Source of the DNA: a virus
Taxonomy: Duplodnaviria; Caudoviricetes
Virus record (IMG/VR): IMGVR_UViG_3300037467_001352
Span: 1-54,750 of that record
Length of the DNA stretch: 54,750 bases
Reading direction: 5' to 3' (one strand)
Position 1 is the stretch's first letter. Each line of letters opens with the position of its first letter. The translations under genes were made by a program, and so were the position numbers. Below are positions 1 to 54,750 of this stretch, piece after piece. Under the pieces are notes generated by a model, which did not search any database, was not told the origin of the DNA, and saw only the letters and a list, made by a program, of their open reading frames with translations.

Positions 1-127
1 AATGCCCGCTTTCTGCTCATCCTCGCGCGTGGCGGGCTTGCCGTCCTCGCGCGTCACCTTCGGCGGCATATCGACGAGGAAGTAGCCGACGCCCGGCTGG
101 AACGCGTCCAGCATCGCGTCGCGTGCA
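1..127. repeat. 127-bp terminal direct repeat (circular overlap), copy 1
   Basis: Bases 1-127 are identical to 54624-54750; joining the ends restores an uninterrupted portal ORF. Confidence 0.97.
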
Positions 128-453
128 AGAACGTTCAGGTGCCGGCCGGCGTTGTCGATATTCTCGGCGAAATCCTTGATCTGCGACGGCACGTCTTCCT
201 TGAGAACGATCGGCTTTGTGAACACCTTGCCGACCATATCCTCGACGGTCTTTGCATAGGCGCCGAACAGGAACGACCGATCCAGGCGAGCCTTGTAGGC
301 TTCCTTGGATTCGGCCGCTTCCTTGGGCAGATACGTTTCGCCGGCGGCGCGCATGGCGTTCGTGCCAGCCATGAGCGCACGCGGCAACGCGGCAGCCATG
401 TGCATGGCCGCTGCCTCCGTGGAGACAGTAGATACGTCGGGCGCGTCGGTCAT
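1..453 (-). CDS. Portal protein (DUF4055-like), N-terminal part; continues across the circular junction to 53640
   Basis: ATG at 453 overlaps the terL stop (ATGA); reads MTDAPDVST...AMRAAGETYLPKEAAESKEAYKARLDRS, in frame with ORF 53640..54737. Confidence 0.88.
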   Translation of the reverse strand, partial: MTDAPDVSTVSTEAAAMHMAAALPRALMAGTNAMRAAGETYLPKEAAESKEAYKARLDRSFLFGAYAKTVEDMVGKVFTKPIVLKEDVPSQIKDFAENIDNAGRHLNVLARDAMLDAFQPGVGYFLVDMPPKVTREDGKPATREDEQKAGI

Positions 454-1703
454 ATGCGAAGCTCCGCAACGTCAGTGGTCGTGGCATGCCGCACGCTTTC
501 GAGCGCGTAACGCACCGAGTCGATAATGTGGTTGTCGCGATCAGCGAGCGCCGACGTAACCTTGTCGGTTTTCGGGTCGATCTTGTACGAGTACCGCTGA
601 AATTCCTTTGCGACGTGCTTGCAATCCGGGTGGATCACAATGTCGTAAGATTTCAGGAACTCGATACCTTCCTCGACTGAACCCGCGCCCTTGACCGCAG
701 CCGTCATGCGCGGAAAGCCGTTGCGCTGCATGTACGAAATGGTTTCTGGCCGCGCGCTGTCCGCGACGATCGCCACGCGCCGCGCGAGCGAGCGCCAGCG
801 AGGATCGCGGGATTTTTCCACCGTCCAAAGCGGATCAATGGTGTCGAACAGCGCGGGTGTGCGGTCAATTTCGCAACCAAGCGCCCACACCTCACGCCAG
901 ATATAGAGCGTGCGGCCGACGATGAAGCACAACACCATGACCGTGGGGTCGACTGAGAACCCCCAATCGGCGCCAGCATAGAGAATCACATCGTGCGTAG
1001 GCGCTTCAAACCATTCGACGCGCCAATTCTTGAACACGCGCGCTTCACTGTTGCGCTCATACGCGCCGAGCCAAACGTGCTCGTAGGTGTCCTTGTCGCG
1101 CCGCTTGTCGAACTCCATTTCCTCGACGAGTGTCGTTTCGCCGAACCATGGATTGTCCATGTAATTCGCTTCAACGACGATTGATCGGGGCGGCTTCTCC
1201 ACGCCGCGCAACAGGTCGTCAACCGGATCTTCCGGCGACTTGGGGTTCCAAGAGAACCACAGTTCCGATTCCGGTTTGCGGAGCGTCGGACGCAGGAGGC
1301 GTAACGACGTGGCCGAAAGCGTCTGTGCTTCCTCGACCCACCCGCCGTCATAGCCCTCCAGCGACTTGATCGAGTCGGCGGTATGGTTTTGCATACCCTG
1401 GAAAATGATCAGACCGCCGCCGGGCGTGACGATTTCCGTCTTGCGCGGATCGAACATCCCGCCCACTTCGTATTCGCGGGCTTTGAGTTCGAGCAGGCGC
1501 TTTGCCGATTGAGCGAGGGACTTTTGAACCTCGCGGATACAGACCCAATGCGTGCCGGGAACACGGACGCATCGCTTGACCAGTTCACCGGCGAAAAAGT
1601 GCGATTTCGCCGAACCGCGACCGCCATGCGCGCCTTTATAGCGGGCAGGGGTCAGGAGTGGCACGAACACGCGCGCCACATTATCGCGCATTTGCCGACC
1701 CAT
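450..1703 (-). CDS. terL: Terminase large subunit (PBSX/Terminase_3 type)
   Basis: Walker A GGRGSAKS, Walker B WVEEAQ, SWNP coupling motif, nuclease motifs GADWGF and DNHIIDSVRY. Confidence 0.96.
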   Translation of the reverse strand: MGRQMRDNVARVFVPLLTPARYKGAHGGRGSAKSHFFAGELVKRCVRVPGTHWVCIREVQKSLAQSAKRLLELKAREYEVGGMFDPRKTEIVTPGGGLIIFQGMQNHTADSIKSLEGYDGGWVEEAQTLSATSLRLLRPTLRKPESELWFSWNPKSPEDPVDDLLRGVEKPPRSIVVEANYMDNPWFGETTLVEEMEFDKRRDKDTYEHVWLGAYERNSEARVFKNWRVEWFEAPTHDVILYAGADWGFSVDPTVMVLCFIVGRTLYIWREVWALGCEIDRTPALFDTIDPLWTVEKSRDPRWRSLARRVAIVADSARPETISYMQRNGFPRMTAAVKGAGSVEEGIEFLKSYDIVIHPDCKHVAKEFQRYSYKIDPKTDKVTSALADRDNHIIDSVRYALESVRHATTTDVAELRI

Positions 1704-2188
1704 TACGCGGCCACCGGCTGCTTGGGGTCGACGATGGTGGTCACGATTTCCGTCACCGGTTCCGGCTTATCCGCTTCCTTCGTCGCGGCCGCACCCTTCG
1801 GCACGAAGAACCCTGCCTCAATTTTGGCAAAGGTTTCGGCCGTCTTGTTCGCCAGGTCGAACGCGTTCCGGTTGCGCTGCACCTCGTGATCGCGCGACAT
1901 GCCGAGCAGCATGATTCGCATGGTTTCCGATGCAGTTGGCCAAAGACGCGCCATTTCGGCCGCCATCGCCTCGCGCGCCTTGCGGAATGCCGTAACCTCG
2001 TCGGGACCGAGCAGCGAATACCGTGGGTCGCAGGCATGGACGTCGCGTTCGTCGCAATCCGTGTCCGGAAACTCGACCTTGAACGCGCCGACAATTTCGT
2101 TCGCGGTGTAATACGCGGCGACCTTGTTGACGATAAAAAGCCGCTGAGTCGCCGTGTGCTTAACGGGCATGTCGGTTTCGGCGGGCAT
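1703..2188 (-). CDS. Terminase small subunit (DUF2280-like)
   Basis: Directly upstream of and overlapping terL; N-terminus QRLFIVNKVAAYYTANEIVGAFKVEF...CDP resembles DUF2280. Confidence 0.7.
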   Translation of the reverse strand: MPAETDMPVKHTATQRLFIVNKVAAYYTANEIVGAFKVEFPDTDCDERDVHACDPRYSLLGPDEVTAFRKAREAMAAEMARLWPTASETMRIMLLGMSRDHEVQRNRNAFDLANKTAETFAKIEAGFFVPKGAAATKEADKPEPVTEIVTTIVDPKQPVAA

Positions 2189-2514
2189 CCCGCCACACCG
2201 CCTTCCGTTAGGCGCCAGCAGCCGCGCGCAGACTCAAACGCTACGCGCCACCCCCGCAGAGCGGAGCCGAGCACGCGCGGCCGCTGACCTCTTGGAATTG
2301 CCACTGCGACAAACCGGCTCGATCGCAGCGAGAGGACACCTTTTGCTTAGACACCACTTCCGTCCGGTCTACCCTGTCGGGAACTCGTCAGCGGTGTACG
2401 GGCCTCGCATCGGAAACACTCTCGTCCGGCGCAACATGACGACGCCTTGCCCCTGATGAAAATCGGCCAAATGGCTTGCGGGCAGGTCGGCTGATGCGGC
2501 GCCGGGCGGGAGGG

Positions 2515-3198
2515 TTAAAGGGAAACGTTGTGGTCCGCGATCTTGCGGCAAAGACCGACGAACATGTCCTGCGGAAGATCGTTCTTCATGATGTTCGCAA
2601 TTCGCATTACCAGTTGCACGTTTCCGAGCACATAATTTCCGCTGCTGTCGATCCGATCGATGCTTGGCGCTTTGTAATTGCGACCGTTACGTCCCTTTGA
2701 ACCGGGCGTTTTCCAGTCCATTTCAAGACCCGTCAGCGAGCACACGCCGCGCTGGTCAAGAAACATGCCGAGAACATCGTCTTTATCGAGAAAGAACGCG
2801 ATGCCCCTGGCCGTTGCACCACCGCGCGCACCAAGCGTCAACTTAGCAAAATACGCGTCAAGTGTGGGTGAATAAAGATCGTGTTCGACATGTTGCCCAC
2901 GTGCCTGCGTGCGACAACGCGCGCAATGAGGATGCAGATAAATGGCCCATCGGTTCCGCGCGACGCGAGAACTGACGGTTTTGGGTGGCGATACCGGACA
3001 AAACTGGTCTTGCGGCAATCGGCGATGGCAGCGACGGCATTCGAGAAATGGAATACGGTCGCCGGGTGCCGGATCGAAGCCGATATTAACTGCCTCCGCC
3101 GCGAACTCGTAGGGTTTGCGAATTATTGATTTGGAGGGTGCCTGAGACACAATTTTCGAGCCTGCCTGAGAATTATCACAAAGTGCCCGGCTTGTCAA
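2515..3198 (-). CDS. His-Me finger/HNH-like endonuclease with Zn-binding CxxC pairs (start uncertain)
   Basis: CRRC and CARC pairs, CSLTG, SIDRIDSSGNYVLGNVQLV..IANIMK motif; lies upstream of terS. Confidence 0.75.
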   Translation of the reverse strand: MTSRALCDNSQAGSKIVSQAPSKSIIRKPYEFAAEAVNIGFDPAPGDRIPFLECRRCHRRLPQDQFCPVSPPKTVSSRVARNRWAIYLHPHCARCRTQARGQHVEHDLYSPTLDAYFAKLTLGARGGATARGIAFFLDKDDVLGMFLDQRGVCSLTGLEMDWKTPGSKGRNGRNYKAPSIDRIDSSGNYVLGNVQLVMRIANIMKNDLPQDMFVGLCRKIADHNVSL

Positions 3199-3695
3199 CG
3201 CGTCTGTGAACTGTCAACGCTAAATCGCAGTTTCCAATCGCGAATCCCTGCTGGAACATTACCGCGAAGTGCCGCAAAATGGCGAATGGCAGCGATGAGT
3301 TGCGCCTTAGCCGTGCCCTTACGTTGACTACGAAGTTCGTCAATCCGGCGCGGATCATGCTCCACAAATAGCACGGCGGTCGCTACCGCTAAATATATGG
3401 TTCCCTGCAGGTCCGACGTCCACTGGCTATAGACTCGACAGAGGTCCGACCGACGCGCGGCCATGTCGTCAGCGGCGTCCGATCGCAGTTCCGACGATGG
3501 AATACCCAGGTCCGGATCGCGTGGCGCGGGGAGGCCAGCGGCGAGGTGGTGCGCCGCCACGATTTCGTCAGCTGCCGTATGCTCGTAAATGGACAGCGAG
3601 CGTTTCAGGCGCGCAAGCGGTGCTTCTGCCATTCGCTGGCGCGCCCGCTTGATCTTGTTGGACTGCTTCGGTTTGCGACGTGTCTTAGCGGCCAC
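3195..3695 (-). CDS. DUF6456-like putative late regulator/antiterminator (likely GTG start at 3695)
   Basis: PLARL...AADEI N-terminal pattern and C-terminal HTH-like VLFVEHDPRRIDELRSQRKGTAKAQLIAAIRHFA; Q-like position at the end of the early operon. Confidence 0.5.
   Translation of the reverse strand: MAAKTRRKPKQSNKIKRARQRMAEAPLARLKRSLSIYEHTAADEIVAAHHLAAGLPAPRDPDLGIPSSELRSDAADDMAARRSDLCRVYSQWTSDLQGTIYLAVATAVLFVEHDPRRIDELRSQRKGTAKAQLIAAIRHFAALRGNVPAGIRDWKLRFSVDSSQTR
3206..3218 (-). promoter_or_regulatory. 13-bp motif copy (GTTGACAGTTCAC); second TTGACA just downstream; candidate late promoter
   Basis: gtgaactgtcaac on +; second tgtcaa at 3193-3198. Confidence 0.65.
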
Positions 3696-3864
3696 GCGGA
3701 CCCCGCCATGCTTCTTGAATGTCGGAAGCGAGATCGGTCCACGCGATGACTGTGCCGAGAACGATACCTGCAGTCGCGAACAGAGGCATAAGAGTGATAA
3801 TCGCCGCGCGCCGTAACCACGGATTACGGATTTCATTGAGCGCGCGGGGGCGGCGCGGTTTCAT
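3685..3864 (-). CDS. Small membrane protein
   Basis: One hydrophobic helix; overlaps its neighbours. Confidence 0.55.
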   Translation of the reverse strand: MKPRRPRALNEIRNPWLRRAAIITLMPLFATAGIVLGTVIAWTDLASDIQEAWRGPRGR

Positions 3865-4091
3865 GCTGCACACTTCGTTGGAACCGATTCACCGGCGAAC
3901 AGCGTGCGCCACCCTTTTTCGGTCACGTGAGACAACGCATACCCGATATCTTCAACCAAGCCCTTTTCACGAAGACTTGTGAAAGTGCTTGACGCCAACG
4001 GCTTTTCGACTGTGTTCGGGAGGGGATGCAGTCGACCGCCGCGAGCCGAAGCGCGCTTGAGCACGTCGAATTGAACCTGAGTCAAGATCAT
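3861..4091 (-). CDS. Hypothetical protein, winged-helix-like
   Basis: LTQVQFDVL...SLREKGLVE...VTEKG pattern; ATGA coupling. Confidence 0.55.
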   Translation of the reverse strand: MILTQVQFDVLKRASARGGRLHPLPNTVEKPLASSTFTSLREKGLVEDIGYALSHVTEKGWRTLFAGESVPTKCAA

Positions 4092-4306
4092 GACCACTTC
4101 ATCCGTGGCGGCAGGCCGTTGACGAGGTTCGATCGGACGCCCCACAGGCCGGGCGCTTCCGGAATCTCGTAGCGTTCGGCACGCACCAGATGCCCGGCGC
4201 CGCCGCGATCGTGCCAGAATTTCTGAATGTGGGCGGCAAGCACACCGGCCGCGTATTTCGTGAAAGCGTCTTTGTCAGGCGGCAGGATGGGCTTTGGCAT
4301 GGGCAC
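4088..4306 (-). CDS. Hypothetical phage protein
   Basis: 72-aa ORF downstream of a motif promoter; coupled to the next gene. Confidence 0.6.
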   Translation of the reverse strand: MPMPKPILPPDKDAFTKYAAGVLAAHIQKFWHDRGGAGHLVRAERYEIPEAPGLWGVRSNLVNGLPPRMKWS

Positions 4307-4341
4307 TCCGAAGGAAGTGCCGGCAGGATGGCCTAGTTTAT

Positions 4342-4354
4342 GAAAACTGTCAAC
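4342..4354 (-). promoter_or_regulatory. 13-bp motif/sigma70-like promoter
   Basis: GTTGACAGTTTTC; TTGACA-N17-CATCCT. Confidence 0.65.
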
Positions 4355-4359
4355 GAAAA

Positions 4360-4626
4360 TTATTCACTCAACACCCGATACACATACGCCCGCGTACAGC
4401 CGAGCAACTGCGCAATCCGCACCGGTTTGATGCCTTGCGCACGCAAGCCGACGATCTGGACCCGCTTTTGGCTCGTCGCAATGCGTGCCTTCCGTTTTCG
4501 CCGCGGCCGCTCCGCGCGCAGTGTTTTATAGACCCAACTGCGCGACACGCCGAGCGCCGCAGCGATTTGAGCCGGATCCTGCCCGTCGTCGCTACGCGCG
4601 ACGATATCGATGACGGTGTGGTTCAT
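4360..4626 (-). CDS. Tandem helix-turn-helix DNA-binding protein
   Basis: Two HTH units: PAQIAAALGVSRSWVYKTL and PVRIAQLLGCTRAYVYRVL. Confidence 0.75.
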   Translation of the reverse strand: MNHTVIDIVARSDDGQDPAQIAAALGVSRSWVYKTLRAERPRRKRKARIATSQKRVQIVGLRAQGIKPVRIAQLLGCTRAYVYRVLSE

Positions 4627-6245
4627 GCAGCGACCTCCGCTGCGGAGGGCATCGGCACGGGAAGCATGGCGCCGTCCGCTGTGACCTGAATTGCTGATGT
4701 GCGCGACGCGCCATTCGGCAGCAGGAGGGCATTCACCGCGCCGCCATCCGCACGCAACCACCGTGCCGCGCGAGCATGGTCAGCGAACACGCCGGTCAGG
4801 TCATATCGCTCCGTCCCGGCGACGACCGTAACCGCGCCTTCCTCGCGCCCAAACACGCGCAGGACCGGCAACCAACCGCCCGCGCGTTCCGTCCCCGTGC
4901 GATAACTCGCGATCAGCGCGGCGCCGGACGGGGTGTCGAACAGTTTGTGGGGTTTTGTCTCGCCATCGCCGGCGGGCTTGCGCATGTCGTGCCCGCAGCA
5001 CGGGCAATCCAAGTGATGTTTGGCGATACTCTCGAGGCACGCTGGACACAACTTGGTCATAACCGCGTCGCAGGACCAGCAATTCCGCGCAGCTGCCGCG
5101 TTCCGCTTCCCGCATTCCTCGCACGATACCAGTCGCGCTGCGGTATTCTGCGGGCGGATGAAGTCGAGCGGCCCGTGTCGGTCGATATTCCCGGCGAAGT
5201 CGAGCACAAGCCCGTCCGCCTTGCCGGCGGCGATCGACGAATCAATACTTCCGCCGATTGTGCGCAGCAGGCGACCCGTCATCTGGATATAGAGGCCGAG
5301 CGACTTGGTCGCGCGCCGCATGACCAGCATGTCGACCTCTTGGACGTCGAACCCGGTCGTCAGCGCCGCCACGTTGACCAGGCAGCGCAGCCGACCGGCT
5401 CGAAACGCTGCAATGGTCGCAGCACGCTCGCCCGCAGGCGTCTCGCCGAGCACGAGGCCGGTCGGAATACCCCATTCGTTGAGCCGCTGCGTCATGGCAC
5501 GGGCGGCCTTGGTCGACGCCTCGAAACACAGCCACGCACGACGATTCGCGCCGTGGTGGCGCATCTGCGCGATGTGGTTGTCGATCGCCGCAATCATCTG
5601 CGCATCTTGCGAATCGGCGGTGTATTCGCCCTGACGCGTTTTGAGGCGTGTCGTGTCGATCGTGTCGTCGGCCGGTGCGGAGAATGCCGGCACCAGATAG
5701 CCGTCATGAATTCCGTTCAGAATGTCATAGCGATAGACGACCTTATCGAAGGGTGCGCCTTCACCTTCGACCAATGAGCCGCCTTGCAGACGAAAAACGG
5801 TTCCTGAAAATCCGGGCATACGCGGATATCCGAGCGCACGGTGTAACTCGCGATACATTCCAGATTCAGAATGAGGAATCAGATGGCATTCATCTACCAA
5901 TAAATTCTGAATCTGTCCGAACGAAACCGCGTGACGATATACCGATTGAATTGCGGCGCTGATGACCGGAGCGCGCCAGGTTCGCTCGCCAAGTGCAGCG
6001 GCGTTGATACCCGTTTGCAAGCCGAGCAGGCGGCATGCCTTGGCATTCTGCTCGACCAGTTCGCGCGTATGCGCCCCGATGATGACGCGTTCACCACGTG
6101 CGACGGCGCGACGCGCGACCTCTGCCATGATCAACGACTTGCCGGATCCGACACAGGAATCGACGAGCGGGCGCAACAGCCTTTCGCGCCACGCCGCTTC
6201 AACAGCGTCGGCAGCTTCAATCTGATTCGGACGGAGAGTGATCAT
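4623..6245 (-). CDS. SF2 DEAH-box helicase with C-terminal zinc ribbons (RadD/YejH-like)
   Basis: GSGKS, DECH, LTTGFD and QMTGRLLR motifs; four CxxC pairs. Confidence 0.93.
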   Translation of the reverse strand: MITLRPNQIEAADAVEAAWRERLLRPLVDSCVGSGKSLIMAEVARRAVARGERVIIGAHTRELVEQNAKACRLLGLQTGINAAALGERTWRAPVISAAIQSVYRHAVSFGQIQNLLVDECHLIPHSESGMYRELHRALGYPRMPGFSGTVFRLQGGSLVEGEGAPFDKVVYRYDILNGIHDGYLVPAFSAPADDTIDTTRLKTRQGEYTADSQDAQMIAAIDNHIAQMRHHGANRRAWLCFEASTKAARAMTQRLNEWGIPTGLVLGETPAGERAATIAAFRAGRLRCLVNVAALTTGFDVQEVDMLVMRRATKSLGLYIQMTGRLLRTIGGSIDSSIAAGKADGLVLDFAGNIDRHGPLDFIRPQNTAARLVSCEECGKRNAAAARNCWSCDAVMTKLCPACLESIAKHHLDCPCCGHDMRKPAGDGETKPHKLFDTPSGAALIASYRTGTERAGGWLPVLRVFGREEGAVTVVAGTERYDLTGVFADHARAARWLRADGGAVNALLLPNGASRTSAIQVTADGAMLPVPMPSAAEVAA

Positions 6246-6967
6246 ACGAATTGCCCTTTTGAGTTCCGCTCAGAACCACTTGCACATCGTAACTTTGCGG
6301 AAGCACTCATCCGAGCACGCACTTCGGCAGAACGTCGCATACCTTTAAGGCTTACCGTTCGACGCTCGATTTCAGCAGTTGATTGTTTACGGCCCCTTCC
6401 TGCAATACTCAGTTTTGCGCGTTGTTCTTTCGATATCTCCTTACCGCGATGTGCTGCGCCTATCTTTGCCCGCGTTTCATCCGATGCACGCATGCCGATG
6501 CGCTTCGATGTTCGCTTCGCAATCCATTCGGGCGATTGTTTCCGACCTTTATTTGCTGCCGAAATTTTAGCCCGTGTTTCGGGCGACAGGCTGCGACGCA
6601 ATTTCTGTTTGGTAGATTCTCGATGCACGAACCCGGTCGGTCCCGCACCACCGTCTGCGACGTTCACGCTACCGAAAGCGTGTCGAAGTATCGCGATCCA
6701 ATGCTTTTCCCGTAGTGTCCAATCTTGCGTCGCAGGTACGATTTCCATCGCTTGAATGCAGACGAAATCGCCGCACTCGCGCAATCTGGAATGCAAAGGT
6801 CGATCCGCACCACGTACGGCATCCCGAATATGCGTTTTAAATCGTCGCGAAAGACTAAAGACGGTCTTGCCGCAATAAAACGGCACACCCACGGGGCTTA
6901 GTCGCGTGTCGAAAATCCAATATATCGTGGTGGACCGATCGTCTTTGCGCCTTGGCATGCCCCACAT
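6242..6967 (-). CDS. GIY-YIG-like homing endonuclease with NUMOD3 repeats
   Basis: TIYW...FYCGKT...RRFKTH...REKHWI...NVADGG, followed by repeats such as SPETRAKISAANKGRK and SDETRAKIGAAHRGK. Confidence 0.8.
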   Translation of the reverse strand: MWGMPRRKDDRSTTIYWIFDTRLSPVGVPFYCGKTVFSLSRRFKTHIRDAVRGADRPLHSRLRECGDFVCIQAMEIVPATQDWTLREKHWIAILRHAFGSVNVADGGAGPTGFVHRESTKQKLRRSLSPETRAKISAANKGRKQSPEWIAKRTSKRIGMRASDETRAKIGAAHRGKEISKEQRAKLSIAGRGRKQSTAEIERRTVSLKGMRRSAEVRARMSASAKLRCASGSERNSKGQFV

Positions 6968-6980
6968 CTAAACTATTTCT

Positions 6981-6993
6981 GCAAACTGTCAAC
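6981..6993 (-). promoter_or_regulatory. 13-bp motif/sigma70-like promoter
   Basis: GTTGACAGTTTGC, just downstream of a terminator. Confidence 0.65.
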
Positions 6994-7005
6994 ACATAAT
7001 AGAAC

Positions 7006-7034
7006 AAAAAGACCGCCCCGAAAGGCGGCCTTTT
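7006..7034 (-). terminator. Intrinsic terminator (probably bidirectional)
   Basis: aaaaagaccgcc-ccgaaa-ggcggcctttt hairpin flanked by A and T tracts. Confidence 0.8.
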
Positions 7035-7058
7035 GCGTCAGAATCGAAGTCCGAAATA

Positions 7059-7280
7059 CTATCCTACGGGGCGATGACTGGGCGGTGCGGTCGGACGCGG
7101 CGGACCATTGCCCCGCTTGCCCGGCTTGGTTTCCTGAGACGAAGCGCCGCGGCTGGCCTCGTCGATCAGTTCGTCGACGGCAGCGATAGCACCGATCGTG
7201 GCGTTCAGATTGGCCGCGAGTTGGTCTTTCTGCGCGATCAGAACGGTGCGTTTCTGGTTCAATTGTTCGAGCGTCAGCAT
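7059..7280 (-). CDS. Small coiled-coil hypothetical protein
   Basis: MLTLEQLNQKRTVLIAQKDQLAANL..., AAAGGA SD upstream. Confidence 0.6.
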   Translation of the reverse strand: MLTLEQLNQKRTVLIAQKDQLAANLNATIGAIAAVDELIDEASRGASSQETKPGKRGNGPPRPTAPPSHRPVG

Positions 7281-7300
7281 GGTCGTCCTTTCGTTGGTGG

Positions 7301-7498
7301 TCAGTCGGGAAGGCCGGACACGAAACGTCGCGGCTGAACTTCGTTGAAGAACGCCAGGGCGCGCGGCTTGGCGGGTTGCGTAGGCACCTGTTGCCCGCAC
7401 ACAGGCGGTTCCGGGTCGTTCGTGTCCCAAAGCAGGCCGCATGCGGCGCAGCGCATCTGGTCCGACTCCTGGCGGGCTTGGCAGCGAGTGTCGGTCAA
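7301..7498 (-). CDS. Small Cys-rich hypothetical protein
   Basis: C...CAAC...C pattern; coupled to upstream gene. Confidence 0.55.
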   Translation of the reverse strand: MTDTRCQARQESDQMRCAACGLLWDTNDPEPPVCGQQVPTQPAKPRALAFFNEVQPRRFVSGLPD

Positions 7499-7905
7499 TA
7501 CAGCCTCCGCAACGTTGTCGTGACGAGGTAATCGGTCAGATACGCGTAGGCTTCATCGGTGTCCGGAGTCAGTGGCGTGTTGCGATTACGAAAAAGCCAC
7601 TGCGTAACATGCGTCATTTCGTGCGCGATCGTTCCGACCGCCTTCCGAAAATCACGCCTGTCGAATCGAAACAGAACGACGAATCCGCCGGCCAATGGGG
7701 CCATTCGACCAACATTCGCCGGGTTGTCGTCCCAACCGGATATGTCGCGCCGGAGAGACGCGAGATTGTCGGTGTTGGAATGCAATTTTGCGATCCGGCG
7801 AAGGACCGCATCTTCGCTCATATTCACCGCCACACCGACGTCGGTGTTATAGACGTCCACGTTCAGAACATGGAATTGCGGCGTGTGCCATTGCCGTTTG
7901 CTCAC
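7495..7905 (-). CDS. HExxH metallopeptidase-like protein
   Basis: TIAHEMTH...DEAYAYL. Confidence 0.65.
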   Translation of the reverse strand: MSKRQWHTPQFHVLNVDVYNTDVGVAVNMSEDAVLRRIAKLHSNTDNLASLRRDISGWDDNPANVGRMAPLAGGFVVLFRFDRRDFRKAVGTIAHEMTHVTQWLFRNRNTPLTPDTDEAYAYLTDYLVTTTLRRLY

Positions 7906-8444
7906 GCCGCAACCCCCGCATGCGCCCGCGCGAGGATAGCAAGCGCAGCATTCGCGGCTCGTGTCTGCGCAATGGCGTCGTTGAGCGCGATGTGAGGCGG
8001 CGGGACCGCGTAATTCTTCACGTCGATGCCGGCCAGGTCGTACAGCGTGCGCGTGTCACGAACCTGCCAGTATTGCCACGGGCAGGGTACGCTGGCGCGG
8101 CGGAACACTTCCTCGAGCAGCGGGCAATCGAACGTGGCGCCGTGGCACCAGATCAAGAAATCGCCTGCGGGGGCGGCCCATCCGAGCCATTGGCCGATGT
8201 AGGGCAGGACGGTTGCGAGCGGCAGCGGGTTCGCATGCGCGGCCTGATATGCAACCGGATCCTGTCGTGACCACCATTCGAGCGTCGCCGGGTCAGACGC
8301 AAGGCCAAGCGCTTCCTGATGCGGCACGTCGAGATTGACCGACACGCTCGCCTCATCGGAGAAGCGCACCAGCGCCGCGGACAGCACGATCGAGCCGACA
8401 CGCGTACCGTATGTTTCAATATCGAGCATGATGTGGGTGGTCAT
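7902..8444 (-). CDS. DEDDh 3'-5' exonuclease (DUF5051/Rv2179c-like)
   Basis: HIMLDIET, GATFD, RDTRT and HIALNDA motifs. Confidence 0.88.
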   Translation of the reverse strand: MTTHIMLDIETYGTRVGSIVLSAALVRFSDEASVSVNLDVPHQEALGLASDPATLEWWSRQDPVAYQAAHANPLPLATVLPYIGQWLGWAAPAGDFLIWCHGATFDCPLLEEVFRRASVPCPWQYWQVRDTRTLYDLAGIDVKNYAVPPPHIALNDAIAQTRAANAALAILARAHAGVAA

Positions 8445-8623
8445 ATCCGTCCCCGTTGATGCCGGAGCTTTCCCGCCCCGGCGAGTTCAATCGTTGTTTC
8501 GGTCATGATGCGTTCGACTTCGGCTTTCGCCTCCGCGTTCGTCGGTTCACGACCAAGGCGCTGCGCCAGTTTCCCCCAAATCGTATTTGGGTTCGCGTTG
8601 TGCCATGTGACGGTGACTTGCAT
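8441..8623 (-). CDS. Hypothetical protein
   Basis: 60-aa ORF with LGREPT motif; ATGA coupling; ATG 7 nt after predicted -10. Confidence 0.65.
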   Translation of the reverse strand: MQVTVTWHNANPNTIWGKLAQRLGREPTNAEAKAEVERIMTETTIELAGAGKLRHQRGRI

Positions 8624-8646
8624 CCTCGAAACCTGTCACCGAATCT

Positions 8647-8659
8647 GTAAACTGTCAAC
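8647..8659 (-). promoter_or_regulatory. 13-bp motif/sigma70-like promoter
   Basis: GTTGACAGTTTAC; TTGACA-N17-CAGGTT. Confidence 0.7.
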
Positions 8660-8663
8660 AGAA

Positions 8664-9893
8664 TTATGCAGCCTTGCCCACGGCAAAACGGGCTAAAATG
8701 TCCTGCACATATTCGGCTTCGCGCTCGATCAGGATGCTATTGAAACCTTCCAGCGCCGCGGCAGCTCCGGTCGTGCCGGATCCGGCGAAGGGGTCAAGCA
8801 CCGTGCCACCTGGCGGCGTGATCAGCCGGCAAAGCCACTGCATGAGCGCGACAGGCTTGACGGTCGGGTGCTTGCTGCCGGCGCGGTCTGCTTTTGAGGC
8901 TTTGGCGGAGTAGAAGAAACGAGCAGCGCTGCCCGAGTCACCGCGAGGTTCAGGATTGGCGGTGACATTCTCGGCGAACTTGCCGTAAATCGCGCCCGAC
9001 TTGGCGCCACCGTTCTTTGCGCGCCCCTGTTGACCGCCAGCAGACGGAAACGCAGTCACGACTTCGTCAGAGCCATCATGGATCACGTTCGCCGGCCAGC
9101 GGCCAAGAGAATCCGCCGAACCGTCACGAATGCCGCTGTGACCGTTGGGACCGATTGTGCTGCCGCCGTACTGCCCAACGGGGGCAGGCGTTTTGTCCAT
9201 CGCCTCAATCCGACACCCATCGATATTCAGCGCGCCGGTTCCCCAACGCAGCACATTTGCGGCGATCGTGCCTTCGGACAGCGGCTTGCGCGCGAGCACG
9301 ATCGGCTCGAAGGCGGGTTTAAGGGCGGTGCCGAAACCTTGCCATTCGCCATCCATGTTGTGCGATTTGGGAAAGCCCGTGCCGTAAAGCCAAGCCAGTG
9401 TCCCACCGGGACGCGCGTGATCAATACAGCGCATGAGCGCGTCGCGCTGCACATCATTCAGCGAATCGAAAAACTGCCAAAACGGATCAGCAGGATTGAT
9501 CAGGTCTAGAAAGGAGTCACGGATTTCAAAGCCGGCGTCCTCGATCGCGCACGCCATGCGATGATATCCACGCGAGGCACCGAACGCGACCAGATGGCCT
9601 CCTGGCTTGAGCACGCGCAGCACTTCGGCCCAAAATGCAGGGTCCATCGCGCATTCGCCCGTGTCCCATGACTTGCCCATGAAGCCCGCCGACGCGCGCA
9701 TATAGGCGTCATTGCCCTTGGCCGGCGCAGCATTAGGCGAGCCGAACCTCTTGACGATCGACACCAAGGCATAAGGCGGATCGCACGGTACGGCATCGAT
9801 TGAATTATCGGGCAGAATGCGCAACGCCTCGCGCGCGTCCGCGTGGAAAAGACAGGACGTCGGGGAAAGCGTGTAGGTACGGTTCAAAACCAC
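8664..9893 (-). CDS. DNA N4/N6 methyltransferase (beta class)
   Basis: DPPY catalytic motif precedes HPTVKP and LDPFAGSGTT SAM-binding motif. Confidence 0.93.
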   Translation of the reverse strand: MVLNRTYTLSPTSCLFHADAREALRILPDNSIDAVPCDPPYALVSIVKRFGSPNAAPAKGNDAYMRASAGFMGKSWDTGECAMDPAFWAEVLRVLKPGGHLVAFGASRGYHRMACAIEDAGFEIRDSFLDLINPADPFWQFFDSLNDVQRDALMRCIDHARPGGTLAWLYGTGFPKSHNMDGEWQGFGTALKPAFEPIVLARKPLSEGTIAANVLRWGTGALNIDGCRIEAMDKTPAPVGQYGGSTIGPNGHSGIRDGSADSLGRWPANVIHDGSDEVVTAFPSAGGQQGRAKNGGAKSGAIYGKFAENVTANPEPRGDSGSAARFFYSAKASKADRAGSKHPTVKPVALMQWLCRLITPPGGTVLDPFAGSGTTGAAAALEGFNSILIEREAEYVQDILARFAVGKAA

Positions 9894-10321
9894 TGCACTC
9901 CGGATTGCGTCTTATAGTTCACCTTCACGCCAAACCTGCCGCCACTCGGCAACCAACCGGCATAGAGAATCCAACGTGCGCTTTCGTAGGAGACAAACGG
10001 GAATACGAACCGGCGTGTCCGCAGGCGCGCCCACTTCCATCCGTAGGTTCCCCACGCCTCAAATGCCGTGGTAGCAAGCACCGGCGCCGGACCTGTGACT
10101 ACGATCGGGCGATCCTCGAGGCCGACGACGTAACGAAAGAAATTGTACGCGGGATTACGAAGCCACCATGCGATTTCGCGCCACATCGCGTTACGACCCG
10201 GCAGATACCAATCTGGCGCGTCCGGTTCCTGGTCGTTGAAAAGCCACCAGATCGGATTGACCTTGCGCCACCAAGGTTGACGCTGTTCGCCGGGAAGACT
10301 GAGGGTTTCGATCGGGGTCAT
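9884..10321 (-). CDS. Trp-rich hypothetical phage protein
   Basis: WWLRNPAYNF motif; translationally coupled. Confidence 0.65.
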   Translation of the reverse strand: MTPIETLSLPGEQRQPWWRKVNPIWWLFNDQEPDAPDWYLPGRNAMWREIAWWLRNPAYNFFRYVVGLEDRPIVVTGPAPVLATTAFEAWGTYGWKWARLRTRRFVFPFVSYESARWILYAGWLPSGGRFGVKVNYKTQSGVQWF

Positions 10322-10563
10322 TTCTTCGCCCGTGCAGCCTTGCGCCGCTTCGCGGCCAGGCGCTTCCGACGACGTGCCTCGACGCCGAGTTCGTACATCG
10401 CATCAAGCGCGCGGGGAATGCGGAAGCATTCGGCGAGCCGAACCAACGTTTGCAATTCGTCGCGAATGTCCATGAGCGTGGCGAGTTGCGCTTGCTCGTA
10501 ATTGATCGAGCCGTCCGCATCAGCACAGCGCCAACGCTTGTTCTTCTGACGAGTGTCAGCCAT
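10318..10563 (-). CDS. Hypothetical protein
   Basis: LATLMDIRDELQ; basic C-terminus; overlapping neighbours. Confidence 0.6.
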   Translation of the reverse strand: MADTRQKNKRWRCADADGSINYEQAQLATLMDIRDELQTLVRLAECFRIPRALDAMYELGVEARRRKRLAAKRRKAARAKK

Positions 10564-10753
10564 GGTGCGACTCCAAATAGCGGACTGTCCAAACGACGCC
10601 GACGACGAGCGCCAGCACGCCTACTACGATGATTGTGAAAAGTGCCTGTCCCCAATAATCAGGGATCGCTTGCGCGCAGGATTGCGAAACGAATGACGCT
10701 TGCATTTCCGCCAAGCGATGGGCCAGTTCGCGAAATGTCTCGTCCTGCGTCAT
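10556..10753 (-). CDS. Small membrane protein
   Basis: C-terminal hydrophobic helix. Confidence 0.55.
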   Translation of the reverse strand: MTQDETFRELAHRLAEMQASFVSQSCAQAIPDYWGQALFTIIVVGVLALVVGVVWTVRYLESHHG

Positions 10754-10789
10754 GACGTCACCAACATTTGAGAAGTATTGGCGCGATTC

Positions 10790-11509
10790 CTATTTATATT
10801 TGCGTGAACTGTCAACGAAAATAGGCAGCAAAGCGTGACAAGCGTTCCAGTAAAGCGACGCCGCGGTGAATTCGGACCAGGTATCCAGATCGCACCCTTC
10901 GACATGAGGAGCGACCGTCGTCCAAGGGCGGGGAGGCGCAACAAGTCGCTGCGCCCGTTCCGTGCAGAGCATCCGAACGTCGTATTCCTTGACGATTTCC
11001 TGCACTTCCGGCGCCAGCGGCCACGAAAGGCCAGCGGCCTGATAGACAGCCGTGTCCAGAACCGCTTTGAGCGAAGTCACGGCCGCTTTCACCACATCGG
11101 CGTTGTGCAGATCGCCGGTCGTGTGGACCGCGTGCGCTTGGATCGCTTTCAGGACAGGCGTTGGAATGTCGCCAATGAACGCTTCATGAGCATCGTGCAG
11201 GAGGAATGCCGCCGCGGCGTCTTGGCGTCCGGTGTCACGCATGATCGCGCGGGCACCTTCGCAACAATGCTGCGCGACAGACAACACGCCCTTTGTCGTC
11301 TGACCAGCGAAGCGCGGCACGCGCGCCAGCGTAACGGCAATAGTACGGAAATTGATCGTCGCCGGGTCCGGATTGACCAGGTCCAGCGCGCGTCCTTCGA
11401 TCGTCTGTAACCATGGCGCGCCGGTGGGGAGGTCGGGAACGAGGGGTGGCGCGTCCATAACGGTCAGCGTGACCGTGCCCTGCACCGCCACGTCGCGAAT
11501 ATCGACCAT
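10790..11509 (-). CDS. HD-domain phosphohydrolase (YfdR-like 5'-deoxynucleotidase)
   Basis: RFAGQT..SVAQH...LLHDAHEAFIGDIPTP; GGAGG SD before ATG 11509. Confidence 0.85.
   Translation of the reverse strand: MVDIRDVAVQGTVTLTVMDAPPLVPDLPTGAPWLQTIEGRALDLVNPDPATINFRTIAVTLARVPRFAGQTTKGVLSVAQHCCEGARAIMRDTGRQDAAAAFLLHDAHEAFIGDIPTPVLKAIQAHAVHTTGDLHNADVVKAAVTSLKAVLDTAVYQAAGLSWPLAPEVQEIVKEYDVRMLCTERAQRLVAPPRPWTTVAPHVEGCDLDTWSEFTAASLYWNACHALLPIFVDSSRKYK
10804..10816 (-). promoter_or_regulatory. 13-bp motif/sigma70-like promoter
   Basis: GTTGACAGTTCAC in the last codons of the HD gene. Confidence 0.65.
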
Positions 11510-11520
11510 TTCCCGCCTCC

Positions 11521-11655
11521 CTAAAACGTGACCGCTACGGTGATCGTGGCTGCAGCAATCCAATAAATCGTTCGGCGCAAGTCGCCCGACGCTCCATAAA
11601 CCGCCGCCGCACCGATCGACAGCAGGATCATGAGAAAGGGCAGAGCGCGGGTCAT
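11521..11655 (-). CDS. 44-aa two-TM membrane protein (below ORF-track cutoff)
   Basis: MTRALPFLMILLSIGAAAVYGASGDLRRTIYWIAAATITVAVTF; ATGA overlap. Confidence 0.55.
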   Translation of the reverse strand: MTRALPFLMILLSIGAAAVYGASGDLRRTIYWIAAATITVAVTF

Positions 11656-11912
11656 AGCGTCAACTGCTCGTGAATGCTGATTTCGACCTTGCCGTGGACG
11701 ACTTCGGTTTCGAACGACTGACGGTCCTTGTCATAGACAAGACTTCCGCCGGCATCTGCGCGAAACCGCTCAATCATGCCGCACTGGTCGTCGGCGGTGA
11801 CGCAATGGAATTGCGATTCGCCGTTCAATTTGACGAACACGCGATATCCCTGTGCACGGAGGTCTGAGAATGCCCGGAACCCGGTGTCGCGGTGGTTGAC
11901 TGAAACTCTCAT
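11652..11912 (-). CDS. Hypothetical phage protein
   Basis: VKLNG...CVTADD..G.IERF...VHGKVEI; coupled. Confidence 0.65.
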   Translation of the reverse strand: MRVSVNHRDTGFRAFSDLRAQGYRVFVKLNGESQFHCVTADDQCGMIERFRADAGGSLVYDKDRQSFETEVVHGKVEISIHEQLTL

Positions 11913-12139
11913 GCGAACTCCCGACACCACGCGACGCCAATTACTGCACCGACGATAGCCGCGATATAGCCGAGGTTAATCGGACCCGCAGCCCAATCAG
12001 GCAAGCCGAACAAAGAAGCCGTGGCGATCGAAAGCCAAATCACGCCGCCAGCAGCAGCAAGAGCAGCGATGAAGAACCCCATCACAAAGCCAATGCCCGC
12101 AAGGACGTAACCAGCGCATCGAAGGTGCTTTTTGATCAC
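11909..12139 (-). CDS. Membrane protein
   Basis: Two to three hydrophobic segments. Confidence 0.6.
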   Translation of the reverse strand: MIKKHLRCAGYVLAGIGFVMGFFIAALAAAGGVIWLSIATASLFGLPDWAAGPINLGYIAAIVGAVIGVAWCREFA

Positions 12140-12408
12140 GCCGCCACCTTCACGTCACGGATGAAACCTTGACGTGTCGAACCGTAGGGATAGACACGGC
12201 TACGATTCACAACGGTCATATATTTGACGCGTGGATCACGCCGCCGACCGCCGAGATACGCAACCATGATACGTTCCGGCACGCGCACCATGCGGTTCGT
12301 GTCGGGCTTGTTGGCAGCAGAGCCTAACACCCGGAACGGAATTTCGTCGATTTTCTCGATCGCAGCCGAGGCGATGGCGGCCGAAATGACATGCAGCGGG
12401 TTGAACAT
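12136..12408 (-). CDS. Hypothetical protein
   Basis: ORF downstream of a motif promoter with AGGAG SD. Confidence 0.5.
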   Translation of the reverse strand: MFNPLHVISAAIASAAIEKIDEIPFRVLGSAANKPDTNRMVRVPERIMVAYLGGRRRDPRVKYMTVVNRSRVYPYGSTRQGFIRDVKVAA

Positions 12409-12450
12409 GACAGGGACGGCTCCTATTGGCCGCACCGTCGCATACTATCT

Positions 12451-12463
12451 GCGAACTGTCAAC
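12451..12463 (-). promoter_or_regulatory. 13-bp motif/sigma70-like promoter
   Basis: GTTGACAGTTCGC; N17-GACGGT. Confidence 0.6.
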
Positions 12464-12654
12464 GGAAATTATTCTTTCCGCATAAACTGAATTGCATCGT
12501 CCTCAAACGCTGGCAGATAGGATGCAATATCGCGGGATCCGCACTCGCTACACCGGAGACGCAACCGGCTTATAGGCGTCATATTGCCTTCGCGCGCATC
12601 GATGAATTCCGGTTTTGATCGCCTGGATCTGCTCCAGTGCAGCGCGCATGTCGG

Positions 12655-12903
12655 TCATGGGCGGGCTTCCTTCAACAGCGGCTTGGCACAGAATGGGCAA
12701 TTGTTCATGACAATGCCCTTCTTGCCGTGATCGCCGGATTTCAGGACCACGAGATCGCGCGTGAAGTCCCCGGTCTTCATGCTGACCATGTGATGGATGG
12801 CTACGCCTTGCCGACGCGATCCGCGTTCATATGGCGACTGCACAACGGCCGCTAATCCCTTGCACGGTTTGATGCCGGCCTTTGTCACCCTGCACGCCAT
12901 CAC
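12655..12903 (-). CDS. Hypothetical Zn-binding protein
   Basis: C..PC N-terminal and CPFC C-terminal. Confidence 0.6.
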   Translation of the reverse strand: MMACRVTKAGIKPCKGLAAVVQSPYERGSRRQGVAIHHMVSMKTGDFTRDLVVLKSGDHGKKGIVMNNCPFCAKPLLKEARP

Positions 12904-13829
12904 TTCCTCCCGATGCTGAATTGGCTGAGAAGGGCGCGGGCGAGCGCATCAGCGTCATCTTGCCAGAGCGCGATGATGCAGTTTTGCCTGATCGCATTGC
13001 CCAACTCCTCCTCACTCACAGGCGAGGACGTAAGACGGCGTAACTCGTCGATGAGATTGCCAATATCGCGACCATTGGCCATGTGAACGTAGCCGCGACT
13101 TTCCAATGCATCTCGAATGCCATTTAGAACATCGAGCGGTGTTTCCTCCGTCAACCCCGCGACCGGATGGGAGGAGTCGTCGTGCATGCAGCCCTTGCCG
13201 ATGCAGTCGCCGTTCGGGAGGGTGACGCAATTCTTGTCGGCGGTCTCAGCCGGGGCGCAATCCTGCCTCACGACAGGATCTGACTTGATGTGATCGAACA
13301 GACCGTTAAGGGCCGCCAGCGTCACGGCTTGATGCGCGACACTCTCGCTGCCGCCAGCCTCGACGATCTGACGATGCCAAGCGAGAGCGTGCGCCTTATG
13401 GGCGTCGATGGCTTCTGACGGGCCGTCACATCTCGACTGGAAGCCTTCATTGCATTCGTCGAGAACGTTTAGTGCCTCTTTGCATTGCTGCTCTACTTCG
13501 AACGCGAAGTTAGGTTGCGGATGATTGTCCGCGTCATAATCGATCTTTGCATGGCCACGGAGAACGTCTTTCGCCGCAGTGATCGCGCTGTATACACGCG
13601 CAAAATCTTTGGGTGGCAGAACGACGCCGCCGTCAGAACTCTGAATCTCTCGCACCGCAGTCAGAGAGCGGATGGCGGAAAGCAGCAGATCGCGTTCGGC
13701 CTGTGAGACGATAAGCCGAAAGGCGTCGATCGGCTTGCCGCTTACGGTCTGCTGAGGAAGCGGGCCAGCGATCCGGGTTTTCAGCCGGTCGCATTCCTCT
13801 ACCGTCGCTGGATCGAGGTGGGTCATCAC
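12900..13829 (-). CDS. Hypothetical mosaic protein
   Basis: 309-aa ORF coupled on both sides; no motif recognised. Confidence 0.6.
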   Translation of the reverse strand: MMTHLDPATVEECDRLKTRIAGPLPQQTVSGKPIDAFRLIVSQAERDLLLSAIRSLTAVREIQSSDGGVVLPPKDFARVYSAITAAKDVLRGHAKIDYDADNHPQPNFAFEVEQQCKEALNVLDECNEGFQSRCDGPSEAIDAHKAHALAWHRQIVEAGGSESVAHQAVTLAALNGLFDHIKSDPVVRQDCAPAETADKNCVTLPNGDCIGKGCMHDDSSHPVAGLTEETPLDVLNGIRDALESRGYVHMANGRDIGNLIDELRRLTSSPVSEEELGNAIRQNCIIALWQDDADALARALLSQFSIGRK

Positions 13830-13930
13830 TTCAACCTCTGTTCAATAAAAAGGACCAGGATCGCATCAGCAACACAGGCGACGGCGATCAGACCGTCCCA
13901 CGGACTAAATGCCTGCAATGCGTCAATCAT
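13826..13930 (-). CDS. 34-aa hydrophobic peptide (likely leaderless)
   Basis: MIDALQAFSPWDGLIAVACVADAILVLFIEQRLK; ATG 6 nt after predicted -10. Confidence 0.4.
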   Translation of the reverse strand: MIDALQAFSPWDGLIAVACVADAILVLFIEQRLK

Positions 13931-14172
13931 GCTGCACCTTGCATCAATATCTGTGAATCGTCAACGAAATTATGCAAACAAACGACGCATAGGGGTTCAC
14001 CATCCTCATTCCTGCCTTCCGCCACGCCGGCGCACCGCAGCGATGAGCACGCCTGGTCGCCGGATCCGTCACATGCCTCACAGGCGCCCGTGAACCGCGG
14101 GGAGGGGTCGTGAGCGCCGCGGACGCTGTACGAGCGGCCCGAGCCGGCGCAGTCGGGACAGGGGAGGGTCAT
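13927..14172 (-). CDS. DnaJ-type CxxCxGxG zinc-finger protein
   Basis: CPDCAGSG and CEACDGSG, plus further Cys pairs. Confidence 0.65.
   Translation of the reverse strand: MTLPCPDCAGSGRSYSVRGAHDPSPRFTGACEACDGSGDQACSSLRCAGVAEGRNEDGEPLCVVCLHNFVDDSQILMQGAA
13953..13965 (-). promoter_or_regulatory. 13-bp motif/sigma70-like promoter
   Basis: GTTGACGATTCAC; TTGACG-N17-CAAGGT. Confidence 0.6.
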
Positions 14173-14369
14173 TTGCGGGCCTCGACGCTGGCGATGGCGG
14201 CGCAGGCGCGTTCCGCCGCTTCTCGGGTGTGAAATGTCTCGCTCCCGACGCGCCACATATCGAAGTGGGTATATGGGCAAGAAGGGTCGCCACACTCGGG
14301 AAAGCATTCCGCTGGCTCGCAGATGGTCTCGACCGGCCCCGGCGTCGGCTTGCTGTGTTCATTTTCCAT
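14169..14369 (-). CDS. Small Cys/His-rich hypothetical protein
   Basis: First gene after the 14411 promoter; GGAG SD. Confidence 0.55.
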   Translation of the reverse strand: MENEHSKPTPGPVETICEPAECFPECGDPSCPYTHFDMWRVGSETFHTREAAERACAAIASVEARK

Positions 14370-14410
14370 GTCATTTCACTCCCTGTTTGCGTCTAACGTA
14401 ACGCCTTTCT

Positions 14411-14423
14411 GTAAACTGTCAAC
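14411..14423 (-). promoter_or_regulatory. 13-bp motif/sigma70-like promoter
   Basis: GTTGACAGTTTAC; N16-TACGTT. Confidence 0.65.
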
Positions 14424-14464
14424 ACATAATCTCACTGTTCGTTCCAAATAAAATCCCATTATGA

Positions 14465-14477
14465 GTTGACAGTTTTC
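14465..14477 (+). promoter_or_regulatory. 13-bp motif copy facing the AT-rich region
   Basis: GTTGACAGTTTTC, back to back with the 14411 copy. Confidence 0.55.
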
Positions 14478-14489
14478 CTGACGCCGACA

Positions 14490-14870
14490 CCGCGCGGTTA
14501 CGTTTCGATCGCCAATGGCGGTTTGCGCTGTATACGGATAAGTGGAGTAGGGTCGGTTTCAAAAGTTTTGGGAGTTACAAAATCTCTTTGATTCTATTGA
14601 ATAAACTTATGTAACTAGAGAAACCGAAGTATTATTAAGTGTCAGAAACAGCCTAAATTAACCATTTATTAACTATAGTAAGATGTGTAGAAGTCTATAC
14701 GGGTCTTAGAAGGCCGGTTACGCCAGTTACGCCAGTTACAAACGCCTTTTATATAGTAACCTCAGTAACTTAAAAATTCCGGCTAATATTCAACTTTGTA
14801 ACTTTGCTCTAAATCATTGACGAAATCATAGTGTCAACCTGTAATTACACCGATTTACTGTCAACTCGTA
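14490..14870. other. AT-rich non-coding region with GTTAC/GTAAC iteron-like repeats; putative replication origin
   Basis: Largest non-coding, AT-rich stretch; GTTAC at 14497, 14574, 14717, 14726, 14735 and GTAAC at 14611, 14756, 14765, 14798. Confidence 0.55.
14658..14673 (+). promoter_or_regulatory. Canonical CtrA-binding box
   Basis: TTAA-CCATTTA-TTAAC matches the TTAA-N7-TTAAC consensus. Confidence 0.7.
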
Positions 14871-14912
14871 ATGGTACTTGATCGCTACATCGCGCCCCGC
14901 CAAATTCCCGCC

Positions 14913-15275
14913 ATGCGAAACCATCTGCTCCTGCTCGCCATGCTTTGCCTAGCCGGTTGCGCGACCGAACAGCCGCTCATGACGTCGGTGCCGGTCGGGA
15001 CCGAGACAGTGCGAGGCGACTACCGCGCGCTCGCAGCGTGCACATTCCGGGCGATCGGCAGCGACGAGGTCCGAAAGGTCGACCTGGACAACGAGGTGCA
15101 GATTGCTGACGTGGTCGGCACCGGAATCACCCGCTGGAAGGCGGTGTTTCGCCCGGCCGCGTCGCGCGGTATGAGCACCGTGGAAGTGTTCGGCATGCAG
15201 GTGACGGGCCGCGTAGGCGGTCACGAACACATCATGCCTGCAGTGCGCGAGTGCGAGGCTAAGGGCGCTCGCTGA
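14913..15275 (+). CDS. Lipoprotein
   Basis: MRNHLLLLAMLCLAGC lipobox; opposite strand to neighbours. Confidence 0.75.
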   Translation: MRNHLLLLAMLCLAGCATEQPLMTSVPVGTETVRGDYRALAACTFRAIGSDEVRKVDLDNEVQIADVVGTGITRWKAVFRPAASRGMSTVEVFGMQVTGRVGGHEHIMPAVRECEAKGAR

Positions 15276-15450
15276 ATCGCTCTGCGGCGCGGGCGATCAA
15301 CTTACGCTCGACACACGCTTTCATTTCGGACGGCTGCTCGCGCTGACACTCACGCCGCGCAATGTCCCCGTACGTCTCCGGTTTGGGAGACGGGGCGAAT
15401 GCCAGGTAAGCCGCGACGGCGAACACAGCGATGATGAGAATGGCGCGCAT
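15259..15450 (-). CDS. Small membrane-anchored protein
   Basis: N-terminal TM/signal helix and a Cys pair; 1 nt after the S24 gene stop. Confidence 0.6.
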   Translation of the reverse strand: MRAILIIAVFAVAAYLAFAPSPKPETYGDIARRECQREQPSEMKACVERKLIARAAERFSERP

Positions 15451-15451
15451 T

Positions 15452-16093
15452 TTACTGACTTACGCAAACGATGCGTGCGATCCATAGTACATCGGGCATC
15501 GGTAGCGTGCGGTCGGCGTGTTCGCGGTTGAGCGAAACCAGTTCGAGCGTCTTGCTGGTCTTGCGCTTGAGTTCCTTGACCAGCACTTCGCCGTGCTTGG
15601 TCTTGACCACGACCCGGTCGCCTTTGCGCACATGTGCCTCCGGTGACACCAGGATAATGTCGCCCTTGCGATAAGCGGGTTTCATCGAGTCGCCGGAAAT
15701 CTCCAGTGCATAGGCGTGAGTGTCATTGATTGCCGGGAATGATATTTCATCCCATCCTTTGCCGACCGGAAAGCCTGCGTCGTCGAAATATCCACCGGTA
15801 CCGGCCTCCGCGAACCCGATTACCGGCACTGTCTGTGCCGCTCCGCGGTTGCTGTCGCCGATCAGTGACAGGAACATGCTGACGCTGATGCCGGTGGCGT
15901 CGAGCGACTTCGCGACCGATTCGGTCGACGGCCAGCGGGCGCGGCCTTCCGGCGTGACGCGTTTCGACTTGTTGAAGGTGGTGGGGTCGAGGCCCGCCCT
16001 TTTGGCGAGGCCAGATGGCGACAGACCGGCACGCGCGGCCAGGCGGTCGAGGGCGGTCCAGATTTGCGCGTGGGTTAGCATCGATGACGGCAT
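15452..16093 (-). CDS. HTH + S24 peptidase repressor resembling the conserved alphaproteobacterial chromosomal family (RogA-like)
   Basis: LTHAQIWTALDRLA...GLDPTTFNKSKR...RWPSTES; Ala-Gly site EAG, catalytic GDSM Ser and VKEL Lys. Confidence 0.88.
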   Translation of the reverse strand: MPSSMLTHAQIWTALDRLAARAGLSPSGLAKRAGLDPTTFNKSKRVTPEGRARWPSTESVAKSLDATGISVSMFLSLIGDSNRGAAQTVPVIGFAEAGTGGYFDDAGFPVGKGWDEISFPAINDTHAYALEISGDSMKPAYRKGDIILVSPEAHVRKGDRVVVKTKHGEVLVKELKRKTSKTLELVSLNREHADRTLPMPDVLWIARIVCVSQ

Positions 16094-16119
16094 GGCGCGG
16101 TCCCGGGCGAATCGATACC

Positions 16120-16136
16120 TAGGAATTATAGCCTTA
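16120..16136 (-). promoter_or_regulatory. TATAAT -10 inside an imperfect palindrome (TAGGAATTATAGCCTTA); putative autoregulatory operator
   Basis: Upstream of the S24 gene; near-identical sequence at 31242-31255. Confidence 0.55.
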
Positions 16137-16148
16137 TTCGACGAGAGT

Positions 16149-17192
16149 CTAGAGGCAACCCATCACGGCTTCGACGAATTCGCGCGTGGCTTCCGCGTCG
16201 ACCGCGTTGCCGTAGGCGCGCAGTCGTCCCACTCGCGAGGGAGCGCCATGAGCCAGCGGGAATGAGCCGGGTTCAACTGGCCGCCACTTTCCATCCCGGC
16301 AGAACAGCCAGTCAGCATCGCGCCAGAAACCGTTAGTCGGGCCGGGCCGCTCCAATTCGGGTCCGCCGTTATGCCCGAACCCTTGATGTTCGCCCCGCAC
16401 AGGAACGCCGTCTTGCGTCCGCTGTCCGTGTTGCCCGCCTCGTTGTAGCCCTTCTGTGCTGGCGTTCCCGCCATGGGAGTCGGCCTCGATGCAAGATGCG
16501 TCGCCACCGCTGTCAGCGTGTCGAACTTGCCCCGGCTCCAACGCGCTCCGCTCGACTCGCCGTCCTCCATCCGGGGCGTCGGGCAGCCCGCAATCAGAAC
16601 TTGGTCTTGCAAATTCAGGCAATGCCCCTCGCGCTGGCTCGGCTCCTGTCCACCGCGATCCCCGTTGCCCTTCGTGGGGCTGCGCCAGCTCGCGCGCGAC
16701 AAATCGGAGTCGTTGTCGGATATGCGGCGCACCGACGCTCGCACTGCAGGTATCGATCGCCCCGAAGGCGTAGTCCGCTCCTTCCATGTCAGTTTGAACA
16801 AGGTCGAGCCAAGCGAGGCCGTCCTTGCTCGCAACCTGCTCGCCAAGAACGACTGGAGGGCGGCACTGCTCGATAAGGTGGAACGCTGCGGGCCATAAGT
16901 GCCGCTCGTCATCAAACCCGCCGCCTTTGCCTGCCGCGGAGAAAGGCTGGCAGGGGCAAGAGAGTGTCCATGCGGGGCGGTTGTCGCGCCACCCGGCACG
17001 GCGCATCGAATATGACCAGACGCCGATGCCGGCGAAGAGGTGAACCTGTGTGTATCCGATGAGATCGGACGGACGTAAGTCCTCGATCGAGCATTCAGCC
17101 ACGTCACCGTCTGCGATAAGTCCCCGCGAAATAAGATTTCGGAGCCACGCCGCAGCGTAAGAATCGATTTCATTGTATAAGGCCCTGCTCAT
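16149..17192 (-). CDS. DNA cytosine-5 methyltransferase (main frame)
   Basis: FAGIG, PCQPFS, EQV and RQR motifs and C-terminal YGNAV; ATG 17192 overlaps the primase stop. Confidence 0.9.
16163..17173 (-). CDS. Overlapping alternative-frame C5-MTase subunit (TRD and motif IX); true start probably internal
   Basis: Repeated xPTP segments and [15 protein letters not shown] motif IX, absent from the main frame. Confidence 0.65.
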
Positions 17193-19849
17193 ATCGATCG
17201 ACTCGGAATGCCCGGCACTTCCGGCGCCAATTCGCCCGCGGCAAATGATCGAATGGTGACTTGCGGTCGGCCGGATCCGTCGACGCTCGGCAGGTAGCGC
17301 ACGCCACGGCGCACGATATCGCTCGGCCGGCAGTTGCCGCGGACCCAAACCTTTGTTGCCTTGCCGCCGATTTTGGTCGTGTCGTTACGGAAGCCGAGCC
17401 GGTGCAGGACCGCCACGCGCAGCGCCGCGGTCGAGCCGCCACGCCAGCCGGCGAACGATGCCAGTTGCACCATGTCGGCGCACGTCATGAACGAAACGTC
17501 CGATGTGTGTTCGGTCGGAGTGAGCCAATCGACCAGCATGGTTTCGATATCGGACTCTTGCCGCGCGGCCTCCTGGCGCTCGCCTGCTTCGGCCCACACC
17601 TCGCGCGGGATGGCAAAATCGTGCCCTTGGGTGTGCAGCGCTGCGGCCTCGCCGATGACCTGACCGATGTTCTCATGCAGCCATTTGAGGTCCAATTCCT
17701 GCGCGATCAGCACCGGCAGGAAGCGACGGTTGCCGGTCGGATCGGCGAGCGGGAAGGCATCGTTCGTGGTGCCGATGAAAATGTTCCGGCGCGGCCGCTC
17801 TGTCACGGAACGCGCATAGGCGGTGCGGCCTGCATCGATCGCACGCGACACCATGGCCTTCACGTGGCTCGCATTGGCGGAGCCGTGCATGCCCATTTCG
17901 GAGATTTCCGCGACGGTCTTGCCGGCCAGCGACAGGACCAACTCTTTCGCGGCGTCGCCAAGCAGGACGGAGTCGGTGAAGTGTTGCCCGGCGCCGAGTT
18001 CGATATCGACCAGGCTCGAGAAGCCCATATCCGCGATGATGGCCGCCAGTGTCGACTTGCCGGTGCCCTGCGGCCCATAGAAAATCGGCATGGTGTCATG
18101 CTTGCATCCGGCCTCGCGGATCCGGCGCACCATGCCGCCGATGATGTTGCGGCCGACCGCCTGATGATAGGGATCGCACGGTACGCCGCATGTGTGCGTC
18201 AGCCAGGTTGAGAGGCGCGGCTGGCGGTCCCACGCGCCGGCGAGTTCGTCGAGGCGATCGCACACCGGATCGACCGTGTTCGCATAGGCGATGGCGAACA
18301 GCGAATCCCAAAAGAAGTTCTCGCCCGGAACAAAACGGGTCTTGGTGCGGTTGGCCCGTGTGCGGAGTTTGCGCACCACGGAGTCGTCAAGATATGCCCA
18401 ATCGGGATATTGACCTTCGAAGCCGCGAATCTCCATGCGCTCGAGCCACGCATTCCAGCGCACTTCCGCGCTCACGATCCCGAGAAACACCGCGACGTTG
18501 TCGGAGTTGTTCTGTTCGATTTGCCCTTTAGCGTCGTAAATCCAGTCGTCCTGTTTGACGAAAACGCGTTCGACCTTGTCGGCGTAGGCACTCGCGGCGA
18601 GCTTGATCGCGCGTTCGGGTAGCGGATTGCCGATCGCGGCGAGGCGGCGACAGACAGCAGCGTAAATGTCCTGGTGAACCAGAGACAGAATGGCCGCGGC
18701 GTGCGTCGTGCGGCTCATCTTCGCCTTGGACTCGCCCATGGCCACGATGCGCGAGACGGCGTCGCGCAACAGGTTAAAAAGGCCATGACCGGACAGCGCG
18801 TCGGGCAGTTGCGGATAATCGCTCGAGGCGGGGCGCGCGGGGGCATCTTGAGTCGAGGCGAGGAATTCGGTCAGGACCGGGCGGCCGATTTCCGTCAGCA
18901 CCTCTTGCCCGGCCAGCATAGGCATTCCGGTCGGAGCTGGTAGCGTCGCGCCGGCAGCTGCGGCAAGCGCAGCCACGCCGTCGAACATTGCGGATGTGGA
19001 TTTCCGCACGCTGCCGCGCCAGCCCATCTTTTGCGCGCGATCCAGCAGCGACGCGAGGGTGACGCTTTGACTCGTCGGCTCCGATGCGAACGACTGCCAT
19101 TTGGTCGTTTCGGTGTCGCTGTCGACCGTCTCGTCGTGGGTCAAGCGCCACAGGTCGAGTCCATCGTCACCGAATTCCACCTTCACGGCCATGCCGGCGG
19201 CGCACCAATCCTCATAAGCAGCAAACGCGCCGCGCTCATTCATCCATGTTAGGAGCGCGGCGACGTCGCCGCGGTCGCGCGTGCCGGTCTGCTTGAGGGA
19301 CGGCGAGGGTGTGGCGGTGCGGGTGCAGTGCTGAATAAGCGCAGACGGTGCAGGATAGGGCGCTGCGTCGGAGAGCAGAATGTAGGGCTTGCCTTCGAAG
19401 GTGCTGCCGGCGGCAACGGTGTAGCCAACGCAGCGGATATTGATGCGCTTTTTGATGGCGTCCGGCTGACGCAGTTGCGCGGCGTCCATATCAGCGGGAA
19501 CGGAAAAGTAGATGTGCCAGCCCTGATTGGCGCTCTGGACGTGCGGCATCGCGACGGGAATTTGCCAGGTCGCGCAGAGTTCACACCAGAGCGCCCACGC
19601 TTCGTCGCGGTCGCCGGTTGTGTCGACGTCAACAATGATCCAGCGCGAGGCGAACCCAACGACGCCGAAGTTGCAGCCGGGGTTCTGTTGGGACCACGCG
19701 TACCATTGCGCCGGATCCGACGAGTGATCGTGCTTGAATGACGCGATAATGCCGGTCGGGACTTTGCTGCCAGCCGGAATCGGAAAGAGCGCGGCGCCGT
19801 GGCGCGCGTAGTAGGCTAGTTGTGAGGAAATGGCGGCGTCTGTCATCAA
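17189..19849 (-). CDS. Prim-Pol primase/polymerase + PriCT-2 + VapE-type helicase fusion
   Basis: IVDVD and GWHIYF AEP motifs; YEDWCAAGMA PriCT-2; GPQGTGKST Walker A; GTTN and DPTGNRRF. Confidence 0.92.
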   Translation of the reverse strand: MMTDAAISSQLAYYARHGAALFPIPAGSKVPTGIIASFKHDHSSDPAQWYAWSQQNPGCNFGVVGFASRWIIVDVDTTGDRDEAWALWCELCATWQIPVAMPHVQSANQGWHIYFSVPADMDAAQLRQPDAIKKRINIRCVGYTVAAGSTFEGKPYILLSDAAPYPAPSALIQHCTRTATPSPSLKQTGTRDRGDVAALLTWMNERGAFAAYEDWCAAGMAVKVEFGDDGLDLWRLTHDETVDSDTETTKWQSFASEPTSQSVTLASLLDRAQKMGWRGSVRKSTSAMFDGVAALAAAAGATLPAPTGMPMLAGQEVLTEIGRPVLTEFLASTQDAPARPASSDYPQLPDALSGHGLFNLLRDAVSRIVAMGESKAKMSRTTHAAAILSLVHQDIYAAVCRRLAAIGNPLPERAIKLAASAYADKVERVFVKQDDWIYDAKGQIEQNNSDNVAVFLGIVSAEVRWNAWLERMEIRGFEGQYPDWAYLDDSVVRKLRTRANRTKTRFVPGENFFWDSLFAIAYANTVDPVCDRLDELAGAWDRQPRLSTWLTHTCGVPCDPYHQAVGRNIIGGMVRRIREAGCKHDTMPIFYGPQGTGKSTLAAIIADMGFSSLVDIELGAGQHFTDSVLLGDAAKELVLSLAGKTVAEISEMGMHGSANASHVKAMVSRAIDAGRTAYARSVTERPRRNIFIGTTNDAFPLADPTGNRRFLPVLIAQELDLKWLHENIGQVIGEAAALHTQGHDFAIPREVWAEAGERQEAARQESDIETMLVDWLTPTEHTSDVSFMTCADMVQLASFAGWRGGSTAALRVAVLHRLGFRNDTTKIGGKATKVWVRGNCRPSDIVRRGVRYLPSVDGSGRPQVTIRSFAAGELAPEVPGIPSRSI

Positions 19850-20067
19850 CAGGGCGGGGGCGGGATTTCAGGGACGCTGAGACAAGCCGCGATCGCATCG
19901 CCGGGGCGCGGGGCGATACAGACGTTCCAGCCGCCGCCACGCTCACGTTGCAGATTCGCTTGCCAGCCTTGCGCGGTGTTCCACAGCGTCAGCGCTTCAA
20001 AATCAGCGTTGTTCAGCGCTTTGACGATTGCGTAACTGTCGGGCATGGGACGGTGAATATGTCCCAT
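19846..20067 (-). CDS. Hypothetical protein (likely start 20046)
   Basis: GWQANLQR motif; first gene after the 20073 promoter. Confidence 0.55.
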   Translation of the reverse strand: MGHIHRPMPDSYAIVKALNNADFEALTLWNTAQGWQANLQRERGGGWNVCIAPRPGDAIAACLSVPEIPPPPC

Positions 20068-20072
20068 ATCTT

Positions 20073-20085
20073 GTGAACTGTCAAC
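20073..20085 (-). promoter_or_regulatory. 13-bp motif/leftward early promoter
   Basis: GTTGACAGTTCAC; TTGACA-N17-CATATT. Confidence 0.7.
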
Positions 20086-20096
20086 AAAAACACATA

Positions 20097-20145
20097 CGGA
20101 CTAAGGGTAGCACGCGCCAAATTCGCATGCGCTACCCGTAGTCCG
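20097..20145 (-). terminator. Long hairpin/terminator after the arm-binding-domain gene
   Basis: cggacta-a-gggtagc...gctaccc-g-tagtccg stem; T-rich run follows on the minus strand. Confidence 0.6.
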
Positions 20146-20152
20146 CCGTGAT

Positions 20153-20578
20153 TTAGGGACGCCAGCTGGCGCCTTTGATTTCCAGTTCGCGCAAAAGGCG
20201 ATCGTGCAGCCCTTCTTGCGGGTCGATACCCTTGTTCGCCAGGTCGCGGATGATCTTGGTCAAATTACGCGCCTTTTCGAGCGTCGTACCGGGATGCTCG
20301 CCGATTTTGAGCATGGGCCGGCTGTCGTTCACCTCGTAATGAGCGTGAAACGAAATGCCTCCCGTCTTGCGAACGATGATGCGCAGACCCGCTTGCACGG
20401 TATCGGACACTGTCATTCGATCGAGTGGAATCCGTCCCGATTTCATATCATCGGCAAGGTTTTCCAACATGCGAAGTGAAACCTGACCGGTCGTTCGACG
20501 GGTGCCAGGCTGTATTGTGTCGACGTTGCGAACTTTGTTCGCCGGTCGACCTACTCGTGTGGTTTTGGCCATTGTCAT
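20153..20578 (-). CDS. Stand-alone integrase arm-type DNA-binding domain protein (Arm-DNA-bind_3/DUF4102-like)
   Basis: SDTVQAGLRIIVRKTGGISFHAHY...MLKIGEHPGTTLEKAR...KGIDP; no catalytic domain. Confidence 0.8.
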   Translation of the reverse strand: MTMAKTTRVGRPANKVRNVDTIQPGTRRTTGQVSLRMLENLADDMKSGRIPLDRMTVSDTVQAGLRIIVRKTGGISFHAHYEVNDSRPMLKIGEHPGTTLEKARNLTKIIRDLANKGIDPQEGLHDRLLRELEIKGASWRP

Positions 20579-20584
20579 ACCCCA

Positions 20585-20700
20585 AGTGATTCGGTCAGTA
20601 ACTATCGCATGTCAAGAGAGTTCCAAAAAATTCTTCTGTTGAGATGCAACGATTTCTGTTGACCGTAAACATTTATGCGAATTATAGTGCGAGGGCATAC
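20585..20700. promoter_or_regulatory. Divergent promoter (switch) region
   Basis: Leftward TTGACA at 20615-20610; rightward TTGACC-N18-TATAGT; motif variants GTTGAGATGCAAC (20638) and GTTGACCGTAAAC (20658). Confidence 0.65.
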
Positions 20701-20723
20701 GTATGCAACAGAGGATTCCACTC

Positions 20724-21353
20724 ATGACGATTATGGTTAAACTATCACACCCGCCGCTGGAGTTGGCGTTCGAAGTCGGCTCTTTCAACGAGGCGGTGGG
20801 TGTGCTCGAGGCGGAGAAGGGGACCATTCTTCGGGCGTTCTCGCTCGTCGATGGCGGCGAGACTGCTTTGCCAGTGGCCGCTGGCACCACGGAAACGACC
20901 GCTACCGAACAGCCGGGCAAGCGCGGCCGCAAGCCGAAAAATCAGCCCGATCCGGCGACCGCCAGCGCTCCGCCGCCCGCGCCGATCCCAACCGCCGCAC
21001 CGGCGGTGCCGGACCAGTCCATCCCCGGCGACCTGTCTATTCCGGCATTCCTGCAACGTCCTGCTGCACCTGCACCGGCCGTCGCGGCTCCGCCAGCGCC
21101 GCCACCTCCGATCCCGACCGCTCCGCCGGTGGTGCCTGCGGCGCCGTCATTCGTGCTCGGCAACAAGGTCGCGGACGACCTGCAAAAGCGCAAGGACGCT
21201 TCGCTGGACAGCGGCAAGTCGCTGCATGACTGGCTGATGCCGAACGCACCGTTCCTGATCGCCGGCGCGACGCTCGACGAGGCTATCGCCGTTCTGCGCC
21301 TCACGTCGGACGACAAGGTCGAGGCTATTGCCAAGGCCTTGCAGTTGGCGTAA
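20724..21353 (+). CDS. Pro/Ala-rich early protein containing DLSIPAFLQR
   Basis: First rightward gene; GAGGA SD; long low-complexity linker. Confidence 0.75.
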   Translation: MTIMVKLSHPPLELAFEVGSFNEAVGVLEAEKGTILRAFSLVDGGETALPVAAGTTETTATEQPGKRGRKPKNQPDPATASAPPPAPIPTAAPAVPDQSIPGDLSIPAFLQRPAAPAPAVAAPPAPPPPIPTAPPVVPAAPSFVLGNKVADDLQKRKDASLDSGKSLHDWLMPNAPFLIAGATLDEAIAVLRLTSDDKVEAIAKALQLA

Positions 21354-21361
21354 ACACAACT

Positions 21362-21374
21362 GTTGACGATTCAC
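21362..21374 (+). promoter_or_regulatory. 13-bp motif copy followed by a GC hairpin
   Basis: GTTGACGATTCAC; hairpin at 21381-21406. Confidence 0.6.
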
Positions 21375-21521
21375 AAAAATAGGGTGGCCGGGGTTCCGGC
21401 CGCCCTGAAATGACAGGGGAATGTGTCGTGAGTGCTAACGCGTTGCTGGAAATGATCCGGCGCTATGGCGCGGTTGAGTGGGATGGGCAGACCTTCCGGC
21501 CCGTGTTTGGAGCGAAATGAT

Positions 21522-22052
21522 ATGACCGGGTCAAAAGAACAGCGGCAAGCGCAGAAAGAACGGTCAATGACAGCCGCTCGCGTGCGTGAACTGTTGAACT
21601 ACGATCTGGACACCGGGGTTTTCACCTGGCGGCATTCACGTCGGGGCTTGAAAGCTGGCGCGGTTGCAGGCCGGATTTCTGGTGCGGGATATTGGCAACT
21701 GTGCATCGATAGCGCGTACTTTTACGCGCATCGCGTCGCGTGGCTATACGTCACGGGCGAGTGGCCGAAGTCTCAGATTGATCACATCGACCTCGATAAG
21801 AAGAACAACCGATTTGCTAATCTGCGTAACGCTGATCGTGTGCAGAACCAAGGCAATCGACCGATGAGCAGGCACAATGCGTCAGGGATAAAAGGCGTTC
21901 GCTGGAACCGCCATGTTCAAAAGTGGCAGGCGCGCCTAACAGATGACGGTCGTGACCGGCATTTGGGCCATTTCGACAATATTACTGAAGCGTCTGCGGC
22001 GTATCAAACCGCTGCGACAAAGAAATTTGGCTCATTCGCGAGGGTGTCATGA
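21522..22052 (+). CDS. HNH homing endonuclease with AP2-like domain
   Basis: AHRVAW...IDHIDLDKKNNRFANLR; SGIKGV...KWQARL...HLGHF. Confidence 0.9.
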   Translation: MTGSKEQRQAQKERSMTAARVRELLNYDLDTGVFTWRHSRRGLKAGAVAGRISGAGYWQLCIDSAYFYAHRVAWLYVTGEWPKSQIDHIDLDKKNNRFANLRNADRVQNQGNRPMSRHNASGIKGVRWNRHVQKWQARLTDDGRDRHLGHFDNITEASAAYQTAATKKFGSFARVS

Positions 22053-23179
22053 CAGCGCACGTCGATCCGACCGGGCAACATGCGGTCTATTCTCCGTCAA
22101 GCGGAAAACGTTGGGCGAAGGAGGACGGATGCACTGCCTCTGCCACGGCGATTGCGGCCCTTGGGCCGCGCGAGGAAGGTGAGGAAGCAAAGAAAGGTAC
22201 GGAAGCCCACAACGAGTTAGAACGGTGCCTTGGTCCGCTGAATGGCGAATTTGTGGATCCGGCAACAATGCCGATCAACCCGGTCGACGAAACGCATCCG
22301 TCAGCCTATGGCGTGGCGTTGATGCTTTCCTACATTCGTCAGCTGCCGCCAGGGCGTATGTGGGTCGAGCAGAGGGTTCATTTAACCGCGGAGATATGGG
22401 GTCGCGTCGACATTCAGCATTGGCACGAGGAAACGGCCACGCTCACGATTCCTGATCTGAAAGACGGTTTTGTCGGCGTGGAACCAACCGACGAGCAGGT
22501 TTTGATATACGGTGCCGCATCGGCTCTTACGCATACGTTGCCCGTTCAATGGTTGCGAACGGTCATCGTTCAACCGAACGATTTTCGGCCAGGGCCGCGC
22601 GTTAAGCAGCATGTCACCAGTGCTGACGATCTGGCGAAATTCAGCAAGCGCGTTTCGGCCATTCCGCACGGCCCGCTGACGTTTAAGGCAGGCGAACATT
22701 GCACGTACTGCCCCTTATTCGGACGATGTGAAGCCACGCGCGACATTCTCGCGCATCTAAGCGGCATGCTCGCCAATCCGCCCGACGCAGTATCGCCGGA
22801 CCAGGCGGCAATCTTCATGGCTTGTAAAAAGCCAATCGAAGATTGGTTCAAGTCGCTCGACAAGGCGCTGACCAAGAAAGCTCTTGGCGGTGCGACGATC
22901 CCCGGCATGAAGCTCGTCCAGACGGTCAAGCATAGGGCGTGGAAGGATCCGAAGGCGGCGCGGGACGAGGTGGTGCGCGTGCTCGGCGTTGATGCTTTCG
23001 AACCGCCGACGCCGGCGCAGGCTGAAAAACTTGGCATGGACAAGACGTGGGTGGAGGCATTGAGCGAACGTCCTGATGGCGGCCCCGCGCTCGCCTTCGA
23101 GTCTGACAAGCGGCCGACATTCGCCAGGAAATCCGCCGCGGAAATGTTCGCAGGTGTGACGACCGCACGGAACCCTTGA
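22049..23179 (+). CDS. DUF2800 PD-(D/E)xK (Cas4-like) exonuclease
   Basis: HAVYSPSS, GTEAH, EQRV, GRVD, DLKDG, Q..IY and HCTYC motifs. Confidence 0.85.
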   Translation: MTAHVDPTGQHAVYSPSSGKRWAKEDGCTASATAIAALGPREEGEEAKKGTEAHNELERCLGPLNGEFVDPATMPINPVDETHPSAYGVALMLSYIRQLPPGRMWVEQRVHLTAEIWGRVDIQHWHEETATLTIPDLKDGFVGVEPTDEQVLIYGAASALTHTLPVQWLRTVIVQPNDFRPGPRVKQHVTSADDLAKFSKRVSAIPHGPLTFKAGEHCTYCPLFGRCEATRDILAHLSGMLANPPDAVSPDQAAIFMACKKPIEDWFKSLDKALTKKALGGATIPGMKLVQTVKHRAWKDPKAARDEVVRVLGVDAFEPPTPAQAEKLGMDKTWVEALSERPDGGPALAFESDKRPTFARKSAAEMFAGVTTARNP

Positions 23180-23194
23180 CTTTCGACGACGTTT

Positions 23195-23207
23195 GTTTAC
23201 AGTTCAC
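23195..23207 (+). promoter_or_regulatory. 13-bp motif copy overlapping a predicted -10
   Basis: GTTTACAGTTCAC; upstream TTGACT (23176)-N16-TACAGT. Confidence 0.55.
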
Positions 23208-23243
23208 AATATCAGTTACAGTTTTCAACAAAGGTGGTCTGCG

Positions 23244-24164
23244 ATGACTGAGAAGTACAAAGCGAAGCGAAGCGATTCTGTTCTCACTCCTGAGATTCGT
23301 TGGGCTTATCCCTGGCTTTTCGAAAAGAGCACCAAGCGTCCGAACGGCATGCCTCGCAAGGTGCCGGTCTGGATCATCACTGGTCTTTTGCCCAAGCTGA
23401 ACTCGGATCCTATGCAGTGCGCCAATTATCAGTTTCTTTCACGCCTCTGTCTCGAGGCGTGCGCGCGTGAGCCGCAGTGGGGCGGTCAGTTTCCGGCCGG
23501 CGGCCACTGGCCTATCCAAGACGGCGACGCACCGCCCAAGCCGAAGCCGGTTCCACCGGGTCAGCAGGCCGCCCCTGTCGATCCGAACAAGGGCGCGTGG
23601 CGTAAGGGTCACTGGCTCATCGAAGCGAGCACGTCGCTCGATCCCGGCCCGCGCGTATGCGTGATGCAGAATGGCGTTGCTATCGAAATTCCCGCTCAGA
23701 CCGTCAACGGCCGGCAGATGTTCAAGAGCGGGGACCACGGCCACGGTTCGATCCATGCGTATACCTTCTGGAACGAGAAATTCGGTTTGAACTTCGGTCT
23801 TGAGGGCGTTCTGTGGACGCGGGAAGGCGAGGCGATCGGAAGTTCTGGTCCGCGCTCGGCTGCGCAGATGTTCGGTTCGGTGGCCGGGACGGTCGCCGCA
23901 GCTGCACCGCCTGCAATGCCGACAGCGGGAGCGTACCCGGCGCCGGGAATGGCTCCGCCTCCGTCACCCGCTCCGATGCCTCTGCAACCACAGCAGCAAC
24001 CGTTGCAACAGCCTTTGGGGGCAGTTCCGCAGCAGCAGTATGCACCGGCTCCGCAGGCAATGCCGCAGGTCGCCGCGCCTCCGGTTGCGCCTGTCGCGCC
24101 GCCGCTCGCTCCGATGGCTCCGGCCGCCGGCGGGATGCCACTGCCGCCGCTTCCGACACGGTAG
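23244..24164 (+). CDS. ssDNA-binding protein (DUF2815/gp2.5-like) with Pro-rich tail
   Basis: RWAYPWLFE, PIQDGD, FKSG and FGLNFGL..V..GE motifs; lies between the DUF2800 gene and the polymerase. Confidence 0.75.
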   Translation: MTEKYKAKRSDSVLTPEIRWAYPWLFEKSTKRPNGMPRKVPVWIITGLLPKLNSDPMQCANYQFLSRLCLEACAREPQWGGQFPAGGHWPIQDGDAPPKPKPVPPGQQAAPVDPNKGAWRKGHWLIEASTSLDPGPRVCVMQNGVAIEIPAQTVNGRQMFKSGDHGHGSIHAYTFWNEKFGLNFGLEGVLWTREGEAIGSSGPRSAAQMFGSVAGTVAAAAPPAMPTAGAYPAPGMAPPPSPAPMPLQPQQQPLQQPLGAVPQQQYAPAPQAMPQVAAPPVAPVAPPLAPMAPAAGGMPLPPLPTR

Positions 24165-24201
24165 TCCCTCGGCGAGAACCCACGCTCGCTATGACAGGTT
24201 T

Positions 24202-24236
24202 GGGCGGCACCTGGAGGGAAGCCGCCCGCTTCTTTT
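24202..24236 (+). terminator. Probable intrinsic terminator
   Basis: gggcggc...gccgccc stem followed by ttctttt. Confidence 0.5.
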
Positions 24237-24247
24237 AGGGATTGACG

Positions 24248-24799
24248 ATGGCGCTTGTTCGAACAAAACCTTCGACCGCGACGTCTGAAATTCTCAACGC
24301 GCTGATTGCCGCATCCGATGATGCTATCTGGGCAACAGAATTGGCATTGCTATCCGGCGGTCGGCGTGTGGATTTCTGGACCTTGGTGCCGGCTGCCTCT
24401 CGCGGTTTTCGTGCGACTGCTTATGAGATCAAGGTAAGCCGCAGTGACTACAAGCGCGATAACGATGAGAAGCAGTCTGGCGCGCTGAAATTCTCCGACC
24501 GCTTCTGGTACGTCACGCCGCCCGGGCTGCTGCGGAAGGACGAACTCCCCTCCTATGCCGGCCTCCAAGAATGGGACGGCAAGCAATTCAGCATCGTCCG
24601 CAAAGCACCAATGCGTTCAAAGGCCGAACCGGATTGGGAGTTCATCGTTTCGATCTTGCGCAACAGCGGCGAATGCCGTCGCGACGTCGGATTGTTTAAA
24701 GCACAGATCGCCTTTTTCGAGCACCAGAACGAGCAGCGACGCACGCAAGATGCCCATCGGAACCAGATGAGTATGCGAAAGTGGTTGAGGCGCGCATGA
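24248..24799 (+). CDS. MmcB-like PD-(D/E)xK nuclease
   Basis: RRVD...YEIKVSRSDYKRD..EK....FSDRFWYVTP. Confidence 0.75.
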   Translation: MALVRTKPSTATSEILNALIAASDDAIWATELALLSGGRRVDFWTLVPAASRGFRATAYEIKVSRSDYKRDNDEKQSGALKFSDRFWYVTPPGLLRKDELPSYAGLQEWDGKQFSIVRKAPMRSKAEPDWEFIVSILRNSGECRRDVGLFKAQIAFFEHQNEQRRTQDAHRNQMSMRKWLRRA

Positions 24800-26835
24800 A
24801 TTTCGTACCGACCGGCCGCGCGCCGATCAACCTCGACCAAGCGGTCGTTTACGATATCGAGACTTTTCCGAACTGCCTGACCATTAACGTGGTTGGGCTG
24901 TATTCGGACCTGGATGCCACGTTCGAGATTTCGCAGTACCGCGACGACCGAAACTTTCTCCTGCAGTGGTTCGACTTCTGGCGCGCGAACAACACGCCGA
25001 TGATCGGGTTCAATAATCTGAACTTCGACTATCCGGTAATCCACCAACTGTTCAGCAATCCGCAAATCGACGTGGCCGATCTTTACGACCATGCGATGAT
25101 GTTGATCGGCGGCCTCAATCGCTTCAATGCAGTTTGGGAGTCCGACCGCTTCGCGCCGCAAATCGACCTGTTCAAAATTCATCACTTTGACAACAAGGCG
25201 AAGTCGACCAGCCTCAAGGCGCTGCAGGTCAACATGCGGTCGGAAACCGTATTGGATATGCCGCTCCAAGTCGGCGTGCCGTTGTCCCGCGAGCAGGTCG
25301 ACACGATTCTGATTCCCTACAATAAGCACGACGTCCAAAAGACAAAACAGTTCGCGCTTATCAGCCTTGAAGCGATCAAGTTCCGCATCGACTTGATGGC
25401 GACGCTTCGCGGCGATGTGCTCAACTTCAACGATACCAAAATCGGCGCGAAAATTCTCGAACAGCGTCTCGGCGACGAAGTCTGTTATGATCTGGAATAT
25501 TGGCCCAAGGTGCCGCGGCAGTCGCCACGCTCGCGGATCCCGCTGAATGATATCATTTTTTCGTATATCTCATTCAAGCAGCCTGAATTCAATCGGGTGC
25601 TGCAATGGATGCGCACCCAAACGCTGACAGCTGACGAACTGACGGAGAACATCAAGACCAAGGGCGTCTTTACCGGCGTCCACGCGACCGTTGGCGAACT
25701 CGATTTCTATTTCGGAACCGGCGGAATTCATGGTTCGGTCAGCGCGCAGACATTCGCGGCCTGCGACGAATACGCCTTGGTGGATGTCGATGTGGCGAGC
25801 CTCTATCCGAGCATCGCCATCGTGAACGGTCTTTATCCCGAACACCTGGGTCAATCGTTCGTCGACGAATACGCGAAGTTGCCGAAAGAGCGCAAAGAGT
25901 GGCAGGCGAAAAAAGGCAAAAAGTGCGTCGAGGCGAACTCGCTCAAGCTCGCCGGCAACGGGACATATGGAAACACGAACAACAAGTTCTCCGTATTCTA
26001 TGATCCCAAGTTCACCATGACGATTACGATCAATGGCCAGTTGATGCTTTGCATGCTGGCTGAAATGCTGCTCGACGTGCCGACGTTGCAGATTATCCAA
26101 ATCAATACGGACGGCATCACATACCAGGTGCATCCGTCCTTGGTCGCCTATACGCGACGCGTCTATCATCATTGGGAAGGCATCACGCGACTAACGCTTG
26201 AGGAAGCGCAGTACAAGCGCATGTGGATTCGCGATGTGAACAACTACATCGCGGAAAGCATGGACGGCGCGCTGAAAATGAAGGGTGCCTACTGGTATCC
26301 GGTCAAATTTCCCGACGACATTTCCAGCGCGCAGCCGCCTGCCTGGCACAAGGATTTTTCGGCGCAAGTCTCGATCATGGCGGCGGTCGACCACATGGTG
26401 AACGGGACCGATATCGAGCGGTTCGTGTACGCGCATCAAAACCCGTTCGATTTCATGTGTCGCGCTAAGGTCGACCGCGCGTCGAAACTCTACATCGGCG
26501 ACGAGGAAGTGCAGCGCATCACGCGCTATTATGTGGCGCACAATGGCGGTCACATGCGCAAGGTCAGTCCGCCGGTCAAAGGCGCACAGGTCGGCGATTA
26601 CAAGCGCAAGAACGGCATTTCCGATTCGGATTATCACGCGGTCTTGCAGGAGATCGGGCCGGGGGTCCATGACGAGCGGATCCACACCAAGAACAAGTCG
26701 AAATATGAAATTCGCGAAATGTCGATCGAGTCCGGATACAAGGTCGCGGACTGCAATGTCGCAAGCCGGTTCGATTTCCAAAACGTCAATTATGACTACT
26801 ATATCGACAAGGCGAAGAAATTGGTGATCGCATGA
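24796..26835 (+). CDS. Family B DNA polymerase with 3'-5' exonuclease
   Basis: Exo motifs DIET, FNNLNFD and YNKHD; polymerase motifs DVASLYPS, KLAGNGTYG and NTDG. Confidence 0.93.
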   Translation: MNFVPTGRAPINLDQAVVYDIETFPNCLTINVVGLYSDLDATFEISQYRDDRNFLLQWFDFWRANNTPMIGFNNLNFDYPVIHQLFSNPQIDVADLYDHAMMLIGGLNRFNAVWESDRFAPQIDLFKIHHFDNKAKSTSLKALQVNMRSETVLDMPLQVGVPLSREQVDTILIPYNKHDVQKTKQFALISLEAIKFRIDLMATLRGDVLNFNDTKIGAKILEQRLGDEVCYDLEYWPKVPRQSPRSRIPLNDIIFSYISFKQPEFNRVLQWMRTQTLTADELTENIKTKGVFTGVHATVGELDFYFGTGGIHGSVSAQTFAACDEYALVDVDVASLYPSIAIVNGLYPEHLGQSFVDEYAKLPKERKEWQAKKGKKCVEANSLKLAGNGTYGNTNNKFSVFYDPKFTMTITINGQLMLCMLAEMLLDVPTLQIIQINTDGITYQVHPSLVAYTRRVYHHWEGITRLTLEEAQYKRMWIRDVNNYIAESMDGALKMKGAYWYPVKFPDDISSAQPPAWHKDFSAQVSIMAAVDHMVNGTDIERFVYAHQNPFDFMCRAKVDRASKLYIGDEEVQRITRYYVAHNGGHMRKVSPPVKGAQVGDYKRKNGISDSDYHAVLQEIGPGVHDERIHTKNKSKYEIREMSIESGYKVADCNVASRFDFQNVNYDYYIDKAKKLVIA

Positions 26836-27203
26836 AACTCGAACCTGACCTCGTCGAAGCCATCAACGCGCTACCGGAACGGTTGCGCAAATATATTCAC
26901 CACATCGAAACGGATGCGGATCCGGCTGGAACGTTGCGCGAGAATTTTCAGCTGCGCGAGGAAAATGCGCTGCTGCGGAAGGAATGCGAGCGATTGGCGG
27001 CGACCGATCAATCCGACGCGGCCGATGCGAAGCGCTTCCGCTGGTTGCTCGCCGGCAGGGGGTATTTCATGGAGGAATGTGAACTGTGCGGCCCGTGGTC
27101 TGATAAGGATGACACGATGGAGCATGACCGGGCGCGTAAAGCAATTGACGAGGCGATGCGCGACGAAGCGCCCGTGATTGATCATGGCCCGCGCTCCATC
27201 TGA
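26832..27203 (+). CDS. Hypothetical coiled-coil protein
   Basis: INALPERLRKYIHHIET and DAKRFRWL; ATGA coupling. Confidence 0.65.
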   Translation: MKLEPDLVEAINALPERLRKYIHHIETDADPAGTLRENFQLREENALLRKECERLAATDQSDAADAKRFRWLLAGRGYFMEECELCGPWSDKDDTMEHDRARKAIDEAMRDEAPVIDHGPRSI

Positions 27204-27582
27204 ATACGAAATTCAGCGCGCCTTGTGCGGATGGCTCGACGGCTGGCCCGACAAGCACGGCACACCGACCAAAACGCCTGCACTTATGCCGGACTGCGTC
27301 TATTTCCATACGCCGAACGGCGGGAGTCGGCGCGACGCATTCGAAGGTAAGCGCCTCAAAGATATTGGATTGAAAGCAGGTATATTCGATCTGACGTTCC
27401 TGCACGGTGGCCGATTCTTCAAACTGGAACTCAAGGACGCCACCGGAAGGCTGTCCGACGAGCAGCTGACCATGTGGCAACGATACGAGCGGGCCGGGGC
27501 GGCGGGAATCGCTTGGGCTAACAATCTGGCAGCGGCCAAGGCGCAAATTTGTGCGTGGGGCCTCGTTCGGCTTGATATTTAG
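27184..27582 (+). CDS. VRR-NUC domain nuclease
   Basis: EYEIQ, HTPNGG, GIFD and ELK...GRLSDEQ. Confidence 0.85.
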   Translation: MARAPSEYEIQRALCGWLDGWPDKHGTPTKTPALMPDCVYFHTPNGGSRRDAFEGKRLKDIGLKAGIFDLTFLHGGRFFKLELKDATGRLSDEQLTMWQRYERAGAAGIAWANNLAAAKAQICAWGLVRLDI

Positions 27583-27583
27583 T

Positions 27584-27596
27584 GTTGACAGTTAAC
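27584..27596 (+). promoter_or_regulatory. 13-bp motif/promoter of the CtrA-like gene
   Basis: GTTGACAGTTAAC; N17-CTATCT; contains a TTAAC CtrA half-site. Confidence 0.7.
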
Positions 27597-27639
27597 AAAT
27601 AATGGGTCTATCTTTCTCCCATCAGCAAGGGAGACGGTT

Positions 27640-28269
27640 ATGGATAGCCCCCGCGAATTCCGCAGTTTCAGCACGCAGGACGTGATTTCGGCGTTTGCCC
27701 GACAGGGAGTTGCGATCGCGACGATTTCGCGGGCTATCGCGGTTCCTGAAAGCCAGGTTAACGGCGTTTGCCGGCGAGCGTTCGAAAAGGGCGATATCGC
27801 TGCGATGCCCCCGGAGCGCACGGAGGACGTGCGCGGCGCTGCGGCGACCGAACTCGCCAATCTGCGCGAACGTGTTGAAACGCTCGAATTCATCCTCCGT
27901 GAGACTGAAACGAAGCGATCGAACACGGAGGATTTGTTGCTCGGCGTCGCGCACATGAGTCGGACGGAATCGCAAATCATGGCGGCGCTACTTGATCGAG
28001 GTCGCGCGTCCCGTCAGGCGATATATTCCCGCATTTACGGCAACCGGAACGAAGCCGATCAGGCGGAGCCGAAAATCGTCGACGTTATGATTTGCAAACT
28101 CCGCAAAAAGCTCAAGGTCTATGACGTCGAAGTCAACACGATATGGGGCTATGGCTACGAACTCGACGCGGAGAACGCGCGAAAGTTGCGCGCGATCGCG
28201 CACGCCGTGCTGCCTGTGACTGACTCGCCTCCGCTGTGTCCAGCGGACGACATGCAGGTCGCGGCGTGA
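27640..28269 (+). CDS. Receiver-less OmpR/PhoB winged-helix regulator with CtrA-like DNA-binding domain
   Basis: EPKIVDVMICKLRKKL...NTIWGYGY versus CtrA ELKIIDVFICKLRKKL...ETVWGRGY. Confidence 0.85.
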   Translation: MDSPREFRSFSTQDVISAFARQGVAIATISRAIAVPESQVNGVCRRAFEKGDIAAMPPERTEDVRGAAATELANLRERVETLEFILRETETKRSNTEDLLLGVAHMSRTESQIMAALLDRGRASRQAIYSRIYGNRNEADQAEPKIVDVMICKLRKKLKVYDVEVNTIWGYGYELDAENARKLRAIAHAVLPVTDSPPLCPADDMQVAA

Positions 28270-28391
28270 TGCGCTTGGTCGCCGCCCTGGTTGCACTGGT
28301 GCTCACGACTGCACCAACAAATCGTCAGTGTGTCGGCGGCTATGACGCAAATGGAAATCCGGTTTTCGTCCTCGGGTGGAGGGTATCTTGA
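28269..28391 (+). CDS. 40-aa secreted or membrane peptide
   Basis: MRLVAALVALVLTTAP...; coupled at both ends. Confidence 0.4.
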   Translation: MRLVAALVALVLTTAPTNRQCVGGYDANGNPVFVLGWRVS

Positions 28392-28846
28392 ACCTCATTA
28401 ATTTCGTGCGCGAAAGCAATCGCATTGAAGGAATCATTCGAGAGCCGACCCGTCAGGAAATCGACGCTCATGACTCCTTGCTCAGTCAATTTACGATGAG
28501 AGCAACGCTGCTCGGCAACTTTCAGCGGGTCGTCGCGCCGGGCATGCCGTTACGTGAACGGGACGGAATGGACGTCCGTGTCGGTCATTATTATGCGCCG
28601 CCAGGTGGTCCAGAAATAGTCAAGCGTCTACAGACGCTCTGTCGGAAAGCCAATCACTGCGGCACTCAACGCGAAGCGTGGCGCTTGCATGTCGACTTCG
28701 AGTTGTTGCATCCATATCTGGACGGCAATGGACGAACCGGTCGCGCGTTGTGGGCTTGGACTATGAAGGCTCAGGGGTGCAACGTGTTTGCGCTGCCTTT
28801 CCTTCATCGCTTCTACTATCAGACCCTTGAGGCGGCCGGGAAATGA
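28388..28846 (+). CDS. Fic-domain protein (class II, N-terminal inhibitory helix)
   Basis: HPYLDGNGRTGR Fic motif; SNRIEG inhibitory motif. Confidence 0.88.
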   Translation: MNLINFVRESNRIEGIIREPTRQEIDAHDSLLSQFTMRATLLGNFQRVVAPGMPLRERDGMDVRVGHYYAPPGGPEIVKRLQTLCRKANHCGTQREAWRLHVDFELLHPYLDGNGRTGRALWAWTMKAQGCNVFALPFLHRFYYQTLEAAGK

Positions 28847-29172
28847 CCACCCCCGAACCCCTAATCACGCTGGAACAGGCGTGCGAACTTATCCCCACGG
28901 CCACCCCGGCCACGTTGAAGCGCCAGATTCGACAGGGTAAATTATGGGCCAGCAAGCCCGGCAAGCGATATCTGACAACAGCCGCGGCCGTTCGGGAGTT
29001 GGTCGTAGCGTGCCGCGTCGAGCCAAAGGCGCAAGACTATGGTTGCGACCAGCGCGATATGACGCTGCTGGAAAGCTCACCCACGCCGCTGCATATGTCA
29101 TTCTTGATGGATCCCGGCAAATTGGAACTGGCTGCGGCCAAGGCTCACTTGTTGACGCTGAAAAGGCGTTAG
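28843..29172 (+). CDS. xis: Excisionase-like HTH protein
   Basis: LITLEQAC...TLKRQIRQGKL...GKRYLTT; overlaps the integrase start. Confidence 0.7.
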   Translation: MTTPEPLITLEQACELIPTATPATLKRQIRQGKLWASKPGKRYLTTAAAVRELVVACRVEPKAQDYGCDQRDMTLLESSPTPLHMSFLMDPGKLELAAAKAHLLTLKRR

Positions 29173-30287
29173 CCGACCACGTCCGAAAGAAACATTCGAA
29201 TGTCATCCGCGTCGGGACCAACGACCCGTCGCAGATCGAAATTCAGGACGTGCTCTCGCTATATCTCCGAAATGTCGCGATCAACCACGCGCGCCCACCG
29301 GAGACTAAGGCGCGCGTCGATCGTCTTGAGGACTTTTGGGGAAAGAAACGTCTTTCCGATGTGAGCGGCAAGACCTGCCGCGAGTACGTCGCGCTGCGCA
29401 GCACGCCCGCTGCCGCACGCCGCGAACTAGAAGAGTTGCGCGCCGCCATCAACTACCACCGGCGCGAGGGGCTTCATAACAAAATCGTTTCGGTCGTGCT
29501 GCCGGAGCGTGAGCCGCCCCGCGAACGATGGTTAACGCGTGATGAGGCGGCGCACCTCATTTTCACGACGTGGCGATATCGCGACACGAGCGCCGTACGC
29601 GAGGGATTCCGCGGGTTGCAGGTCATCAACCGCAAAGACACGAATGGTCATAAGGCGGGAACTTATTATTATGCATGGAAGGGCGGCCCGCGTATTTTCG
29701 AGCGGTTCGGAACGCCCGCCTTTGAGGCGCGATTTCACGAATTGACGAAAGAGCGTCCGAACGAAGTGTTCCCCCGCAGACACATCGCGAAATTTATGTT
29801 GGTCGCCTCTTACATGGGGTCACGAGCCAGCGTCATTTGCGCTGCGTCGATCGAACCGGAACGGCCAGCCGGTAAGCCGTGGATTGACCTTAGGACCGGT
29901 TTCTTTTACGGCCGCGGCACCGGCGAGCGCGAGACTAAAAAGCGTAAGCAGTTGGTCCGCGTTCCCGGTTCCTTGTTGGCGCACCTTCGTCGCTGGCGGC
30001 GCGCCGGTCAGCGGTACGCCGTCGAGTTTCGGGGCGAACCTGTCTTGCGGGTCAGCAAGGGTCACGCGCAGGCCGTGCGGGCGGCAGGGTTCGGCCCCGA
30101 CGTGACGCCGCACACCTGGCGGCATACCGTGGCGTCGTGGCTCATGCAGAGCGGCGTCAATGCCGGCGATGCGGCGGAATTCCTCGCCATGTCGGAGGCG
30201 GTGCTGCTTAGGGTTTACCGCCACCAGCGGCCGGACGTTTCAGGGCGGATCGCCGCCGCGCGCCGGGCGCATCGGAAGGCCGGCTAA
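29010..30287 (+). CDS. int: Tyrosine integrase
   Basis: Catalytic R (MGSR), K (TKKR), HTWRH and Y (VYRH); adjacent to attP; likely GTG start 29010. Confidence 0.92.
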   Translation: MPRRAKGARLWLRPARYDAAGKLTHAAAYVILDGSRQIGTGCGQGSLVDAEKALADHVRKKHSNVIRVGTNDPSQIEIQDVLSLYLRNVAINHARPPETKARVDRLEDFWGKKRLSDVSGKTCREYVALRSTPAAARRELEELRAAINYHRREGLHNKIVSVVLPEREPPRERWLTRDEAAHLIFTTWRYRDTSAVREGFRGLQVINRKDTNGHKAGTYYYAWKGGPRIFERFGTPAFEARFHELTKERPNEVFPRRHIAKFMLVASYMGSRASVICAASIEPERPAGKPWIDLRTGFFYGRGTGERETKKRKQLVRVPGSLLAHLRRWRRAGQRYAVEFRGEPVLRVSKGHAQAVRAAGFGPDVTPHTWRHTVASWLMQSGVNAGDAAEFLAMSEAVLLRVYRHQRPDVSGRIAAARRAHRKAG

Positions 30288-30504
30288 CCGCCAATGGCCG
30301 CCAAATCTATGCGTGAACGGATCGTGATTATGGCGCTCCGGAGCGACTGAAAATCCCTGTAAAACCGCTGTTTTTCGTTTCGCAACCCTCGTTCGGGACG
30401 AGGGGGTCGCAGGTTCAAATCCTGCCACTCCGACCAATTAAAATCAGGGGTTTTTGAACCCCGCCCGGCCTCCCGAGCCGTTACCGCCAATGAAACCGCC
30501 AATG
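30287..30504. repeat. Arm-type integrase binding sites flanking the attP core
   Basis: ACCGCCAATG at 30287, 30483 and 30495; variant GCCGCCAAAT at 30297. Confidence 0.7.
30387..30436 (+). mobile_element. attP core: 3' part of tRNA-Pro(CGG)
   Basis: Anticodon arm CCTCG-TTCGGGA-CGAGG, T-arm GCAGGTTCAAATCCTGC, 3' CCA; acceptor 5' strand and D-arm absent. Confidence 0.9.
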
Positions 30505-30509
30505 ATACG

Positions 30510-30836
30510 TCAAACGGCGGATTCGTCGTCCGGCTTGTATTGCAGCCAGCGGATCCCCGGCTTGTCGTCGTCCCATGTGAAAACGAAGCCGCGGGCCTGC
30601 AAATAGACGTGCAGTTTTGCGACCAGGTCGAGGCCGACACCGCGCGGCAGACCGAACACCGCTTCAATGCGACGGATCGAACTTTCGCTTACGCCCGATT
30701 CCGCCGCCAGCTGCGATACGCTCATGCGCAGCATGGCGCGTGCGGCGCGGATTTGACACGCGGTCAGAACTCGCATTCCGGACGGGAGCGGGGTCGACGT
30801 CATCGGCAACAGATTTCCAAGGGTAATTTCCGGCAT
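30510..30836 (-). CDS. XRE-family HTH regulator
   Basis: QIRAARAMLRMSVSQLAAESGVSESSIRRIE. Confidence 0.85.
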   Translation of the reverse strand: MPEITLGNLLPMTSTPLPSGMRVLTACQIRAARAMLRMSVSQLAAESGVSESSIRRIEAVFGLPRGVGLDLVAKLHVYLQARGFVFTWDDDKPGIRWLQYKPDDESAV

Positions 30837-30982
30837 GGCTATAGCCCAATATTCAAAGCAAGGATGCAAATTTGCCGATAAACCTTATCAGAACAGATAT
30901 CGTTCTTGCTTGACTAAATTTCGTTCAAGATTTAACAAATATTGCCCATCGGGGGCGTAAACCTAGAAAGGTCAAATGTGTC

Positions 30983-31165
30983 GTGGGGAGTTGCGTTAGT
31001 GAGTCAATCGAAAAAGCCGATGTGAAAGAATCAGAGGAAGCCGCCGGCCGGGCTTTCCTCGCGCTCATGTCAGACCTGGCCGACCTCAAGACTGCGCATC
31101 AGCGGGTCATCGTCCAAATAGAAGCGCTCGCGCTCCGATATGGAGTTTCGGCAGTCGTCACCTAG
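30983..31165 (+). CDS. Small helical protein, paralog 1 (ALRYGV)
   Basis: Similar to 31292..31474; hairpin follows at 31179-31206. Confidence 0.55.
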   Translation: MGSCVSESIEKADVKESEEAAGRAFLALMSDLADLKTAHQRVIVQIEALALRYGVSAVVT

Positions 31166-31220
31166 AGACTGTCAACTGCAGGAGCGGGCGCAAATGCCCG
31201 CCCCTGTGAATATATGCTGA

Positions 31221-31264
31221 TAGGTCAGAATCCCTATTGACGGCTAAAATTCCTAACGTATGCT
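31221..31264 (+). promoter_or_regulatory. Sigma70-like promoter with two palindromic operator candidates
   Basis: TTGACG-N16-TATGCT; TAGGTCAGAATCCCTA and GGCTAAAATTCCTA. Confidence 0.6.
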
Positions 31265-31291
31265 TCAATCTTCACAACCCGGAGGCGTAAC

Positions 31292-31474
31292 ATGCGTAAG
31301 GAACAAAACACGAACGAAACTGCGACCGCTCGAGCCATGCACGTTTTGGTGCGGGAGGCGCGACGCACGGCAGAGAGCGCCGAGCGCGTGCGCCTGGTCG
31401 TCGATGCGATGGCGCTACGCTACGGCGTTGGCCCAACTGAGACTGGCGACCAGCTGGTCGACTGCCCGGAATAG
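31292..31474 (+). CDS. Small helical protein, paralog 2 (ALRYGV)
   Basis: GGAGG SD; similar to 30983..31165. Confidence 0.6.
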   Translation: MRKEQNTNETATARAMHVLVREARRTAESAERVRLVVDAMALRYGVGPTETGDQLVDCPE

Positions 31475-32059
31475 GTCGTCCGTGGTGCCGTTATTCTCAA
31501 TCGAGAACACAAAGGGCAGTTGATGCCCTTCCGACGAGTGTCCGGCCGCGCCAACCCCGGCGCCGGTCCGGACGATACGAACAATGTCGCCGCCGGCCGC
31601 AAGGATCGCTTCCGCCTCATTGGGGAAGCGGCAGTCGTCCACGACGACGGGGACGGTCGGTGCCAGCCGATCGACGGCGGCCCGCCATGCGTTGATCCAG
31701 AGATTCACCCCGAGTTGCGTACGACCCCATTCCGTGCCGAGCGTCTGCATCCCGTGGCGCGGGGTGTGACCACAGAGCAGCGCGCACGGCTTCTCTTTCA
31801 AGTCGCCTTCGATTTCCCGTTCGGACAGCCCGAGCGCCCGCATCATGTCCTTGAGTGGGCCAGCGAACCGGATCCGTTCGAACCCGTGACGCTCGACCAG
31901 ATGTGCGGCCGCAGTGCTCTTGCCCGATCCGGCGAGGCCGCTGAACGCGATGATCGTGCGGCGTGGCGTTGGTTGGGACGGCACGATCGGCGGCGATTCC
32001 ATCTGCGGAATGAGCAGGTCGTCATTGGTGCAATTCTGGCACTGACAGGCGTCGGTCAT
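31415..32059 (-). CDS. Deoxynucleoside monophosphate kinase
   Basis: SGLAGSGKST, FAGPLK, MQTLGTEWGR, DCRFPNE and HSSE motifs. Confidence 0.9.
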   Translation of the reverse strand: MTDACQCQNCTNDDLLIPQMESPPIVPSQPTPRRTIIAFSGLAGSGKSTAAAHLVERHGFERIRFAGPLKDMMRALGLSEREIEGDLKEKPCALLCGHTPRHGMQTLGTEWGRTQLGVNLWINAWRAAVDRLAPTVPVVVDDCRFPNEAEAILAAGGDIVRIVRTGAGVGAAGHSSEGHQLPFVFSIENNGTTDDLFRAVDQLVASLSWANAVA

Positions 32060-32073
32060 GGGGTGGCTCCAGT

Positions 32074-32343
32074 TTACGCTACGCGCGTCAGCAACGCGCC
32101 TTCTTTCAGTCCAGCACCATTGCCGCCAGGCGTGTTGCGCTGACCAGCGAACGACAGCGTCCGCATCGCTTGCGCCCACTTTCCGTTGACGGCGGTCAAG
32201 GCGGCGGCGGTCGGGTTCTTGGCGAATGCCGCAATGTCGCGGTCGAGTTCGTCGGCGATCAGTTTCAAATTGAACTGAATCAGTTTGTCTCGCTCGACGC
32301 GGGCAGCTTCGCGAAGTTGTAACAGCAATGTCTTGTCGGTCAT
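32074..32343 (-). CDS. Hypothetical protein
   Basis: 89-aa helical ORF, translationally coupled. Confidence 0.6.
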   Translation of the reverse strand: MTDKTLLLQLREAARVERDKLIQFNLKLIADELDRDIAAFAKNPTAAALTAVNGKWAQAMRTLSFAGQRNTPGGNGAGLKEGALLTRVA

Positions 32344-32540
32344 GCGGGGACTACAGGTTCGAGGGAGTCGGATCGGAATGTGCGTTCGGAAACCGCCGTG
32401 CCGTCACGCCACGCGGTGATCACTTCGCGCCGCACCGGGTCCAGGTCGACGACCAGCATGTCAGGACCGCCGTCTTTCTGGCGCACGCGCGAACCGATCG
32501 GATGGAGGGTGCCGAGTTGCGGGGTCATCGACGACTCCAA
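32340..32540 (-). CDS. DUF2158/YodC-like protein
   Basis: IGSRVRQKDGGPDMLV...TAW...F..DSL. Confidence 0.7.
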   Translation of the reverse strand: MESSMTPQLGTLHPIGSRVRQKDGGPDMLVVDLDPVRREVITAWRDGTAVSERTFRSDSLEPVVPA

Positions 32541-32764
32541 ACGTTTCCGGAAGGGCGACAGCAGCGAGAGGTATCGAAGTTTTGAACCGTGACTTTTGTT
32601 TCAGCATGGCTCACTCGCCATGCGAGCGCGAAAATCAAACAGACTAAACCGTCTGCGATCAATTCTGCGTCAGATTGTGGATATGAATTCCAGCCGAAGT
32701 AAACATTTTCGCTCACGAAGAAAGCAAGAGCGATGATCGCAATCGGCCAGTTGAATCGTTTCAT
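32525..32764 (-). CDS. Small membrane protein
   Basis: Two hydrophobic segments; ENVYFGWN. Confidence 0.6.
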   Translation of the reverse strand: MKRFNWPIAIIALAFFVSENVYFGWNSYPQSDAELIADGLVCLIFALAWRVSHAETKVTVQNFDTSRCCRPSGNVWSRR

Positions 32765-34002
32765 GCCGCCGCAGCTCCCTGCACCATTTCCGGCGTGAGG
32801 GTCATGCGGCCGACTTCGCCAAAATGTTTGCTGTAGGTGATGACCTTGGCGGATCGGCCGGATAGCCACCCGCCATTTGCTGCGAAGGCGTCCGGCGCGG
32901 CCAGCGTCTCGTGGCGTTCGACCTTGATCGTAGTCGGCGCCGACTTCATTTCGTCGGAGTGGAGGTGCCCAAGGTGCGCGTAGCTGAACTTGGTCCGGCC
33001 GAAAATCTCGCGGAACTTGCCAGCCAGCACGCCATCGATCGAGCCGATTTTACGCCTATGGCCGTGGTGATAGAAAAGCGACGTCTGCCCGAACTCGTAC
33101 ACATAGAACGTGCTGGCGCTGCTATCGACTGTCACGCGCGGTTCGTTCTCATAGAACGCCGCGAACATTTCACGCAGCCACGCGCCGCCGGCAGGGTCAT
33201 GGTTGGCGTCAGCCATAATGATGTGGACGCGCTCATGCTTCTCGAGCAGCATCGCAACGATGCGACGCATGGTCCGGATCACAACGCGGATCATCTTTTG
33301 CAGGCGCGAGTCCGCGTCCAGCACGTTGCGATGCGCCGGCGTCACGCTTTCGTGCGCGTCATGGTGCAGCAGGTCGCCGAGCTGGCAGAGGATGGCCGTC
33401 GAGGCGTCGGGAGATTGACGGATGGCGGCAGCAAACCAGTCGAGCAGCAGTTTCTCGGCAATCTTCAAATCGTAGTCAGCGCCGGTTTCCTCTTTCCATG
33501 ACAGCATACCGAAATGCAGGTCGGTCACGGTGTACTGGTTCAGGAGATTGTCGTTCCCGGTGCGCGGCGCGGGTACCGGATCGATGCGCGGCAAATCCGC
33601 TTTGAAGGCGTCGACGACTGCGCGCATCTGCGCGGCCTTGGCTTCCGCGTCGGCGCTATACTTCTCCCACTTGATGATTTCGCCGCGATCGGGATTGAGC
33701 AGGACCGAAATTTTGTCGAGCACCTGGCCCGGCGGCGGCTGGAATGGCTCGCTGCCATGTTCTGGTTTTTGCTGAATGTGCTGCTTGCCGTCCGGCGCGG
33801 TCGTGACCTGCGCGATCCGAAAACCCGGCATGGCCGGCGGGTGGTCAAGCATGAACCCACGCAACGCCGCTTGCTTGAGTCGGTGTTCGAACGTCGATCG
33901 CGCGACGCCTGCTGCAATCGCGGCCGCTTCATTCGTGCCGAGTTCGCGGCGAAGCCGCACGGCTTCTTGCAGTTGTTCGTCAGTAAGCGGGGGTGTGGGC
34001 AT
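32761..34002 (-). CDS. N-terminal HTH + calcineurin-like metallophosphoesterase
   Basis: TDLH, GD, NHD, HHGH and GHLH motifs. Confidence 0.85.
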   Translation of the reverse strand: MPTPPLTDEQLQEAVRLRRELGTNEAAAIAAGVARSTFEHRLKQAALRGFMLDHPPAMPGFRIAQVTTAPDGKQHIQQKPEHGSEPFQPPPGQVLDKISVLLNPDRGEIIKWEKYSADAEAKAAQMRAVVDAFKADLPRIDPVPAPRTGNDNLLNQYTVTDLHFGMLSWKEETGADYDLKIAEKLLLDWFAAAIRQSPDASTAILCQLGDLLHHDAHESVTPAHRNVLDADSRLQKMIRVVIRTMRRIVAMLLEKHERVHIIMADANHDPAGGAWLREMFAAFYENEPRVTVDSSASTFYVYEFGQTSLFYHHGHRRKIGSIDGVLAGKFREIFGRTKFSYAHLGHLHSDEMKSAPTTIKVERHETLAAPDAFAANGGWLSGRSAKVITYSKHFGEVGRMTLTPEMVQGAAAA

Positions 34003-34005
34003 TAG

Positions 34006-34176
34006 TTACTTACCGACGTGCTGCCAACCGTTGGACGTGAGAATGAAATAGGCGAGGGCACCAAGCGCCGCGACGACGATGCCGCTAACTGACCAGCGAC
34101 CGACTGCGGCGAACTTCTCGTCCAGCCACTCTTTCAGCGCCTCTTTGAGCGCGTCCTTTGTCTCGTCGGGTGTCAT
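34006..34176 (-). CDS. Single-TM protein, holin candidate
   Basis: KEALKEWLDEKFAAVGRWS plus a TM helix; in the lysis cluster. Confidence 0.5.
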   Translation of the reverse strand: MTPDETKDALKEALKEWLDEKFAAVGRWSVSGIVVAALGALAYFILTSNGWQHVGK

Positions 34177-34817
34177 GCGCGTGCCATCAGGCCGCAGACG
34201 GCCGAACTCGGGACGAAATAGGTGATCGGGACGAGCGAGGCGGACATGCCCATCGGCACCGCCGCAGTACCGACCACGATGCCAACGACGCCGCCAGAGC
34301 GATCGAACACCGGCCCGCCGCTCATGCCTGGCGCAACGGCCATATCGGCAATCACGCTCGATTTCCACGGGCCGCGTTCGGCGACGTAGGAAGCAACACG
34401 ACCCCAGGTATGGATAAACTGGAGAGAGAGAGGGTTTCCAACCGCCTGCAATTCGTCGCCGACCGTGAGTCGCGGTTTGCAGACCAGCGGCGCCGAGCGC
34501 ATTTCCGGCCGATCGATGCGGATCAGCGCCAGGTCGTACGCCTTGTTGACCCACAGCACCGTTCCGATCTGGCTGGTGTCGGTGTCGTCCTTGACCACGG
34601 CGCCGGGCGAGTCACCGACCACATGCGCTGCGGTGACGATGTAGCCGTTGCCGATGTGAACGCCGGATCCGTGGCCGCCGTCGACCTTGACGAGCACGGT
34701 CGGGGAGGCGTCGAGGACGGGCGGGGCCGCGGCGGGCACCGGCAGCAGCAAACCGCCGGTAAAGCCGACGACGATCGCGACTGGGAAAACCCAATTCTTG
34801 CGCAGGAATTCCTTCAT
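34173..34817 (-). CDS. Trypsin-like (S1) serine protease with N-terminal signal/TM
   Basis: Catalytic triad motifs TAAHV, DLAL and GMSGGP. Confidence 0.9.
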   Translation of the reverse strand: MKEFLRKNWVFPVAIVVGFTGGLLLPVPAAAPPVLDASPTVLVKVDGGHGSGVHIGNGYIVTAAHVVGDSPGAVVKDDTDTSQIGTVLWVNKAYDLALIRIDRPEMRSAPLVCKPRLTVGDELQAVGNPLSLQFIHTWGRVASYVAERGPWKSSVIADMAVAPGMSGGPVFDRSGGVVGIVVGTAAVPMGMSASLVPITYFVPSSAVCGLMARA

Positions 34818-35095
34818 TTCAGCACCCCCGCTTGCGTTTCGTAGTAGGCGATCAGCCGCTTGCCGCACTGCGACTTGGCGAGTTCGGATTTCTTCAAGTC
34901 AGCGACGAGCCGCGCCATCTGCTGCTTGGTCAGTTCGGTGCCCGGCTTTCCCGGTGCCGGCACGATCTGGTCGAAACACGTTTTCAGTTCCGCAGGCAGC
35001 GGCCCGAGAGACGCGTTATTTCCAGAGTGAGCGCAGGCGGTCAGCGTCATCAGCGCCAAGGCACACGCCAGCACTGATTTTCGATTCAAGGTCAC
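34814..35095 (-). CDS. o-spanin (Rz1-like lipoprotein)
   Basis: LTAC lipobox, Pro-rich, overlaps the 3' end of the i-spanin gene. Confidence 0.7.
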   Translation of the reverse strand: MTLNRKSVLACALALMTLTACAHSGNNASLGPLPAELKTCFDQIVPAPGKPGTELTKQQMARLVADLKKSELAKSQCGKRLIAYYETQAGVLK

Positions 35096-35318
35096 GGATA
35101 GCCCCCTCGAGCGCGGCCCGTTCTTCCGCGTCTTTCCCGGCGTTGATCTGGTCTTGCGTAGCCGCGGCGTCGCGTGCGGCGAGTTGCTTTTTCAGGTTGG
35201 CAATTTCGAGTTTCGCGGCGGCCGCGTCGCAGAACGCGTCGCGCACTTGCCAGCCGCCGAGCGCCCCGAGAGCGCCGGCAATGAGGACCGCGATCGTGAT
35301 GCCCTTGAGGTTCAGCAT
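35016..35318 (-). CDS. i-spanin (Rz-like)
   Basis: N-terminal TM, coiled coil and C-terminal Cys; follows the endolysin. Confidence 0.7.
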   Translation of the reverse strand: MLNLKGITIAVLIAGALGALGGWQVRDAFCDAAAAKLEIANLKKQLAARDAAATQDQINAGKDAEERAALEGAIRDLESKISAGVCLGADDADRLRSLWK

Positions 35319-36067
35319 CACTCGCGCTCCAGTCGCTTGCGCAAGTAGGTGAACCAGATGACCAGGAACACGACGAGGCCGATCGCGCCGAGCACGATCG
35401 CCACGCGATAGTCGTAAATCCCGCCGGCCAGCGTTGCGAAACCGCCACCCGTCAGCCAAGTCCACGCCTTCTTGTACCAAGGCGCGGCGATCGGAGCGTC
35501 GGGCGCTACGTCATGAGGCGGCGGCTGCGAGTTCGGAATGTCGTCGGCGTCGGTGTCGCCTTCCGGCAGGTCGGCAATTCCCACGGCGACGGTGGGGCCG
35601 GGGTCGCACGCTTCGAAGTGCATCGGATCCTTGCGGCCGCGATAGTCGCCGCCCCATCGGAATCCTTGACGCTTGAATGCGTTGACGACCCAATAGGGCA
35701 TGTCGCCCTTGGTGCCGAGTCCATTGTCCTTCGCATCAAGATCGATGGCGGCGCCGAACGCGTGGTTCGACCATTTCGTGGCGCTACCGCGGACCTTGCG
35801 CGGATTGTAGGTGCCGGCACAGTTGGAAATGCCTTCGCGATCGAGCAGGGCTTGATCGTGCTTGCAATTCTCCCAAATCTCGTCGAGCGCGGCTTTCAGC
35901 GCCGGGGCGGCCTTGCGGTGAAAGGAAATGCTCTTGAGCGGCCGGCCGTCATAATACATCTGGAACGGCGGTACGACCTTGACGAGTTGGCGCGCAACTT
36001 CGCCGTTGCCGGGGTTCCCATAGAACCGGATCAATTCGGCCTGGTTGTCCCGAGGCCAACGACCCAT
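35318..36067 (-). CDS. Endolysin, M15 family peptidase with C-terminal TM region
   Basis: R...SNHAFGAAIDLD...DPMHFE zinc motifs. Confidence 0.85.
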   Translation of the reverse strand: MGRWPRDNQAELIRFYGNPGNGEVARQLVKVVPPFQMYYDGRPLKSISFHRKAAPALKAALDEIWENCKHDQALLDREGISNCAGTYNPRKVRGSATKWSNHAFGAAIDLDAKDNGLGTKGDMPYWVVNAFKRQGFRWGGDYRGRKDPMHFEACDPGPTVAVGIADLPEGDTDADDIPNSQPPPHDVAPDAPIAAPWYKKAWTWLTGGGFATLAGGIYDYRVAIVLGAIGLVVFLVIWFTYLRKRLERE

Positions 36068-36177
36068 CAGAACACCAACGCCGCGACGAGCGAAGCCGCC
36101 CAAAGGATCAGGGCGAAACGGGGGTTCGCGGCGACCCAACTTTCGGCGGATTCAAGGGTTTTTCGGGCAAATTCCAT
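36067..36177 (-). CDS. 36-aa single-TM peptide (holin/antiholin candidate)
   Basis: MEFARKTLESAESWVAANPRFALILWAASLVAALVF; stop overlaps the endolysin ATG. Confidence 0.5.
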   Translation of the reverse strand: MEFARKTLESAESWVAANPRFALILWAASLVAALVF

Positions 36178-36201
36178 AGATGGGACGGTACACCAATTAA
36201 T

Positions 36202-36214
36202 GTGAACTGTCAAC
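36202..36214 (-). promoter_or_regulatory. 13-bp motif/promoter before the lysis genes
   Basis: GTTGACAGTTCAC; TTGACA-N17-TACCGT. Confidence 0.7.
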
Positions 36215-36222
36215 AAGAATGG

Positions 36223-39135
36223 TCAATGAACCAGCAGCGATGCGCCGTAAATGGGAACGTTCTTGTTATTCAAGGTTTTGATTCGCATGGCGAACGACGT
36301 GCCGCCGGTGCAAGCGGTATCCGCCGTTTCGGCCACAACCCGACCGCTTTGACCGACACCGACATTCGACAATGTCGCGCTGGTCCAGTTTGTGCCGCCA
36401 TTGCAAGTGACTTCCACGGTCAGATCGGTATTCAGCGCGGGCGAGGCGGAATTGTCGAATTCCAACAGAACGCGACCATTCGATACCGAAGAACCGATCG
36501 ACTGCGAAGTTGTCACTGCGGTCATGTTGTTGACCACGGCAGCAGTCAACAGCGTGATTTCCGCGATCTGTAGAGTAGTCGCATCCGTGCCAGCGGAGAC
36601 GTTCAACCGGTAGTACCGGAAGCTCGCCGGTGACGAGATCGAAAACGTTTTGATCTGACCACCGGTCCAACTCTGTCCGGTCTGCGTGTCTTTCGTCGTC
36701 CACGAACTATTGTCGTTGGACCCTTCCAGCGTCCATGCGGTCGGCGCGTTTGAACCGTCCGATCGAACCTGAACGGTGTAACTGGCAATTGTCTTGCCCG
36801 CGCCGAAGTCCGTTTTCAGCCAATGTGGGAAAGCGCTCGAGGTCGACGACCAGAAATCGGATGGAGTTCGATTGCCGGCAAGATAAGCAGGAAACGATCC
36901 GCTGAATTCGGTGTCGGCCGACATTGTCACGCCGGAGGTCGTCGCTGCAGTCATCAGCGGAATTTGGTTCGACCCTGGCGTGGTGCTCGGCGCAATAAAG
37001 CCGTTCGAAGAATCGACAGCATAACCGGACGACGAGCCGGCGTTGATTCCGTTCAGCGTGTCCGTGGCGCCTTTGAAGCCGGTCGCGAACATGCCGACCA
37101 GTCGACGGTATTCGCTATACAACTTGGACTGATAAATCGTAGAGAGCGCGAAGTTTTGGCGTTCGGTCGTGGACATACCGCCACCGCCGCCGCCACCCGC
37201 CGGGACAGACCAGTTTCCGCCGGCATCAAGATATTTTCCGGCAGCGAAGTCACCGGCCGCCGGTGCGGGAACCAAACCCTTTGTGCCGCCGGAACCGCTG
37301 TCACCAATGAGTGCATTCAGAATTGCGGTGGCTTGCGTAGCGTTTAGATTTTCTACGTTGCCGGTGCTTGCGGTCGTACGACCAAGGAAACTTGCGGTCG
37401 CGATCGTCTGCATTTTCGCAAGTGTCACGGCGTTGTTGACCAGGCCGGCGGTCGGCAAGCCGGTTGCGTTGGTCAGCACACCTGCGGACGGTGTACCGAT
37501 ATCCCCGCCCTGAAAATACGCCGCGCCCGTGCCGCTTTCATCAGTAAGAGCGGCACGCAGATTTGCGCTCGATGGAGTCGCAAGGAAAGCGGCGATGCCT
37601 GATGCAAGACCGGAAACGCCCGTTGAAATCGGTAAGCCGGTGCCGTTCGTAAGCGTGATTGCGGTTGGAGTGCCGAGATTCGGCGCCGTAAGAGTTTTGT
37701 TCGTGAGCGTCTGCGCACCGGTCAGAGTAACGACTGTGCTATCGATCGCGAATTGATTGCCGGAAAGGGTCAGTCCCGTGCCGGCTGAATAGGTGCCCGC
37801 ACCGGAGACTTGGGCAAAAACGACTGCAGTCGTGCCGACAGTGACGCTGTCGTTCGAGCAAACCCACTGCGTGTCAGCATTGACAGTACCGGCCGCCACA
37901 AAGACGGCGGCACCCGGAAACTCGGCCGCCGCGTCCATATCGGAAGCGCGTGACCACGCACCAGCGGCGACCACATAGACGCCATTCTGCGATCCGGTCG
38001 TTTGATTCTTAACCAGGACGCGATTGCCGGCGACCACGGCCACGCCGTCAATCGTCTGCGTACCGGACAACGTGATGTTTGCTGTCGTCGCCGCAGCGAC
38101 AGCACCTTTCCACGAAAGGCCCGTCAGCAGGTTGTCAATGTAGCTTTTGACGGCGCTCTGCGTCGCAAGGCGCGTCGTGCTGTTCGCGGCAAGCGTTGCG
38201 TCGGTGTCCACCACGTTCACCGCGAACATTGCGGTTGTGAGGTTCGAAACCGTGTTGTTCGACGCGTTGATCGACTTATTCGTCAGCGTGTCGGCGGTCG
38301 CGCGACCGACAAGGGTGTCGGTTGCTGCTGGCAGAGTAAGTGTGCCGCTTGCTGCTGCTTGCGGCTGGATTACCGTATTCCCGCTAGTGCTGCCGAAAAG
38401 GTAAACTGCGCCGAGTTGTGAGCCAGCGACACCAGATTGAATAGGTCCGGCAAATTGGATCGTGCCATCTTTGCCAAAAAGCACCTTTGGATAATAGGTA
38501 TTACCACCGTAGACAGGCGTCGCTCCCGACAACGCCGGCGTCGCCTGTTCGTTGTAGAAACCGAGTTTGTACGCACCGTTGAGGCCGATTAGCCATCGCG
38601 CCGTCGCAATATCGCCGGGGAACGTTAGACCAGCCGTGCCAGGTCCGGCGAGGATTTGCACGGTGTCGATATTCGGCGCCGTCAACGTCGCGCCGCTCGC
38701 CAGTACCACCGCGCCGGATCCGGTCGTTCCGTTCGACAAATTGGCGGCGGACGGTTGCGCTCGCGTCACATTGCCATCAGTGCCGATTCCGGTCAGGAAT
38801 TGATTGGTGACGGCTGCACTCGCAAATACGCCGCCAATGCTCGACGTTGTCGGCAACGGCAGAAACGACAACGGTTTGAACCGCTTTCCGTCCTGCGAAA
38901 TGATGCAGTTGATCCCGTCGTCAGGCGACGTCGTGTCGGTCGTATCGAGAAACCACGACTGACCGTTACTCTTGAGCGTAAGAACCAGCTGGCCGCCGAG
39001 AACAGTGTTGCGAACTTCGGTCGCGTTCGCCAGGACTTGCGCTACGCGCGCTTTCGCCCATCCGACCAGGTCTGCTTTGACGACGTTCGCTGTCGTAGCA
39101 AGGCCGCCGACGAGTTCGATCGGGTTAGCGGCCAT
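36223..39135 (-). CDS. Tail fibre/receptor-binding protein with C-terminal F5/8-type (discoidin-like) domain
   Basis: G/T/A-rich repeats (TLTNKTLTAP, GTP...LTNATGLP); WLKTDFG, WTLEGSND and FRYYRL. Confidence 0.85.
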   Translation of the reverse strand: MAANPIELVGGLATTANVVKADLVGWAKARVAQVLANATEVRNTVLGGQLVLTLKSNGQSWFLDTTDTTSPDDGINCIISQDGKRFKPLSFLPLPTTSSIGGVFASAAVTNQFLTGIGTDGNVTRAQPSAANLSNGTTGSGAVVLASGATLTAPNIDTVQILAGPGTAGLTFPGDIATARWLIGLNGAYKLGFYNEQATPALSGATPVYGGNTYYPKVLFGKDGTIQFAGPIQSGVAGSQLGAVYLFGSTSGNTVIQPQAAASGTLTLPAATDTLVGRATADTLTNKSINASNNTVSNLTTAMFAVNVVDTDATLAANSTTRLATQSAVKSYIDNLLTGLSWKGAVAAATTANITLSGTQTIDGVAVVAGNRVLVKNQTTGSQNGVYVVAAGAWSRASDMDAAAEFPGAAVFVAAGTVNADTQWVCSNDSVTVGTTAVVFAQVSGAGTYSAGTGLTLSGNQFAIDSTVVTLTGAQTLTNKTLTAPNLGTPTAITLTNGTGLPISTGVSGLASGIAAFLATPSSANLRAALTDESGTGAAYFQGGDIGTPSAGVLTNATGLPTAGLVNNAVTLAKMQTIATASFLGRTTASTGNVENLNATQATAILNALIGDSGSGGTKGLVPAPAAGDFAAGKYLDAGGNWSVPAGGGGGGGMSTTERQNFALSTIYQSKLYSEYRRLVGMFATGFKGATDTLNGINAGSSSGYAVDSSNGFIAPSTTPGSNQIPLMTAATTSGVTMSADTEFSGSFPAYLAGNRTPSDFWSSTSSAFPHWLKTDFGAGKTIASYTVQVRSDGSNAPTAWTLEGSNDNSSWTTKDTQTGQSWTGGQIKTFSISSPASFRYYRLNVSAGTDATTLQIAEITLLTAAVVNNMTAVTTSQSIGSSVSNGRVLLEFDNSASPALNTDLTVEVTCNGGTNWTSATLSNVGVGQSGRVVAETADTACTGGTSFAMRIKTLNNKNVPIYGASLLVH

Positions 39136-40397
39136 TACGCAGCCTCCATAATCTCAAAAGTACGATGATCGAATGTGTCAGCGCCGTTCGCTCCGTCCCA
39201 CCCAAGGATTGCGACGCGATAGGTATGAGCGAGCGCATCGATTGCCGGCACGCGGAAAACGACGTGAACCGGCATATCGCCGGTGCCGGGAACATAGATC
39301 GATTGATAGGCGATCGACGTCGTGTTGTTGTCGAGATAGAGCGCGATTGCTACACGGATCGGGCCGGCTGGCGCCGAGAAACTGACGTTCGCTTGATATG
39401 TCAGACGTAGCGGCGCGCCTGCACGCTTGGCGGTGTAACTGAGCGTGACATTGTCCGAGCGCTTCGCTTCGCCGCCCGGAACGAGGTTGTTTTTATAGCC
39501 GCCGTAAAAACCGCTGCCGGACGTTGTGCCGGACGTCGGTACCGACGTATAGACGAAACCTTGGCCGACAATAGCGCCGGACGCGTACGCCCAAGCGGTT
39601 CCGTCCCACTGAACGAGATAACCGAGAGCGATATCGAATACCGTTTGGCCGACCTTAGGCGTGTAGATCGTATAAGTCGTGCTCGTGCCGGACGTTTCTC
39701 GAATGGCGAGTTTGCCCGCATTGCCGGACCATGCACCAGTCGGCGAAGAACCGATGATGAAAGCGATCCCTTGTGCGGCGGAGGGCGGGGTATTGGTCGT
39801 CTGATTCTGAACGCGGCCATCCCAAATCAGGGCGGACGGGGGGATGGTCGAGGCAGAGATAACGATTGTGCCAACGCCGCTTGTCCAGGCACCGGAAGCG
39901 TTCCGATGATAGAACGCAGACTCGTCCTTCACATAAACGAGACGACCAATGTCGATCGTGGAAAAGGACCAGCCGGAAGGGGTGTATTCACCGATCTTGC
40001 CGTCCTGCCCTGACCAACTCGCGCCTGTCGCGCCGGCTGGAATCAAATAGCGGTCGCCGACCGATGGGGAAGCCGGTTGCGCCGTCAGGTCTTTGTCGAG
40101 AACCGAGACAGGAATGCCGATTTGGTCAGACTTGTAACGCTTCCCGTCAGACGTAACGAGACACGTAGCGCCGGCCGGCGTCGTCGTGTCGAGCGCGTCG
40201 AGTTGGTAAAGCGTCGCTTTTTGAATCAGGTATGTCGGCAGAATTCCCGTATCGACGTCTGCCGCAATAAAGTCCGACGCAAGTTCACTGGCGGCGAGGC
40301 AGTAGGCCATGCGCCGCGTCATCAGCGCACGCAACAGGGCTTTGTCTACATTGCCTGTGACTGGAACTGCGCTAATGACGTCGTGACGTGTGGGCAT
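39135..40397 (-). CDS. Tail-associated protein with two DUF2793-like repeats
   Basis: TAQPASPSVGDRYLIPAGATGASWSG and TPPSAAQGIAFIIGSSPTGAWSG. Confidence 0.75.
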   Translation of the reverse strand: MPTRHDVISAVPVTGNVDKALLRALMTRRMAYCLAASELASDFIAADVDTGILPTYLIQKATLYQLDALDTTTPAGATCLVTSDGKRYKSDQIGIPVSVLDKDLTAQPASPSVGDRYLIPAGATGASWSGQDGKIGEYTPSGWSFSTIDIGRLVYVKDESAFYHRNASGAWTSGVGTIVISASTIPPSALIWDGRVQNQTTNTPPSAAQGIAFIIGSSPTGAWSGNAGKLAIRETSGTSTTYTIYTPKVGQTVFDIALGYLVQWDGTAWAYASGAIVGQGFVYTSVPTSGTTSGSGFYGGYKNNLVPGGEAKRSDNVTLSYTAKRAGAPLRLTYQANVSFSAPAGPIRVAIALYLDNNTTSIAYQSIYVPGTGDMPVHVVFRVPAIDALAHTYRVAILGWDGANGADTFDHRTFEIMEAA

Positions 40398-40441
40398 TCT
40401 TAACCCGCAAAAATAGCCATGAGGAGCCTACATCAAATAGT

Positions 40442-40454
40442 GTGAATTGTCAAC
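40442..40454 (-). promoter_or_regulatory. 13-bp motif/promoter before the RBP genes
   Basis: GTTGACAATTCAC; TTGACA-N17-TAGGCT. Confidence 0.7.
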
Positions 40455-40462
40455 AATATAAA

Positions 40463-42571
40463 TCATGTCAAATTCAAGTCGGCGAGGTCAAAATCCTTTT
40501 CGTCCACTGCCGGGTCGTAATCGTTTTCGATTGCGCCATTGTATTCGGTCAATGCAAGACTTAGACCCATGGTGTCCTCAGTCATGCCGATCGAAGTGAC
40601 CATGTACTGACCGTTTGCATTGCTGAACAGGCTCGATTCAAAATTGACAACTGCTCCGATCAGTTCGTCATCGGCCAATGCAATCAACCGAGAATCCACG
40701 ATGCCTGTAATCGTCCTTCCGAGACGCGAACTGGCAAGGAACAGCTTTTGCAGTCGTTGCGCACGAGGGCAATTCGCGTGTTCGTCGAGCGTGTAATCCA
40801 GCGAGAGCGTGCCCGGTAGAACACCGTTATCGATCGTCTGCAGGTCGGTTCGATTGAGCACCGGACCGTCGACGATCTGATAATCCTGGTCCGGAACGAC
40901 GACACGAACCTGCAGTTTGTTGATAAGATCGACTTTGGATTTCGTGCTTTGATACTTGATGCCGCTCGCCAACATCTTATCGTTGATGGTGATGACAGGC
41001 GACCGCGGCTTGGCCGATTGAATCCAGACCTTGCCGCCCGCAGCCAAAATCATGGCGCGATTTGCGGTCAAAAGCTTGCGAATAACCTCCGCAGGTTTTT
41101 GGTTGAGGAGAACGACACCGTCGATTGTGTGGCGCTTTACGAACGTGCCATCCTTGCAGCCGATAACCTCGTCGTCATAGTCAGCGCTTTCGATGATACG
41201 CGACCAGTTGATTTTGGACGGTGGAATCTGTCCACCCCATTCTTGGACGAGATAATGCGCCTGGAGGAGTGTCGCATTGTTGGTCCATGACCATGTCGCG
41301 CGAGCAGATTCGAACGCAGCGTCGTAATCGGCCGGGACCGGATAGTCGGCACGATCGGGTTGTCGAACATGATTCGGATCGCGCGGGTCATATACGCGTT
41401 CCCCCTTTACGAAATAATACGCGTTCGGCCGCGATACCTGACCCCACAATCGCAAGAACTCGTCTTGATTGGCGCCGAAATGATAGCGCATGACGGCGGT
41501 TGCAATTCCGCGCTGACGGAACTCTGCATCGATGTTCGGATAATCGGCCGCAATAAGTGCGTCTTTTGTCTGGTTCGTTTGGCCAAACCGAAAACTGGAG
41601 GCGAGGCGGTTTTCGTAGTTCGGCTGACCGTCGACGTTTACCGGCGTGAGAATCTGGTTTTCGACGATGCTGCTTGGAAACGCGATTGTGTTGGTGCCCA
41701 CCACCACCTTGGTAATTCCCGAGACGACACCTTCGGCCAACAGAGTTCCGAGAGTCAAATAGGGCGGCTTGACCTGCTCGAAAAACAGAGCGCCGCCAAC
41801 ATAGGCGCCACCGAGAATGTGGCGGCGATACGGAATCGACTGACGTTCGGTAATTTGCACCGATTGCGCCACCGAAGAGTCTGCCAGGGCGCTGTCAATT
41901 GAGCCGGTGCCCTTATGAGGCTGCAAGAGAGAAGCGACGAGAGACAGACCGACCGAAACGGTCATGAGCACAAGGCCGCCAACGATGCCGGCCACCACCG
42001 CGGAAGTCCCGGTGATACCGATGGCACTCAGAACAGCGATGCCGATCGATACCGGTTCATGGTTTACGGCCGACGTCGGTACGAGTTGACGTTTGTGGGA
42101 ATGGAAACGAACACGCGGTCCCGGATGAGCGTCATCAAGCACGGACCAAGCCGCGACAATCATGTTCGAATTGATGGCGGTGAACCCACGTTCATTTCGA
42201 CCAACGAACCATCCCGGCGCCCGGCAAATCATCGTGGCGAGCGTCGTAACTTGCTTCCCGCGCACCTCGACCGTCGTCCACGCAAGGCCAACGTCACCGG
42301 GACGGGCGTATTCCGGATTGATGCGTTTCCATTTGTGACGGCGTGCCGCCTTGGTCAGTGCGCCTTTCAGGCCAGCGGTGCCAAGGAATCGACGCGCGCC
42401 GTTTCGCGTCTTGTAGCGTCCTCGAGCATTTTTCGCCGGATCATAACCCAACGTATTCCGAATGATGTTCGCACACCACAGCGTGCAGTCGTCAACGCCC
42501 CACTGCATTTCCTTTTCACATGCGGCGGTCATCGCATTGACGACTGCGGTTTCGAGCGCGGCGCGGTTCAT
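40463..42571 (-). CDS. Tail tip protein: papain-fold (NlpC/P60 or DUF6950-like) domain fused to a J-like hub domain
   Basis: N-terminal WGVDDC...RPGDVG; later VKGERVYDPR and WTNNA. Confidence 0.75.
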   Translation of the reverse strand: MNRAALETAVVNAMTAACEKEMQWGVDDCTLWCANIIRNTLGYDPAKNARGRYKTRNGARRFLGTAGLKGALTKAARRHKWKRINPEYARPGDVGLAWTTVEVRGKQVTTLATMICRAPGWFVGRNERGFTAINSNMIVAAWSVLDDAHPGPRVRFHSHKRQLVPTSAVNHEPVSIGIAVLSAIGITGTSAVVAGIVGGLVLMTVSVGLSLVASLLQPHKGTGSIDSALADSSVAQSVQITERQSIPYRRHILGGAYVGGALFFEQVKPPYLTLGTLLAEGVVSGITKVVVGTNTIAFPSSIVENQILTPVNVDGQPNYENRLASSFRFGQTNQTKDALIAADYPNIDAEFRQRGIATAVMRYHFGANQDEFLRLWGQVSRPNAYYFVKGERVYDPRDPNHVRQPDRADYPVPADYDAAFESARATWSWTNNATLLQAHYLVQEWGGQIPPSKINWSRIIESADYDDEVIGCKDGTFVKRHTIDGVVLLNQKPAEVIRKLLTANRAMILAAGGKVWIQSAKPRSPVITINDKMLASGIKYQSTKSKVDLINKLQVRVVVPDQDYQIVDGPVLNRTDLQTIDNGVLPGTLSLDYTLDEHANCPRAQRLQKLFLASSRLGRTITGIVDSRLIALADDELIGAVVNFESSLFSNANGQYMVTSIGMTEDTMGLSLALTEYNGAIENDYDPAVDEKDFDLADLNLT

Positions 42572-43125
42572 GTTGGCGTCCACTGGAGGTCTTGTTTTTG
42601 AAGGCCGGGGATCATGTCCAGGCCAACGTCCGTAGGGAAACGAAGGCGTTGGCTTTCCGGGGTCCACGCCTCGTCTACTCCGCGATCCAGCGTAAAAAAT
42701 CCGGAATACGCTGTGATCGTGATTACGGCCGAACCGTCGTCGGCATATTCGATCGCTTGATGGTCAAGCAGCGTGTCGGCAATGAGATACGGTGCTTGAA
42801 CGACCTGGCCGGTGTCGTCCAAGCACGCGAGCCAAACAGTGCCTTTGCGGTTGCGGACGTCGCCGCTTAGACGCGCTGCGGTTTCAGCGTCAATTCCGTT
42901 CAGTTGGAACGAGAGTTCTTGAATTGCGATTTCGCTCGATTGTTTGATCGGCGTCACCGAACCGAGTGCGCCGGATCCGCGCCATGTGATGCCGTTCCAA
43001 ACTTTCGAACCGATGCCGTTCCAGAAATAGCCCGTTCCGTCAGGGTGCTCGATCGCGGCGAAGATAGCGCGAGCGCCACCGTTGAGCATCGCCGCCGCCA
43101 TGCGGTCGGTGAGAGGCTTTGTCAC
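42568..43125 (-). CDS. Minor tail protein (DUF2163-like)
   Basis: WNGITWRGSG...Q..RFPTDVG; synteny. Confidence 0.7.
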   Translation of the reverse strand: MTKPLTDRMAAAMLNGGARAIFAAIEHPDGTGYFWNGIGSKVWNGITWRGSGALGSVTPIKQSSEIAIQELSFQLNGIDAETAARLSGDVRNRKGTVWLACLDDTGQVVQAPYLIADTLLDHQAIEYADDGSAVITITAYSGFFTLDRGVDEAWTPESQRLRFPTDVGLDMIPGLQKQDLQWTPT

Positions 43126-43853
43126 GGCACTAAATCCAGCGCTTCGAACAAGCTCCCGCCACCGCTACCGATGCCGCTGCCCGAATCCTCAAATTCGAAC
43201 TGGTCGTCGGTTGTCATGCGGAACAGGGTCGACGGGAATCGCAAACTCACAGTATCGCTGGCCGCAACGTCCGCATGCAGTTGCCACGTCAGATAAATGC
43301 CGACGCGACCTTGGCTGTCGGAATCGGACGGCGTCTGCACCTCGTAAAGATGCGGGAAACTTGCAGGCATTCCGTTCGGCTTGATTTCAAGCAAATCCCC
43401 ATTGCGCAACACGTTTTGCGTGGAGGCGGGAAACCCTGCCAGGACGAGGTAGTTAGAGCCGAGCGCAGCAGCCGAGTTCACGAACACATTCGGAGGAAGG
43501 AAGCCATTCGCGAATCCGGACCCATCGGTGAACCGCGATCCGTCAGAGAAATACGACGGCGCGTTTTGAGAAAGCAACAATTGCCGATCCGCCCAAGGCA
43601 TGAACCGGGTGGCATCTGATAACCGGAGGATACCCGATCGCCCGTCCAGGCTTGAGAAGAACGCCTTGAAATCTTGCAAGAGCGGGTCGCGGGCAGGGCG
43701 CAGCGTAATGTCCGTCAGCCAAGCCTTAGTATGTGGCTTGGTGACGTTCTGTCCGCCCGCCCAAGGTCGGTTGGAAAACAACGACGCCGATCGCAGTCGG
43801 AATTTTCCGCCGACAATATAATCGTACCATTCGATCGGGAAATCCCGGTTCAT
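43122..43853 (-). CDS. Distal tail protein
   Basis: Follows the tape measure gene; LDGRSG and FSDGSRFTDGSGF. Confidence 0.7.
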   Translation of the reverse strand: MNRDFPIEWYDYIVGGKFRLRSASLFSNRPWAGGQNVTKPHTKAWLTDITLRPARDPLLQDFKAFFSSLDGRSGILRLSDATRFMPWADRQLLLSQNAPSYFSDGSRFTDGSGFANGFLPPNVFVNSAAALGSNYLVLAGFPASTQNVLRNGDLLEIKPNGMPASFPHLYEVQTPSDSDSQGRVGIYLTWQLHADVAASDTVSLRFPSTLFRMTTDDQFEFEDSGSGIGSGGGSLFEALDLVP

Positions 43854-46399
43854 TGACGCGATCCAAGATAGGCAGGGTTGGAGCGAAAACTTTTGGAAAC
43901 GGCTTGAACAGCCTGTTCAACGGCGCGGCGATTGCTGTCGTCAACGTAAGCCTTGATCCGCGCTTCGCTGCCGGGATCGGCGCCGCGAAAATCGTTGTAG
44001 TTGGTGATTGAAACACTCGGCTTGCCGGATCCGACCGGCGCGAGTTGTTTCATTTGACCAGGGGTCAGAACGGACTCGTCGTTGCGAATGATCGCCGCCC
44101 GCTCGCCGGGGCCGATGCCGGTGTGGAAACGGGGAGCGTTGTTGAATACTGCGGGGTCAACATTGCGAACGAATGTCCACGGGTCGCCTGGACCTTTACC
44201 GCTGTGGGCGCCGCCGGCCGGCAGCGGACCAACGAATGAGTTGGTTCCCCATCCTGGCAATTCACCGCCGCCACCGATGCCGAGTAAGGATAACAGACCG
44301 CCTCCGCTCCGACTTCCCCCGAACGCCGCCTGCCATAAGCCCTGACTGGCCATGTCCATCAGTTTCGACGCAATGCTATTCAGCGCGCTCATGCCGGCCG
44401 CTTTGATAGCGTCGAAGAACTTGGCACCGTTCGCCAGTTGGCTTTGGAGCGTCTGCAACGGGCCGCGGACGAGGTTTTCGTAACCCCACCGCATATTGTC
44501 CGCACGCTGCGCGGCATCGCCAAGCGCCTGCGCCTCTGCGGCGATCGCAGCGCGGTTTGCGTCAGTCAGTTCTTTGTGGTTTCGCTTCGCTTCGTTCAGG
44601 AGATTTTGTTCGGCGGTGTACGCCTGTGCGGCACCGACCGACATGCCGATCGTTTCCGCTTCGACGCGCTGTGCGTCCGTCTGCGCCTTCAGAGCAAGAG
44701 TGCCGAGATTCTGTTCTTCGGCCAGTTGCTTGAGGAGTTCCGCGCGCTTAGAATCGATACCGACGTTGTTCAGACCGGCAGATGCCAACTGCAGTTCGAC
44801 GGCGCGGCGCGCTTCCGTGGCCGTCGTGGTGGCGCCGAGCAGACCGAGATACTGCTGCGCTTTGGAAATCCGGTCTTGCTGGATTGCCTTTTCGGTAGCC
44901 CAGTCGCGGGTGTCACCCTGACCGGACATTTGCTTTGCGCGGTTCTGCAGCGCTGTTAAAAGTGAGTCGCTGCCAGACGGACCATTGCCGAGCGCGCCAA
45001 AAGCGCCACTCACTAGGCTATTGGGTGTAGCACCCTGACCGCGGATTCCGTTTACGGCATCGACCACGCCTTGATTGACGCGACGCTCGCGACCGGATTG
45101 CGTAGCATTTCGCGCAGCTCGGGCGAGGTTGCCCAATTTGCCGAGCACATCAGCGATGGCGAGGGTAGCGCTGTCTTTCCATTGCTGCCAATACGTTTGC
45201 CACGCATCGCGCACGCGCTGCGCTGCTTGAACTTGCGACTCCGACAGTTTCGACGTCTGGTCGATCTGCTGCTTGATCGCATCGGCGCCTTGCGACATGA
45301 ACCGCACCATTTCCATGGTGGCGGGCAAACCTGCTTGCTGCAGGATGGACATGCGCGCGGTATCGTTCTTTGTGCGAGCGACAAGGTCCGCGACTTTAAA
45401 AAAGGCATCGCCCGTGTCGGATACGGTGACTTTATTCGCCCGTAGCAGTTGCCCGAGTTCGCCAACGCCGGCTTTCGCCAAGGGAATTTGCTGGTTGAAC
45501 GCCACCAACGCCGACGACATGGCATTGTTGTCGATACCCTTCGTTCCCGCGGCGGAAATAATGCCCTGAACGTTTCCGGATCCAAGGCCGGTCAATTTGC
45601 CGATATCGCCGGTGCGGGCGATCTTGTCGTTCAGTTCCGCTACCGCCGCAGCCGCTTGTTTTGCTTGCGAAATTAAGTACCCCATGACGAAACGTTTCGT
45701 CAGGGTGTTCGCGAGATTAGTTCCGCTGCGATTCACCTTTTCGATTGGCGGTAATAGTTCTTCAAAGGCGGAAGCCGAATCTTTCGCAGATTTGCTTACG
45801 CGATCGATCCCGAGCGCAACATTGATCTGGCTCTGAGCAAACGAAGCATTCTGCTTCGCTCGAGCCGCGTCGATCATGTCCAGCTTTTTTGCTTGCTCTT
45901 GGAGTGCTGAAAAGGTTGCTCCGTTGGAAGTCGCAGATTTGCCGATGCCAAGGCGGCTTTCCAAATCGGATTTAAAGGCACTTCCGCTTTCTTTCGCTGC
46001 GAGTGAGGCGTTCTTTTGACTCTCAGCTAGGTCGTGATACGTGCGCGCAAGGTCTGCAATTACCGTCGCGGCTTGACTATCTGCCTTGGTAGAAGTCGCG
46101 CGGAGTGCGTTATAAGTGGTCAGTTCACTTCCGGACAGTTGTGTCCGAGCAATCAAATCCTCAAACGCGCGAATCGCCTTGACTTGTGCATCGGAAAGCT
46201 TCGATGTGATACCATAAGCGTCGGCAAGAGCTTCGCTGTAGCCTTCGGTAGCACGACCGCCCATACTTGCGGCGCGCTCAATTTTTGTAAGTTGATCTTC
46301 TGCTTTCTTGCCGGAAGTCGCGAGTGCGTCGAGGTCTTGCGATGCTTTATCCGCATCGCTCGAATCGATTTTCAGACCAAGGGTCGCGATATCTGCCAT
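43850..46399 (-). CDS. Tail tape measure protein
   Basis: MADIATLGLKIDS start; Ala-rich helical; downstream of the chaperones. Confidence 0.88.
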   Translation of the reverse strand: MADIATLGLKIDSSDADKASQDLDALATSGKKAEDQLTKIERAASMGGRATEGYSEALADAYGITSKLSDAQVKAIRAFEDLIARTQLSGSELTTYNALRATSTKADSQAATVIADLARTYHDLAESQKNASLAAKESGSAFKSDLESRLGIGKSATSNGATFSALQEQAKKLDMIDAARAKQNASFAQSQINVALGIDRVSKSAKDSASAFEELLPPIEKVNRSGTNLANTLTKRFVMGYLISQAKQAAAAVAELNDKIARTGDIGKLTGLGSGNVQGIISAAGTKGIDNNAMSSALVAFNQQIPLAKAGVGELGQLLRANKVTVSDTGDAFFKVADLVARTKNDTARMSILQQAGLPATMEMVRFMSQGADAIKQQIDQTSKLSESQVQAAQRVRDAWQTYWQQWKDSATLAIADVLGKLGNLARAARNATQSGRERRVNQGVVDAVNGIRGQGATPNSLVSGAFGALGNGPSGSDSLLTALQNRAKQMSGQGDTRDWATEKAIQQDRISKAQQYLGLLGATTTATEARRAVELQLASAGLNNVGIDSKRAELLKQLAEEQNLGTLALKAQTDAQRVEAETIGMSVGAAQAYTAEQNLLNEAKRNHKELTDANRAAIAAEAQALGDAAQRADNMRWGYENLVRGPLQTLQSQLANGAKFFDAIKAAGMSALNSIASKLMDMASQGLWQAAFGGSRSGGGLLSLLGIGGGGELPGWGTNSFVGPLPAGGAHSGKGPGDPWTFVRNVDPAVFNNAPRFHTGIGPGERAAIIRNDESVLTPGQMKQLAPVGSGKPSVSITNYNDFRGADPGSEARIKAYVDDSNRRAVEQAVQAVSKSFRSNPAYLGSRQ

Positions 46400-46463
46400 T
46401 TCAATCCCAACAAGACACACCAGCGGCGACCCCTTGCGGGGTCAAAGCGGGCGATCGCGGTGA

Positions 46464-46706
46464 CTATTTCGGTGCGCCAGCGGCGCGAAACACGGCAAAA
46501 ACTTTTTGCGGGTCAGGCGGCACGGGTTCTGACGCTGGTTGCGTTCCGCTGCCGTGAGTGATTTTCAACATTTCGATCCGACCGCGCATGGCGAGTTCGA
46601 TCGAAGGAATTGTCGTGTCGAGCGTTTCCTGCTCAGTCCAGCCGAGCCAACCCATGCCGTCCATAAGCAACCGGTCGTAATATTCCGACCGGGTTAGGAC
46701 TCCCCC
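46464..46706 (-). CDS. Tail assembly chaperone, -1 frameshift extension
   Basis: Open in the -1 frame from GGGGGAG (46706-46700): GGVLTRSEYYDRLLMDGMGWLGW. Confidence 0.6.
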   Translation of the reverse strand, partial: GGVLTRSEYYDRLLMDGMGWLGWTEQETLDTTIPSIELAMRGRIEMLKITHGSGTQPASEPVPPDPQKVFAVFRAAGAPK

Positions 46707-47017
46707 ACCGGCGCGGTGCCTTCCTCTTGAACGGGCTTGCCGCCATTCGCGAGCAGACCGATGTATTCAAGCAACGGGTCAACCAGTGGCGGTAGACCGG
46801 TGCTGTAAACCGCTTCCTCGACTTCATTGACTTTCTTGTTCAAGCCGGCGGCGATCACGACGAAGAACGCGTCCTGCCCGAGTTCGCCAATCTTGCGAAA
46901 GGCGGTCGGGTAGTCGCCGAAGTAGGCATTGACGGTTTTTGCTGCGCGCAACGTACAGCGCAGCGTGTGCGCCTCGCCGTTCAGAGTGATTTCGACGTCG
47001 CCGGGCTGGACAGGCAT
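46694..47017 (-). CDS. Tail assembly chaperone
   Basis: Between tail tube and TMP genes; LLANGG motif; slippery end. Confidence 0.75.
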   Translation of the reverse strand: MPVQPGDVEITLNGEAHTLRCTLRAAKTVNAYFGDYPTAFRKIGELGQDAFFVVIAAGLNKKVNEVEEAVYSTGLPPLVDPLLEYIGLLANGGKPVQEEGTAPVGES

Positions 47018-47038
47018 TGAATTCCTCGCGGGGTTACG

Positions 47039-47075
47039 AAAAAGCCCTCCGGCGACGGGCGTGTCACCGAAGGGC
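47039..47075 (-). terminator. Intrinsic terminator after the tail tube gene
   Basis: GCCCTTCGGTGAC-N6-GTCGCCGGAGGGC-TTTTT. Confidence 0.75.
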
Positions 47076-47113
47076 GAGGCGTGGAGGGCAGTTCACAGTG
47101 TGGCAGAATTACT

Positions 47114-47126
47114 GCGAACTGTCAAC
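47114..47126 (-). promoter_or_regulatory. 13-bp motif/promoter
   Basis: GTTGACAGTTCGC; N17-CACACT. Confidence 0.65.
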
Positions 47127-47129
47127 AAA

Positions 47130-47849
47130 TCAGGGCAGACGCGGGGTATCCGCAATCGACCCGGAAATGATTTCGAGCAGCGACGTCGCCATGACCACGG
47201 CATCTTTCTGGCCGTAATTGGTCTTGAACGTCATGACGAGCGCCTTGAGCATCTGCTGCGATCCGGCCGGCACAGTCGTAACCGTATGCGTCCCGGTCTG
47301 CGTGCTGCTGGTGTTGACAGCCGTTCCCGCGAGCGCATTGGACAACGAGGTCGCCACCGCAAAGCTGTTCGTCAACAGCGTCGCACCGGAGCACACGTAA
47401 TAAGTCGTGCCGGCGGTCAGACCGGTCGGCAGAGTACCGGTCGTGGAGAACTTGACAGCAGTACCGGCAGGCAGACCGTGGTTGTTCCACGACACCACAC
47501 CGGGCGAAGCGATCGTGATCGTCGCGACTGCCGACACGACCGGTGCCGCGTCGTTGGCGACGATCTTGAAGTTGTATTGCGAATCGCTATTCGAGGCGGC
47601 GAGCATTGCAGCCTGACCGGCGTCGCTCAGATTCTTGCCAAGGCTGACAAGCACGCTGCCATCGTTATAGCCACCCTTGAACTTCTGAACGCCGCGCAGC
47701 TTGATCGGATTGTATTCGATTTTGCTGTACTCGCGGCCGAACTCCGGAACCTCGACGATTTCCGCGACTTCGGTGTAGGTGTCGGTCGTCGGGTCAACGG
47801 CGGTCGTGCCGATATAGAGCGACAGACCGGTCGAAACGGAAGCACCCAT
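47130..47849 (-). CDS. Major tail tube protein with inserted beta-domain
   Basis: VPEFG...QKFKGGYNDG...D.GQ; insert ITIASPGVV...HGL...TTYYV. Confidence 0.8.
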   Translation of the reverse strand: MGASVSTGLSLYIGTTAVDPTTDTYTEVAEIVEVPEFGREYSKIEYNPIKLRGVQKFKGGYNDGSVLVSLGKNLSDAGQAAMLAASNSDSQYNFKIVANDAAPVVSAVATITIASPGVVSWNNHGLPAGTAVKFSTTGTLPTGLTAGTTYYVCSGATLLTNSFAVATSLSNALAGTAVNTSSTQTGTHTVTTVPAGSQQMLKALVMTFKTNYGQKDAVVMATSLLEIISGSIADTPRLP

Positions 47850-47861
47850 TGCGTGGACTCC

Positions 47862-48275
47862 TTAGTTGATCAGCAGATAAGGGATGCTCACGGGAAACCT
47901 GACCCACGGCGCATCCTTTACCGCGGCGGCGATAGTCGGCTCTTTCAGGAATTGCAGCCGGTAGCTTCCCGCTACGAGCACAGTGCCGATTGCGAATCGT
48001 GCGGCGACTAGGGCCGCGAGACGGAGGCCGGGGGCCTCGCCTTTATTGTCGGGGACCACGGCGTCGACTTGGAAAACGCCGCGATTGAATTTGCTGGACG
48101 TGAAAGCAAGCCCAAGCCGATCCGGCTCCGCGCGCATGACCGGATGCGCTTCAAGATACGGCCCCGACGTCGGCGGCGTGAACGCGACCAGGGGCGAGGC
48201 GACCGGCGTGTCAGGCAATGTTCCCAACTGCGTCAACAGCGCCTTGAGAATTTCGACTTCAATCGGCTCGCTCAC
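47862..48275 (-). CDS. Tail terminator (DUF4128-like)
   Basis: FTPP..PYL, GVFQVD and PVSIPY; synteny. Confidence 0.75.
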   Translation of the reverse strand: MSEPIEVEILKALLTQLGTLPDTPVASPLVAFTPPTSGPYLEAHPVMRAEPDRLGLAFTSSKFNRGVFQVDAVVPDNKGEAPGLRLAALVAARFAIGTVLVAGSYRLQFLKEPTIAAAVKDAPWVRFPVSIPYLLIN

Positions 48276-48679
48276 TTCGGAACCTCATTCGCTGCCTTAT
48301 TCACCGCGGCGTTGAATTCCTCGATCGTGATGCGAACCATGCCGGCCGGAGCCTGTTTGGAATGGCCGTATTCGAGCCGGCGCGCATAGGGTAGGTTATT
48401 GACCAGATAAATAACCTCGCCAGCGCGCATGTTCAGCGCTTCGGCCGTCACCTTGGCGATCGTAGCGGTGCCGGCTTTGTCGTTGATTTCGACTGTTCCG
48501 GCCGGAATGGATCCGATAGCGACTTGCCAGTTGCCCTTGAATCGTCCGGTATCGACGGGCGATTTCGTGATGACACGCGAGAACAAGTCGAGTGCGACTT
48601 TACGCACCACCAGGTCCGCGTTGCCCTTGGCTTTCTCGACGAATTTTGCGATCTGCAGAGCGAAGATGCTGTCCGCCAT
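48272..48679 (-). CDS. HK97 gp10-like tail completion protein
   Basis: SPVDTGRFKGNW and NNLPYARRLEYGHSKQAPAGMV. Confidence 0.85.
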   Translation of the reverse strand: MADSIFALQIAKFVEKAKGNADLVVRKVALDLFSRVITKSPVDTGRFKGNWQVAIGSIPAGTVEINDKAGTATIAKVTAEALNMRAGEVIYLVNNLPYARRLEYGHSKQAPAGMVRITIEEFNAAVNKAANEVPK

Positions 48680-48681
48680 GG

Positions 48682-49077
48682 TCAGAAACGCAACTGGCAG
48701 TCGAACATGACAACCGTGCCGGCCGGCGCGAGGGTCACGGCGCGAACGATCGGCACCGCGACGCCGCCCACCACGAGCGCGTCGGGCGGCGTGATGTTGG
48801 TCACGCCGGCGTCGACGAGCGGCCCGGCCGCGACCAAGGCGCGGCGGTCAGTCATCAACACGTTGTCAGCGCTGCCGGCTTGTTGGTTCGATGCGGCGCG
48901 TTGCTGCGCCGTGTAATCGAGGATCACAGCGAGCGTTGCATAATCGGTCGTCGTCTGTGTCGGCTCCCAGGCAGGGCCGCTGTCGGTCGCGCGCCGGAGT
49001 GCCACCGCCTGACCGAATTCCGCGATCAGTTCGTCGGCATCGGTGCGGGATTCGAGATAATCGAAAGCGTCCGCCAT
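48682..49077 (-). CDS. Head-tail adaptor/stopper
   Basis: ADELIAEFGQAVALRR...; synteny. Confidence 0.7.
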   Translation of the reverse strand: MADAFDYLESRTDADELIAEFGQAVALRRATDSGPAWEPTQTTTDYATLAVILDYTAQQRAASNQQAGSADNVLMTDRRALVAAGPLVDAGVTNITPPDALVVGGVAVPIVRAVTLAPAGTVVMFDCQLRF

Positions 49078-49079
49078 GC

Positions 49080-49619
49080 TCAGGCCCGCACCAGATTGAC
49101 GTTGCCGGCACTGGCGCCCGGCGTGGACGTGACCAGTCCGCGTAACAGCCCTTCAACCACAATCAATCGATCCATGACCGGCGCACCGTCCATGTAGACG
49201 ACGTCCTTGCGGAGCGGGCCGACGCTCTTGCCGATGCTCTTGACCTGGCCTCCGCGCTCGAGGCGCGGTTCCAGCACGACGCCGGTCAAGGTCAATAGCG
49301 CGACCTCAATGCAGGCGTCGCGCAGCTGGACCGGGATTGCGTCGGCGGCGATCTGGAAATCGTCGCTGTCATAGAGAACCGCGCCACATCGCCCTTGGCG
49401 CGGCCATGCGAGCGACTGCGTCTCGTTCACTCGCACACCGACCCATCGGCTGCGGTACTGGTTGTCGAGATAGGTCGTCGCGCGCCGGAGCGCCTGTTCC
49501 TTCACGGCGTCGGTGCCTGTCCATGTCGCGATCCCGCGCGCCGTGAAATAGGCATCGGCGTCAGCGAGCGCAGTGTAGGAATCCGCGTCAGGCGCGCCGG
49601 GGGTGACAATCAGGGTCAT
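49080..49619 (-). CDS. Head-tail connector (DnaT-like family)
   Basis: ADSY...ADAYF..RG, ALRRATTYLD, QSLAWPR and IPVQLRDA. Confidence 0.8.
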   Translation of the reverse strand: MTLIVTPGAPDADSYTALADADAYFTARGIATWTGTDAVKEQALRRATTYLDNQYRSRWVGVRVNETQSLAWPRQGRCGAVLYDSDDFQIAADAIPVQLRDACIEVALLTLTGVVLEPRLERGGQVKSIGKSVGPLRKDVVYMDGAPVMDRLIVVEGLLRGLVTSTPGASAGNVNLVRA

Positions 49620-50050
49620 CAGAACACCTTTCGCCAATACAGGGTGTTTGCGAACGCCCACGGCGCCTTCGGCTCGAACAGCACGAACCCGGCACGGATG
49701 AGGTTGTTCGCTGACGGCAGGTTGGCCGTCGTATCGGTCACAAGACCGGCATAACCGGTGCGGCGAGCATGCGCCTCGCGCACGCGGATAAAGCGACGCT
49801 GCAATCCGTGACCGCGGAATTCGGGAAGTACACCGACACGGCAAAGGTAGCCCATGCCGACGTGCGTCGCGGCAGGCATATAGCCGCCATATGCGACGGG
49901 TCGATCGCCGGAAAACGCGAGCCACCAGTGCCCGGTTTCCGGCTTGATCGGCGGGGCAGATTCGAGGAAGGCAAGGCGGTCGAGCGCGTGGATTTCGTCG
50001 ACAACGTCATCGTCGTTGATATCCACGGCTCGAATGGAAAGGTCCGCCAT
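49619..50050 (-). CDS. GNAT acetyltransferase
   Basis: VGVLPEFRGHGLQ acetyl-CoA motif; N..SANNLIRAGF. Confidence 0.88.
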   Translation of the reverse strand: MADLSIRAVDINDDDVVDEIHALDRLAFLESAPPIKPETGHWWLAFSGDRPVAYGGYMPAATHVGMGYLCRVGVLPEFRGHGLQRRFIRVREAHARRTGYAGLVTDTTANLPSANNLIRAGFVLFEPKAPWAFANTLYWRKVF

Positions 50051-50062
50051 ACCCCGGCCTCG

Positions 50063-50380
50063 TTACTGCTTGGCGGCAAGCGCCTCTTCGATCACTTCCA
50101 CCGCCTGTTTGCGGTTCTCGACGGTGCGACCGGCGACGGCAGCGGCGATCGCTTTCAGGTCATCCGTCTTGCTCTTTTCCTTCCAATCGGCCGGAAGGCC
50201 GTCGAGCGGGCCGGGCGGAGGCGGGTTGCCGGGCGGAGGCGGCGGAACGAATGCCGGCGGCGCTTCGACAAAGAGTTCGTGCTTGCTCTTGTCGAAATCG
50301 GAGGCGTTAATTTCGACGAACGGACCTTGCGACTCCGGATGCGTCGACAGGATTTTCACGGTAGGACAGATATCGGACAC
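50063..50380 (-). CDS. Head-module hypothetical protein
   Basis: PTVKI...FVEINASDFD..KHELF; directly after the capsid gene. Confidence 0.7.
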   Translation of the reverse strand: MSDICPTVKILSTHPESQGPFVEINASDFDKSKHELFVEAPPAFVPPPPPGNPPPPGPLDGLPADWKEKSKTDDLKAIAAAVAGRTVENRKQAVEVIEEALAAKQ

Positions 50381-50465
50381 GCAATTCTCCTTGCGGTGGT
50401 GGACTCTATGAACGGCCCGGATGCACCGGGCCGTCTGTAGAACCCAACGATGGAGCCGCGGCGCC

Positions 50466-51632
50466 TTAGCCGAGCAGCAGTCCGCAGTAACGCGGAGCGA
50501 TCATCTTCACGCCCCATGCCAAGTTGACTTCGTAGCGAACCTGACGCTTCTGCTTGTAAATGCAGAATTCGTAGGCGATGCCCGAAACCGGATCCTGCAC
50601 AACCATTACGTCGTCCGCAGCGTCGCCACCTTCCGGCATGGCCGGGGCGCGAGTGGCGAGCTGGATCGCCGACCGCTGGAAGAACATATTGCGGGTCGCC
50701 GCCGCAACGACGGTGATTGCCTTGGTGGCCGCCGACATAGCAACCTTGAGGCCCGGTTCTGCAATCGTGATCGTGCCGCCGTTCGACACGTCCGTATCGC
50801 CGCTCACCACCAAATATTGGTTGGTGTCGCCCGCGAACGTGATGATATCGCCCGCGAGGATCGTGCCAGTACCCGCCGAAGCGAGCGTCAGCACGGTCGC
50901 GCCGACCGCGTAGCCGGCGTTATCGGTCGTTGCCGACGCACCCGTGCCGACCGCAACCGCACGCGCGACCTTGTCGGAGTTGTGGACGTCGAAGTTCTCC
51001 ACGCGGCCGATGGCACCGTTCCGCAGCAGGTCGTCGGTGCCGGCTTCGTTCACCTTGAACAAGCCTGACTGCTTGCCACGGATTTTCGCGATGGCGGCCG
51101 AACCGAGCACCATATGCCAGTCCGACTTCGGCGCGCCGTTGTCCTCGAGGATCGTCGCCGAGTTGGCGAAATCGGAGAGGTCAGCGGCGGTGCCGAACGG
51201 GGTCGTTCCAGCGGTGCCGACCGCACGGCTCGCCTTGATGTGCAGGGCGGCCAGGTCGGACTCGACTTCGTTCGAGAGAGTGCGGAGCGCTTGCGCGATG
51301 CGGTCACGGTTGATCTGACCGAGCGTGCCGGCGTTCTGCAGGCCTTTGGTTTCCTCGCCAGTGATACCAAACGGCACCGAACGGGCCTTGGTGATCTGCA
51401 TGTCGACGTAGTTGATGGTCTGCGCCGGAGCAGAGGCCGCAACGTTGGTCACGGTCAAGTCCTCCGCCTGCATCGGGCCGACAACAGGCGAACGCACATT
51501 TTCGCCGACCGCGGCGCGAACCGCCGACGCATCGCGCGAGACAGCCGGAATGAAACCGATCTGCTCGCGAGCGACGACGTCCATCGCCGCATAGATATCC
51601 GGCACGAGGCCGGTCAGAGTAAGGATAGCCAT
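50466..51632 (-). CDS. Major capsid protein (P22 coat-like family)
   Basis: 388 aa after the scaffold gene; DVVARE.GFIPAV and YEVNLAWGVK. Confidence 0.88.
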   Translation of the reverse strand: MAILTLTGLVPDIYAAMDVVAREQIGFIPAVSRDASAVRAAVGENVRSPVVGPMQAEDLTVTNVAASAPAQTINYVDMQITKARSVPFGITGEETKGLQNAGTLGQINRDRIAQALRTLSNEVESDLAALHIKASRAVGTAGTTPFGTAADLSDFANSATILEDNGAPKSDWHMVLGSAAIAKIRGKQSGLFKVNEAGTDDLLRNGAIGRVENFDVHNSDKVARAVAVGTGASATTDNAGYAVGATVLTLASAGTGTILAGDIITFAGDTNQYLVVSGDTDVSNGGTITIAEPGLKVAMSAATKAITVVAAATRNMFFQRSAIQLATRAPAMPEGGDAADDVMVVQDPVSGIAYEFCIYKQKRQVRYEVNLAWGVKMIAPRYCGLLLG

Positions 51633-51683
51633 GGGTCAGTTTGTCCTCGTGGAAAATGCGGCGCCGGAAGGCGAGCCGCGGGG

Positions 51684-52448
51684 TTAGTCGACGACCTTGA
51701 ATCCTTCCTTGACCTTCGAAGCGCGCTCGATTGGACCGAGCTTTTCGAAATCAGAACGGGTGATGGTCTTTTCGCCGGGCTTCCCGCCCTTCGACGGCGT
51801 CCCGCCGCCTCCTGCGCCCGAACCTTCGAAAAGACTCGGGTATTGCTTGACGACCTCTTTCATGAGGTCGTCGAATGTCGCGAAACCGTCAGCGCCGGTG
51901 CCAATCATCGGCGTCTTGCCATCGGCATTGAGGATTTTCATATTTGGTTCGCCGTTTTCGAACTTGAGTTCGACACGGTCGCCGAGAATTTTCGGCATCA
52001 CGGCGAGGCCTTCGGAGGTCGCCTTGACCTTGGTCAGCGCGCCGATCAGGCCCGCGTCGACGATCGCCTTGCGCGCCACGCCATACGCCGTGTCGCGTTC
52101 TTGGGTCAGACCGGTCAGTTTCCGTTCCGACTCGGTCTTGTGCTGCGCAAGCGCGGCGTCGAATTCTTCTTTCGACTTACCACCCTTACCGACCTTGCCA
52201 GCATCGATATCGGCCAGAAGCGACGCGATTTCCTCGTGGGTCTTGCCGCCCGCCGCCGTTTCCCATGCGTTCAGGGCGTGCCGGCGCTGTGCCGCTTCAT
52301 TGTTCGCGGCTGTAAGCGCAGACCGCGGCACGTAAGTCTTTTCGAGGCCGGCGACGTTCAGGTGAAACTTGCCGTCTTTCTCGGCATATTCACCACGGAA
52401 AGCCTCCGGCACGGAATCGATAGAGTCGACAACAAAGTCCAAAGCCAT
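51684..52448 (-). CDS. Capsid scaffolding protein
   Basis: DSIDSVPEAFRGEYAEKDGKF, coiled coil, GSGAGGG, TITRSDF; precedes the capsid gene. Confidence 0.78.
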   Translation of the reverse strand: MALDFVVDSIDSVPEAFRGEYAEKDGKFHLNVAGLEKTYVPRSALTAANNEAAQRRHALNAWETAAGGKTHEEIASLLADIDAGKVGKGGKSKEEFDAALAQHKTESERKLTGLTQERDTAYGVARKAIVDAGLIGALTKVKATSEGLAVMPKILGDRVELKFENGEPNMKILNADGKTPMIGTGADGFATFDDLMKEVVKQYPSLFEGSGAGGGGTPSKGGKPGEKTITRSDFEKLGPIERASKVKEGFKVVD

Positions 52449-52537
52449 TTCAGCATCTCGCTGTTAGAACCTGCATCCCGCAGGCGGGGGCGATCGCGCA
52501 GACGCGCGTCAAATGTGGAAAGCGGCAGCGGCGGGGG

Positions 52538-53671
52538 TTACTTCCGCGACGCCTTGGCGCGCAGTTGTTCGGTCGTCAGCGGCCGCCCATTCTGGTCGAG
52601 CAGGTCGCGAAACGTGATCTTGCCGGAGCGCCACAAGTCCGCCTTGCCGACACCGAGCACCGTATTTTGCCGTTCGAGCGACTGTTTCTTGAGCCACTGT
52701 TCGAACGTCATGCCGGCAGGCAACTGGCCGTCCATGGACGCCCGCGTTGTTTGCGGAATCTCGTCCATATCGATCCCAAGTTCACGCCAGGTCTTGAGGC
52801 GTGGAACGCTGGTCGAACGGCAACCCCAATGGATCCGGCCGGGACCTTCCAGCCATGGCACATCATGGTCGATCGGCTTGTGATCGATCGGCGTGTAGCG
52901 CAACCCGTCGCGGACCATGCACCATTCGGTCGTGCGCGTGTCCAAAGTTGACGACCAATCGACGGAAGCGATCAGGTCGGCATTCTTTTCGTAGGTCGCT
53001 TCTCGCCCGACATTCGCGGCTGTCTGCACCGACGCGCGCACCAGGCGCTCCGCCGACGTTTCGGCCAGGTCCATAAGGCCCTTGGTCGTGCGCGTTCCGC
53101 GAACACGCTCGACGAGTTTATCGTTCGTCTCTCCAAGGGCGACACCGCGGCGCATTTCATCTGCGAAGCGATCCGACAACCCCTGCGCCTGACGACCCCA
53201 CCATTCCTTCGACGGCGCGCCCTGAATGAGCACATTCGAGGAAAGCGTTTCCAACTGCTGCCGGGTCAAGCCCGCGTCAGCGAATTCCACATGGATTGAC
53301 GAGTTGATAGCGCTCGCCGTCCATGTGGACTCGATATCGATCACTTCGCGAATTTCCGCAGCAAGCAGCGTATCCGAACGACGATAGGTCGCTCGAATTG
53401 AACCGGTGACTTCCGCGTTTAGTTTTTCGAGACGTTTGCGTTGCGCGGCGACCTGACCGATGCCGTTCGGGTCAATCTTGGCCAGCAGCGCGACAATATC
53501 CGCCTCAAGCGTGTGCAGGAACGCCAACACCTTGTCGCGGGTGCCGGCCTCAAGCCGTAGCAAGTCGATCGCCCGCTCCATGTACAAATCGACCAATGTT
53601 TCGTTGGCCGAAGTGCCGGTTTTCGGGCGATCGAGAACGTTACGCGGCGGCAGGGATGGAGGATTGGGCAT
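52538..53671 (-). CDS. Minor head protein (Mu gpF/SPP1 gp7-like)
   Basis: STLDTRTTEWC..RDG and HWGCRS motifs. Confidence 0.88.
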   Translation of the reverse strand: MPNPPSLPPRNVLDRPKTGTSANETLVDLYMERAIDLLRLEAGTRDKVLAFLHTLEADIVALLAKIDPNGIGQVAAQRKRLEKLNAEVTGSIRATYRRSDTLLAAEIREVIDIESTWTASAINSSIHVEFADAGLTRQQLETLSSNVLIQGAPSKEWWGRQAQGLSDRFADEMRRGVALGETNDKLVERVRGTRTTKGLMDLAETSAERLVRASVQTAANVGREATYEKNADLIASVDWSSTLDTRTTEWCMVRDGLRYTPIDHKPIDHDVPWLEGPGRIHWGCRSTSVPRLKTWRELGIDMDEIPQTTRASMDGQLPAGMTFEQWLKKQSLERQNTVLGVGKADLWRSGKITFRDLLDQNGRPLTTEQLRAKASRK

Positions 53672-54750
53672 TCAGTTCCATCGCCTGTTTTGCTTCAAGG
53701 CGCGTCTGATTGGCGAGCCGTTCCATCACGACTTCCGCGTCCACATCGCCGGACAGGAAGTTGCGGCGTTTCAATTCGTCAACGGCCGTCTGAGCGTCGA
53801 TCAAACCTGCAGAGAAGCACGCCACGACCTGCGGGACGTCCATGCTGGACAGACCGAAGTCGGTGTTAACTTCCACCGAACCGCCCTTGTCCTTGCCGAG
53901 TCCGATAAACTCAGCCATGAACGCGAACGCTTGCTCGATTGCGTCGCCAAGGGCATCCGCCATCATCGCGAGCGGCGAGTTTTCTTTCGCGTCGTCGCGG
54001 ATTTCGCCGGTCGCGCTTTGACCGCCGGGCTTGTCGATCAGAAGTTGCAAGCCCATCGCCTGCATCTGCTGCTCGATTTTGTCGATATCGGTCTGACCGG
54101 CGCCGATCGCGCTACCGGTATGCTCGACATACTCCATTTTCGCTTGGCCGTTGGTCGTCCGCACCGCCTTGGACGCGCCGATTTCGATCGTAGCGTCGGC
54201 GTCAAAGCCGGCCATGAATAGGATCGGCACGCGAGCGACGTGCAGAATGTTCCGTTGATCGCTGGACGACTGCCAGTGCGCGACGTTGAGTTCGGCCAGT
54301 TTCGCGAATGGAGGCACGCCGGTCATAAACGACTGACGCTTGAGATAAGCCGGCACAACCGGAATCGCGTCGGTGATCGACGTTTCGCCCGATTTGTGTT
54401 CGACCCAAACTTCCTTACCGCCGTCGCCCTTTGCCTTGCGAAACGTCCGCCAGCGACCGAGTTCGAGAACACGAATCTGCTCAACGTCCTTAGTCGCGAA
54501 TTCGCCGTCGTCCTCGCTGACGAATTCCTTGAACCGGAACATAGTCAGCGTTTCGACGCCGCGTATGGTCTGCGATTTCCAGCCGAGCACGCGTTCAGCG
54601 GGGATATAGACCAGATACGGCCGAATGCCCGCTTTCTGCTCATCCTCGCGCGTGGCGGGCTTGCCGTCCTCGCGCGTCACCTTCGGCGGCATATCGACGA
54701 GGAAGTAGCCGACGCCCGGCTGGAACGCGTCCAGCATCGCGTCGCGTGCA
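53640..54750 (-). CDS. Portal protein (DUF4055-like), C-terminal part
   Basis: PPFAKLAELNVAHWQSSSDQRNILH...PIL and SAT motifs; starts at 453 across the junction. Confidence 0.88.
   Translation of the reverse strand, partial: ARDAMLDAFQPGVGYFLVDMPPKVTREDGKPATREDEQKAGIRPYLVYIPAERVLGWKSQTIRGVETLTMFRFKEFVSEDDGEFATKDVEQIRVLELGRWRTFRKAKGDGGKEVWVEHKSGETSITDAIPVVPAYLKRQSFMTGVPPFAKLAELNVAHWQSSSDQRNILHVARVPILFMAGFDADATIEIGASKAVRTTNGQAKMEYVEHTGSAIGAGQTDIDKIEQQMQAMGLQLLIDKPGGQSATGEIRDDAKENSPLAMMADALGDAIEQAFAFMAEFIGLGKDKGGSVEVNTDFGLSSMDVPQVVACFSAGLIDAQTAVDELKRRNFLSGDVDAEVVMERLANQTRLEAKQAMELNAQSSIPAAA
54624..54750. repeat. 127-bp terminal direct repeat, copy 2
   Basis: Identical to 1-127. Confidence 0.97.

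Follow-up and report, generated by a model that had tools for sequence, protein, structure and literature searches.

The question raised by positions 3195-31474 of this phage genome is whether their regulatory genes form a single switch wired into the cell-cycle and gene transfer agent (GTA) circuitry of the host, as an initial annotation had proposed. The window, meaning the whole stretch of 54,750 nucleotides analyzed, is the complete 54.7-kb genome of a temperate siphovirus: the virus record is complete with a terminal repeat, and integrase, terminase, portal, and tail genes are all present per profile matches. The host of the phage is a Pseudolabrys-like member of the Xanthobacteraceae. 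What we show directly is which sequence features are present, how they compare with chance, and where else they occur; from these we infer every binding or regulatory step. Most of the components listed in the initial annotation exist, but the circuit as drawn there is only partly supported. We see about an even chance that this region forms the early, regulatory half of a mosaic temperate siphovirus with two superimposed layers. The best explanation, held with equally balanced confidence, combines a promoter layer shared with relatives and a RogA-type repressor/operator layer unique to this phage.

The S24 gene and its operator

The S24 protein claimed previously was confirmed by its Pfam match (Table 1). 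The product of g30 is a 213 aa protein with a helix-turn-helix (HTH) and an S24-like domain, in which Ala97-Gly98, Ser136, and Lys173 are intact and GDSM and VKEL are retained when aligned to UmuD'. It shares 93-95% identity with Pseudolabrys/Rhizobiales proteins encoded on contigs as long as 2.2 Mb, and 69-79% with the products of chromosomal genes at 80 Xanthobacteraceae-type loci; within the region, host homology is confined to this gene. The family was matched in 133 of 301 sampled Alphaproteobacteria, a tally that includes an unpublished genome (G048) on which no claim rests, and distant members without the Ser/Lys pair occur.

The box overlapping the -10 of g30's promoter is identical to a host box, AGG[CT][TA]ATAATTCCTA, that is invariant across 55 aligned host upstream regions. 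Its geometry, GG-N6-TTCC, is as in the RogA site GGAA-N4-TTCC (PMC9632790). Two copies are found in the phage, at 16120 and 31242, against 0.09 expected (1 of 100 shuffles reaches two), while the exact GGAA-N4-TTCC occurs once, inside a coding region and at chance level. In the host, gafZ-like (DUF6456) genes are present in 25 of 41 genomes, and WWTTCCTA boxes lie upstream of 10 of 18 gafZ-like loci, compared with 0.77 in shuffles. By architecture, distribution, and operator geometry, g30 fits the RogA-type family. The RogA-like repressor with operators of the initial annotation is thus matched by the S24 protein itself, with a box at its own promoter and another at the promoter of orf60.

The 60 aa orf60 fell under the gene-caller threshold, and family and profile searches returned neither a known family nor similarity to known antirepressors. 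Since the second operator copy lies between its -35 and -10, the repressor, whether of phage or host, should silence orf60. A RogA-type S24 protein with an operator at both places makes it reasonable, as had been claimed, that an S24 sensor controls a microprotein and that the phage is wired into host GTA circuitry; the claimed wiring into the host cell cycle is not supported. For the small gene g29, directly downstream of g30, nothing homologous was found in the relatives or at the host loci. The S24 module is missing from all five relatives and is therefore not needed for the switch of this phage type. The best-supported part of the circuit is the S24 gene, which is a recent capture of a host RogA-family regulator together with its operator. 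The layer unique to this phage would accordingly consist of a LexA-like repressor of host origin with an intact autoprotease, arriving with its own operator.

Table 1. Coordinates of the features discussed in the text.
Feature	Position	Strand	Support or remark
g04, possible distant DUF6456/GafZ-like regulator	3195..3836	-	just upstream of HNH-terminase late genes
Motif promoter GTTGACAGTT	3209..3218	-	
Motif promoter	4345..4354	-	
g08, small protein, conserved candidate regulator	4360..4761	-	two HTH_23-type motifs; PF13384 E 3.6e-16
Motif promoter	6984..6993	-	
Motif promoter	8650..8659	-	
Motif promoter	10807..10816	-	
Motif promoter	12454..12463	-	
Motif promoter	13956..13965	-	2 mismatches
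AT-rich, non-coding, origin-like region	14370..14870		39% GC; GTTAC/GTAAC iterons; flanked by facing motif promoters
Motif promoter	14414..14423	-	
Motif promoter	14465..14474	+	faces 14829/14856
Single CtrA-type box TTAACCATTTATTAA	14658..14672		
Motif promoter	14829..14838	-	2 mismatches
Motif promoter	14856..14865	-	1 mismatch
g29, 63 aa protein	15259..15450	-	hydrophobic N-terminus
g30, host-derived RogA-family HTH + S24 repressor	15452..16093	-	PF00717 E 3.9e-24
RogA-type box GGCTATAATTCCTA	16120..16133	-	overlaps -10 of g30's own promoter
Motif promoter of primase operon	20076..20085	-	
Intrinsic terminator after g35	20086..20152	-	hairpin -38.6 kcal/mol, z -6.7, then U run
g35, stand-alone integrase arm-type DNA-binding domain protein	20153..20578	-	monocistronic; PF13356
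Motif promoter of g36	20658..20667	+	2 mismatches
g36, first gene of rightward replication operon	20724..21353	+	
AT-hook-like KRGRKP in g36	20919..20936	+	R67 and R69 at least 90% conserved
DLSIPAFLQR in g36, copy of FtsZ C-terminal peptide core	21030..21059	+	
Motif promoter	21362..21371	+	2 mismatches
Motif promoter	23195..23204	+	1 mismatch
Motif promoter of g44	27584..27593	+	perfect match
g44, OmpR/PhoB-type winged HTH (wHTH) protein	27640..28269	+	PF00486 E 1.5e-8
Excisionase-like ORF with integrase	28843-29172		
Tyrosine integrase	28944..30287	+	phrog_1 E 3.8e-23, PF00589
g47, XRE-type HTH protein	30510..30869	-	PF01381 E 5.7e-5
g48, 60 aa paralogue of orf60	30983..31165	+	BLASTP E 1e-6, 34% identity over 44 aa
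Motif promoter, antisense to g48	31167..31176	-	1 mismatch
orf60 promoter	31237..31264	+	TTGACG, spacer with RogA-type box GGCTAAAATTCCTA (31242-31255), TATGCT
orf60, candidate damage-induced effector	31292..31474	+	GGAGG ribosome site
Motif promoter (lysis genes)	36205..36214	-	outside the region
Motif promoter (tail genes)	40445..40454	-	outside the region
Motif promoter (tail genes)	47117..47126	-	outside the region

Distributed promoters and the arm-domain gene

The distributed sites described in the initial annotation are borne out and are linked to promoters. With at most one mismatch, ACTGTCAAC has 22 matches against 7.9 expected, a number reached in 0 of 100 shuffles. Of the 16 sites within one mismatch of GTTGACAGTT, 14 are intergenic and 2 fall in the final codons of the preceding gene, and every one is oriented toward the next gene; four further degenerate copies bring the total to approximately 20. 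In these promoters, which often have almost no leader, a perfect TTGACA -35 is fused to GTT(C/T)ACAGA, with the -35 side conserved and the -10 hexamers weak and variable. The corresponding motifs of the relatives are GTTGACTTTCCG in G001 and G004, GTTGACAAAC...GTAGTAAGGT in G005 and G002, and TTGACAGTAAAC in G003. Each related phage shares this promoter design but has a different sequence following the -35, and nearly all lytic operons of this phage would start at its specific version. A common design with lineage-specific sequence past the -35 argues that a phage-encoded factor reads the sites. Distributed repressor sites are known as the stoperators of mycobacteriophage L5-type phages and the conserved inverted repeats of phiC31. 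Like these, the element described here is short and asymmetric, with about 20 copies genome-wide, all along transcription; unlike these, it takes in the -35 hexamer at every promoter and also precedes late genes.

The best candidate reader may be the conserved monocistronic arm-domain gene g35, whose domain, already noted in the initial annotation, was verified at 40.8 bits against a PF13356 cut-off of 27. The gene lies at a conserved divergent junction and adjoins the primase or g36 in all seven relatives covering the region (five of five at first, then two more). No copy of GTTGACAGTT was found upstream of g35, and AGTTAC, an iteron of the AT-rich region, recurs in the spacer of its putative promoter. 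Arm-protein identity (63% for G002-G005, 54% for G000-G003, and 42% for G001-G004) follows promoter class only weakly: G001 and G004 share a motif despite only 42% identity. The palindrome in the promoter spacer of G001 and G004 would be a better fit for an HTH protein acting as a dimer than for an arm domain. A scan of the extra proteins in a set of relatives found neither an S24 nor an HTH_3 repressor.

Other components of the proposed circuit

The initial annotation had placed a CtrA box in a putative origin. An exact box does lie in the AT-rich iteron region, where GTTAC/GTAAC occurs 10 times against 1.1 expected (maximum 6 in 2000 shuffles) and which has a syntenic lowest-GC counterpart with its own iterons in G001, G003, G005, and G002. 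The box is single, and the full site was absent in all five relatives searched. Exact TTAA-N7-TTAA is found once against 0.11 expected (at least one in 11 of 100 shuffles), with a local chance within the AT-rich region of about 4%; allowing one mismatch gives 2 sites against 4.3 expected, so near-sites are not enriched. The CtrA-box phages described under "lytic deferment" (PMC9437464) likewise infect Alphaproteobacteria and carry TTAA-N7-TTAA in a large intergenic region, but they show a dense cluster of sites where this phage has one. The supposed CtrA-like protein, g44, was rejected as CtrA-specific: it is a generic wHTH protein for which TctD, CtrA, and PhoB NCBIfam models score about equally (29-32 bits against cut-offs of 270-350), and domain searches found no receiver domain. 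Because there is one site, which is not conserved, and a wHTH protein that is not CtrA-specific, the link to CtrA and the cell cycle is unsupported, and the box is probably incidental.

The DUF6456-like protein of the initial annotation, g04, had no match in Pfam, and only weak leads were obtained: PF20057 is found in 19-20% of the members of its nearest Atlas clusters, and hhalign against host DUF6456 domains gave E 0.03 and a probability of 1.6%. The claimed excess of AA C-termini holds: of 76 called proteins, 10 end in AA where 1.2 would be expected (p 2.7e-7).

The FtsZ-tail motif was likewise upheld, although it is internal rather than C-terminal. The g36 protein consists of a small N-domain, the KRGRKP peptide, which we take to be an AT-hook, the FtsZ-tail-like motif, and a 4-helix C-domain, and its family has 130 representatives at E<=1e-3. 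Its structure model has a pLDDT of 83 with a disordered middle, and no fold match for it was found in the PDB. Residues 103-112 (DLSIPAFLQR) match the host FtsZ end, LDIPAFLRRQAN in three Xanthobacteraceae genomes; across 60 family members P107 does not vary, and conservation is at least 90% at both L110 and R112. FtsA, ZipA, and other partners dock on the FtsZ C-terminal peptide, and phage division inhibitors include Kil and T7 gp0.4. The protein g36 and the host-family tail have the same IPAFL(Q/R)R core, which in g36 is predicted to lie in a disordered linker; unlike that tail, g36 also contains an AT-hook and two small domains. Among the matches listed in a literature search, no title described a phage-encoded copy of this peptide. 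Both the motif protein and the AA tails are genuine features, but they stand apart from the two-layer control.

Discussion

Several other arrangements could account for these features. It is possible, though doubtful, that the phage has a conventional switch and the RogA-type gene is a moron: g47 would be a CI-like repressor, g48 and orf60 the Cro-side transcript, the motif a strong sigma-70 promoter, and the RogA-type gene a host-acting accessory without a role in induction. Its accessory role could, with the same tentative standing, be to silence gafYZ and prevent GTA production in lysogens, for which the many host gafZ-like genes with similar boxes upstream speak. The integrase, g47, and divergent small genes are in the classic layout, with g47 adjoining the integrase and divergent from g48; G004 carries the same XRE gene, also beside its integrase; the host-derived S24 insert comprises one gene and occurs only in this phage; and the motif includes a perfect TTGACA. 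The XRE gene is therefore a rival candidate immunity repressor and could be the real one. Yet it is absent from four of five relatives, though G001, G003, and G005 keep integrases; a purely host-acting gene needs no second box placed exactly in a phage promoter spacer; and the lineage-differing conservation past the -35 exceeds what a bare sigma-70 promoter needs.

It is unlikely that the motif is an activator site, at which an early protein (g08, g07, or g44) binds by or over the -35 and switches on the roughly 20 poor -10 promoters in a positive cascade, with the arm protein instead binding the origin or serving replication by reading the GTTAC iterons. The weak -10 hexamers beside a conserved -35 side would suit this, as would homologues of g08 and g07 in four of five relatives, the arm gene's position beside primase and replication operons, the iteron in its putative promoter spacer, and the synteny of the iteron regions; but g08 identity does not agree with motif class, G004 and G005 share the promoter design yet lack g44 (present in two of five relatives), and no activator-type family was assigned. 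We regard as very improbable the full circuit of the initial annotation, in which S24 cleavage frees a microprotein that inactivates an arm-domain repressor, opening about 17 promoters, while CtrA and FtsZ-tail mimics hold the host cell cycle in place of a lambda-type switch. The operator before orf60, the conserved monocistronic arm gene with a promoter lacking the motif, the many motif promoters, the conserved FtsZ-tail motif, and the VAA end of g44 are consistent with it. Against it, nothing connects orf60 with the arm protein, the integrase has a neighboring XRE gene that diverges from g48, and the CtrA evidence is one unconserved box and a wHTH protein without a receiver domain or CtrA-specific score. 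Moreover, co-occurrence, on which the initial annotation had staked its circuit, is poor: the S24 gene is found in 0 of 5 relatives, the wHTH gene in 2, a g04 homologue in 2, the XRE gene in 1, and the CtrA box in 0. Most components do not travel together, the arm gene (7 of 7) and the FtsZ-motif gene (5 of 5) being the only ones that co-occur.

Returning to the two-layer reading, coliphage 186 reportedly encodes Tum, a LexA-controlled small antirepressor. LexA-controlled small antirepressors are also described for Salmonella Gifsy prophages (PMC3121763). As in these systems, the promoter of a small phage ORF contains an operator of a candidate damage-sensitive S24-type repressor, and the other candidate phage repressors (the arm and XRE proteins) have no S24 domain; unlike in them as described, the sensor belongs to the RogA family rather than being LexA, the phage has its own host-derived copy, and orf60 does not resemble any known antirepressor. 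With the RogA-GafYZ system that controls the gene transfer agent of Caulobacter (PMC9632790, PMC11150451), g30 shares the HTH and S24-like architecture of a family spread through Alphaproteobacteria, the operator geometry, and host relatives with boxed gafZ-like genes. RogA, as published (PMC9632790), lacks the catalytic Ser/Lys that g30 retains, and g30 is phage-encoded with a phage micro-ORF as one candidate target. The arrangement of g30, operator, and orf60 thus resembles a LexA/Tum-like, damage-responsive trigger. In such an arrangement orf60 would stay silent until the repressor is cleaved or otherwise inactivated, and, once freed, would act as a small trigger in the manner of the Tum and Gifsy antirepressors.

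Overview of the phage and its relatives

What stands out in this phage is a host RogA-type repressor which, together with its putative operator, appears grafted onto a phage running on about 20 lineage-specific promoters and carrying a conserved arm-domain gene. The genome, 54,750 bp long, makes up a whole IMG/VR virus record with a completeness rating of 100%; it has a direct terminal repeat of 127 bp, and 76 genes were called with a codon model. Searches with Pfam and PHROGs assigned structural and lysis genes (terminase, portal, Mu-F-like protein, scaffold, P22-type coat, tail genes, endolysin), replication genes (PrimPol-VapE primase-helicase, DUF2800 exonuclease, Enc34/gp2.5-type SSB, DNA polymerase), two methylases, homing endonucleases, a tyrosine integrase and an excisionase-like ORF. 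The phage is a temperate siphovirus, and positions 3195-31474 make up the half with its early, replication and regulatory genes. No RNA family was detected in the window by Rfam at gathering thresholds and no tRNA was found in it, and the sole megablast match of positions 14000-32000 to GenBank phages was a methylase stretch of 150-310 nt.

Five related IMG/VR phages (G001-G005, G002 being a 13-kb fragment) were retrieved with a 12-sequence alignment of the family of g36, the FtsZ-motif protein, and three further partial relatives with an alignment of the primase, which makes a small sample for covariation between the arm protein and the promoter motif. A locus search with g36 as a single protein returned no locus; the same search with g44, a winged-helix (wHTH) protein, returned two distant loci, and its only word-sharing match was g44 itself. 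Three homing-type endonuclease genes break up modules that are otherwise syntenic, and these genes were not found in the relatives. DNA-methyltransferase PHROGs are matched by two overlapping frames of one methylase region (E 2.4e-76 and 1.1e-36), part of which is 81-92% identical at the DNA level to Burkholderia, Xanthomonas and Ralstonia phages. Positions of the features are collected in the table below.

Positions of the genes and sites discussed in the text
Feature	Position	Strand
HNH/endonuclease VII-like gene (homing-type)	2515-3198	
g04, DUF6456-like candidate	3195-3836	-
g08, small HTH_23-type protein	4360-4761	-
GIY-YIG gene with NUMOD3 (homing-type)	6242-6967	
Promoter sites close to a start codon	6984, 8650, 13956, 20076, 36205, 40445	
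Small Cys-rich ORF	14169-14369	
Exact GGAA-N4-TTCC	14299-14310	
Face-to-face promoter, rightward	14465	+
Exact CtrA box	14658-14672	
Face-to-face promoters, leftward	14829/14856	-
134-aa ORF	14871-15275	+
g30, S24 protein	15452-16093	-
Methyltransferase frames	16149-17348	-
Stretch shared with other phages	16161-16486	
g35, arm-domain protein	20153-20578	-
Putative g35 promoter	20590-20620	-
g36, FtsZ-motif protein	20724-21353	+
HNH gene with AP2 (homing-type)	21465-22052	
g44, wHTH protein	27640-28269	+
Fic/Doc-domain protein	28376-28846	+
g48, 60-aa paralogue of orf60	30983-31165	+
Antisense motif promoter	31167	-
Second RogA-type box	31242-31255	
orf60, 60-aa ORF	31292-31474	+

A putative RogA-type S24 protein captured from the host

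The S24 protein g30 is 213 aa long, matches PF00717 with an E of 3.9e-24 and has a weak Xre-like N-terminal HTH. The published RogA is described as a 213-aa LexA-like HTH and S24 protein without cleavage residues, present in 819 of 1331 alphaproteobacterial genomes (PMC9632790). The two proteins thus have in common their length, an N-terminal HTH and a C-terminal S24-like domain; unlike RogA, which lacks the LexA/CI catalytic residues, g30 keeps Ser136 (GDSM) and Lys173 (VKEL), both intact by alignment to UmuD'. Ala97-Gly98 lies within FAEAGTGG, as read from the sequence. g30 therefore carries the LexA/CI-type Ser-Lys dyad and Ala-Gly cleavage site, and self-cleavage is predicted. In the alignment, GDSM and the Lys are kept by close members of the family, and relatives at 36-51% identity lack one or both.

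Pseudolabrys and Rhizobiales assemblies contain proteins 93-95% identical to g30, on contigs reaching 2.2 Mb in length. Among species genomes, 564 relatives were found, and the 80 loci fetched, mostly from Xanthobacteraceae (Pseudolabrys, Rhodoplanes, Nitrobacter, Afipia), encode a homologue at 69-79% identity. The family was matched in 133 of 301 sampled Alphaproteobacteria at E ≤ 1e-5, a tally which takes in the unpublished genome G048 (on which nothing here depends), and in about 75 at full length. Host homology in the neighbourhood is limited to g30 at both the protein and the DNA level, and none of the five related phages has a homologue. We regard g30 as a captured host gene of putative RogA type, likened to RogA by layout, alphaproteobacterial family spread and operator geometry; the RogA-like repressor proposed in the initial annotation would fit the S24 protein itself. 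The opposite strand of this unique S24 module carries an ORF of 134 aa that has a lipoprotein-like signal (LAGC) and no homologues in the relatives; it is likely an accessory gene expressed in lysogeny.

Putative RogA-type operators and orf60

The mapped RogA site contains GGAA-N4-TTCC repeats (PMC9632790). Upstream of the host genes, a box AGG[CT][TA]ATAATTCCTA is invariant in 55 aligned regions, and its core 8-mers are found in 55-57 of the 60 full-length loci examined. An identical box, GGCTATAATTCCTA, lies over the -10 of the phage g30 promoter. A second copy, GGCTAAAATTCCTA, sits between TTGACG and TATGCT, 37 nt before the ATG of orf60, and is followed by a GGAGG ribosome site and then by orf60 itself. 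In phage and host boxes alike, the likeness to the RogA site is partial, a GG-N6-TTCC geometry with one half perfect; the phage boxes read GGCT-ATAA-TTCC and GGCT-AAAA-TTCC, with the GG at the right distance. At ≤2 mismatches the box has two matches where 0.09 are expected, a count attained by 1 of 100 shuffles. These counts and positions support the earlier proposal that a RogA-like repressor has operators in this phage, and we treat both boxes as putative operators.

No such intergenic AT-rich box was found in the relatives. The exact GGAA-N4-TTCC occurs once in the phage, inside a small Cys-rich ORF and at chance level, and a looser 12-mer box with 3 mismatches was dropped as uninformative (32 matches against 23.6 expected). 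In the host family, DUF6456 (gafZ-type) genes score above cut-off in 25 of 41 sampled genomes. WWTTCCTA boxes lie within ≤1.5 kb upstream in 10 of 18 DUF6456 loci, which are related and not independent, against 0.77 loci in shuffles (maximum 6 of 500), and in the gene-plus-downstream part of 2 of the 18.

The 60-aa orf60 has a paralogue just upstream, g48 (E 1e-6); it matched no PHROG, Pfam or Atlas family and no known antirepressor. As in LexA-controlled antirepressor modules, a small ORF has the sensor's putative operator in its promoter; Tum of phage 186 and the Gifsy antirepressors are reportedly small genes under damage control. On the simplest reading, orf60 would be a small gene under damage or RogA-signal control.

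Lineage-specific candidate promoter sites

The distributed sites, also written GTTGACAGTTCACAGA, were counted as ACTGTCAAC at ≤1 mismatch, which gave 22 copies against 7.9 expected; none of 100 shuffles reached 22. In the direction of transcription the element reads GTTGACAGTT followed by (C/T)ACAGA. Sixteen copies at ≤1 mismatch, 14 of them intergenic and two in the last codons of the upstream gene, are all aimed at the next gene of their own strand; with four weaker copies there are about 20 in all. The TTGACA within the element is the consensus -35, a weak nAnnnT hexamer follows 17 nt further on, and a generic promoter scan also finds two of the sites. At six sites the start codon lies 4-9 nt past the end of the predicted -10, which suggests leaderless or near-leaderless mRNAs. 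We infer that the roughly 20 sites are promoters with short or no leaders; they stand before early, lysis and tail operons equally. The initial annotation had called them distributed operators, and what stands of this is the repeated, promoter-linked set of sites.

Each relative has the same promoter design with its own sequence after TTGAC: GTTGACTTTCCG and a CCG..CGG palindrome in G001 and G004 (13 and 21 sites), GTTGACAAAC...GTAGTAAGGT in G005 and G002 (24 and 7 sites), and TTGACAGTAA(A/G)C in G003. Since conservation exceeds what sigma-70 needs and the sequence changes between lineages, the pattern argues for a phage-encoded factor that would read the sites, either as a repressor or as an activator. 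Regulators common only to G001 and G004 or only to G002 and G005 amounted to a second arm paralogue and antisense artefacts. The top k-mers of G003 were rejected as a regulatory motif, being a 15-bp coding tandem repeat; the gene in question (G003, locus L022, 36466-37344) encodes a pentapeptide-repeat protein with about 30 copies of the repeat and adjoins the AT-rich region of that phage.

Some promoters are placed face to face. Transcripts from one pair of opposed sites would converge across the AT-rich iteron region, and a further motif promoter reads across g48 in antisense, in the direction of the XRE gene beside the integrase. Transcriptional interference is possible at such places.

The arm-domain gene g35

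The 141-aa g35 matches PF13356 over residues 54-122 (40.8 bits against a cut-off of 27) without a tyrosine-recombinase catalytic domain, which agrees with the arm-domain protein that had been placed at the switch. Its homologues are 133-155 aa long; the gene is divergent from g36 in all five relatives and adjoins the primase in two further loci. The gene is followed by a strong hairpin (-38.6 kcal/mol, z -6.7) and a run of U, and upstream of it TTGACA is present and the GTTGACAGTT copy absent. With its own terminator and a TTGACA without GTTGACAGTT, g35 would form a separately controlled single-gene unit.

Two readings of g35 may be weighed. At the centre of the early region, it appears to have the setting expected of a repressor gene. 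In G001 and G003, which carry integrases, the extra proteins yielded neither an S24 nor an HTH_3 repressor, and a Pfam scan of 88 of the 128 extra proteins of G004 and G005 (the other 40 being from structural regions) also found none. The identity of g35 covaries weakly with motif class among the few relatives compared: arm proteins are 63% identical between G002 and a G005 paralogue, which share a motif, and 54% between this phage and G003, which share TTGACAGT, but only 42% between G001 and G004, which also share one. Equally fair is a role in origin binding. The iteron AGTTAC of the AT-rich region recurs in the spacer after the TTGACA of the putative g35 promoter.

CtrA and DUF6456 candidates

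A CtrA box in a putative origin had been noted. One exact TTAA-N7-TTAA, also containing TTAACCAT, is indeed present in a 500-bp non-coding region of 39% GC with ten GTTAC/GTAAC iterons. Regions with their own iterons and an A/T core lie at the same position in G001, G003, G005 and G002, which makes "putative origin" a reasonable name. The box itself is probably incidental: one arises by chance in about 4% of shuffles of such composition, the full site occurs in none of the five relatives, and near-sites at ≤1 mismatch show no enrichment (2 against 4.3 expected). In CtrA-controlled phages the signature described is a dense cluster of intergenic boxes (PMC9437464), whereas here there is one exact site.

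For g44, the supposed CtrA-like protein, a specific likeness to CtrA is not supported. It is a wHTH only, with no Response_reg match even at E ≤ 5 and hence no receiver domain with a phospho-acceptor Asp, and its score of 31.8 bits for the CtrA equivalog (cut-off 350) is no better than that for TctD (31.8) or PhoB (29.4). A motif promoter precedes the gene, which shares its operon with a Fic-domain gene, xis and int and has a homologue in two of the five relatives. The Fic/Doc-domain protein between g44 and xis/int (PF02661, E 8e-9) has homologues in G003 and at a further related locus, L157.

The DUF6456-like protein was not recovered by Pfam: g04 has no PF20057 match at E ≤ 5 as a protein or E ≤ 10 in six frames. 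Its feature-based Atlas score is 0.92 to look-alike clusters with PF20057 in 19-20% of their members, and hhalign against 18 host DUF6456 domains aligned the last 38 columns (E 0.03, probability 1.6%). We keep open a distant GafZ-like relation; were it true, g04, lying directly upstream of the packaging genes, would be well placed for a regulator of late genes.

The FtsZ-tail motif of g36

The g36 protein reads ...GDLSIPAFLQRP..., and the FtsZ of three host-family genomes ends ...LDIPAFLRRQAN; the core match is IPAFLQR in g36 to DIPAFLRR in the three FtsZ proteins. Among 50%-identity representatives the family counts 130 relatives. In 60 members, P107 never varies and L110 and R112 show conservation of at least 90%; the Pro/Ala-rich linkers around these residues otherwise vary freely. 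A KRGRKP patch, which we take to be AT-hook-like, is conserved as well. At the level of sequence, the resemblance to the FtsZ tail is real and selected. The mimicry proposed earlier thus has its conserved core, but the motif is internal (residues 103-112 of 209), whereas the FtsZ peptide lies at the extreme C-terminus. In the structural model, two small domains are predicted with confidence and the middle of the protein is disordered, with a short helical turn where the motif lies; a fold search found nothing in the PDB at E ≤ 0.001. When a Pseudolabrys-type FtsA and residues 88-132 of g36 were modelled as a complex, the score was 0.00 against a mark of 0.32, without controls, which speaks neither for nor against binding.

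C-terminal tails

Ten of the 76 proteins end in AA, mostly VAA (p 2.7e-7), as the initial annotation had pointed out. Pooled over six genomes, the count is 38 of 451, compared with 18 of 1514 for uncalled ORFs; a baseline from host loci is dominated by repeated orthologues and is a rough bound only. The AA end recurs in orthologues of the helicase, small terminase, methylase, 413-aa nuclease-like protein and wHTH protein. We presume a link to ClpXP from the ssrA and CtrA precedents.

In G001, G004, G005 and G002 (loci L018-L031), 18 called proteins, including the primase, homologues of g34 and g08, and a methylase, end in ...PPPPY or ...PPY, against roughly 0.4 expected (a rough estimate). Codons differ between copies, so the peptide itself is selected. 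Such ends are absent from the present phage, in which g34 ends in PPPPC, and from G003.

Implications

The initial annotation joined an S24 sensor, a microprotein, an arm-domain repressor and CtrA and FtsZ mimics into one circuit. Its observations were largely real and most of the parts exist, but the circuit is not established, and co-occurrence fails in part (g30 in none and g44 in two of the five relatives). A joint reading, which we advance tentatively and consider rather doubtful, is that a RogA-type master repressor of the host GTA was copied and its operator placed before the phage's small trigger gene, and that in parallel a conserved early protein with an FtsZ-tail copy and an AT-hook would compete for or recruit FtsZ-anchoring proteins. 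If this is true, the prophage would be induced by the very signal that activates the host GTA, and a lysogen would contain additional GTA repressor.

The AA tails of this phage and the PPPY tails of its relatives are a hint that phage proteins are tagged systematically at their C-termini, and the lineage-specific sets of about 20 promoters offer a clean setting in which to look for a global phage regulator of a new type. With a conserved copy of the FtsZ tail in about 130 sequence clusters, the g36 family suggests a widespread, undescribed route by which alphaproteobacterial phages touch the division machinery. The signal that takes RogA off DNA in Caulobacter is described as still unknown (PMC9632790); a cleavable, phage-borne member of the RogA family with a simple reporter promoter would make it testable. 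If the RogA operator link holds, this would be a natural example of one phage drawing on the control line of another, domesticated one, the GTA, within the same cell.
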